The notes beneath the pieces were generated by a model. The model was given only the letters and a program-made list of their open reading frames with translations, made no database searches and was not told the DNA's origin. From Squalus acanthias (lineage: Eukaryota), in the NCBI GenBank assembly GCA_030390025.1, contig JASTWF010000034.1, forward strand, positions 5,828,001 to 5,892,000: a DNA stretch of 64,000 nucleotides. The letters run 5' to 3'. Shown piece after piece: positions 1-64,000 of the stretch. Every line of letters starts with the position of its first letter. Positions within the stretch are counted from its first letter, which is position 1. Made by a program: the position numbers and the translations under genes.

Positions 1-250
1 TCGAAGACACCCTCTTTCTCCAGCACTAATATTCTCCATAATCAATACTGTTAATCCACCTCCTTTCTTTCCTTCCCTATCTTTCCCGAACATCTTATAT
101 CCAGGTATATTTAGTACCCAATCCTACCCTTTTTGAGCCAGGTCTCTGTTATCGTCACGACATCATTTTCCTATGTGGCTATTTGCGCCTGCAGCTCACC
201 TACTTATTGACCACGCTTCGTGCGTTTGCACACATGCACTGTAAACCCAT
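1..250 (-). mobile_element. CR1 LINE endonuclease fragment
   Basis: AP-endonuclease-like ITETWL, IPGYK and GGG motifs on the minus strand; continues in the other copies at 22610-22925 and 63610-63920. Confidence 0.7.
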
Positions 251-258
251 CTGACAGT

Positions 259-710
259 GTCAGCTGTGGCTCAGTAGGTAGCACACTCGCCTCTCAGTCA
301 GAGGTTGTGGGTTCCAAGCTCCAGGGACTTGAGACCATAAATCTAGGCTGACTCTCCAGTGCAGTACTGAGGGAGTGCTGCACTGTTGGAGGTGCCGTCT
401 TTCGGATGAGATGTTAAACTGCTCTCTCAGGTGGACGTAAAAGATCCCGTTGCACTAGTTCGATGAAGAGTAGTGAAGTTATCCCCGGTGTCCTGGCCAA
501 TAATTATCGCTCAATCAACATAACAAAAACTATTAATCTGGTCATTTTCACATTGCTGTTTTTGGGAGCTTGCTGTGCGCAAATTGGCTGCGGTGTTTCT
601 CACCTGACAACAGTGACTACACTTCAAAAGTATTCATTGGCTGTAAAACGCTTCAAGACGTCCGGAGGTCGTGAAAGGCGATATATAAATGTAAGTCTTT
701 CTTTCTCTTT
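259..710 (+). mobile_element. tRNA-headed DeuSINE (SacSINE1-like)
   Basis: A/B-box-like head (gtggctcagtaggtagca...gggttc), Deu-domain-like ggaggtgccgtctttcggatgaga, L2-like tail gaaaggcgatatataaatgtaagtctttctttc. Confidence 0.8.
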
Positions 711-727
711 TATTTAGACCTTACAAT

Positions 728-955
728 AGCAAAATACTGCGGATGCTGGAAATCTGAAATAACAACAGAAAATGCTGGAAACACTCAGCAATTCAGGCAG
801 CATCCGTGGAGAGAAACAGAGTTAGCGTTTCAGGTCTGTGACCCTTCGACATAACTGGAAAAAGTTAGAAATGTAACAGATTGTAAGCAGGTGTAGGGGC
901 AGGGAAAGGCGGGGGGAGGAATGAACAAAAGAGATGGTCTGTGATAGGGTGGAAG
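728..955 (-). mobile_element. Penelope-like retroelement terminal fragment
   Basis: On the minus strand: gaagggtcacagacctgaaacgctaactctgtttctctc...ttcagatttccagcatccgcag. Related fragment at 5715-5853; mirrors at ~21910-22135 and ~16740-16880. Family assigned from recollection of motifs. Confidence 0.55.
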
Positions 956-1004
956 GCAGGAGAGGTTAAATGTTCCCAATGGGAATGGCAGAATCATTGG
1001 CTGT

Positions 1005-1947
1005 AAAACGCTTCTATAGGCCACCAACTAGTGGGAAGGAAATACAGGAGCAAATTTGCAGGGAAATTGCAGAGGTGGAAGAAATATAGAGTGGTAATAA
1101 TGGGGGACTTCAGTTATCCTAATATAGAGTGAGATAATAATCGTACAAAGGGAAGAGAGGGGGAAGAATTTCCTTAGTGAGTTCAAGAGAACTTTCTTGA
1201 TTGGTGCATTTCTGGCCCAAAGAGGAAGGAGGCATTGCTGGATCTGGTTCTGGGGAATGAGGTAGGTGAAGTGGAGAAGATTTCAGTAAGGGAGCGCACA
1301 GGGAACGGTGATCGCAGTATCATGAGGTTTATATTAGCTATGGAAAAGGACAAGGAGCAATCTAGAGTAAAAATACTTCATTGGGGGAGGGCCAATTTCA
1401 GTGGGTTGAGAACGGAGCTGGCTTGGGTAAAAGGAATCAAAGATTGGCAGGCAAAACTGTCATCGAACAATGGGCTGCCTTTAAAGAAGAGATGATTCAG
1501 GTACAATCGAGGTACATTCCCACGAGGGGGAAAGGTAGGGCAACCAAAGCCAGAGCTCCCTGGATGACGAAAGAGATAGTGGAAGATAGAGAGTAAGAGG
1601 AAGCAGAGAAATGGGGCGTATGACAGATGTCAAGTTCAGAATACAAGTGAGAACCAGGCTGAATATAGAAAGTTCAAAGAGGAAGTGAAAAAGGAAATAA
1701 GAGGGGCAAAGAGAGAATATTAGAATAGATTGGCAGCTAACATAAAATGGAATCCAAAAGTCTTCTTTTGGCAAATAAATATTAAACGGGCAGTAAGAGG
1801 TGGGGTGGGGCTGATTAAGGGCCAAAAAGGAGACATACGAATGGAGGCAGAGGGCATGGCTGAGATAGTAAATAAATACTTTGCATCTGTCTTTAGCAAG
1901 GAAGAAGCTGCTGCCAAAGTCACAGTGAAAGAGGAGGTAGTTGAGTA
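1005..1947 (+). mobile_element. CR1 LINE ORF2 fragment (EN end/linker)
   Basis: LDLVLGNE, APWMT, MAEIVNKYFASVF; mirror at ~20914-21856. Confidence 0.8.
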
Positions 1948-1977
1948 AAGTGTTGTAGTGACTCTGGTTCAATGAGT

Positions 1978-2062
1978 CTGTTTGTTCAATGACTGTAATT
2001 AATGCCAGTTGCAGTGAGGCCTAATGATGTCACTCGGGGATTTCCCTCTGCTCTAAATAAGG
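1978..2062 (+). promoter_or_regulatory. Putative GPCR-family proximal promoter module, copy 1
   Basis: ctgtttgttcaatgactgtaattaatgccagt ... GGGGATTTCC ... taaataagg; conserved with the region upstream of the divergent exon 1 at 40574-40721. Confidence 0.6.
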
Positions 2063-2159
2063 AGCTCCCTTCACTGTGTCACCTCACACAGTCCGCACGC
2101 TGCCCCCAGCACAAAGACCACCAGACACTCACAGAAGGGAAGGCATAGATTGGGATGAA

Positions 2160-2235
2160 ATGTTTAGGATATTATGAATATGGTATGATATACAAAATAT
2201 GTACTATCCCCTCCTCACTGCTGTCGGCGTTTCTA
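2160..2235 (+). pseudogene. Defective GPCR exon 1, copy 1
   Basis: Encodes MFRIL*IWYDIQNMYYPLLTAVGVS with in-frame TGA at 2175-2177. The donor position reads a|ggaagg instead of g|gtaagt. Confidence 0.7.
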
Positions 2236-2269
2236 GGAAGGATCTATGTCCAGTTATTAATTTAAAATA

Positions 2270-2506
2270 ATGGAGAGGCCCAGAGAAAGAGCTAGGGGCT
2301 TGAGCGACGAGGCTTTGGTGGCTCTGGTTGGTGCTGTGGAACGGCGATGGGCAGTGTTGTTCCCTGTGAGGCACAGGAGGCCATTGCCCCGGGAGTTTAG
2401 AAGAGTGTGGAGGGAGGTGGCTCAGCACATCTCCCCAAGGGCCCTGGTGCCCAGGACCCACACCCAATGTCAGAAGAAGTTCAACGAGCTCACTCAGGTG
2501 GTCAGG
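2270..2506 (+). pseudogene. Harbinger Myb/SANT-like DNA-binding protein, first exon
   Basis: RARGLSDEALVALVGAVERRWAVLFP...VWREVAQHIS...RTHTQCQKKFNEL, followed by donor agg|gtgagt. The mirror copy has TAA at codon 6. Confidence 0.75.
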
Positions 2507-2689
2507 GTGAGTACCTTCTTTTCCAAACCTCTACATCCCTCCATCTCAACTTCACTCTGTGCCCAGAGGGTTGACAAACCCAAATGCCCAACACTCATTC
2601 AAACCTATGGCCATTTCATAAAACACACATCCACATCCCACACCTTGCACACATTAACCGCTATTCAACAAGATACACTACAGCAACTC

Positions 2690-3015
2690 ACCAAGGCTTC
2701 TTCGGCAGCATCTCCCAAACCCACGACCTCTTCCACCAAGAAGGACAAGGGCAGGCGCATGGGAACACCACCGCCTTCAAGTTCCCCTCCAAGTCACACA
2801 CCATTCTGACTTAGAAGTATATTGCCGATCCTTCATCATCGCTGGGTCAAAATCCTGTAACTCCCTAATTAACAGCAATGTGGGAGTACCTTCACCACAC
2901 AGACTGCAGCGGTTCAAGAAGGCAGCTCACCACCACCTTCTCAAAGGCAACTAGGGATGGGCAATAAATGCTAGCCATGCTTGCGAAGCCCACATCCCAT
3001 AAACGAATAAAAATA
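2690..3015 (+). mobile_element. 3' end of CR1-group LINE (second family) inserted in Harbinger
   Basis: Matches the 3' end at 42820-43135 (ttcccctccaagtcacacacc...ctagggatgggcaataaatgc). Confidence 0.7.
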
Positions 3016-3016
3016 T

Positions 3017-4100
3017 ACTATGGGAGGCACATCTGCCAAACACATGATTGCACACAGTACTGGCTATTCAACTATGATAGGCACGTCTGAAAACACATGG
3101 CTGCACACAGTAATGGCTATTCAACTATGGGAGGCATGTCTGCCAAACACATGGCTGCACATAGTAATGGCTATTCAACTATGATAGGCATATCTGCCAA
3201 ACACATGGCTGCTCACAGTAATGGCTATTCAACTATGATAGGCACCTCTGCCAAACACATGTCTGCACACAGTAATGGCTATTCAACTATGATAGGCACC
3301 TCTGCCAAACACATGTCTGCACACAGTAATGGCTATTCAACTATAATAGGCACATCTGCCAAACACATGGCTGCACACAGTAATGGCTATTCAACTATGA
3401 TAGGCATATCTGCCAAACACATGGCTGCACACAGTAATGGCTCTTCAACTATGTAAGGCATCTCTGCCAAACACATGTCTGCACACAGTAATGGCTATTC
3501 AACTTAGATAGGCATATCTGCCAAACACATGTCTGCACACAGTAATGGCTATTCAACTAAGATAGGCACATCTGCCAACACACATGTCTGCACACAGTAA
3601 TGGCTATTCAACTATAATAGGCACCTCTGCCAAACACATGTCTGCACACAGTAATGGCTATTCAACTATGGTAGGCACCTCTGCCAAACACATGTCTGCA
3701 CACAGTAATGGCTATTCAAATATGGTAGGCACCTCTGCCAAACACATGTCTGCACACAGTAATGGCTATTCAACTATGGTAGACACCTCTGCCAAACACA
3801 TGGCTGCACACAGTAATGGCTATTCAACTATGGTACGCACCTCTGCCAAACTCATGGCTGCACACAGTAATGGCTATTCAACTATGGTAGGCACCTCTGC
3901 CAAACACATGGCTGCACACAGTAATGGCTATTCAACTATGGTAGGCACCTCTGCCAAACACATGGCTGCACACAGTAATGGCTATTCAACTATGTAGGCA
4001 CCTCTGCCAAACACATGTCTGCACACAGTAATGGCTATTCAACTATGATAGGCACCTCTGCCAAACACATGGCTGCACACAGTGATGGCTATTCATCTAT
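3017..4100. repeat. 54-bp minisatellite, ~20 copies
   Basis: Unit gcacacagtaatggctattcaactatgataggcacctctgccaaacacatgtct. Confidence 0.95.
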
Positions 4101-4299
4101 TTGTTGACAGTTTTCCCGCTCATCTCCATGTTGTGAGAACGAGTTTTGTTAGTTCATGAATTGTTGTGTTTGTTTCAATTTGTTTGTCCTGAATAAATGA
4201 CACTGAGTTGGTAACACAACTAATTTTTTTAATTGTTACTTTACATCTTTTCTGATTTGACTCATTGCAGCTTTGTCCAGCAATAGGGGGTGCGGGATG

Positions 4300-5009
4300 C
4301 TTTCAATGATGTGCTTCTTCATCACAGAAGCCATCTTCTCAGTAAGGGCTTAGAATCGGTGACTTATGAGCCGTTCACGGACGGCCCTTTCAGTGGCAAC
4401 ATTGTACACCTCCCTCCCACGTTGGTGCTGCTGATTCTCCTCTTCATCCTCCTGCTACTCATCCTCCTCCTCCTCTCACCCTTCCTCCTCCTCCTAGGTG
4501 GTGCAACAATCCCTAGTGGCAATGGCTGCGTACTCATGATTGCAATGTTATAAAGCATGCAGCACACAACAATCAAGAGGGAGACTCGCTCGGGAGAGTA
4601 TTGCAGGGCTCCTCCTGAGTGATCAAAAATCGGAACCGTTGTTTCAAGACGCCGAACGCCTGCTCTATCATGTTCCTGGTGGCGCTATGGCTCTCATTGT
4701 ATTGCAGTTCGACAGGGGTGTTGGGGTTATGGATCGGTGTCATCAGCCAGACGCAGAGTGGATAAACCTTGTCTCCGAGGAGCCATCCACTAGGTTGACA
4801 CGATGGTTGGAAGATGTGTGCAACACCGGTCTGGCGCAGAATAAAAGCATTGTCGCTGCTGCCAGGATAGCGGGCATTGACGGCGAGTATGAGCTGTCTG
4901 TGGTCACACACCCTCTGGTCGCGTTTGCCACTCTCTCTCTCTCTCTGTGCCTCAGCTGTCTCCGAAGGTGAAGCTGGACGATGACGCCCCAAGTTAGTGC
5001 AGCCCCCAT
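4300..5009 (-). pseudogene. HARBI1-like (DDE_Tnp_4) transposase, internally deleted and frameshifted
   Basis: VCDHRQLILAVNARYPGSSDNAFIL, WLLGDKVYPL, YNESHSATRNMIEQAFGVLKQRFRFL, VVCCMLYNIA. The N-terminal stub is joined directly to VCDH. Mirror at ~17584-18290. Confidence 0.8.
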
Positions 5010-7163
5010 CGAAGCTTCTTAATATCGTTAGAAGCTGAAATAAAAATGAACCTCCAAATTGGTGCTCACGACCCAAAACTCCTTCGGTGAGTGTCGAATC
5101 TCTCCAGACGTGTCTCAACCTGAATGTAACAAAAATTTCGCCAACAAGAAACGGCAGGAGGCAACCGCCTTTAAATAGCGCTCCCCCAGCCCCTTCCTGA
5201 CTTGGAAACATTCCCCATCTACGTGTCGTTCCTAGCGGCAGGGGCTGAGGCAGGGCACGCGACTCAATTTTCAGTCCGGGGCGCTACCAGGGCATTGCAC
5301 GCTCGACTGATGTCACGATCTGCAGGCGCAGGAGATCGTGGCGGCAGTGTTTAGTGCCAGCGCAAAATGACTGGTTAATTTTGTGAGCGGCGCTAAAATA
5401 GCCGCACTCGTGAGCTAAGCCCCTATCGCCCCGTTACCCCTCCTCCCCCGAAGGAGCTCAGGGGAGGTGCTGACAAACCCACTTTTCCCCCCATGATTAT
5501 CTGTGTTTCTCTCTCTGTCGTTCCCCATCCCATCCGCGCTGCTGTCAGCTATTGATACGGAAGCTGATTTCGTGTTACCAAGATTCAAATGTTCAACTCA
5601 AGTAAATTTATTGGTGGTGACTCTTTATTGAACGAATTTCAGTCTGCTACCGACACTGAACATTTGTATCAGGTCAGAAGAATGCTGTCTTGGTTTAGGA
5701 GACTTTTCACCTAATGGCGAAAGGCCATCGACCTGAAACGTTAACTCTGTCTCTCTCTCTCTCCACAGATGCTGTCTGACCCGCTGAGTATTTCCATCAT
5801 TTTCTGTTTTCATTTCAGATTTCCAGTATCCGCAGTATTTTGCTTTTGTTTTCACCTAATGCTCGGTATGGTTACTTACAGAGTCAAAGGAACAAATCCT
5901 GGCAGATCACATCCACATCTTTAAAAGTCTGAAGTATCCGCTAATCATTCAGTTCCAGTCAGTGTCTCCTTTCCCACCCTCTCCAGTTCTGCATTATTGG
6001 CACTGCTTCTGATGGTTAAAGTAGGATTAAACGGATAAATTACATTCTCACAAAACGTTCATTCAGCCAGATTTCAATACATTTCTTTCTGATCATTGTT
6101 TTGAATTTACAATTGGATCCCATGCCCGTCTGTCACAGTTCAGTGGATCTCTCAGTGAGACCCAGAGTGATTCTCTATTGCCTCCTGCTGTACTTCAGGA
6201 TAAACAATCCCAGCTGATTGTAACTGAAGTACTGAGGATAAGAAAATCCTTTGATACCTTCTCGTCTAATATTCTCTGCACAGGTTGGAAACAACAGGTG
6301 AAAAAGTATAAGGATAAATCTCTTCCATTTGTGTTCAGATACTTTACAACAGCATTTGGCGGCACTTTGCCAGTAGGTTAAGTCGTCTGATTTCGATGCT
6401 GAAAAATGCATTTAGTGGGACATTACCTGGTCAATCATCATTATTTATTTAATTCAGAGTCCATTATTTGCAATGTTACTTGGCAAATCTTCCTTTCAAT
6501 AAGCTAGAATTTGTGTATTTCAACAAAAATGCAGAAATCTCTATCTTCAAAACATATCTGACAGCCCAGTTATCTTCATAACTGCAGTACACTTGTATTT
6601 AGTATCTTAGCATTGTCATATTACATCCGTACATTTTACATACAATTGCCTGTAATTATTGCATGCCAAGGTTGCAGTTTCTATATTTTGCTGTTGCATT
6701 AATTTTCAGTTCTAAATAGAATGGATATTCTGACCAAGAGCAGGAATCCCAGCGGGATTTCCCCCTCCCGAACACAGGGGCACAGAAGCGAACTGCACCG
6801 CTCCAAATGCTGACTGAACCCGGGACACGAAGGCTTACTGAGAGGGTCTGGTCCTTTGTGTCCCTGGTACCTCGGGCGGTGCTTTTGTCTGCTGGGCTAA
6901 ATGTAGATCGATCATTTAATCTCTCCTTGATCAAACATCTGTTACTTTCATATTGTGTTTATTCCCATTTCAGTTACTGATTCCACAATGTATTCCCGAT
7001 TATTCTTACAATAAGCCCTGTATTCAGCTCCACAGTTAATAGGATTATATTATATCATTCAATGTGGGTAATGAGTTGCAGATTTCACCCCGCATTCCAT
7101 CAAACTGCTGCTTTTGCTCCCAGCCTGATGAATAATTTCCCTGTTTATTTCCCTTCCACACAG

Positions 7164-8065
7164 TTAACTTAGTGACGATTGTGATCCTGTCTCGGGGAAA
7201 GTGTGGACTCTCCAAATGTGTCACTCGCTACCTGGTGGCCATGGCAGCGGCGGATCTACTGGTCGTCATCCTCGACCTGATATTGAGGCACATTCCGATT
7301 GTCTATAGGGAACAGTTTCTTTTCGTGCGGTTCATCCGCGTGTGTAATATCCACGCCGTCCTGCTGTTCGCAGCCTCAGACTGTTCTGTCTGGTTCACCG
7401 TCACTTTCACCTTTGATCGATTTGTGGCCATTTGTTGCCAGAAGCTGAAAACTAAACATTGCACCGAGAAAACGGCGGCTGTGGTTCTGGGAACAGTGAC
7501 TGTGCTGAGCGGTTTAAAGAACATTTTCTGGCATTTTATGTTCACAGATCAGTATGGGCTTCAGAACAAGCCCTGGTTTTGTGAGGTCACACTGGATGTT
7601 CAGTATTCACTGGTCTGGGGATCAATCGAGCTCCTTCATTATATTCTCACCCCCTGTGTCCCATTTGTGGTGATTGTGCTGCTCAATGCTGTCACCGTCA
7701 GACACATTTTAGTGGCCAGCAGAGCCCGCAGGAGACTCCGGGGTCCCAGCAGTGGGGAGAGTCCCAGAGACCCAGAGATGGAGAGCCGCAGGAAATCCAT
7801 CATTTTACTGCTTGTTATCTCCGGCAATTTCATCCTGTTATGGACAGTGTTTATGGTGTATTCTACATGGAGCCGGATGTGGTGGTTGGGGTATTCTTCT
7901 GTACTTCTACCTGATTATGTATTGGAACTGGGATTCATGCTGCAGCTGCTGAGTTGCTGCACAAACACTGGGATTTACGCCGTGACCCAGACTAAGTTCA
8001 GAGAGCAGTTGAAGAATGTGGGGAAATATCCCTTTACTCTGATTGTAAAATTCATTAAAGGATGA
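7164..8065 (+). CDS. GPR139/GPR142-like rhodopsin-class GPCR, main (last) coding exon, copy 1
   Basis: Intact ORF with hydrophobic TM segments, YLVAMAAADLL (TM2), FTFDRFVAIC (DRY-like) and CCTNTGIY (NPxxY variant). Polypyrimidine acceptor cccttccacacag|tt at 7163/7164, phase 1. Confidence 0.88.
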
Positions 8066-8127
8066 GAAGAAACGGAGACTTTGCAGCCCAAGAGTTGACA
8101 GTTCCCTGGGCCTGATAATGTGGCCTC

Positions 8128-8683
8128 CCGCACAAAGATGGCGGCTCCAGGGCCCCGCACAAAGATGGCGGCTCTGGGGCCCCGCACAAAGATGGTGGCT
8201 CTGGGGCCCCGCACAAAGATGGCGGCTCTGGGGCCCCGCACAAAGATGGCGGCTCTGGGGCCCCGCAAAAGATGGCGGCTCTGGGTCCCCGCACAAGGAT
8301 TGCGGCTCTGGGGCCTCGCACAAAGATGGTGGCTCGGGGCCCCGCACAAAGATGGTGGCTCTGGGGCCCCGCACAAAGATGGTGGCTCTGGGGCACCGCA
8401 GAAAGATGGCGGCTCTGGATCCCCGCACAAAGATGGCGGCTCTGGGTCCCCGCACAAGGATTGCGGCTCTGGGGCCCCGCACAAAGATGGTGGCTCTGGG
8501 GCCCCGCACAAAGATGGTGGCTCTGGGGCCCCGCACAGAGATGGTGGCTCTGGGGCCCCGCACAGAGATGATGGCTCTGGGGCCCTGCACAAAGATGGCG
8601 GCTCTGGGTCCCCGCACAAGCATTGCGGCTCTGGGGCCCCGCACAAAGATGGTGGCTCTGGGGCCCCGCACAAAGATGGCGGC
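8128..8683. repeat. 27-bp GC-rich minisatellite, ~20 copies, YY1-motif array
   Basis: Unit ccccgcacaaagatggcggctctgggg; mirror at 13909-14464. Confidence 0.95.
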
Positions 8684-8859
8684 AGTCACTCGGGGTCTTT
8701 CCCTGGCGGCGGGAGGCGAGTGTCCGGATGGCCAGAGCAGTTGGAGTCCAAGTTACTGTGAGAGCGGGCGGCGAGGCGGAGCAGCCTGGCCCGGCACGGC
8801 CCACAGGACCCCGAGCAGCCCAGCCCGGGGAGGAGATGGCCCGGCCCCAGGATTTTATT

Positions 8860-8990
8860 AGTCATTATAACACTTTAAATCATTACACCACTTTACAGAT
8901 CTTTTAAAACACTTTATAAATCATTATGACCATTCATTAAACATTATGACGATTTTTCAATCATTATGACACTTAATAAATCATTTTTAT
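8860..8990. repeat. AT-rich degenerate tandem repeat containing AATAAA (8975-8980)
   Basis: Repeated atcattatgacactttaaa-like units; candidate polyA signal for the GPCR. Confidence 0.55.
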
Positions 8991-8994
8991 ATTT

Positions 8995-9407
8995 AATTCT
9001 TGGGATGTGGGTGTCGCTGACAAGGCCAGCATTTATTGCCCATCCCTAATTGCCCTTGAGCGGGTGGTGATGAGCCGCCTGAGACAAGCGAGTGTCTTGT
9101 GGGCCATTTCAGAGGCCAGGTAAGAGTCAACCACATTGTAGTGGGTCTGGAGTCACATTTCAACCGGACCAGGTAAGGGCGGCGGATTTCCTTCCCGAAA
9201 GGCCATTAGTGAACCAGGTGGGTTTCTTACGACAATCTGGTACTTTTATGGTCACCATTATTGACACAAGCTTTTCATTCCAGATTTGTTTAATTAATCA
9301 AATTCAAATTCCCGCAGCTGGTGGGATTTGAGCACATGTCTCTGGATCATTTCTCGAGTTATCTGGTTTACTAGTCCAGCAACATAACCACTATGCTACC
9401 GTACCCT
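8995..9407 (-). mobile_element. tRNA-derived SINE sharing its 3' tail with the second CR1-group LINE family
   Basis: Head gggtacggtagcatagtggttatg, tail agggatgggcaataaatgctggcc; mirror at 13185-13597. Confidence 0.6.
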
Positions 9408-9929
9408 TCAAAAATATCACCGTTCTTTCATCGTCACTGGTTCAAAATGCTGAAATTCCTTCCACAACACTATTGTGGGAGCACCATCACCACGCGGACT
9501 GCAGCGGCTCAAGATGAAGGCCCACCATTTTCTCATGGGTAACTAGGGATGGGCAAGTGATACTAACCTTGACAGCATCACCCCTAGCCTGAGAACAAAT
9601 ACATAGAAATAATAAAATAGGATTCAAATCAATGATTTTATAATTCATTGATTGAAACCAGATGAGGCCTGTGATCAGAGCGAGGCGTCAAGTACGCTAA
9701 GCAAATTGTCAACACCACTTGGATCACCAATTCTATCGTTGTATGATTGATACTTGTCACACTTTCCCAATTTCCCAATCATTACAAAATGTGCTTGATA
9801 AATATCACATATTACCAAAATTGAAGCCCAGGGGATTAAAGTGGCAGTGACAACAGTCTGTCAGCAATCGGTCAACAATCGGTCTGTTACAGTGAGAGGT
9901 TTGGAATATGTAAGAGAGGATTAAAGTAA

Positions 9930-10267
9930 GGGGTATATCAGAGTGGTACAGAGAGGTGTGTGAGGTATATCAGTGTGGTACTGTAAGGATGTGTGGGGTA
10001 TATCAGAGTGTTGTAGTCAGGGGAGTGGGTTTACATCAGAGTGTTACAGTGAGGGGTGTTGGGTATATCTATATTTACATTGAAGGATGTATGGGGTATA
10101 TCAGAGTGTTGTAGTCAGCGGAGTGGGTTTACATCAAAGTGCTACAGTGAGCGGTGTTGGGTATATCAGAGTGTTACAGTTAGAGGTGTGGTGTGTAACA
10201 GAGTGTTACAATCAGGGGTGTGGCTTTATATCAGTGTTTTACATTGAGGGGTGTCGGGTATATCAGA
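9930..10267. repeat. Degenerate ggggtatatcagagtgttacagtga-type repeat
   Basis: Loosely periodic units; mirror at ~12325-12660. Confidence 0.7.
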
Positions 10268-11265
10268 GGGGGAGTAGTCAGGACACTAGCGGGGGAGGGG
10301 GGAGTAGTCGGGACACTAGGGGGGGAGGGGGAGTAGTCGGGACACTAGGGGGGAAGGGGAGTAGTCAGGACACTCGGGGGGAGGGGGAGTAGTCAGGACA
10401 CTAGGGGGGGAGGGGGGAGTAGACAGGACACTAGGGGGGGAGTGGGAGTAGACAGGACACTAGGGCGGGAGGGTTAGCCAGGACACTAGTGGGGGAGGGG
10501 GAGTAGTCAGGACGCTAGGGGGGGAGGGGGAGTAGTCAGGACACTAGGGGGGGAGGGGGAGTAGTCAGGACACTAGGGGAGGTAGAGTAGTCAGGACACT
10601 AGGGGGGAGGGGGAGTAGTCAGGACAATATGGGGGAGGGGGAGTAGACAGGACACTAGGGCGGGAGGGGTAGCCAGGACACTAGGGGGGGAGGGGGAGTA
10701 GTCAGGACACTAGATGGGGAGGGGGAGTAGTCAGGAAACTAGGGGGGGAGGGCGAGTAGTCAGGACACTAGGGGAGGAGGGGGAGTAGTCAGGACACTAG
10801 GGGGGGAGGGGGAGTAGTCAGGACACTAGGGGGGTAGGGGTAGTAGTCAGGACACTAGGGGGGGAGGGGGAGATGTCAGGACACTACGGGAGGGGGAGTA
10901 GTCAGGACATTAGGGAGGAGGGGGAGTAGTCAGGACACTAGGGGGGAGGGGGAGTAGTCAGGACACGAGGGGGGGGAGGGGGAGTAGTCAGGACACTAGG
11001 GCGGGAGGGGTAGCCAGGACACTAGGGGGGAGGGGGAGTAGTCAGGACACTAGGGGGGAGGGGGAGGGGGGAGCAGTCAGGACACTAGGGGGGGAGGGGG
11101 AGTAGTCAGGACACTAGGGGGGGAGGGGGAGTAGTCAGGACACTAGGGCGGGAGGGGTAGCCAGGACACTAGGGGGGAGGGGGAGTAGTCAGGACACTAG
11201 GGGGGAGGAGGAGGGGGGAGCAGTCAGGACACTAGGGCGGGAGGGGTAGCCAGGACACTAGGGGG
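10268..11265. repeat. ~27-bp G-rich minisatellite (ggggagtagtcaggacactagggggga)
   Basis: Runs into the gap; C-rich complement at 11766-12325. Confidence 0.95.
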
Positions 11266-11765
11266 NNNNNNNNNNNNNNNNNNNNNNNNNNNNNNNNNNN
11301 NNNNNNNNNNNNNNNNNNNNNNNNNNNNNNNNNNNNNNNNNNNNNNNNNNNNNNNNNNNNNNNNNNNNNNNNNNNNNNNNNNNNNNNNNNNNNNNNNNNN
11401 NNNNNNNNNNNNNNNNNNNNNNNNNNNNNNNNNNNNNNNNNNNNNNNNNNNNNNNNNNNNNNNNNNNNNNNNNNNNNNNNNNNNNNNNNNNNNNNNNNNN
11501 NNNNNNNNNNNNNNNNNNNNNNNNNNNNNNNNNNNNNNNNNNNNNNNNNNNNNNNNNNNNNNNNNNNNNNNNNNNNNNNNNNNNNNNNNNNNNNNNNNNN
11601 NNNNNNNNNNNNNNNNNNNNNNNNNNNNNNNNNNNNNNNNNNNNNNNNNNNNNNNNNNNNNNNNNNNNNNNNNNNNNNNNNNNNNNNNNNNNNNNNNNNN
11701 NNNNNNNNNNNNNNNNNNNNNNNNNNNNNNNNNNNNNNNNNNNNNNNNNNNNNNNNNNNNNNNNN
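11266..11765. other. Assembly gap (500 N)
   Basis: Run of N. Confidence 1.
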
Positions 11766-14526
11766 CCCCCCTAGTGTCCTGACTACTCCCCCCTACCCCC
11801 TAGTGTCCTGACTACTCCCCCTCCCCATCTAGTGTCCTGACTACTCCCCCTCCCCCCCTAGTGTCCTGGCTACCCCTCCCGCCCTAGTGTCCTGTCTACT
11901 CCCCCTCCCCCCTATTGTCCTGGCTACTCCCCCCTCCCGCCCTAGTGTCCTGTCTACTCCCCCCTCCTCCCTAGTGTCCTGACTACTCCCCCTCCCCCCT
12001 AGTGTCCTGACTACTCTACCTCCCCTAGTGTCCTGACTACTCCCCCTCCCCCCCTAGTGTCCTGACTACTCCCCCTCCCCCCCTAGCGTCCTGACTACTC
12101 CCCCTCCCCCCCTAGTGTCCTGGCTACCCCTCCCGCCCTAGTGTCCTGTCTACTCCCACTCCCCCCTAGTGTCCTGTCTACTCCCCCCTAGTGTCCTGAC
12201 TACTCCCCCTCCCCCCGAGTGTCCTGACTACTCCCCTTCCCCCCTAGTGTCCCGACTACTCCCCCTCCCCCCCTAGTGTCCCGACTACTCCCCCCTCCCC
12301 CCCTAGTGTCCTGACTACTCCCCCTCTGATATACCCGACACCCCTCAATGTAAAACACTGATATAAACCCACACCCCTGATTGTAACACTCTGTTATACA
12401 CCACACCTCTAACTGTAACACTCTGATATACCCAACACCGCTCACTGTAGCACTTTGATGTAAACCCACTCCGCTGACTACAACACTCTGATATACCCCA
12501 TACATCCTTCAATGTAAATATAGATATACCCAACACCCCTCACTGTAACACTCTGATGTAAACCCACTCCCCTGACTACAACACTCTGATATACCCCACA
12601 CATCCGTACAGTACCACACTTATATACCTCACACACCTCTCTGTACCACTCTGATATACCCCTTACTTTAATCCTCTCTTACATATTCCAAACCTCTCAC
12701 TGTAACAGACCGATTGTTGACCGATTGCTGACAGACTGTTGTCACTGCCACTTTAATCCCCTGGGCTTCAATTTTGGTAATATGTGATATTTATCAAGCA
12801 CATTTTGTAATGATTGGGAAATTGGGAAAGTGTGACAAGTATCAATCATACAACGATAGAATTGGTGATCCAAGTGGTGTTGACAATTTGCTTAGCGTAC
12901 TTGACGCCCCGCTCTGATCACAGGCCTCATCTGGTTTCAATCAATGAATTATAAAATCATTGATTTGAATCCTATTTTATTATTTCTATGTATTTGTTCT
13001 CAGGCTAGGGGTGATGCTGTCAAGGTTAGTATCACTTGCCCATCCCTAGTTACCCATGAGAAAATGGTGGGCCTTCATCTTGAGCCGCTGCAGTCCGCGT
13101 GGTGATGGTGCTCCCACAATAGTGTTGTGGAAGGAATTTCAGCATTTTGAACCAGTGACGATGAAAGAACGGTTATATTTTTGAAGGGTACGGTAGCATA
13201 GTGGTTATGTTGCTGGACTAGTAAACCAGATAACTCGACAAATGATCCAGAGACATGTGCTCAAATCCCACCAGCTGCGGGAATTTGAATTTGATTAATT
13301 AAACAAATCTGGAATGAAAAGCTTGTGTCAATAATGGTGACCATAAAAGTACCAGATTGTCATAAGAAACCCACCTGGTTCACTAATGGCCTTTCGGGAA
13401 GGAAATCCGCCGCCCTTGCCTGGTCCGGTTGAAATGTGACTCCAGACCCACTTCAATGTGGTTGACTCTTACCTGGCCTCTGAAATGGCCCACAAGACAC
13501 TCGCTTGTCTCAGGCGGCTCATCACCACCCGCTCAAGGGCAATTAGGGATGGGCAATAAATGCTGGCCTTGTCAGCGACACCCACATCCCAAGAATTAAT
13601 TATAAAAATGATTTATTAAGTGTCATAATGATTGAAAAATCGTCATAATGTTTTATGAATGGTCATAATGATTTATAAAGTGTTTTAAAAGATCTGTAAA
13701 GTGGTGTAATGATTTAAAGTGTTATAATGACTAATAAAATCCTGGGGCCGGGCCATCTCCTCCCCGGGCTGGGCTGCTCGGGGTCCTGTGGGCCGTGCCG
13801 GGCCAGGCTGCTCCGCCTCGCCGCCCGCTCTCACAGTAACTTGGACTCCAACTGCTCTGGCCATCCGGACACTCGCCTCCCGCCGCCAGGGAAAGACCCC
13901 GAGTGACTGCCGCCATCTTTGTGCGGGGCCCCAGAGCCACCATCTTTGTGCGGGACCCAGAGCCGCAATGCTTGTGCGGGGACCCAGAGCCGCCATCTTT
14001 GTGCAGGGCCCCAGAGCCACCATCTCTGTGCGGGGCCCCAGAGCCACCATCTCTGTGCGGGGCCTCAGAGCCACCATCTTTGTGCGGGGCCCCAGAGCCA
14101 CCATCTTTGTGCGGGGCCCCAGAGCCGCAATCCTTGTGCGGGGACCCAGAGCCGCCATCTTTGTGCGGAGATCCAGAGCCGCCATCTTTGTGCGGTGCCC
14201 CAGAGCCACCATCTTTGTGCGGGGCCGCAGAGCCACCATCTTTGTGCGGGGACCCAGAGCCACCATCTTTGTGCGGGGCCCCAGAGCCGCAATCCTTGTG
14301 CGGGGACCCAGAGCCGCCATCTTTTGCGGGGCCCCAGAGCCGCCATCTTTGTGCGGGGCCCCAGAGCCGCCATCTTTGTGCGGGGCCCCAGAGCCATTAT
14401 CTTTGTGCGGGGCCCCAGAGCCGCCATCTTTGTGCGGGGCCCTGGAGCCGCCATCTTTGTGCGGGAGGCCACATTATCAGGCCCAGGGAACTGTCAACTC
14501 TTGGGCTGCAAAGTCTCTGCTTCTTC

Positions 14527-15428
14527 TCATCCTTTAATGAATTTTACAATCAGAGTAAAAGGATATTTCCCCACATTCTTCAACTGCTCTCTGAACTTAG
14601 TCTGGGTCACGGCGTAAATCCCAGTGTTTGTGCAGCAACTCAGCAGCTGCAGCATGAATCCCAGTTCCAATACATAATCAGGTAGAAGTACAGAAGAATA
14701 CCCCAACCACCACATCCGGCTCCATGTAGAATACACCATAAACACTGCCCATAACAGGATGAAATTTCCGGAGATAACAAGCAGTAAAATGATGGATTTC
14801 CTGCGGCTCTCCATCTCTGGGTCTCTGGGACTCTCCCCACTGCTGGGACCCCGGAGTCTACTGCGGGCTCTGCTGGCCACTAAAATGTGTCTGACGGTGA
14901 CAGCATTGAGCAGCACAATCACCACAAATGGGACACACGGGGTGAGAATATAATGAAGGAGCTCGATTGATCCCCAGACCAGTGAATACTGAACATCCAT
15001 TGTGACCTCACAAAACCAGGGCTTGTTCTGAAGCCCATACTGATCTGTGAACATAAAATGCCAGAAAATGTTCTTTAAACCGCTCAGCACAGTCACTGTT
15101 CCCAGAACCACAGCCGCCGTTTTCTCGGTGCAATGTTTAGTTTTCAGCTTCTGGCAACAAATGGCCACAAATCGATCAAAGGTGAAAGTGACGGTGAACC
15201 AGACAGAACAGTCTGAGGCTGCGAACAGCAGGACGGCGTGGATATTACACACGCGGATGAACCGCACGAAAATAAACTGTTCCCTATAGACAATCGGAAT
15301 GTGCCTCAATATCAGGTCGAGGATGACGACCAGTAGATCCGCCGCTGCCATGGCCACCAGGTAGCGAGTGACACATTTGGAGAGTCCACACTTTCCCCGA
15401 GACAGGATCACAATCGTCACTAAGTTAA
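14527..15428 (-). CDS. GPR139/GPR142-like GPCR, main coding exon, copy 2
   Basis: Mirror of 7164-8065; intact; 4 amino-acid differences (L/I, L/M, R/S, T/A). Confidence 0.88.
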
Positions 15429-17101
15429 CTGTGTGGAAGGGAAATAAACAGGGAAATTATTCATCAGGCTGGGAGCAAAAGCAGCAGTTTGATGGAATTC
15501 GGGGTGAAATCTGCAACTCATTACCGACATTGAATGATATAATCTAATCCTATTACCTGTGGAGCTGAATACAGGGCTTATTGTAAGAATAATCGGGAAT
15601 ACATTGTGGAATCAGTAACTGAAATGGGAATAAACACAATATGAAAGTAACAGATGTTTGATCAAGGAGAGATTAAATGATCGATCTACATTTAGCCCAG
15701 CAGACAAAAGCACCGCCCGAGGTACCAGGGACACAAAGGACCAGACCCTCTCAGGAAGCCTTCGTGTCCCGGGTTCAGTCAGCATTTGGAGCGGTGCAGT
15801 TCGCTTCTGTGCCCCTGTGTTCGGGAGGGGGAAATCCCGCTTGGATTCCTGCTCTTGGTCAGAATATCCATTCTATTTAGAACTGAAAATTAATGCAACA
15901 GCAAAATATAGAAACTGCAACCTTGGCATGCAATAATTACAGGCAATTGTATGTAAAATGTACGGATGTAATATGACAATGCTAAGATACTAAATACAAG
16001 TGTACTGCAGTTATGAAGAAAACTGGGCTGTCAGATATGTTTTGAAGATAGAGATTTCTGCATTTTTGTTGAAATACACAAATTCTAGCTTATTGAAAGG
16101 AAGATTTGCCAAGTAACATTGCAAATAATGGACTCTGAATTAAATAAATAATGATGATTGACCAGGTAATGTCCCACTAAATGCATTTTTCAGCATCGAA
16201 ATCAGACGACTTAACCTACTGGCAAAGTGCCGCCAAATGCTGTTGTAAAGTATCTGAACACAAATGGAAGAGATTTATCCTTATACTTTTTCACCTGTTG
16301 TTTCCAACCTGTGCAGAGAATATTAGACGAGAAGGTATCAAAGGATTTTCTTATCCTCAGTACTTCAGTTACAATCAGCTGGGATTGTTTATCCTGAAGT
16401 ACAGCAGGAGGCAATAGAGAATCACTCTGGGTCTCACTGAGAGATCCACTGAACTGTGACAGACGGGCATGGGATCCAATTGTAAATTCAAAACAATGAT
16501 CAGAAAGAAATGTATTGAAATCTGGCTGAATTAACGTTTTGTGAGAATGTAATTTATCCGTTTAATCCTACTTTAACCATCAGAAGCAGTGCCAATAATG
16601 CAGAACTGGAGAGGGTGGGAAAGGAGACACTGATTGGAACTGAATGATTAGCGGATACTTCAGACTTTTAAAGATGTGGATGTGATCTGCCAGGATTTGT
16701 TCCTTTGACTCTGTAAGTAACCATACCGAGCATTAGGTGAAAACAAAAGCAAAATACTGCGGATACTGGAAATCTGAAATGAAAACAGAAAATGATGGAA
16801 ATACTCAGCGGGTCAGACAGCATCTGTGGAGAGAGAGAGAGAGACAGAGTTAACGTTTCAGGTCGATGGCCTTTCGCCATTAGGTGAAAAGTCTCCTAAA
16901 CCAAGACAGCATTCTTCTGACCTGATACAAATGTTCAGTGTCGGTAGCAGACTGAAATTCGTTCAATAAAGAGTCACCACCAATAAATTTACTTGAGTTG
17001 AACATTTGAATCTTGGTAACACGAAATCAGCTTCAGTATCAATAGCTGACAGCAGCGCGGATGGGATGGGGAACGACAGAGAGAGAAACACAGATAATCA
17101 T

Positions 17102-20100
17102 GGGGGGAAAAGTGGGTTTGTCAGCACCTCCCCTGAGCTCCTTCGGGGGAGGAGGGGTAACGGGGCGATAGGGGCTTAGCTCACGAGTGCGGCTATTTTA
17201 GCGCCGCTCACAAAATTAACCAGTCATTTTGCGCTGGCACTAAACACTGCCGCCACGATCTCCTGCGCCTGCAGATCGTGACATCAGTCGAGCGTGCAAT
17301 GCCCTGGTAGCGCCCCGGACTGAAAATTGAGTCGCGTGCCCTGCCTCAGCCCCTGCCGCTAGGAACGACACGTAGATGGGGAATGTTTTCAGGTCAGGAA
17401 GGGGCTGGGGGAGCGCTATTTAAAGGCGGTTTCCTCCTGCCGTTTCTTGTTGGCGAAATTTTTGTTACATTCAGGTTGAACACGTCTGGAGAGATTCGAC
17501 ACTCACCGAAGGAGTTTTGGGTCGTGAGCACCAATTTGGAGGTTCATTTTTATTTCAGCTTCTAACGATATTAAGAAGCTTCGATGGGGGCTGCACTAAC
17601 TTGGGGCGTAATCGTCCAGCTTCACCTTCGGAGACAGCTGAGGCACAGAGAGAGAGAGAGAGTGGCAAACGCGACCAGAGGGTGTGTGACCACAGACAGC
17701 TCATACTCGCCGTCAATGCCCGCTATCCTGGCAGCAGCGACAATGCTTTTATTCTGCGCCAGACCGGTGTTGCACACATCTTCCAACCACCGTGTCAACC
17801 TAGTGGATGGCTCCTCGGAGACAAGGTTTATCTACTCTGCGTCTGGCTGATGACACCGATCCATAACCCCAACACCCCTGTCGAACTGCAATACAATGAG
17901 AGCCATAGCGCCACCAGGAACATGATAGAGCAGGCGTTCGGCGTCTTGAAACAACGGTTCCGATTTTTGATCACTCAGGAGGAGCCCTGCAATACTCTCC
18001 CGAGCGAGTCTCCCTCTTGATTGTTGTGTGCTGCATGCTTTATAACATTGCAATCATGAGGACGCAGCCATTGCCACTAGGGATTGTTGCACCACCTAGG
18101 AGGAGGAGGAAGGGGGAGAGGAGGAGGAGGATGAGTAGCAGGAGGATGAAGAGGAGAATCAGCAGCACCAACGTGGGAGGGAGGTGTACAATGTTTCCAC
18201 TGAAAGGGCCGTCCGTGAACGGCTCATAAGTCACCGATTCTAACCCCTTACTGAGAAGATGGCTTCTGTGATGAAGAAGCACATCATTGAAAGCATCCCG
18301 CACACCCTGTTGCTGGACAAAGCTGCAATGAGTCAAATCAGAAAAGATGTAAAGTAACAATTAAAAAAATTAGTTGTGTTACCAACTCAGTGTCATTTAT
18401 TCAGGACAAACAAATTGAAACAAACACAACAATTCATGAACTAACAAAACTCGTTCTCACAACATGGAGATGAGCGGGAAAACTGTCAACAAATAGATGA
18501 ATAGCCATCACTGTGTGCAGCCATGTGTTTGGCAGAGGTGCCTATCATAGTTGAATAGCCATTACTGTGTGCAGACATGTGTTTGGCAGAGGTGCCTACA
18601 TAGTTGAATAGCCAGTACTGTGTGCAGCCATGTGTTTGGCAGAGGTGCCTACCATAGTTGAATAGCCATTACTGTGTGCAGCCATGTGTTTGGCAGAGGT
18701 GCCTACCATAGTTGAATAGCCATTACTGTGCGCAGCCATGAGTTTGGCAGAGGTGCGTACCATAGTTGAATAGCCATTACTGTGTGCAGCCATGTGTTTG
18801 GCAGAGGTGTCTACCATAGTTGAATAGCCATTACTGTGTGCAGACATGTGTTTGGCAGAGGTGCCTACCATATTTGAATAGCCATTACTGTGTGCAGACA
18901 TGTGTTTGGCAGAGGTGCCTACCATAGTTGAATAGCCATTACTGTGTGCAGACATGTGTTTGGCAGAGGTGCCTATTATAGTTGAATAGCCATTACTGTG
19001 TGCAGACATGTGTTTGCAGATGTGCCTATCTTAGTTGAATAGCCATTACTGTGTGCAGACATGTGTTTGGCAGATGTGCCTATCTAAGTTGAATAGCCAT
19101 TACTGTGTGCAGACATGTGTTTGGCAGAGATGCCTTACATAGTTGAAGAGCCATTACTGTGTGCAGCCATGTGTTTGGCAGATATGCCTATCATAGTTGA
19201 ATAGCCATTACTGTGTGCAGCCATGTGTTTGGCAGATGTGCCTATTATAGTTGAATAGCCATTACTGTGTGCAGACATGTGTTTGGCAGAGGTGCCTATC
19301 ATAGTTGAATAGCCATTACTGTGTGCAGACATGTGTTTGGCAGAGTTGCCTATCATAGTTGAATAGCCATTACTGTGTGCAGCCATGTGTTTGGCAGATG
19401 TGCCTATCATAGTTGAATAGCCGTTACTGTATGCAGCCATGTGTTTGGCAGATGTGCCTATTATAGTTGAATAGCCATTACTGTGTGCAGACATGTGCTT
19501 GGCAGATTTGCCTCCCATAGTTGAATAGCCATTACTGTGTGCAGACATGTGTTTGGCAGAGGTGCCTATTATAGTTGAATAGCCATTACTGTGTGCAGAC
19601 ATGTGTTTGGCAGAGGTGCCTATCATAGTTGAATAGCCATTACTGTGAGCAGCCATGTGTTTGGCAGATATGCCTATCATAGTTGAATAGCCATTACTAT
19701 GTGCAGCCATGTGTTTGGCAGACATGCCTCCCATAGTTGAATAGCCATTACTGTGTGCAGCCATGTGTTTTCAGACGTGCCTATCATAGTTGAATAGCCA
19801 GTACTGTGTGCAATCATGTGTTTGGCAGATGTGCCTCCCATAGTATATTTTTATTCGTTTATGGGATGTGGGCTTCGCTAGCATGGCTAGCATTTATTGC
19901 CCATCCCTAGTTGCCTTTGAGAAGGTGGTGGTGAGCTGCCTTCTTGAACCGCTGCAGTCTGTGTGGTGAAGGTACTCCCACATTGCTGTTAAGTAGGGAG
20001 TTACAGGATTTTGACCCAGCGATGATGAAGGATCGGCAATATACTTCTAAGTCAGAATGGTGTGTGACTTGGAGGGGAACTTGAAGGCGGTGGTGTTCCC

Positions 20101-20591
20101 ATGCGCCTGCCCTTGTCCTTCTTGGTGGAAGAGGTCGTGGGTTTGGGAGATGCTGCCGAAGAAGCCTTGGTGAGTTGCTGTAGTGTATCTTGTTGAATAG
20201 CGGTTAATGTGTGCAAGGTGTGGGATGTGGATGTGTGTTTTATGAAATGGCCATAGGTTTGAATGAGTGTTGGGCATTTGGGTTTGTCAACCCTCTGGGC
20301 ACAGAGTGAAGTTGAGATGGAGGGATGTAGAGGTTTGGAAAAGAAGGTACTCACCCTGACCACCTGAGTGAGCTCGTTGAACTTCTTCTGACATTGGGTG
20401 TGGGTCCTGGGCACCAGGGCCCTTGGGGAGATGTGCTGAGCCACCTCCCTCCACACTCTTCTAAACTCCCGGGGCGATGGCCTCCTGTGCCTCACAGGGA
20501 ACAACACTGCCCATCGCCGTTCCACAGCACCAACCAGAGCCACCAAAGCCTCGTCGCTCAAGCCCCTAGCTCTTTATCTGGGCCTCTCCAT
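17102..20591. mobile_element. Decayed PIF/Harbinger DNA transposon, copy 2
   Basis: Mirror of 2270-5492. Confidence 0.78.
18495..19845. repeat. 54-bp minisatellite, ~25 copies (mirror)
   Basis: Same unit, reverse complemented; ~270 bp longer. Confidence 0.95.
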
Positions 20592-20625
20592 TATTTTAAA
20601 TTAATAACTGGACATAGATCCTTCC

Positions 20626-20701
20626 TAGAAACGCCGACAGCAGTGAGGAGGGGATAGTACATATTTTGTATGTCATAACATATTCCTAATATCCTAAACA
20701 T
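20626..20701 (-). pseudogene. Defective GPCR exon 1, copy 2
   Basis: Open frame MFRILGICYDIQNMYYPLLTAVGVS, but the same GT>GG donor change. Confidence 0.7.
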
Positions 20702-20798
20702 TTCATCCCAATCTATGCCTTCACTTCTGTGAGTGTCTGGTGGTCTTTGTGCTGGGGGCAGCGCGCTGACTGTATGAGGTGACACAGTGAAGGGAGCT

Positions 20799-20883
20799 CC
20801 TTATTTAGAGCAGAGGGAAATCCCCGAGTGACATCATTAGGCCTCACTGCAACTGGCATTAATTACAGTCATTGAACAAACAG
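20799..20883 (-). promoter_or_regulatory. Putative GPCR-family proximal promoter module, copy 2
   Basis: Mirror of 1978-2062. Confidence 0.6.
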
Positions 20884-22153
20884 ACTCATTGAACCAGAGT
20901 CACTACAACACTTTACTCAACTACCTCCTCTTTCACTGTGACTTTGGCAGCAGCTTCTTCCTTGCTAAAGACAGATGCAAAGTATTTATTTACTATCTCA
21001 GCCATGCCCTCTGCCTCCATTCGTATGTCTCCTTTTTGGCCCTTAATCAGCCCCACCCCACCTCTTACTGCCCGTTTAATATTTATTTGCCGAAAGAAGA
21101 CTTTTGGATTCCATTTTATGTTAGCTGCCAATCTATTCTAATATTCTCTCTTTGCCCCTCTTATTTCCTTTTTCACTTCCTCTTTGAACTTTCTATATTC
21201 AGCCTGGTTCTCACTTGTATTCTGAACTTGACATCTGTCATACGTCCCATTTCTCTGTTTCCTCTTACTCTCCATCTTCCACTATCTCTTTCGTCATCCA
21301 GGGAGCTCTGGCTTTGGTTGCCCTACCTTTCCCCCTCGTGTGAATGTACCTCGATTGTACCTGAATCATCTCTTCTTTAAAGGCAGCCCATTGTTCGATG
21401 ACAGTTTTGCCTGCCAATCTTTGATTCCTTTTACCCAAGCCAGCTCCGTTCTTAACCCACTGAAATTGGCCCTCCCCCAATGAAGTATTTTTACTCTAGA
21501 TTGCTCCTTGTCCTTTTCCATAGCTAATATAAACCTCATGATACTGCGATCACCGTTCCCTGTGCGCTCCCTTACTGAAATCTTCTCCACTTCACCTACC
21601 TCATTCCCCAGAACCAGATCCAGCAATGCCTCCTTCCTCTTTGGGCCAGAAATGCACCAATCAAGAAAGTTCTCTTAAACTCACTAAGGAAATTCTTTCC
21701 CCTCTCTTCCCTTTATACGATTACTATCTCAGTCTATATTAGGATAACTGAAGTCCCCCATTATTAACACTCTATATTTCTTCCACCTCTGCAATTTCCC
21801 TGCAAATTTGCTCCTGTATTTCCTTCCCACCAGTTGGTGGCCTATAGAAGCGTTTTACAGCCAATGATTCTGCCATTCCCATTTGCAACATTTAACCTCT
21901 CCTGCCTTCCACCCTATCACAGACCATCTCTTTTGTTCATTCCTCCCCCCGCCTTTCCCTTCCCCTACACCTGCTTACAATCTGTTACATTTCTAACTTT
22001 TTCCAGTTATGTCGAAGGGTCACAGACCTGAAACGCTAACTCTGTTTCTCTCCCCACGGATGCTGCCTGAATTGCTGAGTGTTTCCAGCATTTTCTGTTG
22101 TTATTTCAGATTTCCAGCATCCGCAGTATTTTGCTATTGTAAGGTCTAAGATA

Positions 22154-22606
22154 AAAGAGAAAGAAAGACTTACATTTATATCGCGTCTTTCACGACCACC
22201 GGACGTCTCGAAGCGTTTTACAGCCAATGAATACTTTTGGAGTGTAGTCACTGTTGTAAGGTGAGAAACACCGCAGCCAATTTGCGCACAGCAAGCTCCC
22301 ACAAACAGCAATGTTATAATGCCCAGATTAATAGTTTTTGTTATGTTGATTGAGCGATAATTATTGGCCAGGACACCGGGGATAACTTCACTACTCTTCA
22401 TCGAACTAGTGCAACGGGATCTTTTACGTCCACCTGAGAGAGCAGTTTAACATCTCATCCGAAAGACGGCACCTCCAACAGTGCAGCACTCCCTCAGTAC
22501 TGCACTGGAGAGTCAGCCTAGATTTATGGTCTCAAGTCCCTGGAGCTTGGAACCCACAACCTCTGACTGAGAGGCGAGTGTGCTACCTACTGAGCCACAG
22601 CTGACA
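22154..22606 (-). mobile_element. DeuSINE, mirror copy
   Basis: Reverse complement of 259-710. Confidence 0.8.
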
Positions 22607-22916
22607 CTGTCAGATGGGTTTACAGAGCATGTGTGTAAACGCACAAAGCGTGGTCAATAAGGTGGGTGAGCTGCAGGCGCAAATAGCCACATAGGAAAAT
22701 GATGTCGTGATGATAACAGAGACCTGGCTCAAAAAGGGTAGGATTGGGTACTAAATATACCTGGATATAAGATGTTCGGGAAAGATAGGGAAGGAAAGAA
22801 AGGAGGTGGATTAGCAATATTGATTAAGGAGAATATAAGTGCTGGAGAAAGAGGATGTCTTCGAGGGGTCAAGGACAGAATCTATTTGGTTACAGTTAAG
22901 AAACAATAGAGGTACC

Positions 22917-24950
22917 ATTACACTGCTCCCACCTCAATCCAGGAATGTGATTCCCAGGGCTGCTTAGATTACACTGCTCCCGCCTCAATCCAGGAATGTG
23001 ATTCCCAGGGCTGTCTAGATTACACTGCTCCCACCTCATTCCAGGAATATCATTCCCAGGGCTGCCTAGATTACACTGCTCCCGCCTCAATCCAGGAATG
23101 TGATTCCCAGGGCTGCCTAGATTACACTGCTCCCACCTCAATCCAGGAATGTGATTCCCAGGGCTGCCTAGATTACACTGCTTCCACCTCAATCCAGGAA
23201 TATCATTCCCAGGGCTGCCTAGATTACACTGCTCCCACCTCAATCCAGGAATGTGATTCCCAGGGCTGTCTAGATTACACTGCTCCCACCTCAATCCAGG
23301 AATTTCATTCCCAGGGCTGCCTAGATTACACTGCTTCCACCTCAATCCAGGAATATCATTCCCAGGGCTGCCTAGATTACACTGCTCCCACCTCAATCCA
23401 GGAATGTGATTCCCAGGGCTGCCTAGATTACACTGCTTCCACCTCAATCCAGGAATTTCATTCCCAGGGCTGCCTAGATTACACTGCTCCCACCTCAATC
23501 CAGGAATTTCATTCCCAGGGCTGTCTAGATTACACTGCTCCCACCTCAATCCAGGAATTTCATTCCCAGGGCTGCCTAGATTACACTGCTCCCACCTCAA
23601 TCCAGGAATTTCATTCCCAGGGCAGCCTAGATTACACTGCTCCCACCTCATTCCAGGAATATCATTCCCAGGGCTGCCTAGATTACACTGCTCCCACCTC
23701 ATTCCAGGAATTTCATTCCCAGGCACAGCCTAGATTACACTGCTCCCACCTCAATCCAGGAATTTCATTCCCAGGACAGCCTAGATTACACTGCTCCCAC
23801 CTCAATCCAGGAATTTCATTCCCAGGACAGCCTAGATTACACCGCTCCCGCCTCAATCCAGGAATTTCATTCCCAGAACAGCCTAGATTACACTGCTCCC
23901 ACCTCATTCCAGGAATTTCATTCCCAGGCACAGCCTAGATTACACTGCTCCCACCTCAATCCAGGAATTTCATTCCCAGGACAGCCCAGATTACACTGCT
24001 CCTGCCTCAATCCAGGAATTTCATTCCCAGGACAGCCTAGATTACACTGCTCCCGCCTCAGTCCAGGAATTTAATTCCCAGGCACAGCCTAGATTACACT
24101 GCTCCCACCTCAATCCAGGAATTTCATTCCCAGGACAGCCTAGATTACACTGCTCCCGCCTCAGTCCAGGAATTTAATTCCCAGGCACAGCCTAGATTAC
24201 ACTGCTCCCGCCTCAATCCAGGAATTTCATTCCCAGGGCTGCCGAGATTACAGTGCTCCCACCTCAATCCAGTAATTTCATTTCCAGGCACAGCCTAGAT
24301 TACACTGGTCCCACCTCAATCCAGGAATTTCATTCCCAGGACTGCCTAGATTACACTGCTCCCACCTCAATCCAGTAATTTCATTTCCAGGCACAGCCTA
24401 GATTACACTGATCCCGCCTCAGGCCAGGCACTTCATTCCCAGGACTGCCTAGATTACACTGCTCCTACCTCAATCCAGGAATTTCATTCCCAGGGCTGCC
24501 TAGATTCCACTGCTCCCACCTCAATCCAGGAATTTTATTCCCTGGGCTGCCTAGATTACACTGCTCCCACCTCAATCCAGGAATTTCATTCCCGGGAGAG
24601 TCTAGATTACACTGCTCCCGCCTCAGTCCAGGAATTTCATTCCCAGGGCCGCCTAGATTACACTGCTCCCACCTCAGTCCAGGAATTTCATCCGCGGGAC
24701 AGACTAGATTACACTGCTCCCACCTCAGTCCAGGCACTTCATTCCCAGGACTGCCTAGATTACACTGCTCCTACCTCAATCCAGGAATTTCATTCCCAGG
24801 GCTGCCTAGATTACACTGCTCCCACCTCAGTCCAGGAATTTCATTCCCAGGGCTGCCTAGATTACACTGCTCCCACCTCAGTCCAGGAATGTGATTCCCA
24901 GGGCCGCCTAGATTACACTGCTCCCACCTCAGTTTAGGAATTTCATTCTC
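22917..24950. repeat. 51-bp minisatellite, ~40 copies
   Basis: Unit gattacactgctcccacctcaatccaggaatttcattcccagggctgccta; ~7 inverted copies at 63270-63617. Confidence 0.95.
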
Positions 24951-25139
24951 AGTCCATTTCTCTTTTGCCTGAAAATGGAAGAAGAAGAAGAAGAGTGACT
25001 TTACCCAGACAAACATGTCATCGTGTTTGACCGAGGGGAAGAATAATTAAAAGGAGCAGAGGATTAAAACGAAGGGATAAAAGGAAAAACACTTAAAATA
25101 TTAACCAACGAGATAAATACGCTGTATGCACCTCAATAC

Positions 25140-25647
25140 TCCAGTAAACACTCTGGAAACATTAAATTCTCGCATAATCATACTCACAGAAACATACCTG
25201 TCAGTCAACATTCTCAAACCCTCCATCACCATTCCAGGGTCTGCACTGACCCACCAGATATTGGGACACAGGGGTATACAATCGGGAGGGAGAAACCCTG
25301 CGAGTCCTCAACATTGCCTGAGGATATAATGAAGTCTGATGGCTTCCACTCAGACATGGGCAAGATAACTTCCTGCCGATTACCACCTACCGCCCTCCCT
25401 CAGCTGATGAATCGGCACATCGTCATGCTGAACACCAGTTGATGGGAGCACCGAGAGCAGAAAAGGCGCAAATTATACTCTGGGTCGGGAGGGGGAAACT
25501 TCAATGTCCATCAACAAGAGTGGCTCGGAAGTACCATCATTAACCGAGTCCTGAAGAACACAGCTGCCAGACTGGGATTGCGGCAGGTGGTGGGAGACCC
25601 AAGATGAGAGAATAGCCTGCTTGACCACGTCCTCACCAACCTACCTA
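25140..25647 (+). mobile_element. CR1-group LINE endonuclease fragment
   Basis: IIILTETYL, YRPPS, FNVH and LDHVLTNL-like motifs; inverted copy at 62570-63050. Confidence 0.65.
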
Positions 25648-26333
25648 TCTGACAGTGCAGTGCTCCCTCAGTACTGCCCCTCTGACAGTGCAGTGCTCCC
25701 TCAGTACTGCCCCTCTGACAGTGCAGTGCTCCCTCAGTACTGCCCCTCTGACAGTGATGCGCTCCCTTAGTACTGCCCCTCTGACAGTGCAGTGCTCCCT
25801 CAGTACTGCCCCTCTGACAGTGCAGCGCTCCCTCAGTACTGCCCCTCTGACAGTGCAGTGCTCCCTCAGTACTGCCCCTCTGACAGTGCAGTGCTCCCTC
25901 AGTACTGCCCCTCTGACAGTGCAGTGCTCCCTCAGTACGGCCCCTCTGACAGGGCAGTGCTCCCTCAGTACTGCCCCTCTGACAGGGCAGTGCTCCCTCA
26001 GTACTGCCACTCTGACAGTGATGCGCTCCCTCAGTACTGTCCCTCTGACAGAGATGTGCTCCCTCAGTATTGCCCCTCTGACAGTGATGCGCTCCCTCAG
26101 TACTGCCCCTCTGACAGTGATGCGCTCCCTCAGTACTGCCCCTCTGACAGTTTTGCGCTCCCTCAGTACTGTCCCTCTGACAGTGATGCACTCCCTCAGT
26201 ACTGCCCCTCTGACAGTGATGCGCTCCCTCAGTACTGCCCCTCTGACAGTGCAGTGCTCCCTCAGTACTGCCCCTCTGACAGAGATGCACTCCCTCAGTA
26301 CTGCCCCTCCAACAATGCAGCACTCCCTCAGTG
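25648..26333 (-). repeat. 33-bp DeuSINE-derived minisatellite, ~21 copies
   Basis: Unit gaggggcagtactgagggagcactgcactgtca on the minus strand; same unit as 61230-61955. Confidence 0.92.
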
Positions 26334-29300
26334 CTGGCTTGAGTGCAGTTTGTCATGGAGTGCAGCTTGGATCCGAGTGTTAAGTTGCGAGTTTGGTGAG
26401 TGAGGGAGTTCAGGGAGGGATGTGTTCCTTTCTTTTTCTGTCTTTGTCAGCTTCCAAGACCCGGTCAGTATTTCTACAGTCCAGTCGTTAAAATAAAAGT
26501 AAGGTCTCGAGTTTAGAGCAAGTAGTGCTTAAAGGGAAGTAAGGTACCTAGTGTATTTAATATTCTTTAATTTAAAGGGAGTAAATTATTGGTAGGACAT
26601 GGCAGGGCAGCTCGGCAGCGTGGAGTGCTCCTCCTGTGCTATGTTGGAAGTCAGGGACACTTTAGGTGTCCAGGGCGGACACATGTGCAGGAAGTGTCTC
26701 CAGCTGCAGCTACTCGAAAACCGCGTTTCGGAGCTGGAGCTGCGACTGGAGTCACTGTGGAGCATCCGCAAAGCTGAGATCTTCGTGGATAGAACATTTA
26801 ACGAGGTGGTCACACCGCAGGTAAAGAGTGCACAGGCAGATAGGAAATAGATGACAGCCAGACAGTGTAAAAGAACTAGGAAGGCAGTGCAGGAGTCCCC
26901 AAGGTCCATCTCCCTCTCCAATAGATTTTCCATTTTGGATACTGATGGGGGAGAGGGTTTCTCAGAGGAATGCAGCAAGAGCCAAGTCCATGGCAGTACG
27001 AGTGGCTCAGCACCACAGGAGGCGTGGGGGGGGGAAAGAGCGGGAGAGCAATAGTGACAGGGGATTCTATCGTAAGGGGAACAGATAGACGTTTCTGTGG
27101 CCGCAGACGTGACTCCAGGATGGTATGTTGCCTGCCTGGTGCCAGGTTCAAGGATGTCACTGAACGGCTGCAGGGTATTCTGAAGGGGGAGGGCGAACAG
27201 TCAGAGGTCGTAATCCACATTGGTACCAACGACATGGGTAAAAAGAGGGATGAGGTCCTGCAACAAGAATTTAGGGAGCTAGGTAGCAGATTAAAAAGCA
27301 GGACCTCAAAGGTTGTAATCTCTGTTTTACTCCCGGTGCCACTTGCTAGTGAATATAGGAATAGGAGGATAGAGCAGATGAATGCGTGGCTAAAGAGTTG
27401 GTGCAGGAGGGAGGGCTTTCGTTTCCTGGATCACTGGGTCTGCTTCTGGGGAAGGTGGGACCTGTACAATTTGGACGGGTTGCACCTGAACCGGAACGGG
27501 ATCAACATCCTTCCGGGGAGGTTTGCTAGTGCTGTTGGCGCGGGGGGGGGGCGGGAGGCGGGTGCGGTTTAAACTAACTTGGCAGAGGGATAGGATACGG
27601 AGTGGAGCTATAGTAGGGGGTGATGCACAGCCAAATATAGAGGAAAAAACAAGTCAGCCTGGAAGGCAGAGCAAATATGTAACGGCACAAGAATGTAAGG
27701 CAAGCCTGGTGGGCATTTATTTTAATGCAAGGAGTCTTGCGAGTAAGGCAGATGAATTGAAGGTGTTGATGAACACATGGGATATGATATTGTTGCTATC
27801 ACAGATACATGGTTGAGGGAGGGGCAGGACTGGCAGCTCAATATTCCGGGGTATAGAATCTTCAGGCGAGACACAGGGGGTGTAAAAGAGGAGGGGGTGT
27901 CTCAATATTAATCAAGGAGTCAATTACTGCAGTAATGAGGGATGATATCTTAGCAGGTTCCTCTAAGGAGGCCATATGGGTAGAACTTAAAACCAAAAAG
28001 TGGGCAAGCACTTTGCTGGGAGTGTACTACAGGGCCCCAAACCGTCAGGGGGAGATAGAAGAACAGATATGTAGGCAAATCTCAGAGAAGTTTCTAAATA
28101 ATAGGGTAATAATAGTAGGGGATTTCAACTTCCCCAATATTAACTGGGATAGTCAGAGTGTGAAAGGCTTAGAAGGTGCGGAATTGTTAAAGTGCATCCA
28201 GGAGAGCTTTTTGAGCCAACATATAGAAAGTGCTACAAGAGAGGGGGCAGTTCTGGACCTAATTCTAGGGAATGCAGCCATGCAAGAGGTAGAAGTGTTA
28301 GTAGGAGAGCATTTTGGTGACAGTGACCATAATTCGGTGAGATTTAAGGTAGTCATTGAAAAGGACAAAGATGGACCGGAATAATGGTTCTAAATTGGGG
28401 GAAGGCCAATTTTAATATGATAAGGCAGGATCTGGTTAAAGTGGACTAGGATCAGCTATTTGTAGGAAAATCCACATCAGAGCAGTGGTACTCTTTCAGA
28501 AAGGAAATAGAGAGAGTACAACACCAACATGTTCCCGTAAAAGTCAAGGTTGGGACCAACAAGCCCAGGGAATCCTGGATGTCAAGGGATATACAAGAAT
28601 GGATTGGGAAAGAAAGAGAGGCATTAGGCAGATACAAAGGACTAGAAACAGTGGAAGCCCTAGAGGAGTATAGAAAGTGCAGGGGGGTACTTAAAAAAGA
28701 AATTAGGAGAGCGAAGAGGGGGCATGAAAAAAAACACTGGCGGGCTAAAAAAAGGAAAATCCCAAGGTGTTTTATAAGTATATTAAGGGCAAGAGGATAA
28801 CCAGGGAAAGAGTAGGGCCCATTAGGGACCAAAGTGGTAATCTGTGTGTAGAGCCAGAAGATGTGGGTGAGGTTTTAAATGAATATTTTGCATTTGTGTT
28901 CACTATGGAGATGGACGATGTAGGCATAGAAATCAGGCAAGGCGATTGTGGTATACTTGAATAAATTAGTATTGAGAGGGAGGAGGTATTGCGGTTTTAG
29001 TGGGCATAAAAGTGGATAAATCCCCAGGCCCAGACGAGATGTATCCCAGGCTGCAGTGTGAGGCAAGGGAGGAGACTGCAGGGGCTCTGACATAAATTTT
29101 CAGAACCTCTCTGACCACAGGGGAGGTGCCAGATGACTGGAGAACAGCCAACATAGTACCATTGTTCAAGAAGGTTAGTAGGGATAAACCAGGAAATTAC
29201 AGGCCATTGAGCCTAACATCAGTGGTAGGGAAATTCTTGGAAAAAATTCAGAGGGACAGAGTTAGTCTACACTTGAAGAGGCAAGGATTGATCAAGGATC

Positions 29301-29754
29301 GTCAGCATGGCTTTGGAAGGGGGAGATCAGTTCTAAGCAATTTGATTGAAGTGACCAGGTTTCTGGATGAGGGTAGTGCAGTTGATGTCGTCTACATGGT
29401 CTTCAGTAAGGCTTTTGACAACGTCCCACATGGAAGACTGGTCAAGAAGGTAAGAGCCCATGGAATCCAGGGCAATTTGGCACATTGGATCCAAAATTGG
29501 TTTAGTGGCAGGAGGCAGAGTGTGATGGTCGAAGGATGTTTTTGTGACTTGATGCCTGGGTCCAGTGGTGTACCGCAGGGATCGGTGCTGGGACCTTTGC
29601 TGTTTGTAGTGTACATTAATGATTCAGATATGAATGTAGGCGGTATGATCAGCAAGTTCGCAGATGACACGAAAATTGGTGGAGTGGTAAAAAGCGAGGA
29701 CGACAGCCTCAGGCTCCAGGACGATATAAACGGTTTGGTTAGATAGGCAGAACA

Positions 29755-32700
29755 TAGAAACATAGAAGATAGGAGCAGGAATAGTCCATTCGGCCCCTCG
29801 AGCCTGCTCCGATATTCAATGCGATCATGGCTGATCATCCAAATTCAGAACCCTGTCCCTGCTTTCTCCCCATAACCCTTGATCCCTTTAGCCTTAAGAA
29901 ATATAACTAACTCCTTCTTGAATATATTTAATAAATTGGCCTCAACTGCCTTCTGTGGTAGAGAATTTCACAGGTTCACCACTCTCTGGGTGACGAAATT
30001 CCTCCTCATCTCAGTCCTAAATGGCTTACCCCTTATCCTTAGACTGTGACCCCTGGTTTTGGACTCCCCCGCCATCGGGAACATCCTTCCTGCATCTAGT
30101 CTGTCTAGTCCTGTTAGACTTTTATGAGTTTCAATGAGACCCCCTCTGATTCTTCTAAACTCCAGCGACTATAAGCCTAATCGAAACAATCTCTCTTCAT
30201 ACGTCATTCCTGCCATCCCAGGTATCAGTCTGGTGAATCTTCGCTGCACTCCCTCCATGGCAAGAACATCCTTCCTCAGATAAGACGACCACAACTGCAC
30301 ACAATACTCAAGGTGTGGTCTCACCAAGGCTCTGTGCAACTGCAACAAGACATCCTTGCTCCTGTCCTCGAATCCTCTCGCTGTGAAGGCGAACATACCA
30401 TTTGCCTTCTTAACTGCCTGCTGCACCTGCATGCTTACCTTCAGCAACTGGTGCACAAGGACACGCAGGTCTCGTTGCACTTCCCCTTCTCCCAATCTAT
30501 TGCCGTTCAGATAATAAACTGTCTTCCTGTTTTTGCCACCAAAGTGGAAAACCTCGTATTTACCCACATTATACTGCATCTGCCATGCATCTGATCAATC
30601 ACCCAACCTGTGCAAATCATATTGGAGTTTCTCTGCATCCTCCTCACACAGCAGACACACCCACCCAGCTTTGTGTCGTCTGAAAACTTGGAGATATTAC
30701 ATCTAGTTCCCTCATCTAGATTATTAATATATACTGTGAATAGCTGGGGTCCTAGCACCGATCCCTGCAAACGCTCACTAGTCACTGCCTGCCACTCGGA
30801 AAAAGACCCGTTTATTCCAACTCTTTGCTTCCTGTCTGCCAACCAGTTCTCTATCCAAGTCAATACCTTGCCCCCAATCCCATGTGCCTTAACTTTGCAC
30901 GCTAATCTCTTATGCGGGATCTGATCGAAAGCCTTCTGAAAGTCCAAATACACCACATCCACTGGTTCTCCCTTACCTATTCTACCAGTTACATCCTCAA
31001 AAAATTCCAGTAGATTAGTCAAGCATGATTTACCTTTTGTAAATCCATGTTGACTTTGTCCGATCCTGTCACTGTTTTCCAAGTGCTCTGCTATTACATC
31101 TTTTATAATGGACTCTAGCATTTTCCCCACTACCGATGTCAAGCTTACCGGTCTATAATTCCCCGTTTTCTCTCTCCCAGCTTTTTAATATAGTGGAGTT
31201 ATATTAGCTACCCTCCAATCCATGGGAACTGTTCCACAGTCTATAGAATTTTGGAACATGACCAGCAATGCATCGACTATTTCTAGGGCCACTTCCTGAA
31301 GTAACCTAGGATGTAGATTATCAGGCCCTGGGGATTTATCGGCCTTCAGTCACGTCAATTACCCTTCAAATACTGATTTCATTCAGTTCCTCCCTTATTA
31401 GACCCTATGTTCCCCGACATCTCTGAGAGTTTATTTGTGTCCTCCTTTGTGAAGACAGAACCAAAGTATATATTTAATTGATCTGCCATTTCTTTGTTCC
31501 CCATTATAAATTTCCCTGATTCTGACTGCAAGCTTCCTACGCTTGACTTCACCAATCTTTTTCTCTTCACATATCTATGGAATTTTTACAGTCAGTTTTT
31601 ATGTTCCCTGCAGGCTTACTCTCATACTCTATTTTCCCCTCTTAATTAATCCCTTTGTCCTCCTTTGCTGAATCCTAAACTGCTCCCAATCCTTAAGTTT
31701 GCTGCTTTTTGTGACCAATTTATATGTCCTCTCCTTGGATCTTATGCTATTCTTAATTTCCCTTGTTAGCCACGGTTGAGTCACCTTTTTTGCTTTATTT
31801 TTATGCCAAACAGGGATGACGAAATTCTGTAGTTCATCCATGCGATCTTTAAATGTTTGCAATTGCCTATCCACCATCAACCCTTGAAGTAACATTCCTC
31901 AATCCATCCTAGCCAACTCGCGCCTCATACCATCACAGTTTCCTTTATTGAAATTCAGTGCCCAAGTTTCTGAGTCAACTACTACTTCACTCTCCATCTT
32001 AATGAAGAATTCTATCATATTATGATCGCTCCTCCCCAAGGGGCCTCGCACAACAGGATTGCTCATTAATCCTTTCTCATTACATAATACCCAGTCTAAG
32101 ATGGCCTGATCTCTAGTTGGTTCCTCGACATATTGGTCCAGGAAGCCATCCCGTATACACTCAAGGAATTCATTTTCCACAGTATTGTTACTAATTTGAT
32201 TAGCCCAATCTATATGTAGATTAAAGTCACCCATGATAACTGCTGTGCCCTTATTGCACGCATCTCTAATTTCCCGTTTAATGCCATCCCCAACCTCAGC
32301 ATGACTGTTTGGGGGTTTGTATACAAATCCCACTAATGTTTTCTGCCCCTTGGTATTTCTCAGCTCCACCCATACAGATTCGACATCATCCGAGCTAATA
32401 TCCTTCCTTACTATTGTGTGAATTAACTCTTTAACCAGCAATGCTACACCGCCTCCTTTTCCTCTTTGCCTGTTCTTCCTGAATATTGAATACCCCTGGA
32501 TGTTGAATTCCCAGCCTTGGTCACCCTGGAGCCATGTCTCCGTAATCCCAATTATATCATATCCGTTTACATCTATTTGCGCAGCTAATTCATCCACCTT
32601 ATTACGAATGCTCCTCGCATTAAGACACAAAGCCTTCAGGCTTGTTTACTTATCACTCTTAGACCTTTTAGAATTATTGTTTACTGTGGCCATGTTTGAT

Positions 32701-34026
32701 TTACACCCTTGCTTTCTCTGACTTCCACTTTTGCTTTTCTCCTTCCTGTCTTTTGCTTCTATCCTTGCTTCCATTTCCTCTGTCTCCCTGCACAGGTTCC
32801 CAACCCCCTGCCATTTTAGTTTAAACCCTCCTCAACAGCACTAGCAAGCACTCCCCCTAGGACATCGGTCCCGGTCATGCCCAGGTGCAAACTTTCCAGT
32901 TTGTACTGGTCCCACCTCCCCCAGAACCGTTTCCAATGTCCCAGGAATTTGAATCCCTCCTCCTTGCACCATTCTTCCAGCCACGTACTCAGCTGAAATA
33001 TCCTTCTATTTCTACTCTGACTATTCCGTGGCACTGGTAGCAATCCTGAGATTGAGTTCCTATTTTATAATTTACCTCTTAACTCCCTATATTCAGCTTT
33101 TACGACCTCATCCCGTTTTTTACCTATGTCGTTGGTACCTATATGCACCACGACAACTGGCTGTTCACCCTCCCCATCCAGAATACACTGCAGCCGCTCC
33201 GAGACATGCTTGACCCTTGCACCAGGGAGGCAACATACCATCCTGGAGTCTCGTTTGCAGCCGCAGAAACGCCGATCTATTCCCCTTACAATAGACTCCC
33301 CTATCACTGTAGCTCTCCCGCTCTTTTTCCTCCCGTCCTGTGGAGCAGAACCACCCATGGTGCCAGGAAGTTGGCTGCAGCTGTCTTCCCCCGATAAGCC
33401 ATCCTCCTCAACAATATCCAAAGCGGTATATCTGTTTGAGAGGGGGATGGCCACAGGGGACCACTGCACTACCTGCCTGCGCCTACTACTCTGCCTGGCG
33501 GTCACCCATTCCCTTCCTTCCTGTGCAGCGTTTACCTGCGGTGTAACCAACTCATTAAACGTGATATCCACCATGTACTCAGCATCGCGAATGCTCCAGT
33601 ATGTATCCATTCGCAGCTTCAGCGCCGCAATGCGGTCTGCCTGCAGCTGCAGCTGGATTCACTTCCCGCACACATGGTCGTCAGGGACACAGGAAGTGTC
33701 CCTGATTGCCCACAAACTGCAGGAGGAGCATACCACGGGGCCGAGCTGTGCTGCCATGACTTACCTATAAATAATTTAAATTAAATTAAATCAAATCAAT
33801 GCTGCAAATTACACTGCAATTAAATGATAAAGTCAAGGGCCATTGTTTACTAGCACTCCCCGCTACACAACTGAGACCTTAGAAACTATAACCACAAAAT
33901 TAAGACCATCTAAACTTTATAAACTATTAACCTTAACTGTCAAACTATGGAGTCGTGTAAATACTCACCTGGCTGTACTCACTCAATCAGCTGTTTCCTC
34001 TTGCCCGCGTCACGTTTTGAATCGCA
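29755..34026 (-). mobile_element. Near full-length CR1 LINE nested antisense in host CR1
   Basis: 5'UTR, ORF1 esterase, EN, RT and (ctatgttt)-type 3' tail; multiple frameshifts. Confidence 0.92.
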
Positions 34027-34189
34027 AACAGGGGCAAACTGAATTTAACCCGGAAAAGTGTGAGGTGATGCATTTTGGGAGGACTAACAAGGCAAGGAAA
34101 TACGCAATGAATGGTAAGACCCTAGGAAGGACAGAGGACCAGAGGGACCTTGGTGTGCATGTACATAGATCCCTGAAGACAGCAGGACA

Positions 34190-35694
34190 TAGAAACATAG
34201 AAATATAGCAGATAGGAGCAGGAGTAGGCCATTCAGCACCTCAAGCCTGCTCCGCCATTTAATGAGATCATGGCTGATCATCCAAATTCGGTACCCTGTC
34301 CCTGCTTTCTCCCCATATCCTTGATCTCTTTAGCCTTAAGAAATATATCTAACACCTTCTTGAATATATTTAATGAATTGGCCTCTACTGCCTTCTGTGG
34401 TAGAGAATTTCACAGGTTCACCACTCTCTGGGTGAAGAAATTCCTCCTCATCTCAGTCCTAAATGGCTTACCCCTTATCCTTAGACTGTGACCCCTGGTT
34501 CTGGACTCCCCCGCCATCGGGAACATCCTTCCTGCATCTAGTCTGTCTAGTCCTGTTAGAATTTTATAAGTTTCAGTGAGATCCCCTCTCATTCTTATAA
34601 ACTTCAGCGAGTATAATCCCAATCGATCCAATCTCTCTTCATACGTCATTCCTGCCATCCCAGGTATCAGTCTGGTAAATCTTCGCTGCACTCCCTCCAT
34701 GGCAAGAACATCCTTCCTCAGATAAGGCGACCAAAACTGCACACAATACTCAAGTTGTGGTCTCACCAAGGCTCTGTACAACTGCAGCAAGACCTCCTTG
34801 CTCCTGTACTCGAATCCTCTCGCTATGAAGGCCAACATACCATTTGCCTTCTTAACCGCCTGCTGCACCTGCATGCTTACCTTCAACGACTGGTGCACAA
34901 GGACTCCCAGGATCGTTGCCCTTCCCCTTTTCCCAATCTATTGCCGTTCAGATAATAATCTGCCTTCCTGTTTTTGCCACCAAAGTGGATAACCACGCAT
35001 TTATCCACATTGTATTGCATCTGCCATGCATCTGACCAATCACCCAACCTGTCCAAATCATCCTGGAGTTTCTCGGCATCCTCCTCACGGCACACACACC
35101 CACCCAGCTTTGTGTCATCTGCAAACTTGGAGATATTGCATCTAGTTCCCTCATCTAGATCATTAATATATATTGTGAATAACTGGGGTCCTAGCACTGA
35201 TCCCCGCGGTACCCCACTAGTCACTGCCTGCCACTCGGAAAAAGACCTGTTTATTCCAACTCTCTGCTTCCTGTCTGTCAACCAGTTTTCTATACAAGTC
35301 AGTACCTTACCCCCAATCCCATGTGCTTTAACTTTCCACGCCAATCTCTTATGCGGGACCTTATCGAAAGCCTTCTGAAAGTCCAAATACACCACATCCA
35401 CTGGTTCTCCCTTATCTATTCTAACAGTTACATCCTCAAAAATTCCAGTAGATTAGTCAAGCATGATTTACCTTTTGTAAATCCATGTTGACTTTGTCCG
35501 ATCCTGTCACTGGTTTCCAAGTGCTTTGCTATTACATATTTTATAATGGACTCTAGCATTTCCCCCACTACCGATGTCAGGCTTACCAGTCTATAATTCC
35601 CCGTTTTCTCTCTCCCACCTTTTTTAAATAGTGGGGTTATATTCGCTACCCTCCAATCCATGGGAACTGTTCTAGAGTCTATAGAATTTTGGAA
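34190..35694 (-). mobile_element. 5'-truncated CR1 of the same family nested in host CR1
   Basis: RT to 3' tail; highly similar to 29755-31260. Confidence 0.92.
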
Positions 35695-36379
35695 GACAGG
35701 TAGATAAGGTGGTTAAAAAGGCATATGGGATACTTGCCTTCATTAGCCGAGGCATAGAATATAAGAGCAGGGAGGTTGTGTTGGAGATGTACAAAATGCT
35801 AGTTAGGCCACAGCTGGAATACGGTGTGTAGTTCTGATCGCCACACTATAGGAAGGATGTGATTGCATTGGAGAGGGTGCAGAGGAGATTCACCAGGATG
35901 TTACCTGGGCTGGAGCGCTGCAGCAATGAAGAGAGACTGGACAGGCTGGGGTTGCTTTCCTTAGAGCAGAGAAGGCTGCGGGGGGACCTGATTGAGGTGT
36001 ACAAAATTATGAGGGGCATAGATAGGGTAGATAGAAAGGAATTTCCCCCTTAATAGAGGGGTCAATCACCAGGGCACATAGTTTCAAGGTAAGGGGCAGG
36101 AGGTTTAGAGGGGATTTGAGGAAAATCTTTTTCACCCAGAGTGTGGTTGGAATCTGGAACTCACTGCCTGAAACGGTGGTAGAGGCAGGAACCCTCACAG
36201 CATTCAAGAAGCATTGAGATGAGCACTTGAAATGCCATAGCATACAAGGCTACGGACCAAGTGCTGGAAAATGGGAATAGAATAGATAGGGCTTGATGGC
36301 CGGCGCGGACACAATGGGCCGAAGGGCCCCTTTCTGTGCTGTATAACTATAACTATCGATGACTCTATGACAGCGCATG

Positions 36380-36925
36380 ATTTCAAAGTTTGAAAATGAC
36401 AGAAAACTCGGAAATGTTAATAAACAGTGAGAATGATAGTAACAGAAATTCAGGAGGTCGCAGACAGACTGGTGAAATGGGCAGACACATGGCAGATACA
36501 ATTTAACACAGAGAAGGGTGAAGTGATACATGTTGGTAGGAAGCATGAGCAGAGGCAATATCAACTAAACGGTACAATTTCAAAGCGGGTGCACGATCAG
36601 AGAGACCTGGTGTGTACTTACACAAATCATTGAAGGTGGCAGGACAAGTAGCGATGGCTGTTAATAAAGCATACGGAGTCCTTGGCTTTACAAACAGAGA
36701 CACAGAGTAACAAAATCCAGGTAGAAATGTTAACCTTTTAAAAAGCATTGGTTAGACCCCAGCTGGAGTATTGTGTCCAATTCTGAGCACCACACTTTGG
36801 CAAGCATGGCAAGGATTAGAGAAGGTGTAGAGGAGATTTACCAGAATGGTACCAGGGATCTGGATCTTCAATTACGTGGAGAGACAGGAGAAGCTGGGAT
36901 TGTTCTTTTTAGATCAGCGAAGGTT
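36380..36925 (+). mobile_element. CR1 RT C-terminal fragment (old)
   Basis: KWADTWQIQFN and RPQLEYCVQF-like sequence. Confidence 0.75.
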
Positions 36926-38970
36926 AAACATCACAGAATTGTAGAATCGTCGAAATTTACGGCACAGAAGGAGGCCATTTGGCCCATTGCATCTGCGCCG
37001 GTCGAAATAGAGCTTTCCAGCTTAATCCCACTTTCCAGCTCTTGGTCCGTAGCCCTGTAGGTGATGGCACTTCAAGTGCATATCCATGTACGTTTTAAAC
37101 GTGATGAGGGTTTCTGCCTCTACCACCCTTTCAGGCCTTGAGTTTCAGACCCGCACCGCCCTCTGGGTGAAAGAAATTCTCATCTCCCGTCTAATCCTTC
37201 TACCAATTACTTTAAATCTATGCTCCTTGGTTATTGACCTCTCTGCCAGGTGAAATAGGTGCTTGCTATCGACTCTATCTAGGCCCCTCATAATTTTATA
37301 CACCTCAATTAAATCTCCCCTCAGCCTCCTCTGTTCCAAAGTAAAGAACCCCAAACTATTCCCCAGTCTTGGCAACATCCACGTAAATCTCCTCTATAAT
37401 GTTTCAAATGCAATCACATCTTTCCTGTAATGTTTTGACCAAAATTGTACGCAGTATTCTAGCTGTGGTCTAATTGGTGTTTTATACAGTTCTAGCATAA
37501 ACTCCCTGTTTTTATATTCTATGCTTCGACTAATAAAGCAATGTATCCCACATGCCTTTTTAACCACCCTATCTACATGTCCTGATAGTTTTAGAGATAT
37601 GTGGAAATGTACTCCAAGGTCCCTCTGTTCCACTGCACCTCTCAGTATCCTACCATTTATTGTGTATTCCCTTTTTGTTAGCCCGCCACCAATGCATTAC
37701 CTCACACTTCTCCGAAATGAAGTCCATTTGCCACTGTTCTGCTCACCTGACCAGTCCATTGATATCTTCTTGCAGTCTACAGCTTTCTTCATCACTATCA
37801 ACCACACGGCCAATTTTTGTATCATGTGCAAACTTCTTCATCATGGCCCCAACACTGAAGTCTAAATCATTAATATATACCACAAATAGCAGGGGACCTA
37901 GTACTGAGCCCTGTGGAACCCCACTGGAAACAACCTTCCAGTCACAAAAACACCCGTTGACCATTACGACCTTTGCTTCCTGCCACTGAGCCAATTTTGG
38001 ATCCAACTTGCCACTTTCCCTTGGATCCAATGACCAACCTGTCATTTGGGACCTTGTCAAAGGCCTTACTAATATCTACGTGGACTACATCAAATGCACT
38101 CCCCTCATCGACCCTCCTCATTACCTCCTCAAAAAATTCAATCCATTTAGTCAGACACGACATTCCCTTAACATTACCATGCTGACTGTCCTTGATTAAT
38201 CTTGCATTTCGCCTGTAGCCAGAGAGGATTGGAAAATGATGGTCTGAGCCTCCGCTATTTCCTCCCTTAAAAGCCTGGGATACATTTCATCCGAGCCTCG
38301 TGATTTATCTACTTTCAAAGATGCTAAACACCTTAATGTTTCCTCTCTCACTATGTTTGTCTCATCTAATATTTCACACTCCTCCTCCTTAACTACAATG
38401 TCTGCATCATCTCACTCTTCTGTGAAGACAGACACAAAGTATTTATTAAGAACCATATCCACGTCTTCCGCCTCTACACACAGATTCACTGTTTGTTCTA
38501 TAATAGGCCAGACTCTTTCCTTAGTTATCCTCTTGCTCTTGATGTATGCATAAAACATCTTTGGGTTTTCCTTGATTTTACTTGCCAATATTTTTTGATG
38601 CCATCTCTTTGCTTTCCTAATTTACTTTTTAATTTCACCCCTGCACTTTCTATACCCCTCTCGGCTTTCTGTCGTATTGAGCTCTCGGTATCTGACAGAA
38701 GCTTCCCTTTTTTTCCCTTATCCTACCCTGTATTCCCCTTGACATCCAGGGGGCTCTAGATTTGGAAGTCCCATCCTTTATCTTTTTGGGAATATATTTG
38801 CTCTGAGCCCTCACTATCTCCTCGTTGAATGCTTCCCACAGCTCTGCACTGATTTCCAATTAAGAAGCTGTTTCCAGTCCACTTTTCCTAAATCACATCT
38901 CAGCTGAGTAAATTTGGCCTTTCCCCAATTGAAATTTTTAAACCTGGTCTTTCTTTGTCCTTTTCCATCA
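36926..38970 (-). mobile_element. CR1 LINE fragments (linker-RT-3' end) with deletions
   Basis: APWM, SGVPQGSVLGPLLF, LEYCVQFW, LEQRRLRGDLIEVYKI. Confidence 0.85.
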
Positions 38971-39337
38971 GGGGAGATTTAGTATAGATATTCCAGATTG
39001 TAATGGGTTTTGATAGATTAAGTAAGTCTGTTTCCAGAGGCAGAATGGTGGGTAACCAGAGGAAACAAATTTGAAGTAATTGGCAAAAGAACCAGAGGAG
39101 AGATGAGAATGTTCTTTACGCAGTGAGATGTGATCTAGAATGCACTGAGTGAGAACGTGGTGGAAGCAGATTCAATAGTAAATTTCGAAAGGGAATGGGG
39201 TAATTAGATGAAGGGGAATTTTTTTATGGGGCTCTGATTAAAGAGTAGGACTGAATAAATAACTCTTTCAAAGAGACGGCACGGACACGATGGGCCGAAT
39301 GGTCTCTGTATGTGATGTACCGTTCTATGATTCTATG
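38970..39337 (+). mobile_element. CR1 3' end fragment
   Basis: RGD..., gatgggccgaatgg...ttctatgattctatga tail. Confidence 0.7.
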
Positions 39338-39524
39338 AGCAAGAGACAGAGAGAGAGAGAAGAGGGGGAGAGAGAGAAAGGGAGAAAGAGAGAAATAAAA
39401 ATACAGACTGAAAGACAGGGAGAGGTACAGAGGGAAATAAATTAACTTTAAAAGGGGAATTGTATAAATACCTGAAGGGGTACAATTTGCAGGACTATGG
39501 GAAAAGAGCAAGGGAATGGGACTA

Positions 39525-40020
39525 ATTTGAGGGGTGAGGCCATGGTGGGATTTGAACATGAGGAGAAGAATAGTTAAATCGAGTTGTTGCCGGATCGGCA
39601 GCCAATGTTGGTCAGTGATCACAGGGGTGATGGGTGAACGGGACATGATGTGTGTTAGGATATGGGCAGCAGAGTTTTGGATGAGCTCTAGTTTATGGAG
39701 GCTTGTTACTGGGAGGCCGGCCAGGAGAGTATTGGAATAGTCGAGTCTGGATATAACAAAGGCACGGATGAGGGTTTATGCAGCGGAAGGGCTGAGGTGG
39801 AGCGGAGATGGGTGAAATTTTGGGGGCGGTAGTCGGCAGGAATGGTGATTCAGAAGATATGAGTTCGGAACTCAGCTCAGGGACAAAGAGATCGCAGAGG
39901 TTGCAAACAGCCTGGTTCAGCCTCAGACATTGACCAGGGAGGGGGACTGAATCGGTAGATAGAGAATGGAGTTTGTGACGAGGACCGAAGACAATGGCTT
40001 CGCTCTTCCCAAGATTTAAA
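39525..40020 (-). mobile_element. L2-clade LINE RT C-terminal fragment
   Basis: SRLDYSN and ITPV..HWLPI; similar to 46700-47210. Confidence 0.75.
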
Positions 40021-40264
40021 TGACAAACAGTAATACAGTGAAACGTGATTTACAGACCCAATTTCTGGATATAGAGACTTACCAGGGACACCAACAGCAG
40101 CAAAGAATGAAGAATAGTAATACAGTTAGCAAAGGTTTGCAGGGTTAACAGCTGGATAGAGAGACGTACCAGAACAACAATCGCAACAAGGAGGGGAGAG
40201 TAAATGACAAGAACAGTAATACAGTAAAACATGGTTAACAGAATAGCTGGATAGAGAGACTTAC

Positions 40265-40445
40265 CAGGAACACCAACAGCAGCAAGGAGCGGATAGTAAA
40301 TGTATTGAATAATCTCAAGTGCCAAATCTATCCGAATGTTTAATGGTAGTCTATCATAAAGTGCTGAAAGAACGTGAATATCCGAGCTGAAACTCCTGCC
40401 CATTGTTGTAACATTCCAATCTACTGTTCTCAGATTCCGACCCAT
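40265..40445 (-). CDS. GPR139-like GPCR exon 1 (N-terminus + first half of TM1), apparently intact
   Basis: acaATGG start. Encodes MGRNLRTVDWNVTT...IIQYIYYPLLAAVGVP with an NVT sequon. Ends in canonical donor cctg|gtaagt, phase 1 (181 nt). Confidence 0.75.
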
Positions 40446-40573
40446 TGTTGTAACATTCCAATCTAATGATCTCAGATTCCGACTCCCTCTCTGTGGAGCA
40501 GCGCGCTGATCCCTGTCAGTGCCGGAGGTGATGCTGTCACTGACACTGTGGGATAACACATTGAAAGGAGTCC

Positions 40574-40721
40574 CTTATTAATAGAAGAGGGAAACCCTGC
40601 ACTGATACAATTAGAGTCCATGGAGACTGACATTAATTACAGTCACTAAACAAACATCTTCAGTTAACCCGTGGAGACTGACATTAATTACAGTCACTGA
40701 ACAAACAGCTTCAGTTAACCC
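40574..40721 (-). promoter_or_regulatory. Putative promoter of distal exon 1 with tandemly duplicated 51-bp upstream element
   Basis: Two copies of tgtttgtt(c/t)agtgactgtaattaatgtcagt (period 51), then gggtttccc and a TATA-like tattaataaggg. Confidence 0.62.
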
Positions 40722-40759
40722 CTTTCAATCCAACACTTTTTGTACCACAATAAAGTAGA

Positions 40760-41358
40760 ACATTTACCCGGTCCGGATGGGAAATATGAGGATTGCTGAG
40801 GGAAGGAATGGTGGAAATAGCGCAGGCTGTGGCCAGAATATTTCAATCCTCCTCGGATATGGGAGTGGTGCCATAGGACAGGAGGGTTGCAAATGTTACA
40901 CCCTGTTTAAAAAAGGAGAGAGGGATAAACCCTGTAACTGCAGGTCAGTCAGCCTAACGTCAGTGTTGGGAAAACTGTAGAGGCCATATTCACAGAGAAA
41001 AGTATCTGTCTTTGGAAAAAACATGGATTGATAAATGACAACCAGCATGGATATGTTAACGGCAAAGTGTGTCTGACAAACTTGATTAAGTTCTTTGATG
41101 AAGTAACGGAGAGAGTTGATGATGGTAGTGCGTTTGATGTTGTGTACATGGACATTCAAAATGCATTTGATGAAGTACAATTGAATAGACTTGTTAGGAC
41201 CAAAGGGACAGTGGCAGTGGGGATCTGACACTGGCTAAGGGACAGAAAACCGAGAGTAGTGGTGAACGGTTGTTGTTCAGACTGGAGGGAAGTGTACAGT
41301 GGTGTCCCCCAGATGTCGCTATTCGGACCAGTGCTCTTTTTGATATATATTAATGATA
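40760..41358 (+). mobile_element. CR1 RT fragment
   Basis: LFKKGERDKP, QHGY..GKVCLTNL, DVVYMD. Confidence 0.8.
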
Positions 41359-41459
41359 TAGACATATATATAGACATATATATATATATTCATATACATA
41401 TATACACACACACACATAGTGGGATAAGGTAGGCTTCAGGAGGACATCGACAGGCTGGT

Positions 41460-43135
41460 GAAATGAGCAAAGTGATGAAAGGTGCCGTCGACAGTGCTAT
41501 TATGTGGCACTTACTCTCTAATAATCTTCTCACCGATGGCCAGTTTGAGTTCCGGCAGGACCACTCGGCTCCAGACCTCATTACAGCCTTGGTCCAAACA
41601 TGGACAAAGGAGCTGAATTCCAGAGGTGAGGTGAGAGTGACTGCCCTTGACATCAAGGCAGCATTGGACTGAGTGCGGCATCAAGGAGCCCCAGTAAAAT
41701 TGTGTCAATGGAAAGCAGGGGGAAAACTCTCCACTGGCTCAAGTCATACCCGGCACAACGGAAGATGGTTGTGGTTTTTGGAGGTCAATCATCACAGCCC
41801 CAGGACATCGCTGCAGCAGTACATCAGGGCAGTGTCCTCGGCCCAACCATCTTCAGCTATTTCATCAATGACCTTCCCTCCATCCTATGGTCAGAAGTGG
41901 GGATGTTCGCTGATGATTGCTCAGTATTCAGTTCTATTCACAACTCCTCAGATAATGAAGCAGTCCATGCCCACATGCAGCAAGACCTGGATGACATTCA
42001 GCCTTGGGTTGATAAGTGGCAAGTAATAATCACACCAAACAAGTGCCAGGCAATGACAATCTCCAACAAGAGCCGCATCCCCTTGACATTCAATGGGATT
42101 ACCATCGCCAAATCCGTCACCATCAGTATCCTGGGGGGTTCCATTGACCAGAACCTTAACTGGACCAGCCACATAAATACTGTGGCTAAAAGAGCAGGTC
42201 AAGGCTGGGTATTCTGCGTCGAGTGTATCACCTCCTGACTCCCCAAATCCTTTCCACCATCTACAAGGCACAAGTAAGGAGTGTGATGGAATACTCTACA
42301 CTTGTCTGGATGAGTGCAGCTCCAACAACACAAGAAGCTCGACATCATCCAGGACAAAGCAGCCCACTTGATTGGTAGCCCATCCATCACCATAAACGGT
42401 TAGAGAGGGTGGTAAAAAGGGAGGGGGTCGCGGTATTGATTAAATAAACTATTACAGCTGTGAGGAGAGATGAAATGTTGGAGGGATCATCAAACGAGGC
42501 CATATGGGTCGAATGGAAAAACAAAAAAGGGGCGACCACACTGCTGGGAATGTACTCTCGACCCCCAAACAGTGAGAGGGAGATAGAAGAGCAAATATGT
42601 CGACACATTTCTGAGAAGTGCAAAAACTATAGGGCAGTAGTAGTAGGAGATTTGAACTACCCCAATATTAACTGGGATAAGCTGGGTTTGTTTTCCTTGG
42701 AACAGAGGAGGCCTACTCCTGCTCCTATTTCTTATGCTATGTTCTTAAACATTCACTCCCTCCACCAGCGGCGCACCGTGGCTGCAGTGTGTACCATCTA
42801 CAAGATGCACTGCAGCAACTTGCCAAGGTTTCTTCGGCAGTACCTCCCAAACATGCAGCCTCTACCACCTAGAAGGACAAGGGCAGCAGGAGCATGGGAA
42901 CACCATCACCTGTAACTTCCCCTCCAAGTCACACACCATCCTGACTTGGAAGTATATCACCATTCCTTCATTGTCGCTGGGTCAAAATCCTGCAACTCCC
43001 TCCATAACAGCACTGTGGGAGCGCCTTTCCATCACCGACTGCAGCGGTTCACCACCACCTTCTCAAGTGCAACTAGGGATGGGCAATAAATGCAAGGCGT
43101 GCCAGCGATGACCACAGCCCATGAATGAATAAAAA
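41460..43135 (+). mobile_element. CR1-group LINE (second family), RT to 3' end, interrupted by a CR1 EN fragment at ~42390-42745
   Basis: ALDIKAA, QGSVLGPTIF, FADD, 3' tail with aatgaataaaaaa. Confidence 0.8.
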
Positions 43136-43189
43136 AGAACAAAATAGATGGCAGATGAAATTCCATAAATTGCATCGATTTTAGAACGT

Positions 43190-44640
43190 TTGCCGCGGAT
43201 TGGAATGTAGCAAATGTAACCCCAATATTTAAGAAAGGAGGGAGAGAGAAAACGGGGAACTACAGACCAGTTTTCCTGACATCAGTAGTAGGGAAAATGC
43301 TAAAATATATTAAGGACGTAGTAACAGGGCACTTAGAAAATTATAATAGGATTGGGCAGAGTCAACACGGATTTATGAAAGGGAAATCGTGTTTGACAAA
43401 TTTGTTAGAGTTTTTTGAGGTTGTAACTAGCAGAACAGATAAGGGGGAGACAGTAGATGTGGTGGATTTGGATTTTCAGAAGACATTCGATAAGGGGCCG
43501 CACAAGAGGTTATTAAACAAAATGGGATTGGGGGTAATATTCTAGCATAGGTTGAGGATTGGTTAACGGACAGAAAACAGAGAATAGCAATAAACGATTC
43601 ATTTTCGGTTTGGCAGGCTGTAACTAGTGGGGTACCGCAAGAATCAGTGTTTGGGCCACAGCTATTTACGATATACATCAATGATTTGGATGAGGGGACC
43701 AAATGCAATATATCCAAGTTTGCTGATGATACAAAGCTGGGTGGGAATGTAAGTTGTGAGGAGGATGCAAGGAGGCTTCAAGGGGATATAGACAGGCTAA
43801 GTGAATGGGCAAGAACATGGCAAATGGAATATAATGTGGAGAAATGTGCAGTTAGGAAAAATAGTAAAGCAAGGTATGTTTTAAATGTTGAGAGATTGGG
43901 AAATGTTGGTGTTCAGAGGGACCTGGGTGTCCTTGTACATGAATCACTGAAAGGTAACATGCAGGTACAGCAAATAATTAGGAAAGCAAATGGTATGTTG
44001 GCCTTTATTACAAGAGGATTTGAATATAAGAGTAAAGACGTCTTACTGCAATTATATAAGGCCCTGGTGAGACCACACCAGGAGTACTGTGTACAGTTTT
44101 GGTCTCCTTACCTAAGGAAGGATATAATTGCCAAAGAGGGAGTGCAACGAAGGTTCACCAGACTGGTTCCTGGGATGGGGGGATTGTCCTATGAGAACAG
44201 ATTGAGTAGACTAGGCCTATGTTCTCTAGAGTTTAGAAGAATGAGAGGTAATCTCATGGAAATATATAAAATTCTTAGAGGGCTTAACAGGGTAGATGCA
44301 GGGAGGATGTTTCCCCTGGCTCGGGAGTCTAGAACAAGGGGTCACAGTCTCAGCAAAAGACGTCGGCCAGTTAGGTCCGAGATGAGGAGAAAATTCTTCA
44401 CTCGGAGGGTGGGGAATCTTTGCAATTCTCTACCCCAGAGGGCTGTGGATGCTCAGTCGTTGAGTATATTCAAGACAGAGATTGAAAGATTTTTGAATAT
44501 TAAGGGAATCAAGGGATATGGGGATAGTTCAGGAAAGTGGAGTTGAGGTAAAAGATCAGCCATGACCTTATTGAACGGCGGAGCAGGATCGATGGGCCGA
44601 ATGGCCTACTCCTGCTCCTATTTCATATGTTCCTATTTTC
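43190..44640 (+). mobile_element. CR1 RT to 3' end
   Basis: 299-aa ORF with FADDTKLGG and EYCVQFWSPYL; CR1 3' hairpin/tail. Confidence 0.9.
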
Positions 44641-44889
44641 TAAATCTCAATATCTATCCCTGTCTTTCTCTTCCCTCTGCCTCTCTCAGCCTGTCTGTCT
44701 CTCTCTGGCTGTCTGTGGCTCTCCCCCAGACTTTCTGTCTCTCTATTTCTATCTCTCAATCTGCCCACTCTCATTGTTTCTATTTCTCTCTGTGTCTGTC
44801 TGACTCGCTCTATGGCCCGCTCAATGACCCTCCCAATGTCTCGCTCTATGTTTCAGTCAATGTCTCTCTCAATGTCCCTCTCAATGTAT

Positions 44890-45155
44890 CCCTGATTTTA
44901 ATCACTCCACCATTGGTGGCCATGCCTTCAGCTGCCTGGGCCCTAAGCTCTGGAATTCTGTCCGTAAACCTCTCTGCCTCTCTCTCCTCCATCAAGACGC
45001 TCCTTAAAAATTACCTCTTTGACCAAGCTTTTGGTTATCTGCCCAAATATCTCCTTATGTGGCTCGATGTCAAATGTTGTTTGATAAACTCCTGTGAAGC
45101 GCCTTGGGACGTTTTACTACGTTAAAGGCGCTGTATAAATATAAGTTGTTGTGTT
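44890..45155 (+). mobile_element. L2 LINE 3' end
   Basis: ggccatgccttcagctgcctgggccctaagctctggaattc...aaaggcgctgtataaat; matches the reverse complement of 46360-46630. Confidence 0.7.
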
Positions 45156-45179
45156 TTGCTTAATTCCTATTTAAGAAAT

Positions 45180-46118
45180 AACAATTAACTTTACTCCCTT
45201 GTTTATTGGCTATCATACCCAATTTAACAATTAACTGTGACAGTTTTACCCTGTGTATTGGTTATCATACCCAATTTAACAATTAACTGTGACAGTTTTA
45301 CCCTGTGTATTGGTTATCATACCCAATTTAACAATTAACTGCAGCAGTTTTACCCTGTGTATTGGTTATCATACCCAATTTAACAATTAACTGTGACAGT
45401 TTTACCCTGTGTATTGGTTATCATACCCAATTTAGCAATTAACTGTGACAGTTTTACTCTGTATTGGTTATCATACCCAATTTAACAATTAACTGTGGCA
45501 GTTTTACCCTGTGTATTGGTTATCATACCCAATTTAACCATTAACTGTGACAGTTTTCACCCTGTGTATTGGTTATCATACCCAATTTAACAATTAACTG
45601 TGACAGTTTCACCCTGTGTATTGGTTATCATACCCAATTTAACAATTAACTGTGACAGTTTCACCCTGTGTATTGGTTATTATATCCAATTTAACAATTA
45701 ACTGTGACAGTTTTACCCTGTGTATTGGTTATCATACCCAATTTAACAATTAACTGTGGCAGTTTTACCCTGTGTATTGGTTATCATACCCAATTTAACC
45801 ATTAACTGTGACAGTTTCACCCTGTGTATTGGTTATCATACCCAATTTAACAATTAACTGTGACAGTTTCACCCTGTGTATTGGATATCATCCCCAATTT
45901 AACAATTAACTGTGAGAGTTTCACCCTGTGTATTGGTTATCATACCCAATTTAACAATTAACTGTGACAGTTTCACCCTGTGTATTGGTTATTATATCCA
46001 ATTTAACAATTAACTGTGACAGTTTTACCCTGTGTATTGGTTATCATACCCAATTTAACAATTAACTGTGACAGTTTTACCCTGTGTATTGATTATCCTA
46101 CCCAATTTAACCATTAAC
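45180..46118. repeat. 52-bp AT-rich minisatellite, ~18 copies
   Basis: Unit ttaacaattaactgtgacagttttaccctgtgtattggttatcatacccaat. Confidence 0.95.
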
Positions 46119-46354
46119 TAATGCACTTGTGTTTTATTTTTCAAGTCAAATTTAAATAACTGTAGCTCGTTTCCCCTCTATGCTTAATATGTCAATTTGT
46201 ACAAATAATTGCAACGTTCTGAATAAAATAATAAATAAGATCAGGAGTAGGTCCTGTGCTGCAATCTTTTTATTAGTTTTCATGTCCAATTTATCAAACA
46301 ACAGTGCCTTTGTTCCTCGGTGTATTGGTTACTACTTCCATTTTAAAACCACAT

Positions 46355-47375
46355 CAACAACAACAACGACGTGTATTTATATAGCGCCTTTAACGTAGTA
46401 AAACGTCCCAAGGCGCTGCTCAGGAGTTTAAGACACAAAATTGGCTCCGTTCCACATAAGGATAAATTAGGGCAGGTGACCAAAACCTTTTTCAAAGAGG
46501 TAGGTTTTAAGGAGCGTCTTCAAGGAGGAAATAGAAGTAGCGAGGCGGAGAGGTTGAGGTTGGGAATTCCAGAGCTTAGGGCCGAGGCAACAGAAGGCAC
46601 GGCCACCAAATGTTGAGCGATTATAATCAGGGATGCTGAAGAGGGCAGAATTAGAGGAGCGGAGATATCTCGGGGGGTTGTGGGGCTGAAGGAGATTAGA
46701 GATAGGAAGGGGCGAGGCCATGGAGGGATTTGAAAACAAGGATGAGAATTTTGAAATCGAGGTGCTGCTTAACCGGGAGCCAGTGTAGGTCAGCGAGCAC
46801 AGGGGAGATGGGTGAACGGGACTTGGTGCGAGTTAGGACACGGGCAGCCGAGTTTTGGATGACCTCAAGTTTACATAGGGTGGAATGTGGGAGGCCAGCC
46901 AGGAGTGCATTGGAATAGTCAAGTCTAGAAGTAACAAAGGCATGGATGAGGGTTTCAGCAGCGGATGAGATGAGGCAAGGGCGGAGACGGGCGATGTTAC
47001 GGAGGTGGAAGTAGGCGGCCTTTGTTATGCTGCGGATATGTGGTCGGAGGCTCACTTCAGGGTCAAATATTAAACCAATGTTGTGAACAGTGTGGTTCAG
47101 CCTCAGACAGATGTTAGGGAGAGGGATGGAGTCAGTGGCTAGGGAACGGTGTTGGTGGCAGGGACCGAAAACATGGCTTCGGTCTTCCCAATATATAATT
47201 GGAGAAACTTTTGGCTCATTCAGAACTGTATCTCGGACAAGCAGTCTGACAATTTAGACACTGTGAAGGGGTCGAGAGAAGAGGTAGTGAGGTAGAGCTG
47301 GGTGTCGTCAGCGTACATGTGGAAACTGACCTGTGTTTTGGATGATGTCACCAAGGGGCAACGAGTAGATGAGAA
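46355..47375 (-). mobile_element. L2-clade LINE, RT to 3' end
   Basis: YADDTQLY, AYFHLRNIARLR, SRLDYSNALLAGLP, (gtt)n tail. Confidence 0.88.
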
Positions 47376-47514
47376 ATCTCTCGCTCTATTCCCCTCTGTG
47401 CTGGTTGTCATGTTCAAGTTAACAATTAATGATAAATTTATTGCCCTGTGTCTTGCTGATCAAGCCCAATTTTCCAATTCACTGGATCTTTATTCCACTG
47501 TGTATTTGTTATCA

Positions 47515-47820
47515 GGGAGAGCCAGCCCAGATTTGTTGAAGGCAAATCGTGTTTGACTAAACTGATTGAGAGTTTTGATGAGGTAACAGGGTTGATGAGG
47601 GCTGTGCAGTTGATGTTCTGTATTCGGACATTCAAAAGGCGTTTGATAAAGTTACACATATTAGGCTTGTTAGCAAATTAAAGCCCGTGGGATAAAAGGG
47701 GCAGAGGCAGCATGGATACAAATTGGATCAGGGACAGAAAACACAGAATTGTGTTGAATGGCTGTCTTCGGGCTGGAGGGAGGTAAATAGTGGAGTTCAC
47801 CAGGGTTCAGTACTGGGGTC
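47515..47820 (+). mobile_element. CR1 RT fragment running into the 47-bp array
   Basis: GKSCLTKL, AFDKV, SGVHQGSVLG. Confidence 0.75.
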
Positions 47821-48572
47821 TGGAGGGAGGTATACAGTGGAGTTCCCCAGGGTTCAGTACTGGGGTCTGGAGGGAGGTATACAGTGGAGTTCCCCAGGGT
47901 TCAGTACTGGGGTCTGGAGGGAGGTATACAGTGGAGTTCCCCAGGGTTCAGTACTGGGGTCTGGAGGGAGGTATACAGTGGAGTTCCCCAGGGTTCAGTA
48001 CTGGGGTCTGGAGGGAGGTATACAGTGGAGTTCCCCAGGGTTCAGTACTGGGGTCTGGAGGGAGGTATACAGTGGAGTTCCCCAGGGTTCAGTACTGGGG
48101 TCTGGAGGGAGGTATACAGTGGAGTTCCCCAGGGTTCAGTACTGGGGTCTGGAGGGAGGTATACAGTGGAGTTCCCCAGGGTTCAGTACTGGGGTCTGGA
48201 GGGAGGTATACAGTGGAGTTCCCCAGGGTTCAGTACTGGGGTCTGGAGGGAGGTATACAGTGGAGTTCCCCAGGGTTCAGTACTGGGGTCTGGAGGGAGG
48301 TATACAGTGGAGTTCCCCAGGGTTCAGTACTGGGGTCTGGAGGGAGGTATACAGTGGAGTTCCCCAGGGTTCAGTACTGGGGTCTGGAGGGAGGTATACA
48401 GTGGAGTTCCCCAGGGTTCAGTACTGGGGTCTGGAGGGAGGTATACAGTGGAGTTCCCCAGGGTTCAGTACTGGGGTCTGGAGGGAGGTATACAGTGGAG
48501 TTCCCCAGGGTTCAGTACTGGGGTCTGGAGGGAGGTATACAGTGGAGTTCCCCAGGGTTCAGTACTGGGTCT
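47775..48572. repeat. 47-bp minisatellite from CR1 RT, >=17 near-identical copies
   Basis: Unit ggagggaggtatacagtggagttccccagggttcagtactggggtct; truncated by the gap. Confidence 0.95.
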
Positions 48573-49072
48573 NNNNNNNNNNNNNNNNNNNNNNNNNNNN
48601 NNNNNNNNNNNNNNNNNNNNNNNNNNNNNNNNNNNNNNNNNNNNNNNNNNNNNNNNNNNNNNNNNNNNNNNNNNNNNNNNNNNNNNNNNNNNNNNNNNNN
48701 NNNNNNNNNNNNNNNNNNNNNNNNNNNNNNNNNNNNNNNNNNNNNNNNNNNNNNNNNNNNNNNNNNNNNNNNNNNNNNNNNNNNNNNNNNNNNNNNNNNN
48801 NNNNNNNNNNNNNNNNNNNNNNNNNNNNNNNNNNNNNNNNNNNNNNNNNNNNNNNNNNNNNNNNNNNNNNNNNNNNNNNNNNNNNNNNNNNNNNNNNNNN
48901 NNNNNNNNNNNNNNNNNNNNNNNNNNNNNNNNNNNNNNNNNNNNNNNNNNNNNNNNNNNNNNNNNNNNNNNNNNNNNNNNNNNNNNNNNNNNNNNNNNNN
49001 NNNNNNNNNNNNNNNNNNNNNNNNNNNNNNNNNNNNNNNNNNNNNNNNNNNNNNNNNNNNNNNNNNNNNNNN
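48573..49072. other. Assembly gap (500 N)
   Basis: Run of N. Confidence 1.
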
Positions 49073-52000
49073 AAGAGACAGGACCAGTCACACAGGCTTT
49101 TAAAGAGACAGGACCAGTCACACAGGCTTTTTAAAGAGACAGGACCAGTCACACAGGCTTTTTAAAGAGACAGGACCAGTCACACAGGCTTTTTAAAGAG
49201 ACAGGACCAGTCACACAGGCTTTTTAAAGAGACAGGACCAGTCACACAGGCTTTTTAAAGAGACAGGACCAGTCACACAGGCTTTTTAAAGAGACAGGAC
49301 CAGTCACACAGGCTTTTTAAGAGACAGGACCAGTCACACAGGCTTTTTAAAGAGACAGGACCAGTCACACAGGCTTTTTAAAGAGACAGGACCAGTCACA
49401 CAGGCTTTTTAAAGAGACAGGACCAGTCACACAGGCTTTTTAAAGAGACAGGACCAGTCACACAGGCTTTTTAAAGAGACAGGACCAGTCACACAGGCTT
49501 TTTAAAGAGACAGGACCAGTCACACAGGCTTTTTAAAGAGACAGGACCAGTCACACAGGCTTTTTAAAGAGACAGGACCAGTCACACAGGCTTTTTAAAG
49601 AGACAGGACCAGTCACACAGGCTTTTTAAAGAGACAGGACCAGTCACACAGGCTTTTTAAAGAGACAGGACCAGTCACACAGGCTTTTTAAAGAGACAGG
49701 ACCAGTCACACAGGCTTTTTAAAGAGACAGGACCAGTCACACAGGCTTTTTAAAGAGACAGGACCAGTCACACAGGCTTTTTAAAGAGACAGGACAGTCA
49801 CACAGGCTTTCTAAAGAGACAGGACCAGTCACACAGGCTTTTTAAGAGACAGGACCAGTCACACAGGCTTTTTAAAGAGACAGGACCAGTCACACAGGCT
49901 TTTAAAGAGACAGGACCAGTCACACAGGCTTTTAAAGAGACAGGACCAGTCACACAGGCTTTTTAAAGAGACAGGACCAGTCACACAGGCTTTTTAAAGA
50001 GACAGGACCAGTCACACAGGCTTTTAAAGAGACAGGACCAGTCACACAGGCTTTTAAAGAGACAGGACCAGTCACACAGGCTTTTAAAGAGACAGGACCA
50101 GTCACACAGGCTTTTTAAGAGACAGGACCAGTCACACAGGCTTTTTAAGAGACAGGACCAGTCACACAGGCTTTTAAAGAGACAGGACCAGTCACACAGG
50201 CTTTTTAAAGAGACAGGACCAGTCACACAGGCTTTTTAAAGAGACAGGACCAGTCACACAGGCTTTTTAAAGAGACAGGACCAGTCACACAGGCTTTTTA
50301 AGAGACAGGACCAGTCACACAGGCTTTTAAAGAGACAGGACCAGTCACACAGGCTTTTTAAAGAGACAGGACCAGTCACACAGGCTTTTTAAAGAGACAG
50401 GACCAGTCACACAGGCTTTTTAAAGAGACAGGACCAGTCACACAGGCTTTTTAAAGAGACAGGACCAGTCACACAGGCTTTTTAAAGAGACAGGACCAGT
50501 CACACAGGCTTTTTAAAGAGACAGGACCAGTCACACAGGCTTTTTAAGAGACAGGACCAGTCACACAGGCTTTTTAAAGAGACAGGACCAGTCACACAGG
50601 CTTTTTAAAGAGACAGGACCAGTCACACAGGCTTTTTAAAGAGACAGGACCAGTCACACAGGCTTTTAAAGAGACAGGACCAGTCACACAGGCTTTTTAA
50701 AGAGACAGGACCAGTCACACAGGCTTTTTAAAGAGACAGGACCAGTCACACAGGCTTTTTAAAGAGACAGGACCAGTCACACAGGCTTTTTAAAGAGACA
50801 GGACCAGTCACACAGGCTTTTTAAGAGACAGGACCAGTCACACAGGCTTTTTAAAGAGACAGGACCAGTCACACAGGCTTTTTAAAGAGACAGGACCAGT
50901 CACACAGGCTTTTAAAGAGACAGGACCAGTCACACAGGCTTTTTAAAGAGACAGGACCAGTCACACAGGCTTTTTAAAGAGACAGGACCAGTCACACAGG
51001 CTTTTTAAAGAGACAGGACCAGTCACACAGGCTTTTTAAGAGACAGGACCAGTCACACAGGCTTTTTAAAGAGACAGGACCAGTCACACAGGCTTTTTAA
51101 AGAGACAGGACCAGTCACACAGGCTTTTTAAAGAGACAGGACCAGTCACACAGGCTTTTTAAAGAGACAGGACCAGTCACACAGGCTTTTTAAAGAGACA
51201 GGACCAGTCACACAGGCTTTTTAAAGAGACAGGACCAGTCACACAGGCTTTTTAAAGAGACAGGACCAGTCACACAGGCTTTTTAAAGAGACAGGACCAG
51301 TCACACAGGCTTTTTAAAGAGACAGGACCAGTCACACAGGCTTTTTAAAGAGACAGGACCAGTCACACAGGCTTTTTAAAGAGACAGGACCAGTCACACA
51401 GGCTTTTTAAGAGACAGGACCAGTCACACAGGCTTTTTAAGAGACAGGACCAGTCACACAGGCTTTTTAAAGAGACAGGACCAGTCACACAGGCTTTTTA
51501 AGAGACAGGACCAGTCACACAGGCTTTTTAAAGAGACAGGACCAGTCACACAGGCTTTTTAAGAGACAGGACCAGTCACACAGGCTTTTTAAAGAGACAG
51601 GACCAGTCACACAGGCTTTTTAAGAGACAGGACCAGTCACACAGGCTTTTTAAAGAGACAGGACCAGTCACACAGGCTTTTAAAGAGACAGGACCAGTCA
51701 CACAGGCTTTTTAAAGAGACAGGACCAGTCACACAGGCTTTTTAAAGAGACAGGACCAGTCACACAGGCTTTTTAAAGAGACAGGACCAGTCACACAGGC
51801 TTTTTAAAGAGACAGGACCAGTCACACAGGCTTTTTAAGAGACAGGACCAGTCACACAGGCTTTTTAAAGAGACAGGACCAGTCACACAGGCTTTTTAAA
51901 GAGACAGGACCAGTCACACAGGCTTTTTAAAGAGACAGGACCAGTCACACAGGCTTTTTAAAGAGACAGGACCAGTCACACAGGCTTTTTAAAGAGACAG

Positions 52001-55000
52001 GACCAGTCACACAGGCTTTTTAAAGAGACAGGACCAGTCACACAGGCTTTTTAAAGAGACAGGACCAGTCACACAGGCTTTTTAAAGAGACAGGACCAGT
52101 CACACAGGCTTTTTAAAGAGACAGGACCAGTCACACAGGCTTTTTAAAGAGACAGGACCAGTCACACAGGCTTTTTAAAGAGACAGGACCAGTCACACAG
52201 GCTTTTTAAAGAGACAGGACCAGTCACACAGGCTTTTTAAAGAGACAGGACCAGTCACACAGGCTTTTTAAGAGACAGGACCAGTCACACAGGCTTTTTA
52301 AGAGACAGGACCAGTCACACAGGCTTTTTAAAGAGACAGGACCAGTCACACAGGCTTTTTAAAGAGACAGGACCAGTCACACAGGCTTTTTAAAGAGACA
52401 GGACCAGTCACACAGGCTTTTAAAGAGACAGGACCAGTCACACAGGCTTTTTAAAGAGACAGGACCAGTCACACAGGCTTTTTAAAGAGACAGGACCAGT
52501 CACACAGGCTTTTTAAAGAGACAGGACCAGTCACACAGGCTTTTAAAGAGACAGGACCAGTCACACAGGCTTTTTAAAGAGACAGGACCAGTCACACAGG
52601 CTTTTTAAAGAGACAGGACCAGTCACACAGGCTTTTTAAAGAGACAGGACAGTCACACAGGCTTTTTAAAGAGACAGGACCAGTCACACAGGCTTTTTAA
52701 AGAGACAGGACCAGTCACACAGGCTTTTTAAAGAGACAGGACAGTCACACAGGCTTTTTAAGAGACAGGACCAGTCACACAGGCTTTTTAAAGAGACAGG
52801 ACCAGTCACACAGGCTTTTAAAGAGACAGGACCAGTCACACAGGCTTTTTAAAGAGACAGGACCAGTCACACAGGCTTTTTAAAGAGACAGGACCAGTCA
52901 CACAGGCTTTTAAAGAGACAGGACCAGTCACACAGGCTTTTTAAAGAGACAGGACCAGTCACACAGGCTTTTTAAAGAGACAGGACCAGTCACACAGGCT
53001 TTTTAAAGAGACAGGACCAGTCACACAGGCTTTTTAAAGAGACAGGACCAGTCACACAGGCTTTTTAAGAGACAGGACCAGTCACACAGGCTTTTAAAGA
53101 GACAGGACCAGTCACACAGGCTTTTTAAAGAGACAGGACCAGTCACACAGGCTTTTTAAAGAGACAGGACCAGTCACACAGGCTTTTTAAAGAGACAGGA
53201 CCAGTCACACAGGCTTTTTAAAGAGACAGGACCAGTCACACAGGCTTTTTAAAGAGACAGGACCAGTCACACAGGCTTTTTAAGAGACAGGACCAGTCAC
53301 ACAGGCTTTTTAAAGAGACAGGACCAGTCACACAGGCTTTTTAAAGAGACAGGACCAGTCACACAGGCTTTTTAAAGAGACAGGACCAGTCACACAGGCT
53401 TTTTAAAGAGACAGGACCAGTCACACAGGCTTTTTAAGAGACAGGACCAGTCACACAGGCTTTTTAAAGAGACAGGACCAGTCACACAGGCTTTTTAAAG
53501 AGACAGGACCAGTCACACAGGCTTTTTAAAGAGACAGGACCAGTCACACAGGCTTTTTAAGAGACAGGACCAGTCACACAGGCTTTTTAAAGAGACAGGA
53601 CCAGTCACACAGGCTTTTTAAGAGACAGGACCAGTCACACAGGCTTTTTAAAGAGACAGGACCAGTCACACAGGCTTTTTAAAGAGACAGGACCAGTCAC
53701 ACAGGCTTTTTAAAGAGACAGGACCAGTCACACAGGCTTTTTAAAGAGACAGGACCAGTCACACAGGCTTTTTAAAGAGACAGGACCAGTCACACAGGCT
53801 TTTTAAAGAGACAGGACCAGTCACACAGGCTTTTTAAAGAGACAGGACCAGTCACACAGGCTTTTTAAAGAGACAGGACCAGTCACACAGGCTTTTTAAA
53901 GAGACAGGACCAGTCACACAGGCTTTTAAAGAGACAGGACCAGTCACACAGGCTTTTAAAGAGACAGGACCAGTCACACAGGCTTTTTAAAGAGACAGGA
54001 CCAGTCACACAGGCTTTTTAAGAGACAGGACCAGTCACACAGGCTTTTTAAAGAGACAGGACCAGTCACACAGGCTTTTAAAGAGACAGGACCAGTCACA
54101 CAGGCTTTTTAAAGAGACAGGACCAGTCACACAGGCTTTTTAAAGAGACAGGACCAGTCACACAGGCTTTTTAAAGAGACAGGACCAGTCACACAGGCTT
54201 TTTAAGAGACAGGACCAGTCACACAGGCTTTTTAAAGAGACAGGACCAGTCACACAGGCTTTTTAAAGAGACAGGACCAGTCACACAGGCTTTTTAAAGA
54301 GACAGGATCAGTCACACAGGCTTTTAAAGAGACAGGACCAGTCACACAGGCTTTTTAAAGAGACAGGACCAGTCACACAGGCTTTTTAAAGAGACAGGAC
54401 CAGTCACACAGGCTTTTTAAAGAGACAGGACCAGTCACACAGGCTTTTAAAGAGACAGGACCAGTCACACAGGCTTTTGAAGAGACAGGACCAGTCACAC
54501 AGGCTTTTTAAAGAGACAGGACCAGTCACACAGGCTTTTTAAGAGACAGGACCAGTCACACAGGCTTTTTAAAGAGACAGGACCAGTCACACAGGCTTTT
54601 TAAAGAGACAGGACCAGTCACACAGGCTTTTTAAAGAGACAGGACCAGTCACACAGGCTTTTTAAAGAGACAGGACCAGTCACACAGGCTTTTTAAAGAG
54701 ACAGGACCAGTCACACAGGCTTTTAAAGAGACAGGACCAGTCACACAGGCTTTTTGAAGAGACAGGACCAGTCACACAGGCTTTTTAAAGAGACAGGACC
54801 AGTCACACAGGCTTTTAAAGAGACAGGACCAGTCACACAGGCTTTTTAAAGAGACAGGACCAGTCACACAGGCTTTTTAAGAGACAGGACCAGTCACACA
54901 GGCTTTTTAAGAGACAGGACCAGTCACACAGGCTTTTTGAAGAGACAGGACCAGTCACACAGGCTTTTTAAAGAGACAGGACCAGTCACACAGGCTTTTA

Positions 55001-58000
55001 AAGAGACAGGACCAGTCACACAGGCTTTTTAAAGAGACAGGACCAGTCACACAGGCTTTTTAAAGAGACAGGACCAGTCACACAGGCTTTTAAAGAGACA
55101 GGACCAGTCACACAGGCTTTTTAAAGAGACAGGACCAGTCACACAGGCTTTTTAAAGAGACAGGACCAGTCACACAGGCTTTTTAAAGAGACAGGACCAG
55201 TCACACAGGCTTTTTAAAGAGACAGGACCAGTCACACAGGCTTTTTAAAGAGACAGGACCAGTCACACAGGCTTTTTAAAGAGACAGGACCAGTCACACA
55301 GGCTTTTAAAGAGACAGGACCAGTCACACAGGCTTTTTAAAGAGACAGGACCAGTCACACAGGCTTTTAAAGAGACAGGACCAGTCACACAGGCTTTTTA
55401 AAGAGACAGGACCAGTCACACAGGCTTTTTAAAGAGACAGGACCAGTCACACAGGCTTTTTAAAGAGACAGGACCAGTCACACAGGCTTTTTAAAGAGAC
55501 AGGACCAGTCACACAGGCTTTTAAAGAGACAGGACCAGTCACACAGGCTTTTTAAAGAGACAGGACCAGTCACACAGGCTTTTTAAAGAGACAGGACCAG
55601 TCACACAGGCTTTTTAAAGAGACAGGACCAGTCACACAGGCTTTTTAAAGAGACAGGACCAGTCACACAGGCTTTTTAAGAGACAGGACCAGTCACACAG
55701 GCTTTTTAAGAGACAGGACCAGTCACACAGGCTTTTTAAAGAGACAGGACCAGTCACACAGGCTTTTAAAGAGACAGGACCAGTCACACAGGCTTTTTAA
55801 AGAGACAGGACCAGTCACACAGGCTTTTTAAAGAGACAGGACCAGTCACACAGGCTTTTTAAAGAGACAGGACCAGTCACACAGGCTTTTTAAAGAGACA
55901 GGACCAGTCACACAGGCTTTTAAAGAGACAGGACCAGTCACACAGGCTTTTTAAAGAGACAGGACCAGTCACACAGGCTTTTTAAAGAGACAGGACCAGT
56001 CACACAGGCTTTTTAAAGAGACAGGACCAGTCACACAGGCTTTTTAAAGAGACAGGACCAGTCACACAGGCTTTTTAAAGAGACAGGACCAGTCACACAG
56101 GCTTTTTAAGAGACAGGACCAGTCACACAGGCTTTTTAAGAGACAGGACCAGTCACACAGGCTTTTTAAAGAGACAGGACCAGTCACACAGGCTTTTAAA
56201 GAGACAGGACCAGTCACACAGGCTTTTTAAAGAGACAGGACCAGTCACACAGGCTTTTAAAGAGACAGGACCAGTCACACAGGCTTTTTAAAGAGACAGG
56301 ACCAGTCACACAGGCTTTTAAAGAGACAGGACCAGTCACACAGGCTTTTTAAGAGACAGGACCAGTCACACAGGCTTTTTAAAGAGACAGGACCAGTCAC
56401 ACAGGCTTTTTAAGAGACAGGACCAGTCACACAGGCTTTTTGAAGAGACAGGACCAGTCACACAGGCTTTTTAAAGAGACAGGACCAGTCACACAGGCTT
56501 TTTAAGAGACAGGACCAGTCACACAGGCTTTTTAAAGAGACAGGACCAGTCACACAGGCTTTTTAAAGAGACAGGACCAGTCACACAGGCTTTTTAAGAG
56601 ACAGGACCAGTCACACAGGCTTTTTAAAGAGACAGGACCAGTCACACAGGCTTTTAAAGAGACAGGACCAGTCACACAGGCTTTTTAAAGAGACAGGACC
56701 AGTCACACAGGCTTTTTAAAGAGACAGGACCAGTCACACAGGCTTTTTAAAGAGACAGGACCAGTCACACAGGCTTTTTAAAGAGACAGGACAGTCACAC
56801 AGGCTTTTTAAAGAGACAGGATCAGTCACACAGGCTTTTTGAAGAGACAGGACCAGTCACACATTCTTTTTAAAGAGACAGGACCAGTCACACAGGCTTT
56901 TTAAGAGACAGACCAGTCACACAGGCTTTTTAAAGAGACAGGACCAGTCACACAGGCTTTTAAAGAGACAGGACAGTCACACAGGCTTTTAAAGAGACAG
57001 GACAGTCACACAGGCTTTTTAAGAGACAGGATCAGTCACACAGGCTTTTTAAAGAGACAGGACCAGTCACACAGGCTTTTTAAGAGACAGGACCAGTCCA
57101 CACAGGCTTTTAAAGAGACAGGACCAGTCACACAGGCTTTTTAAAGAGCAGGACAGTCACGCAGGCTTTTTAAAGAGACAGAACCAGTCACACAGGCTTT
57201 TTAAAGAGACAGACCAGTCACACAGGCTTTTTAAAGAGACAGGACCAGTCACACAGGCTTTCTAAAGAGACAGGACCAGTCACACAGGCTTTTTAAAGAG
57301 ACAGGACCAGTCACACAGGCTTTTTAAGAGACAGGACAGTCACACAGGCTTTTTAAAGAGACAGGACCAGTCACACAGGCTTTTTAAAGAGACAGGACCA
57401 GTCACACAGGCTTTTTAAAGAGACAGGACCAGTCACACAGGCTTTTTAAGAGACAGGACCAGTCACACAGGCTTTTTAAAGAGACAGGACCAGTCACACA
57501 GGCTTTTTAAAGAGACAGGACCAGTCACACAGGCTTTTTAAAGAGACAGGACCAGTCACACAGGCTTTTTAAAGAGACAGGACCAGTCACACAGGCTTTC
57601 TAAAGAGACAGGACCAGTCACACAGGCTTTTTAAAGAGACAGGACCAGTCACACAGGCTTTTTAAAGAGACAGGACCAGTCACACAGGCTTTTAAAGAGA
57701 CAGGACCAGTCACACAGGCTTTTTAAAGAGACAGGACCAGTCACACAGGCTTTTAAAGAGACAGGACCAGTCACACAGGCTTTTTAAAGAGACAGGACCA
57801 GTCACACAGGCTTTTTAAGAGACAGGACCAGTCACACAGGCTTTTGAAGAGACAGGACCAGTCACACAGGCTTTTTAAGAGACAGGACCAGTCACACAGG
57901 CTTTTTAAAGAGACAGGACCAGTCACACAGGCTTTTTAAGAGACAGGACCAGTCACACAGGCTTTTTAAAGAGACAGGACCAGTCACACAGGCTTTTTAA

Positions 58001-60626
58001 AGAGACAGGACAGTCACACAGGCTTTTTAAAGAGACAGGACCAGTCACACAGGCTTTTTAAGAGACAGGACCAGTCACACAGGCTTTTTAAAGAGACAGG
58101 ACCAGTCACACAGGCTTTTTAAAGAGACAGGACCAGTCACACAGGCTTTTTAAGAGACAGGACCAGTCACACAGGCTTTTTAAAGAGACAGGACCAGTCA
58201 CACAGGCTTTCTAAAGAGACAGGACCAGTCACACAGGCTTTCTAAAGAGACAGGACCAGTCACACAGGCTTTTTGAAGAGACAGGACCATTCACACAGGC
58301 TTTTTAGAGAGACAGGATCAGTCACACAGGCTTTTTAAAGAGACAGGACCAGTCACACAGGCTTTTTAAAGAGACAGGACGAGTCACACAGGCTTTTTAA
58401 AGAGACAGGACGAGTCACACAGGCTTTTCAAAGAGACAGGACGAGTCACACAGGCTTTTTAAAGAGACAGGACCAGACACACAGGCTTTTTAAAGAGACA
58501 GGTCCAGTCACACAGGCTTTTTAGAGAGACAGGACCAGTCACACAGGCTTTTTAAAGAGACAGGGCCAGTCACACAGGCTTTTTAAAGAGACAGGACCAA
58601 CCACACAGGCTTTTTAGAGAGAAGGACCAGTCACACAGGCTTTTTAAAGAAACAGGACCAGTCACGCAGGCTTTTTAAAAAACAGAACCATTCACACAGG
58701 CTTTCTAAAGAGACAGGACCAGTCACACAGGCTTTCTAAAGAGACAGGACCAGTCACACAGGCTTTCTAAAGAGACAGGACCAGTCACACAGGCTTTTTA
58801 AAGAGACAGGACCAGTCACACAGGCTTTTTAGAGAGACAGGACCAGTCACACATGCTTTTTGAAGAGACAGGACCAGTCACACAGGCTTTTTAAAGAGAC
58901 AGGACCAGTCACACAGGCTTTTAAAGAGACAGGACCAGTCACACAGGCTTTTTAAGAGACAGGACCAGTCACACAGGCTTTTTAAAGAGACAGGACCAGT
59001 CACACAGGCTTTTTAAAGAGACAGGACCAGTCACACAGGCTTTTTAAAGAGCAAGGATCAGTCACGCAGGCTTTCGAAAGAGACAGAACCATTCACACAG
59101 GCTATTTAAAGAGACAGGACCAGTCACACAGGCTTTTTAAAGAGACAGGAACAGTCACGCAGGCTTTCGAAAGAGACAGAACCATTCACACAGGCTTTTT
59201 AAAGAGACAGGACCAGTCACACAGGCTTTCGAAAGAGCCAGGACAAGTCACACAGGCTGTCTAAAGAGACAGGACCATTCACACAGGCTTTCTAAAGAGA
59301 CAGGACCAGTCACACAGGCTTTTTGAAGATACAGGACCAGTCACACAGGCTTTTTAGAGAGAGAGGTCCAATCACACAGGCTTTTTGAAGATACAGGATC
59401 AGTCACACAGGCTTTTTAAAGAGACAGGACCAGTCACACAGGCTTTTTAAAATGACAGGAACAGTCACACAGGCTTCTTGAAGAAACAGGACCAGTCACA
59501 CAGTCTTTTTAAGAGACAGGACCAGTCACGCAGGCTTTTTAAAGAGACTGGACCAACCACACAGGCTTTTTAAAGAGACAGCACCAGTCACACAGGCTTT
59601 TTAGAGAGACAGGGACAGTCACACAGGCTTTTTAAAGAGACAGGAGCGGTCACACAGGCTTTCTCAAGAGACAGGACAAGTCACACAGGCTTTCTAAAGA
59701 GACAGGACCAGTCACACAGGATTTTTGAAGAGACAGGACCATTCACACAGGCTTTTTAGAAAGACAGGATCAGTCACACAGGCTTTTTAAAGAGACAGGA
59801 CCAGTCACACAGGCTTTTTAAAGAGACAGGACGAGTCACACAGGCTTTTTAAAGAGACAGGACGAGTCACACAGGCTTTTCAAAGAGACAGGACGAGTCA
59901 CACAGGCTTTTTAAAGAGACAGGACCAGACACACAGGCTTTTTAAAGAGACAGGTCCAGTCACAACGGCTTTTTAGAGAGACAGGACCAGTCACACAGGC
60001 TTTTTAAAGAGACAGGGCCAGTCACACAGGCTTTTTAAAGAGACAGGACCAACCACACAGGCTTTTTAGAGAGAAGGACCAGTCACACAGGCTTTTTAAA
60101 GAAACAGGACCAGTCACGCAGGCTTTTTAAAAAGACAGAACCATTCACACAGGCTTTCTAAAGAGCCAGGACGAGTCACACAGGCTTTCTAATGAGACAG
60201 GGCCACTCACACAGGCTTTCTAAAGAGACAGGACCAGTCACGCAGGCTTTCTAAAGAGACAGGACCAGTCACAAAGGCTTTTTAGAGAGACAGGACCAGT
60301 CACACATGCTTTTTGAAGAGACAGGACCATTCACACAGGCTTTTTAAAGAGACAGGACCAGTCACACAGGCTTTTAAAGGGACAGGACCAGTCACACAGG
60401 CTTTTTAAAGAGACAGGACCAGTCACACAGGCTTTTTAAAGAGACAGGACCATTCACACAGGCTTTCTAAAGAGACTGGACCAGTCACACAGGCTTTTTA
60501 AAGAGACAGGATCAGTCACACAGGCTTTTTAAAGCGACAGGACGAGTCACACAGGCTTTTTAAAGAGACAGGACCAGTCACACAGGCTTTTTTAAGAGAC
60601 AGGACCAGTCACACAGCCTTTTTAAA
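49073..60626. repeat. 31-bp satellite array, ~370 copies (>=11.5 kb)
   Basis: Unit aagagacaggaccagtcacacaggcttttta. Confidence 0.98.
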
Positions 60627-60644
60627 GATTCAAAACGCTGCAAA

Positions 60645-61130
60645 CAAATCGACCTGCTGTAGTAGCCACTGCATTTATGTGGCTGGTCCAGTTGAGTTTC
60701 TGATCAATGGCGATCCTTAGGATTTTGATGTTTCAGGATTCGGTGATGTAAATGCCGTTGACTGTCAAGTGGAGGTGGTTAGACTCCCTCTTCTTGGAGG
60801 TGGTCAGCGTCTGCCACTTGTGTGGAGAAAATTTACCATAATGACTCCAGGGATGAGGGATTTCAGTTATGTGGGGAGACGAGAGAAGCTGGGATTGTTC
60901 TCCTTATAGCAGAGAAGGTTAGGGGGAGATTGAAAAGAAGTGTTCAAAATGATGAGGGGTTTTGATGCAATAAGAAAGGAGAAACTGTTTCCACTCCTTG
61001 TCATGTCATTACCAAAAGGGCACAGATATAAGATAATTGGTAAATGAAACGGGGCAGATGAGAAGAACTTTGGTCACACAGTGAGTTTTTATGATGGAAT
61101 GAACTCTGAAAGTCTGGTGGAAGCAGATTC
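60645..61130. mobile_element. Old LINE fragments (second family on -, CR1 3' part on +)
   Basis: Reverse complement similarity to 42030-42200, then EKLGLFSL..RRLGGDL-like sequence. Confidence 0.6.
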
Positions 61131-61132
61131 AA

Positions 61133-62280
61133 TCGGCTCAGCTCATAGCACTCTCGGCTCTGTGTTAGAAGGTTGTGGGTTCAAGTCCCACTCCAGCGAC
61201 GTGAGTGCAGAAATCTAGGCTAACACGGCACTGCAGTACTGAGGAAGCGCTGCAGTGTTGGAGGGGCGGTACTGAGGGAGCGCTGCAGTGTTGGAGGGGC
61301 AGTACTGGGGGAGTACTGCACAGTCAGAGGGGCAGTACTGAGGGAGTACTGCACTGTCGGAGGGGCAGTACTGAGGAAGCGCTGCAGTGTTGGAGGGGCA
61401 GTACTGGGGGAGTACTGCACAGTCAGAGGGGCAGTACTGAGGGAGTACTGCAGTGTTGGAGGGGCAGTACTGAGGGAGCACTGCACTGTCGGAGGGGCAG
61501 TACTGAGGGAGCACTGCACTGTCGGAGGGGCATTACTGAGGGAGCACTGCACTGTCGGAGGGGCAGTACTGAGGGAGCACTGCACTGTCGGAGGGGCAGT
61601 ACTGAGGGAGCACTGCACTGTCGGAGGGGCAGTACTGAGGGAGTACTGCACAGTCAGAGGGGCATTACTGGGGGAGTACTGCAGTGTTGGAGGGGCAGTA
61701 CTGGGGGAGTACTGCACAGTCAGAGGGGCAGTACTGAGGGAGTACTGCACTGTCGGAGGGGCAGTACTGAGGAAGCGCTGCAGTGTTGGAGGGGCAGTAC
61801 TGGGGGAGTACTGCACAGTCAGAGGGGCAGTACTGAGGGCGTACTGCAGTGTTGGAGGGGCAGTACTGAGGGAGCACTGCACTGTCAGAGGGGCAGTACT
61901 GGGGGAGTACTGCACTGTCAGAGGGGCAGTACTGAGGGAGCACTGCACTGTCGGAGTGGCCGTCTTTCGGAAGAGACGTTAAAACGAGGCCCCGTCTTTT
62001 CTCTAAGGTGGAGGTGAAAGATCCCATGGAATTATATTGAAGAGCAGCAGAGTTAACCCCGGTGTTCTGGCCAATATTTATCTCAATCAACATCACTAAA
62101 GCAGATTATGTGGTCATTATCACATTGCTGTTTGTGGGAGCTTGCTGTGCGCAAATTGGCTGCCGCGTTTCATACATTACAACAGTGACTACACTTCAAA
62201 AGTACTTCATTGGCTGTAAAGCGCTTTGGTACATCCCAGGGTTGTGAAAAGCGCTATATCAATGCAATTCTTTCTTTCTT
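61133..62280 (+). mobile_element. DeuSINE with internal 33-bp minisatellite expansion
   Basis: SINE head ~61133-61230, array 61230-61955, Deu domain and tail 61956-62280. Confidence 0.8.
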
Positions 62281-62569
62281 AACGTAAACTTCCAAAAGGT
62301 AATTGGATATCTGCTTGAAAAGGAGAAATTTTCAGGGGTATGTGGAAACTGTTTAAATGTTCATTACCATTCACGACAGAATATGACAGCTTTGAAATAA
62401 TTTGATCTGTTGGTTGTGGGATCGCTTGTCTCTGTCTAATTTCATTCCATTGATCACCATGGTAGATGCACATGATATGATGGAGGGTGGCCTCAGGGTG
62501 AAGGCGAGACTTATTCTCCACAAATATTGTGCAGTGGTCAGTCCTACCAATATAGACAGATGCATATGC

Positions 62570-64000
62570 GATAAGTAGGTTGGTGAGGACGAGGTCAAGC
62601 AGGCTAATCTCTCATCTTGGTTCACCCACCACCTGCTGCAATCCCAGTCTGGCAGCTGTGTTCTTCAGCGCTCGGTTAATGATGGTACTTCCGAGTCACT
62701 CTTGGTGATGAACATTGAAGTTTCCCCCTCCCGACCCAGAGTATAATTTGCGCCCTTTCTGCTCTCGGTGCTCCCATCAGCTGGTGTTCAGCATGAAGAT
62801 GTGCCGATTCAACAGCTGAGGGAGGGCGGTAGGTGGTAATCAGCAGGAAGTTACCTTGCCCATGTCTGACTGGAAGCCATCAGACTTCATTAAATCCTCA
62901 GGCAATGTTGAGGACTCACAGGTTTTCTCCCTCCCGACTGTGTCCCCACCTCTGGTGGGTCTGTGCAGACCCTGGGATGGTGATGGAGGATTCGGGAATG
63001 TTGACTGATAGTTATGATTCTGTGAGTATGAATATCCGAGAATACAATGTTTCCAGCGTGTTTATGGAGTATTAAGGTGGTTACAGGGTATTTATCTCAG
63101 CGGTTAATATTTTAAGCGTTTTCCTTTGATTCCTTGGTGTCAACCCTTTGCTCCTTTTAATTATTCTTCCCCTCGGTCAAACACCATGACATGTTTGTCT
63201 GGGTAAGCTCAACCTTTAGAAACATGTTGTTCTTGTTCTTGTTCTAGTTTCAGGCAATTGAGAAATGAAGTGGGAATCAAATTCCTGGATTGAGTCGGGA
63301 GCAGTGTAATGTAGGCAACCCTGGGAATGAAATTCCTGGATTGAGGCGGGAGCAGTTTAATCTAGGCAGCCCTGGGAATCACATTCCTGGATTGAGGTGG
63401 GAGCAGTGTAATCTAGGCAGCCCTGGGAATGACATTCCTGGATTGAGGCGGGAGCAGTGTAATCTAGGCTGTGCCTGGGAATGACATTCCTGGATTGAGG
63501 TGGGAGCAGTGTAATCTAGGCAGCCCTGGGAATCACATTCCTGGATTGAGGTGGGAGCAGTGTAATCTAGGCAGCCCTGGGAATCACATTCCTGGATTGA
63601 GGTGGGAGCAGTGTAATGGTACCTCTATTGTTTGTTAACTCTAACCAAATAGATTCTGTCCTTGACCCCTCGAAGACATCCTCTTTCTCCAGCACTAATA
63701 TTCTCCTTAATCAATACTGCTAATCCACCTCCTTTCTTTCCTTCCCTATCTTTCCCGAACATCTTATATCCAGGAATATTTAGTACCCAATCCTGCCCTT
63801 TTTGAGCCAGGTCTCTGTTATCGTCACGACATCATTTTCCTATGTGGCTATTTGCGCCTGCAGCTCACCCACCTTATTGACCACGCTTCGTGCGTTTACA
63901 CACATGCTCTGTAAACCCATCTGACAGTGTCAGCTGTGGCTCAGTAGGTAGCACACTCGCCTCTCAGTCAGAGGTTGTGGGTTCCAAGCTCCAGGGACTT
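62570..64000 (+). repeat. Third copy of the duplicated cassette (partial, runs off window)
   Basis: 63670-64000 is a direct repeat of 1-330. 62570-64000 is an inverted match to ~22530-25649, with a shorter 51-bp array. Confidence 0.9.

Follow-up and report, generated by a model that had tools for sequence, protein, structure and literature searches.

A Very Recent Gene Pair from an Expanded, Possibly Chemosensory GPR139-Related Receptor Family of Sharks and Rays

Main Finding

The window analysed here, a stretch of 64,000 nucleotides from Squalus acanthias, carries two very recent copies of a receptor gene from a class A family with over 1,000 members. At slightly less than even confidence, this family is read as a chemosensory repertoire whose outer surface would bind peptide-sized ligands of variable kind. 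Since this surface changes faster than neutral DNA, the family members are likely to be sensors for varied molecules. Published accounts (sections of PMC8455134 and PMC10116579) portray cartilaginous fishes as having few GPCRs and olfactory receptors. A family of this size, with the main exon open in about half of the copies, an outer face under positive selection and a single automatic name, would overturn this GPCR-poor picture, whatever the tissue. The literature searched contains no account of the family. Cartilaginous fishes have large olfactory organs.

Gene Structure and Duplication

Table 1. Positions of gene and duplication features in the window
Feature	Position	Strand	Remarks
Promoter core, short exon	1979..2060	+	Homologous to long-exon core; mirror starts at 20882 (-)
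Short first exon, left arm	2160..2235	+	Premature TGA at 2175-2177; donor GT>GG; degenerate
Main coding exon, left arm	7164..8065	+	End of TM1 to stop; AG acceptor; open frame
Scaffold gap, 500 N	11266..11765		Centre of inverted duplication, within GC-rich minisatellite 9931-12661
Right arm of inverted duplication	11766..46119	-	Mirror of -22000..11265; terminal 51-bp satellite 45204-46119
Main coding exon, right arm	14527..15428	-	Open; 7 nt apart from left copy
Short first exon, right arm	20626..20701	-	Open; donor GT>GG; degenerate
Long first exon	40265..40445	-	60 codons + 1 nt; GT donor; probably serves as exon 1 of right-arm gene
Promoter core, long exon	40560..40710	-	Two TGTTTGTT..TGACTGTAATTAAT motifs plus a second TAAT site and a TATA-like box
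Third cassette, start	62572..64000	+	About 95.5% identical; rest beyond window

The initial annotation had described two near-identical intact main exons, the start of a third cassette and two very different types of exon 1, all of which are present (Table 1). The main exons differ by four nonsynonymous and three synonymous changes in 902 nt and occupy mirror positions of an inverted duplication of about 33 kb, which is 99% identical (99.1-99.3% in the main blocks and 97.7-98.7% in others). The arms meet at the 500-N gap, and the adjacency and orientation of both copies therefore depend on scaffolding. The breakpoints of the two arms fall in the same repeats. A third copy, also 99% identical, lies elsewhere in the genome, which implies at least two loci, and the three copies diverge within 0.5-0.7%. 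That the window pair represents merely two alleles is less likely than it first appeared. Sequencing error was rejected as the source of the differences between the arms, because the transition/transversion ratio is 0.82 among the three copies versus 0.83 among paralogues, and because 42 of the 113 lone variants recur in two paralogues. The three copies thus make the description of the family as actively duplicating likely, although it could not have been read from the window pair alone, which straddles a gap. With regard to the third cassette, its short exon 1 (with a GT donor, ending at 65888) and its main exon (71413-72313, frameshifted by a 1-bp deletion) both lie beyond the window.

The protein encoded by the main exon matches 7tm_1 with 75.8 bits (curated cut-off 30.5; E 4.9e-21), which places it among class A (rhodopsin-like) GPCRs. 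For P0005, a relative from sawshark that shares 80-81% identity with the main exon, a seven-helix fold was predicted with a pLDDT of 88.7; all 50 Foldseek matches listed for this model are class A receptors, with 7VUG at rank 4, in a type of search that cannot tell class A receptors apart. The best PDB sequence match of the window receptor is the GPR139/GPR142 group (E 3.8e-11).

The short exon 1 was rejected as the working first exon of both copies, because its donor is lost in both and it contains a stop in one. In addition, the homologous stretch is absent in six of 40 close paralogues with an open main exon. The long exon encodes a 14-aa repeat with an N-glycosylation sequon, a hypervariable helix and the start of TM1, and is intact. 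It lies about 24.5 kb upstream, and the right-arm gene is likely to join it to the main exon across a 24.8-kb intron, giving a predicted receptor of 360 aa. For the left-arm gene, the mirror of the long exon falls outside the window, with its end at window position -17157. Cassettes with two first exons were found again in paralogues, whose long exons keep the GT donor in all 30 cases and an open frame in 28 of 30. The long-exon donor is used in three of four public runs compared (presumed RNA, from other individuals or species), and one public contig, also presumed RNA, joins the long exon of a paralogue to the commonest main-exon start. No exon-skipping joint was seen among the public contig matches listed over 2000-8200, where the contigs cover the intron as well. 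This corrected gene model has practical weight: a local reading misses the distal exon, which encodes the receptor's most variable part.

Each gene would be transcribed from its distal promoter, with the long exon 1 probably spliced to the main exon and the decayed short exon 1 skipped, to yield a receptor of about 360 aa. The promoter core, which contains homeodomain-type TAAT sites, is common to the copies and has 750 matches in the genome (control, 0). Mammalian odorant-receptor promoters combine homeodomain with O/E sites. In the promoter segments scanned here, TAAT sites are present and no O/E (Ebf-type) site was detected; neither a kappaB nor an O/E site is shared family-wide in these segments.

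Family Size and Phylogeny

A 23-nt motif of the family has 1,090 exact matches in the genome (control, 0), as compared with a single match for a GPR139 motif. All 131 scored matches reach at least 85% identity; 130 of them lack a stop, and 34 lie on the 6.1-Mb scaffold from which the window was taken. Among 60 sampled loci picked by the motif, the main exon is open in 28, which share 50-97% mutual identity, and broken in 32. Database proteins of the family number 2,563 at E <= 0.001, all 120 of the matches listed being from sharks, and relatives were found in both sharks and rays. Many clustered copies of mixed ages, intact and broken, thus form a birth-and-death pattern, and the expansion that the initial annotation had proposed for cartilaginous fishes is borne out; two of its counter-cases, few genomic copies and a one-to-one GPR139 orthologue, fail.

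The GPR139 of this genome is a separate gene (L143), 88% identical to its human-source match. In the careful tree, which used 39 of the 71 rows of an earlier quick tree and three outgroups only, L143 groups with human GPR139 (support 91/94), GPR139 and GPR142 form a clade without the family (100/100), and the family forms its own clade (99/97), with a salamander gene as its sister (100/99) and a single-copy orphan clade that includes XP_005988539.1 (L144 in this genome) as the next closest. The family was therefore rejected as a GPR139 orthologue, being a separate clade that is not single-copy and lacks R6.51, N7.38 and E3.32, the polar residues that receive the amino-acid backbone in GPR139. 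GPR139 is its nearest characterised relative, within a GPR139/142-related orphan group whose TM7 motif is N-x-x-x-Y without proline. The motifs DRF and NTGIY pointed out earlier are indeed present in the window receptor but are not distinctive: human GPR139 and the GPR142 of sharks and chimaeras read NFFLY, and a proline-less TM7 as a special signal was rejected.

It is improbable that the family is mostly a product of mechanical copying in satellite-rich regions, with uncollapsed haplotypes inflating the count and few of the genes functional. The broken state of 32 of the 60 sampled copies, the many matches on small unplaced scaffolds, and the gap and shared break repeats of the window pair are compatible with such amplification. 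However, clusters also occur on chromosome-scale contigs, the family has been kept across sharks and rays, long exons of paralogues retain their donor and mostly their frame, and the core is under purifying selection while omega exceeds 1 outside.

Selection on the Receptor Surface

Helix numbering together with secondary structure served to define the receptor surfaces, and pN/pS among 50 main exons, chosen for closeness and an open frame, was 2.09 in outer loops (95% interval 1.27-3.72), 0.53 in helices and 0.31 inside. The N-terminal ectodomain encoded by the long exon reached 3.59 (2.06-7.53; 25 sequences). A dN/dS analysis had been suggested at the outset, and a codon model by region gave an outer-loop omega of 2.33 (2dlnL about 41 against omega = 1) with the rest best near 0.5, tree-based values that sequence exchange among copies may inflate. 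The excess of amino-acid change falls in the N-terminal helix, the outer end of TM1, ECL2 and ECL3, and the core and cytoplasmic face are constrained. Between the two arms, the long exon differs at 11 nonsynonymous codons and one synonymous codon in 59, with intron divergence at 0.7%.

The Trp/Phe site positions of GPR139 were taken from an excerpt of PMC5430874. Seven positions of this pocket are constant in 49-50 of the 50 close copies, with E3.32, R6.51 and N7.38 replaced by L, F and F, respectively, and the window receptor keeps F3.33, H5.43 and W6.48. Diversifying selection thus acts at the outer loops and ectodomain and is absent from the deep pocket among close copies. The nearly invariant pocket beneath a variable surface would also suit a single conserved endogenous ligand, with the surface diversifying to evade binding by pathogens or parasites. 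This explanation is given a small probability, since across the wider family the pocket varies too (F/L/Y/N/Q at 6.51; Y/F/H/R/S/N at 3.33) and a thousand copies are unneeded for escape.

Possible Function

Under the preferred chemosensory reading, new specificities would likely arise as genes duplicate in tandem, copies exchange sequence and selection acts on the outer surface, and the signal of every copy would pass through the same G protein. A broader proposal, which we hold more doubtful, is that sharks and rays possess a further sensory repertoire of the size of a mammalian OR set, independently derived from a GPR139-related orphan, which would detect peptide or protein cues via the hypervariable N-terminal helix and outer loops and would exchange separately promoted first exons among cassettes.

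Two published observations concern the olfactory setting. According to a portion of PMC10116579, microvillous markers are present on all catshark olfactory neurons and V2Rs form the main repertoire known there, which counts against the chemosensory reading. The top 50 genes of a catshark olfactory library include no GPCR in the part of PMC11979771 consulted, a ranking that sparse receptors would escape. Two further points against it are that the O/E site is absent from the segments scanned and that outer-surface variation suits immune recognition equally well.

A somewhat unlikely alternative, argued by analogy, is an innate-immune repertoire of leukocytes or barrier epithelia that would sense variable microbial or parasite peptides. 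Formyl-peptide or Mrgpr-type expansions are its analogues. It would account for a strongly diversified outermost surface above a fixed core and for mosaic exchange among copies, as main-exon divergence tracks that of the intron (rho 0.65, p 0.0005) whereas ectodomain divergence does not track its own (rho 0.14, p 0.19; 20 pairs). In the short-exon promoter, a kappaB-like GGGGATTTCC adjoins the TATA box, in keeping with immune expression, but none was found in the long-exon promoters scanned or in more distant subfamilies, and the site sits on a decaying exon.

Comparison with Known Systems

GPR139 and GPR142 (PDB 7VUG, 9M42) are class A orphans activated by L-Trp/L-Phe. The family resembles them in the absence of a TM7 proline, in the retention of F3.33, H5.43 and W6.48, and in a phase-1 intron in TM1, common to the family copies examined. 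It differs in being a separate clade, in its copy number (over 1,000, compared with one GPR139 motif match) and in the replacement of E3.32, R6.51 and N7.38.

Like OR, TAAR, V1R, V2R, T2R and rodent FPR-rs, the family forms clustered tandem arrays with many pseudogenes, a compact coding region and a shared short promoter. These repertoires, however, have other ancestry, and the family matched 7tm_1 only. Odorant receptors vary recently in the TM3/5/6 pocket, whereas recent variation in the family lies on the outer surface, and no O/E site was found in the promoter segments scanned.

The sister gene of salamanders, automatically named 'probable GPR139' (XP_069092602.1 in Pleurodeles; XP_069461538.1 in Ambystoma), is about 31% identical to the family, keeps K6.51 and N7.38, has a long branch and, in the cluster examined (five members), gives no indication of having expanded. 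The orphan XP_005988539.1 is conserved and single-copy in coelacanth, fishes, amphibians, reptiles and sharks; its one copy in this genome (85%) lies outside the family. Additional GPR139/142-like subtypes in coelacanth and fishes appear in a section of Rinne et al. 2019 (PMC6504862), in whose main text the word 'shark' is absent, and the orphan is possibly their GPR210A/B. Elasmobranch gene models labelled 'probable G-protein coupled receptor 139' belong to the same family as the window genes, the names being automatic only.

Size and distribution of the family

The receptor genes of the window belong to a GPR139-like class A family of more than 1,000 copies. A protein search of the Squalus acanthias genome returned 4,691 first-look candidates, of which 131 were scored. 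Every scored candidate reaches at least 85% identity, 130 are free of stops, and 34 are on the scaffold of the window. For a 23-nt motif in TM3, exact genome matches number 1,090 (0 for a control); they cluster on several chromosome-scale contigs, and the count leaves out divergent members and takes in any haplotype duplicates. The main exon is open in 28 (29 under a looser rule) of the first 60 motif loci listed, taken without regard to similarity. Protein databases hold 2,563 relatives at E <= 0.001, and the 120 among the matches listed are all from sharks; 20 distant representatives comprise 12 named from sharks, skates or rays, three from bony vertebrates and five without a name, and no chimaera member occurs among the named rows. 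These genes are already deposited under an automatic name only. Cartilaginous fishes have been described as relatively poor in GPCRs (PMC8455134), and no description of the family was found in the accessible parts of the literature searched, which covers subscription journals thinly (including PMC11979771, PMC12294341, and PMC10116579). The uncharacterised cartilaginous-fish repertoire proposed in the initial annotation is real, very large, apparently undescribed so far, and under diversifying selection; its role is putative.

The inverted pair and the third cassette

The main exons occupy mirror positions within an inverted duplication, and a 500-N gap, itself within a GC-rich minisatellite, separates the two arms in the assembly. 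Both match Pfam 7tm_1 and are open with AG before the start; over 902 bases, the two have 7 differences (four nonsynonymous and three synonymous), in agreement with the near-identical intact exons noted initially (four and at least three). The start of a third cassette, also reported then, is present and about 95.5% identical, its main exon lying past the window end with a 1-bp deletion; no main exon besides these three occurs in the surrounding 214 kb of scaffold.

Two inverted copies that flank a gap, and whose arms break in the same repeats, have the look of an uncollapsed haplotype. The upstream 20 kb, however, is present a third time, at the end of scaffold C3394, and since three haplotypes cannot come from one diploid locus, at least two very young loci must exist. 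Over 13,667 columns, lone-variant sites number 46 in the left arm, 50 in the right arm, and 19 in C3394, and the substitution spectrum among the three resembles that among paralogues. The closer relationship seems to be between the left arm and C3394: at 32 of the 50 sites where the right arm stands alone, its base also occurs in two paralogues, the long exons of the other two copies are alike, and both of these enter a long satellite, which is short in the right arm. In the farthest flank, C3394 is nearer the right arm (98.7%) than the left (97.8%), which counts against clean pairing. On balance, the two copies are probably true paralogues, adjacent as placed by the assembly across the gap. 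The transition/transversion ratio among young copies is low (0.5-0.83; loci L043-L082 and L150-L179).

Features of the window, flanks and related loci (negative positions lie in the flank)
Feature	Position (strand)	Remarks
Main exon, left arm	7164-8065 (+)	
Main exon, right arm	15428-14527 (-)	
Short exon 1	2160-2235 (+); 20701-20626 (-)	5 kb upstream of main exon
Long exon 1	40445-40265 (-)	GT donor; 24.8 kb upstream of right copy (left copy, 24.3 kb)
Inverted duplication, arms	about -21,500 to 11,265; 11,766 to 44,675	mirrored; 99.1-99.3% identity, main blocks
Third cassette	from near 62.6 kb	
Satellite, about 31-bp units	49073-60628	11.5 kb; second 500-N gap (48573-49072) directly before
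Further minisatellites	3025-4100; 8127-8683; 22917-24948; 25648-26332; 47773-48569	
51-bp satellite	45204-46119; -55629..-22048; L196 1-5000	upstream of long exon by about 4.5 kb in each of the three near-identical copies; length 0.9 to 33 kb
Harbinger-like remnants	2261-2809 (+), 4364-5283 (-); mirrored about 17400-20570	Myb/SANT-like ORF below cut-off; DDE_Tnp_4, E 2.6e-18
42-bp (14-aa) repeat	40400-40490 (-)	opens long exon, also at loci L150-L179; copy number variable
Joint in X17 and X18 contigs	40265 and 40546 (-)	long exon end to AG-preceded site in own 5' region
Decayed LINE fragments	26500-47300	several, filling long intron; reverse transcriptase/endonuclease-like, from ORF translations only
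Extra promoter motif	-60856 (+)	G000:C2671 about 5767100
Orphan L144	G000:C17:37413763-37414743	GPR139-related, outside expansion
Orphan L145	G000:C9:120526268-120527191	GPR139-related, outside expansion

First exons and gene model

Two types of first exon had been proposed, and both are found. The short one has the donor A/GG, not A/GT, in both arms and carries TGA in the left arm. The order of long exon, short exon, and single main exon is identical in all three paralogous cassettes read through. Among 40 close paralogues, a short exon lies within about 9 kb of the main exon in 20, flanking homology skips it in six, and 14 were assigned to neither class; the 30 best-matching long exons all have the GT donor, 28 with an open frame. 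The promoters of the two first exons are homologous. Harbinger-like remnants in the intron just behind the short exon are common to many paralogues.

In contigs from public sequencing runs whose identity as RNA is a guess, sequences related to the long exon stop exactly at the donor in three of four runs. Past the donor, the X14 contig has nine letters equal to the most frequent start of the main exon (48 of 108 loci), followed by what we take to be adapter-like sequence, the X15 contig matches an intronic stretch behind AG in locus L051, and the X18 contig matches the 5' region of the long exon itself. Insofar as these runs are RNA, two studies show family members using the donor; a single short join supports the productive long-to-main splice, and the joins seen come from loci other than those of the window. 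Each arm would encode a predicted receptor of ~360 aa starting from the distal exon. The joint in X17 and X18 (one study) represents either circular RNA of exon 1 or a splice into the next long exon downstream. Each 14-aa unit of the long exon has an N-x-T sequon, and a 19-mer from the repeat has 460 exact genome matches; these repeats may make up a glycosylated stalk whose length varies.

Selection and sequence exchange

An excess of amino-acid change, computed by region, was detected on the outer side. Across 50 closely related main exons with an open frame (48 paralogues and the two arms), non-independent in their pairs and chosen for closeness, pN/pS over the three outer loops, as delimited by a model of a sawshark relative, is 2.09 (1.27-3.72; ECL2 4.48, ECL3 2.25, ECL1 1.02), with 0.53 in the helices and 0.31 inside. 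Codon models, in which exchange may inflate tree-based omega, give 2.33 for the outer loops (2dlnL about 41 vs omega 1), with the rest near 0.5; the ectodomain of the long exon has 3-5 (2dlnL about 20). Among long exons, 25 distinct sequences give pN/pS 3.59 in the ectodomain and 0.28 in the TM1 start; the short exon gives no clear signal (0.65; 0.38-1.39). Variable positions recur every 3-4 residues in the predicted N-terminal helix and outward TM1 extension, which suggests one helical face. Ten pocket positions were checked, and seven of them are constant in 49-50 of the 50 close copies; across the wider family they vary. That the family is mainly a product of mechanical amplification seems improbable, and it is equally doubtful that its outer surface diversifies to escape a pathogen that binds the receptor.

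Between the two arms, the long-exon stretch has 15 differences in 177 bases (11 nonsynonymous codons and one synonymous), and the right-arm exon differs at 1 of 125 bases from a paralogue on scaffold C3315 and at 12 of 125 from its own mirror. In 20 cassettes, with exons paired by position and five read through, ectodomain divergence does not follow the cassette's own intron, which is consistent with sequence exchange. The window newly provides a corrected gene model with a distal long exon 1, a recurrent cassette with two first exons, and a young duplicate pair whose ectodomains have already diverged.

Promoters and possible function

A promoter core shared by the family has 750 genome matches (0 for a control) and contains sites that we take to be forkhead-like and homeodomain-like; such sharing suggests that one cell type may pick among many copies. 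TAAT sites are present and no O/E sites occur in the family promoters scanned, while a kappaB-like site is limited to short-exon promoters, a combination that does not tell sensory from immune cells. A chemosensory repertoire is our tentative reading, and an immune one is somewhat less probable. A constant signalling side, slow deep pocket, and fast outer vestibule would suit ligands, peptides or proteins for instance, that are big enough to reach the loops and N-terminal helix. The extra promoter motif has no main exon before 7164 in the assembly, with a gap and a 33-kb satellite between.

Relationship to GPR139 and GPR142

The genome has a separate GPR139: the human GPR139 motif has one match, and the product of this gene shares 88-96% identity with the top-ranked GPR139 entries. 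In a careful tree of 39 rows, GPR139 and GPR142 form a 100/100 clade and the family a separate 99/97 clade, with a salamander gene as its sister (100/99) and then a conserved single-copy orphan, found from sharks to reptiles, as the next-closest clade. The deeper branching order is less sure than the split from GPR139 because of several long branches and an outgroup made up of three unnamed proteins. The single-copy orphan is L144 in this genome, and the 120 matches listed for it include no mammal or bird; L145 is long-branched without a close relative in the tree. Additional GPR139/142-like subtypes, GPR210A/B, have been reported (PMC6504862).

The initial reading of NTGIY instead of NPxxY in TM7 holds as a reading; human GPR139 and shark and chimaera GPR142 have NFFLY, and the motif is therefore a lineage trait. 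Compared with the Trp/Phe site of GPR139, placed by mutagenesis and modelling (PMC5430874), the family retains F3.33, H5.43, and W6.48, whereas E3.32, R6.51, and N7.38 are replaced by L, F, and F, so that sensing of aromatic amino acids in the manner of GPR139 is unlikely.

What the first reader, a model, noticed from the sequence alone, without database searches (positions are those of the whole stretch)
14527..40721. Hidden intact receptor gene: distal exon 1 can splice over a 24.8-kb intron that contains a dead proximal exon 1
Seen: the exon 1 nearest each main exon (2160-2235, 20626-20701) has lost its GT donor. A divergent paralogous exon 1 at 40265-40445 (-) has a Kozak ATG, its own promoter module and a canonical phase-1 donor, and no other main exon lies between it and the phase-1 acceptor at 15428. 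Joining them gives ...YYPLLAAVGVP|VNLVTIVILSRGKCG..., a 360-aa 7TM protein (181+902 nt). Both exons are in the same gap-free contig. Inference: the locus has several promoter/N-terminal exon cassettes upstream of one 7TM exon. This suggests N-terminal exon replacement or variable-exon choice, loosely analogous to clustered protocadherin/UGT1 architecture.
Basis: partly seen in the sequence, partly recalled or inferred. Interest (0 to 1): 0.8.

Follow-up and report, generated by a model that had tools for sequence, protein, structure and literature searches.

The report
Shark receptor with replaced first exon
This shark receptor gene carries a dead copy of what was likely its original first exon inside a 25-kb intron and likely splices from a newer upstream first exon instead; the same layout recurs in dozens of sister genes, so it is an inherited family trait, not a live exon-choice system.

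Summary
Observation confirmed exactly: 181+902 nt, 360 aa, 24,836-nt phase-1 intron, no gap, proximal donor GG. The locus is not unusual. Distal (D) > proximal (P) > main (M) was the order in all 30 listed main exons that had both cassettes listed (132 mains listed; median D-M 25.0 kb). D is under selection: TM1 codons dN/dS about 0.05, ectodomain about 2.5. P drifts at about 1, even in 28 formally intact copies, and its promoter mutates at the intron rate. P is deleted in 11 of 21 fetched units (a biased pick) and LINE-broken in a second cluster. Stand-alone genes with a live P-type exon and a 1.6-1.9-kb intron exist, so P is likely the ancestral first exon and D its replacement. The lost GT is private to this pair: 27 of 30 copies keep it. 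N-terminal replacement is supported; UGT1/protocadherin-like choice is not. No D-M junction was seen in RNA. The scan met this family before on other DNA (e1-7939187); my look-ups returned no note of this layout.

The parts
40265..40445 (-). Distal coding exon 1 (D): long-type N-terminus (60 codons + 1 nt), includes the first part of TM1; donor G|GTAAGT
   Evidence: 29 of 30 sampled paralogous D exons are open from an ATG and 30 of 30 have G|GTAAG; dN/dS about 0.05 on TM1 codons, about 2.5 on the ectodomain
40446..40760 (-). D promoter/5' leader module (51-bp duplication 40621-40721; 42-bp repeat around the ATG)
   Evidence: about 72% to the P promoter; pairwise distance 0.041 vs 0.066-0.072 in flanking LINE pieces
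40050..40264 (-). Repeats of the exon end with two extra donor-like sites (40169, 40082); both would join the main exon out of frame
   Evidence: similar repeats follow first exons in sister genes
15429..40264 (-). Predicted 24,836-nt phase-1 intron, filled with LINE pieces and 33-, 51- and 54-bp satellites
   Evidence: splice not observed
20717..20905 (-). Relic proximal promoter (P)
   Evidence: consensus 2.1% from the live C29 gene, but varies at the intron rate among subfamily copies
20626..20716 (-). Relic proximal exon 1 (P), short type: start codon ATA, donor A|GG
   Evidence: promoter+exon 89% to the live exon 1 of L189/L190; dN/dS about 1
20052..20595 (-). Harbinger-like transposon remnant, Myb/SANT part, directly behind P
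   Evidence: weak Pfam Myb_DNA-bind_4 hit on the mirror copy, below the curated cut-off; present behind P in most subfamily copies
17424..18020 (+). Harbinger-like DDE transposase remnant
   Evidence: Pfam DDE_Tnp_4, E 1.4e-17
15429..16700 (-). 3' part of the intron shared with stand-alone short-type genes
   Evidence: 80-88% to L171-173, L189-190, C26 and L261-268
14527..15428 (-). Main exon (M): rest of TM1 to C-terminus of a class A GPCR, shark-expanded 'GPR139-like' family
   Evidence: Pfam 7tm_1 E 1e-20, starting at profile position 2; 75-81% to the best shark gene models; only 35.7 bits to the PDB chains named GPR139
2145..2235 (+). Mirror copy of relic P (also has a stop codon)
7164..8065 (+). 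Mirror copy of the main exon (7 differences in 902 nt); its D lies left of the window

Best explanation
This is likely an ordinary two-exon receptor gene of a shark-expanded GPCR subfamily, predicted to splice the distal exon 1 to the main exon across a 24.8-kb intron that holds the dead remnant of what was likely the gene's earlier first exon. Inferred history: a long-type promoter/exon-1 cassette came to lie upstream of a short-type gene (P, 2-kb intron, M), probably once, by fusion of neighbours in a tandem cluster. P then lost its role and the whole D-P-M unit was copied many times. Shown: the anatomy, its recurrence, neutral drift of P and selection on D and M. Inferred: the splice, the single origin, the direction of replacement, and ongoing exchange of D cassettes between paralogs by gene conversion.
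For: Order D>P>M in 30 of 30 mains with both cassettes listed; median D-M 25.0 kb. D keeps frame and donor (29 of 30 and 30 of 30). On the same 11 TM1 codons dN/dS is about 0.05 in D (grid CI 0.05-0.1) and 0.9 in P (0.5-1.5), and 0.8 (0.4-1.75) in 28 formally intact P copies. Main exon: loops 2.7, rest 0.45. P promoter singletons 0.32 per site vs 0.38 in the intron; shared-to-singleton ratio not different, p=0.8. P is absent with D kept in 11 of 21 fetched units and split by a LINE in the C7 cluster, where a D-like cassette lies upstream in 5 of 5 loci checked. Live P-type stand-alone genes have no D in 47 gap-free kb (L189, L190). The D-P interval is colinear between a C7 unit and the window unit at 83-86%. 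M begins inside TM1, so it needs a first exon. One contig joins a sister short-type exon 1 exactly at the 15428 acceptor position.
Against: No RNA contig showing a D-type exon joined to M was seen. The only spliced contig came from a short-type sister gene, 16 loose ends were not displayed, and other contigs cross the acceptor unspliced. P is formally intact (ATG, open frame, GT) in 17 of 52 rows (one row probably a duplicate) and 14 of 20 further copies. Internal-branch length of the P promoter (0.054) is below the intron's (0.163), a weak hint of residual constraint. Paralog lists are incomplete and chosen by similarity; dN/dS comes from a simple one-ratio model on short exons with gene conversion. 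The colinear pieces are repeats, so they could match as families rather than as orthologous insertions.
Confidence: 0.8

Rival explanations
1. Live alternative promoters: in many paralogs both D and P are transcribed and spliced to M, giving two N-termini per receptor (a two-cassette UGT1-like design); only this pair lost P.
For: 31 of 72 P rows examined keep ATG, frame and GT. The same A|GTAAG donor is found in live sister genes, and one such exon is seen spliced. The P promoter consensus is only 2.1% from the live C29 promoter.
Against: dN/dS is about 1 even in the intact subset, and 0.15 is rejected on its TM1 codons (2dL 20.5). The promoter varies at the intron rate. P has been lost by deletion, LINE insertion, ATG loss, stops and donor loss.
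Confidence: 0.08
2. D is an orphan exon whose own main exon was deleted, and the window's main exon is a recently silenced pseudogene of a P-M gene.
For: No junction was seen for this locus. The third main exon nearby is frameshifted, so dead copies exist.
Against: D keeps frame, donor and strong constraint across 29-30 copies. Main exons behind dead or missing P stay open and constrained. The spacing is the subfamily norm.
Confidence: 0.06
3. Same present-day function, other history: the ancestor had both promoters alive, and the P-only genes (C29, C7 L171-173) arose by losing D, rather than D being added to a P gene.
For: In the intron tree the P-only genes are sisters of D-bearing clades (C7 0.99; C29 0.76). 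Their upstream homology to D-bearing units ends 24-100 bp before the P promoter.
Against: Short-type genes with the same 3' intron are widespread and deeper (C26, and the C977/C2450/C3239/C3476 group). P decay is neutral from the start of the subfamily's radiation. Conversion can distort the tree.
Confidence: 0.25

Closest known systems
Automatic gene models 'probable G-protein coupled receptor 139' of Pristiophorus, Heptranchias and Heterodontus (e.g. P0004, P0005, P0030 long type, 359-360 aa; P0003, P0065 short type, 330-332 aa)
   Same: 75-81% identity to the main exon among the best hits; the same YYP...VP|VN junction; the same long or short N-terminus classes.
   Different: The models say nothing of a relic first exon in the intron, and their introns could not be read here. 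The name is a best-hit label: the PDB chains named GPR139 score only 35.7 bits.
UGT1 / clustered protocadherin variable-first-exon clusters (PMC3325998, PMC1885805; abstract starts in a search listing)
   Same: Homologous first exons, each with its own promoter, upstream of one downstream exon with a shared splice phase.
   Different: Here only two cassettes, one of them dead. Each D has its own main exon, and diversity comes from at least 480 whole-gene copies, not from promoter choice.
Chimeric gene formation / exon shuffling followed by birth-and-death expansion with gene conversion (general knowledge, recalled)
   Same: New 5' exon on an old gene body, relic left in the intron, diversifying selection on extracellular parts, a conversion tract over exon 1.
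   Different: The whole 25-kb chimeric unit with its relic was amplified into a subfamily of at least 69-131 copies, and the relic died by several independent routes.

Membership tests
UGT1/protocadherin-type variable-first-exon cluster | Tandem homologous first exons, each with its own promoter, upstream of a common downstream exon | tested here: met
   Two cassettes (D, P) in the order D>P>M in 30 of 30 mains with both listed
UGT1/protocadherin-type variable-first-exon cluster | Several first exons are functional and kept by selection | tested here: not met
   P dN/dS about 1, promoter neutral, many independent losses
UGT1/protocadherin-type variable-first-exon cluster | Many variable exons share one constant region | tested here: not met
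   3 D, 3 P, 3 M in 264 contiguous kb; D and M largely alternate along contig C2671 (incomplete lists)
UGT1/protocadherin-type variable-first-exon cluster | Each first exon is seen spliced to the constant exon in RNA | tested here: inconclusive
   One lay of four contig sets showed neither a D-M nor a P-M join; the table was cut
Rhodopsin-class (class A) GPCR | 7tm_1 domain above the Pfam cut-off | tested here: met
   74.8 bits vs cut-off 30.5, profile 2-260
Shark-expanded GPR139-like family | High identity to the shark gene models and the same two-exon junction in TM1 | tested here: met
GPR139 (true orthologue) | Single highly conserved gene close to mammalian GPR139 | tested here: not met
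   E 5e-8, 35.7 bits to the PDB GPR139 chains; at least 480 copies; no tree with GPR139 or GPR142 was built

The most novel reading that the evidence does not exclude
Sharks build a large, fast-evolving receptor repertoire from interchangeable promoter/N-terminal cassettes: first exons are swapped between paralogs by fusion and gene conversion, and loci with a still-intact proximal cassette make two N-termini from one receptor body by promoter choice.
Probability: 0.1. Interest if true: 0.7.

Novelty: new variant of a known kind. Interest (0 to 1): 0.4.

Why it matters
It fixes the gene model for a subfamily of probably over a hundred receptors whose nearest exon-1-like sequence is a decoy for annotation. 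It is also a well-replicated natural record of first-exon replacement: live progenitor-like genes, a shared fused unit, several independent deaths of the old exon, and diversifying selection on the new one. The family is the larger open question. It has at least 480 copies with hypervariable extracellular parts, in a group described as poor in GPCRs (PMC8455134, passages read). My paper searches returned no description of it in the held library.

Tried and rejected
(1) Apparent strong conservation of the P promoter (0.022 vs 0.09-0.11) was rejected as sampling bias: in 28 loci not picked for promoter likeness it is 0.077, like the 3' intron at 0.080, with no deficit of shared variants. (2) The dN/dS point values of exactly 1.00 are optimiser start values; the grid profile replaces them. 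Stop codons were set to gaps. (3) Run search: no RNA holder listed on record as RNA. A lay across a short D-M paralog gave no result, so that junction test is open. (4) The main-exon protein tree (93 rows, 9 homologues skipped by a motif filter, pseudogenes left out) groups mostly by species with low support; used only as a hint that long and short N-termini are interspersed. (5) An exact 20-mer for M (480 hits) spans other subfamilies, so it cannot be divided by the D (131) and P (69) counts. (6) A cryptic rescue donor near the window's P end: none scored above 4 before 20495, and the only strong one (20354) is in the Myb remnant (simple weight matrix, values recalled). (7) Papers: eight searches. 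PMC6504862 (passages and section 47) names fish/coelacanth GPR210A/B beside GPR139/142 and has no shark mention. PMC12208981 gave no hits for the terms asked. No supplements were read; gene-family tables in shark genome papers could list this family. (8) Earlier-finding look-ups by sequence and by words returned nothing.

Full report
Observation. The two exons, their sites and the 360-aa product are as described: 181+902 nt, donor G|GTAAGT, intron 24,836 nt, all in one gap-free stretch, with no other main exon between. Both proximal copies read A|GG at the donor. The main exon is a class A GPCR body that starts inside TM1, so it cannot work without a first exon. Its best relatives are automatic 'GPR139-like' models of other sharks; similarity to the solved chains named GPR139 is weak.

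Setting. The window is G000:C2671:5828001-5892000 of a 3.7-Gb shark-type assembly. It lies in a 98-99% identical inverted duplication centred on the gap at 11266-11765 and reaching about 33 kb each way. The + strand main exon therefore has its own D just left of the window. Whether the two arms are two loci or two haplotypes was not resolved.

The layout is a family trait. The family is large: 480 exact hits for a main-exon 20-mer, 131 for a D motif and 69 for a P motif (all lower bounds). Of 132 listed main exons, 30 had both a listed D and a listed P within 60 kb, all in the order D>P>M, with median D-M distance 25.0 kb; one of the 30 has another main exon between. 29 had P only, 27 D only and 46 neither, with incomplete lists. 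I fetched 21 units, many chosen because P was not listed: 5 had D+P+M, 11 had D+M with P missing although its flanks often remain, 3 had P+M with a gap or the fetch edge upstream, and 2 had a gap and neither cassette. None showed P+M alone over gap-free DNA that lacked D's flank.

Which first exon is alive. Among the 30 D copies nearest the window's, 29 are open from an ATG and all 30 keep G|GTAAG. Among the 30 nearest P copies, 27 keep A|GTAAG, so the lost GT is private to this pair, but most have lost the start codon. In wider samples P is formally intact in 17 of 52 rows and 14 of 20 further copies. Selection separates the two cassettes (one-ratio codon model, grid profile). On the 11 homologous TM1 codons dN/dS is about 0.05 for D and 0.9 for P, and 0.8 for formally intact P. 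The D ectodomain runs at about 2.5. The main exon shows 2.7 in extracellular loops and 0.45 elsewhere (30 copies). The P promoter first looked conserved, but that sample was biased; in less biased loci it varies like the intron.

Where P came from. Two genes on C29 (L189, L190) carry an intact P-type exon (ATG, A|GTAAGT), 89% like the window's P over promoter and exon, about 1.9 kb before their main exon, with the same 3' intron and no D in 47 gap-free kb. More distant short-type genes share this build. On scaffold C7 a sister clade has P split by a LINE, with a D-like cassette upstream in 5 of 5 loci checked. The DNA between D and P is colinear between a C7 unit and the window. I infer one fusion of a long-type first exon onto a short-type gene, then decay of P by several routes. 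The reverse history, an ancestor with both promoters alive and P-only genes as D losers, is not excluded. Long-type N-termini occur in gene models of at least three other shark genera, so D itself is old.

Exchange of first exons. The window's D exon is 99.4% identical to a copy on C3315 whose flanks match at only 96-98%, and 91.7% to its own mirror copy whose flanks match at 97.6-99%. This pattern fits a gene-conversion tract over promoter and exon; it is one case.

RNA. No holder was on record as RNA. Four contig sets guessed to be RNA cover the main exon and also the intron. One contig leaves the stretch exactly at 15428 and continues into a sequence that matches 8 short-type exon-1 ends in the genome exactly over 26 bases. 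This supports the acceptor and phase for the family but not the D-M join, which remains unobserved.

Comparison and verdict. It works like a chimeric two-exon gene in a birth-and-death receptor cluster. It is not a member of the UGT1/protocadherin class, because only one cassette per gene is maintained and each has its own body. I found no description of the family or layout in the held papers. An earlier scan note covers the same family on other DNA for another feature.

Noticed in passing
window 1-11265 vs 11766-45194 (and left of the window to about -22,000): 98-99% inverted duplication centred on a 500-N gap with a 29-bp satellite on both sides; it may be an uncollapsed second haplotype rather than a real palindrome.
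   Followed up: partly
G000:C2671:5767300 (D) and 5893700-5900300 (P, M); window 49073-60628: A lone intact D and a D-less P-M unit sit on contig ends that carry the same 31-bp satellite on the same strand, so they are probably one gene split by scaffolding; that main exon is frameshifted.
   Followed up: partly
window 40050-40760: Probable gene-conversion tract: the D exon is nearly identical to a copy on C3315 (L062) but diverged from its own mirror copy.
   Followed up: partly
window 40082 and 40169: Duplicated exon-end/donor modules behind exon 1, also present behind short-type first exons; one scores as high as the true donor but gives the wrong phase.
   Followed up: partly
window 20717-20905 and 40490-40720: The promoter module holds a kappaB-like, a TATA-like and a FOX-like motif (names recalled, not tested); with the hypervariable extracellular parts this hints at an immune or chemosensory role for the family.
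   Followed up: no
window 17424-20595 and 2261-5280: Harbinger-like remnant (Myb/SANT plus DDE) in the intron; in this clade a deletion puts the Myb start codon about 30 bp behind the relic exon, while other copies keep about 650 bp between them.
   Followed up: partly
window 40399-40483; L092: The N-terminal 14-codon repeat varies in number between paralogs (many copies in L092, up to six in other sharks' models) and carries an N-glycosylation-type motif (recalled).
   Followed up: no
G000:C21:0.4-10.5 Mb; L151-L158, L165-L168: A separate dense cluster of short-type family genes, often about 20 kb apart, with first exons about 1-5 kb from the main exon.
   Followed up: partly
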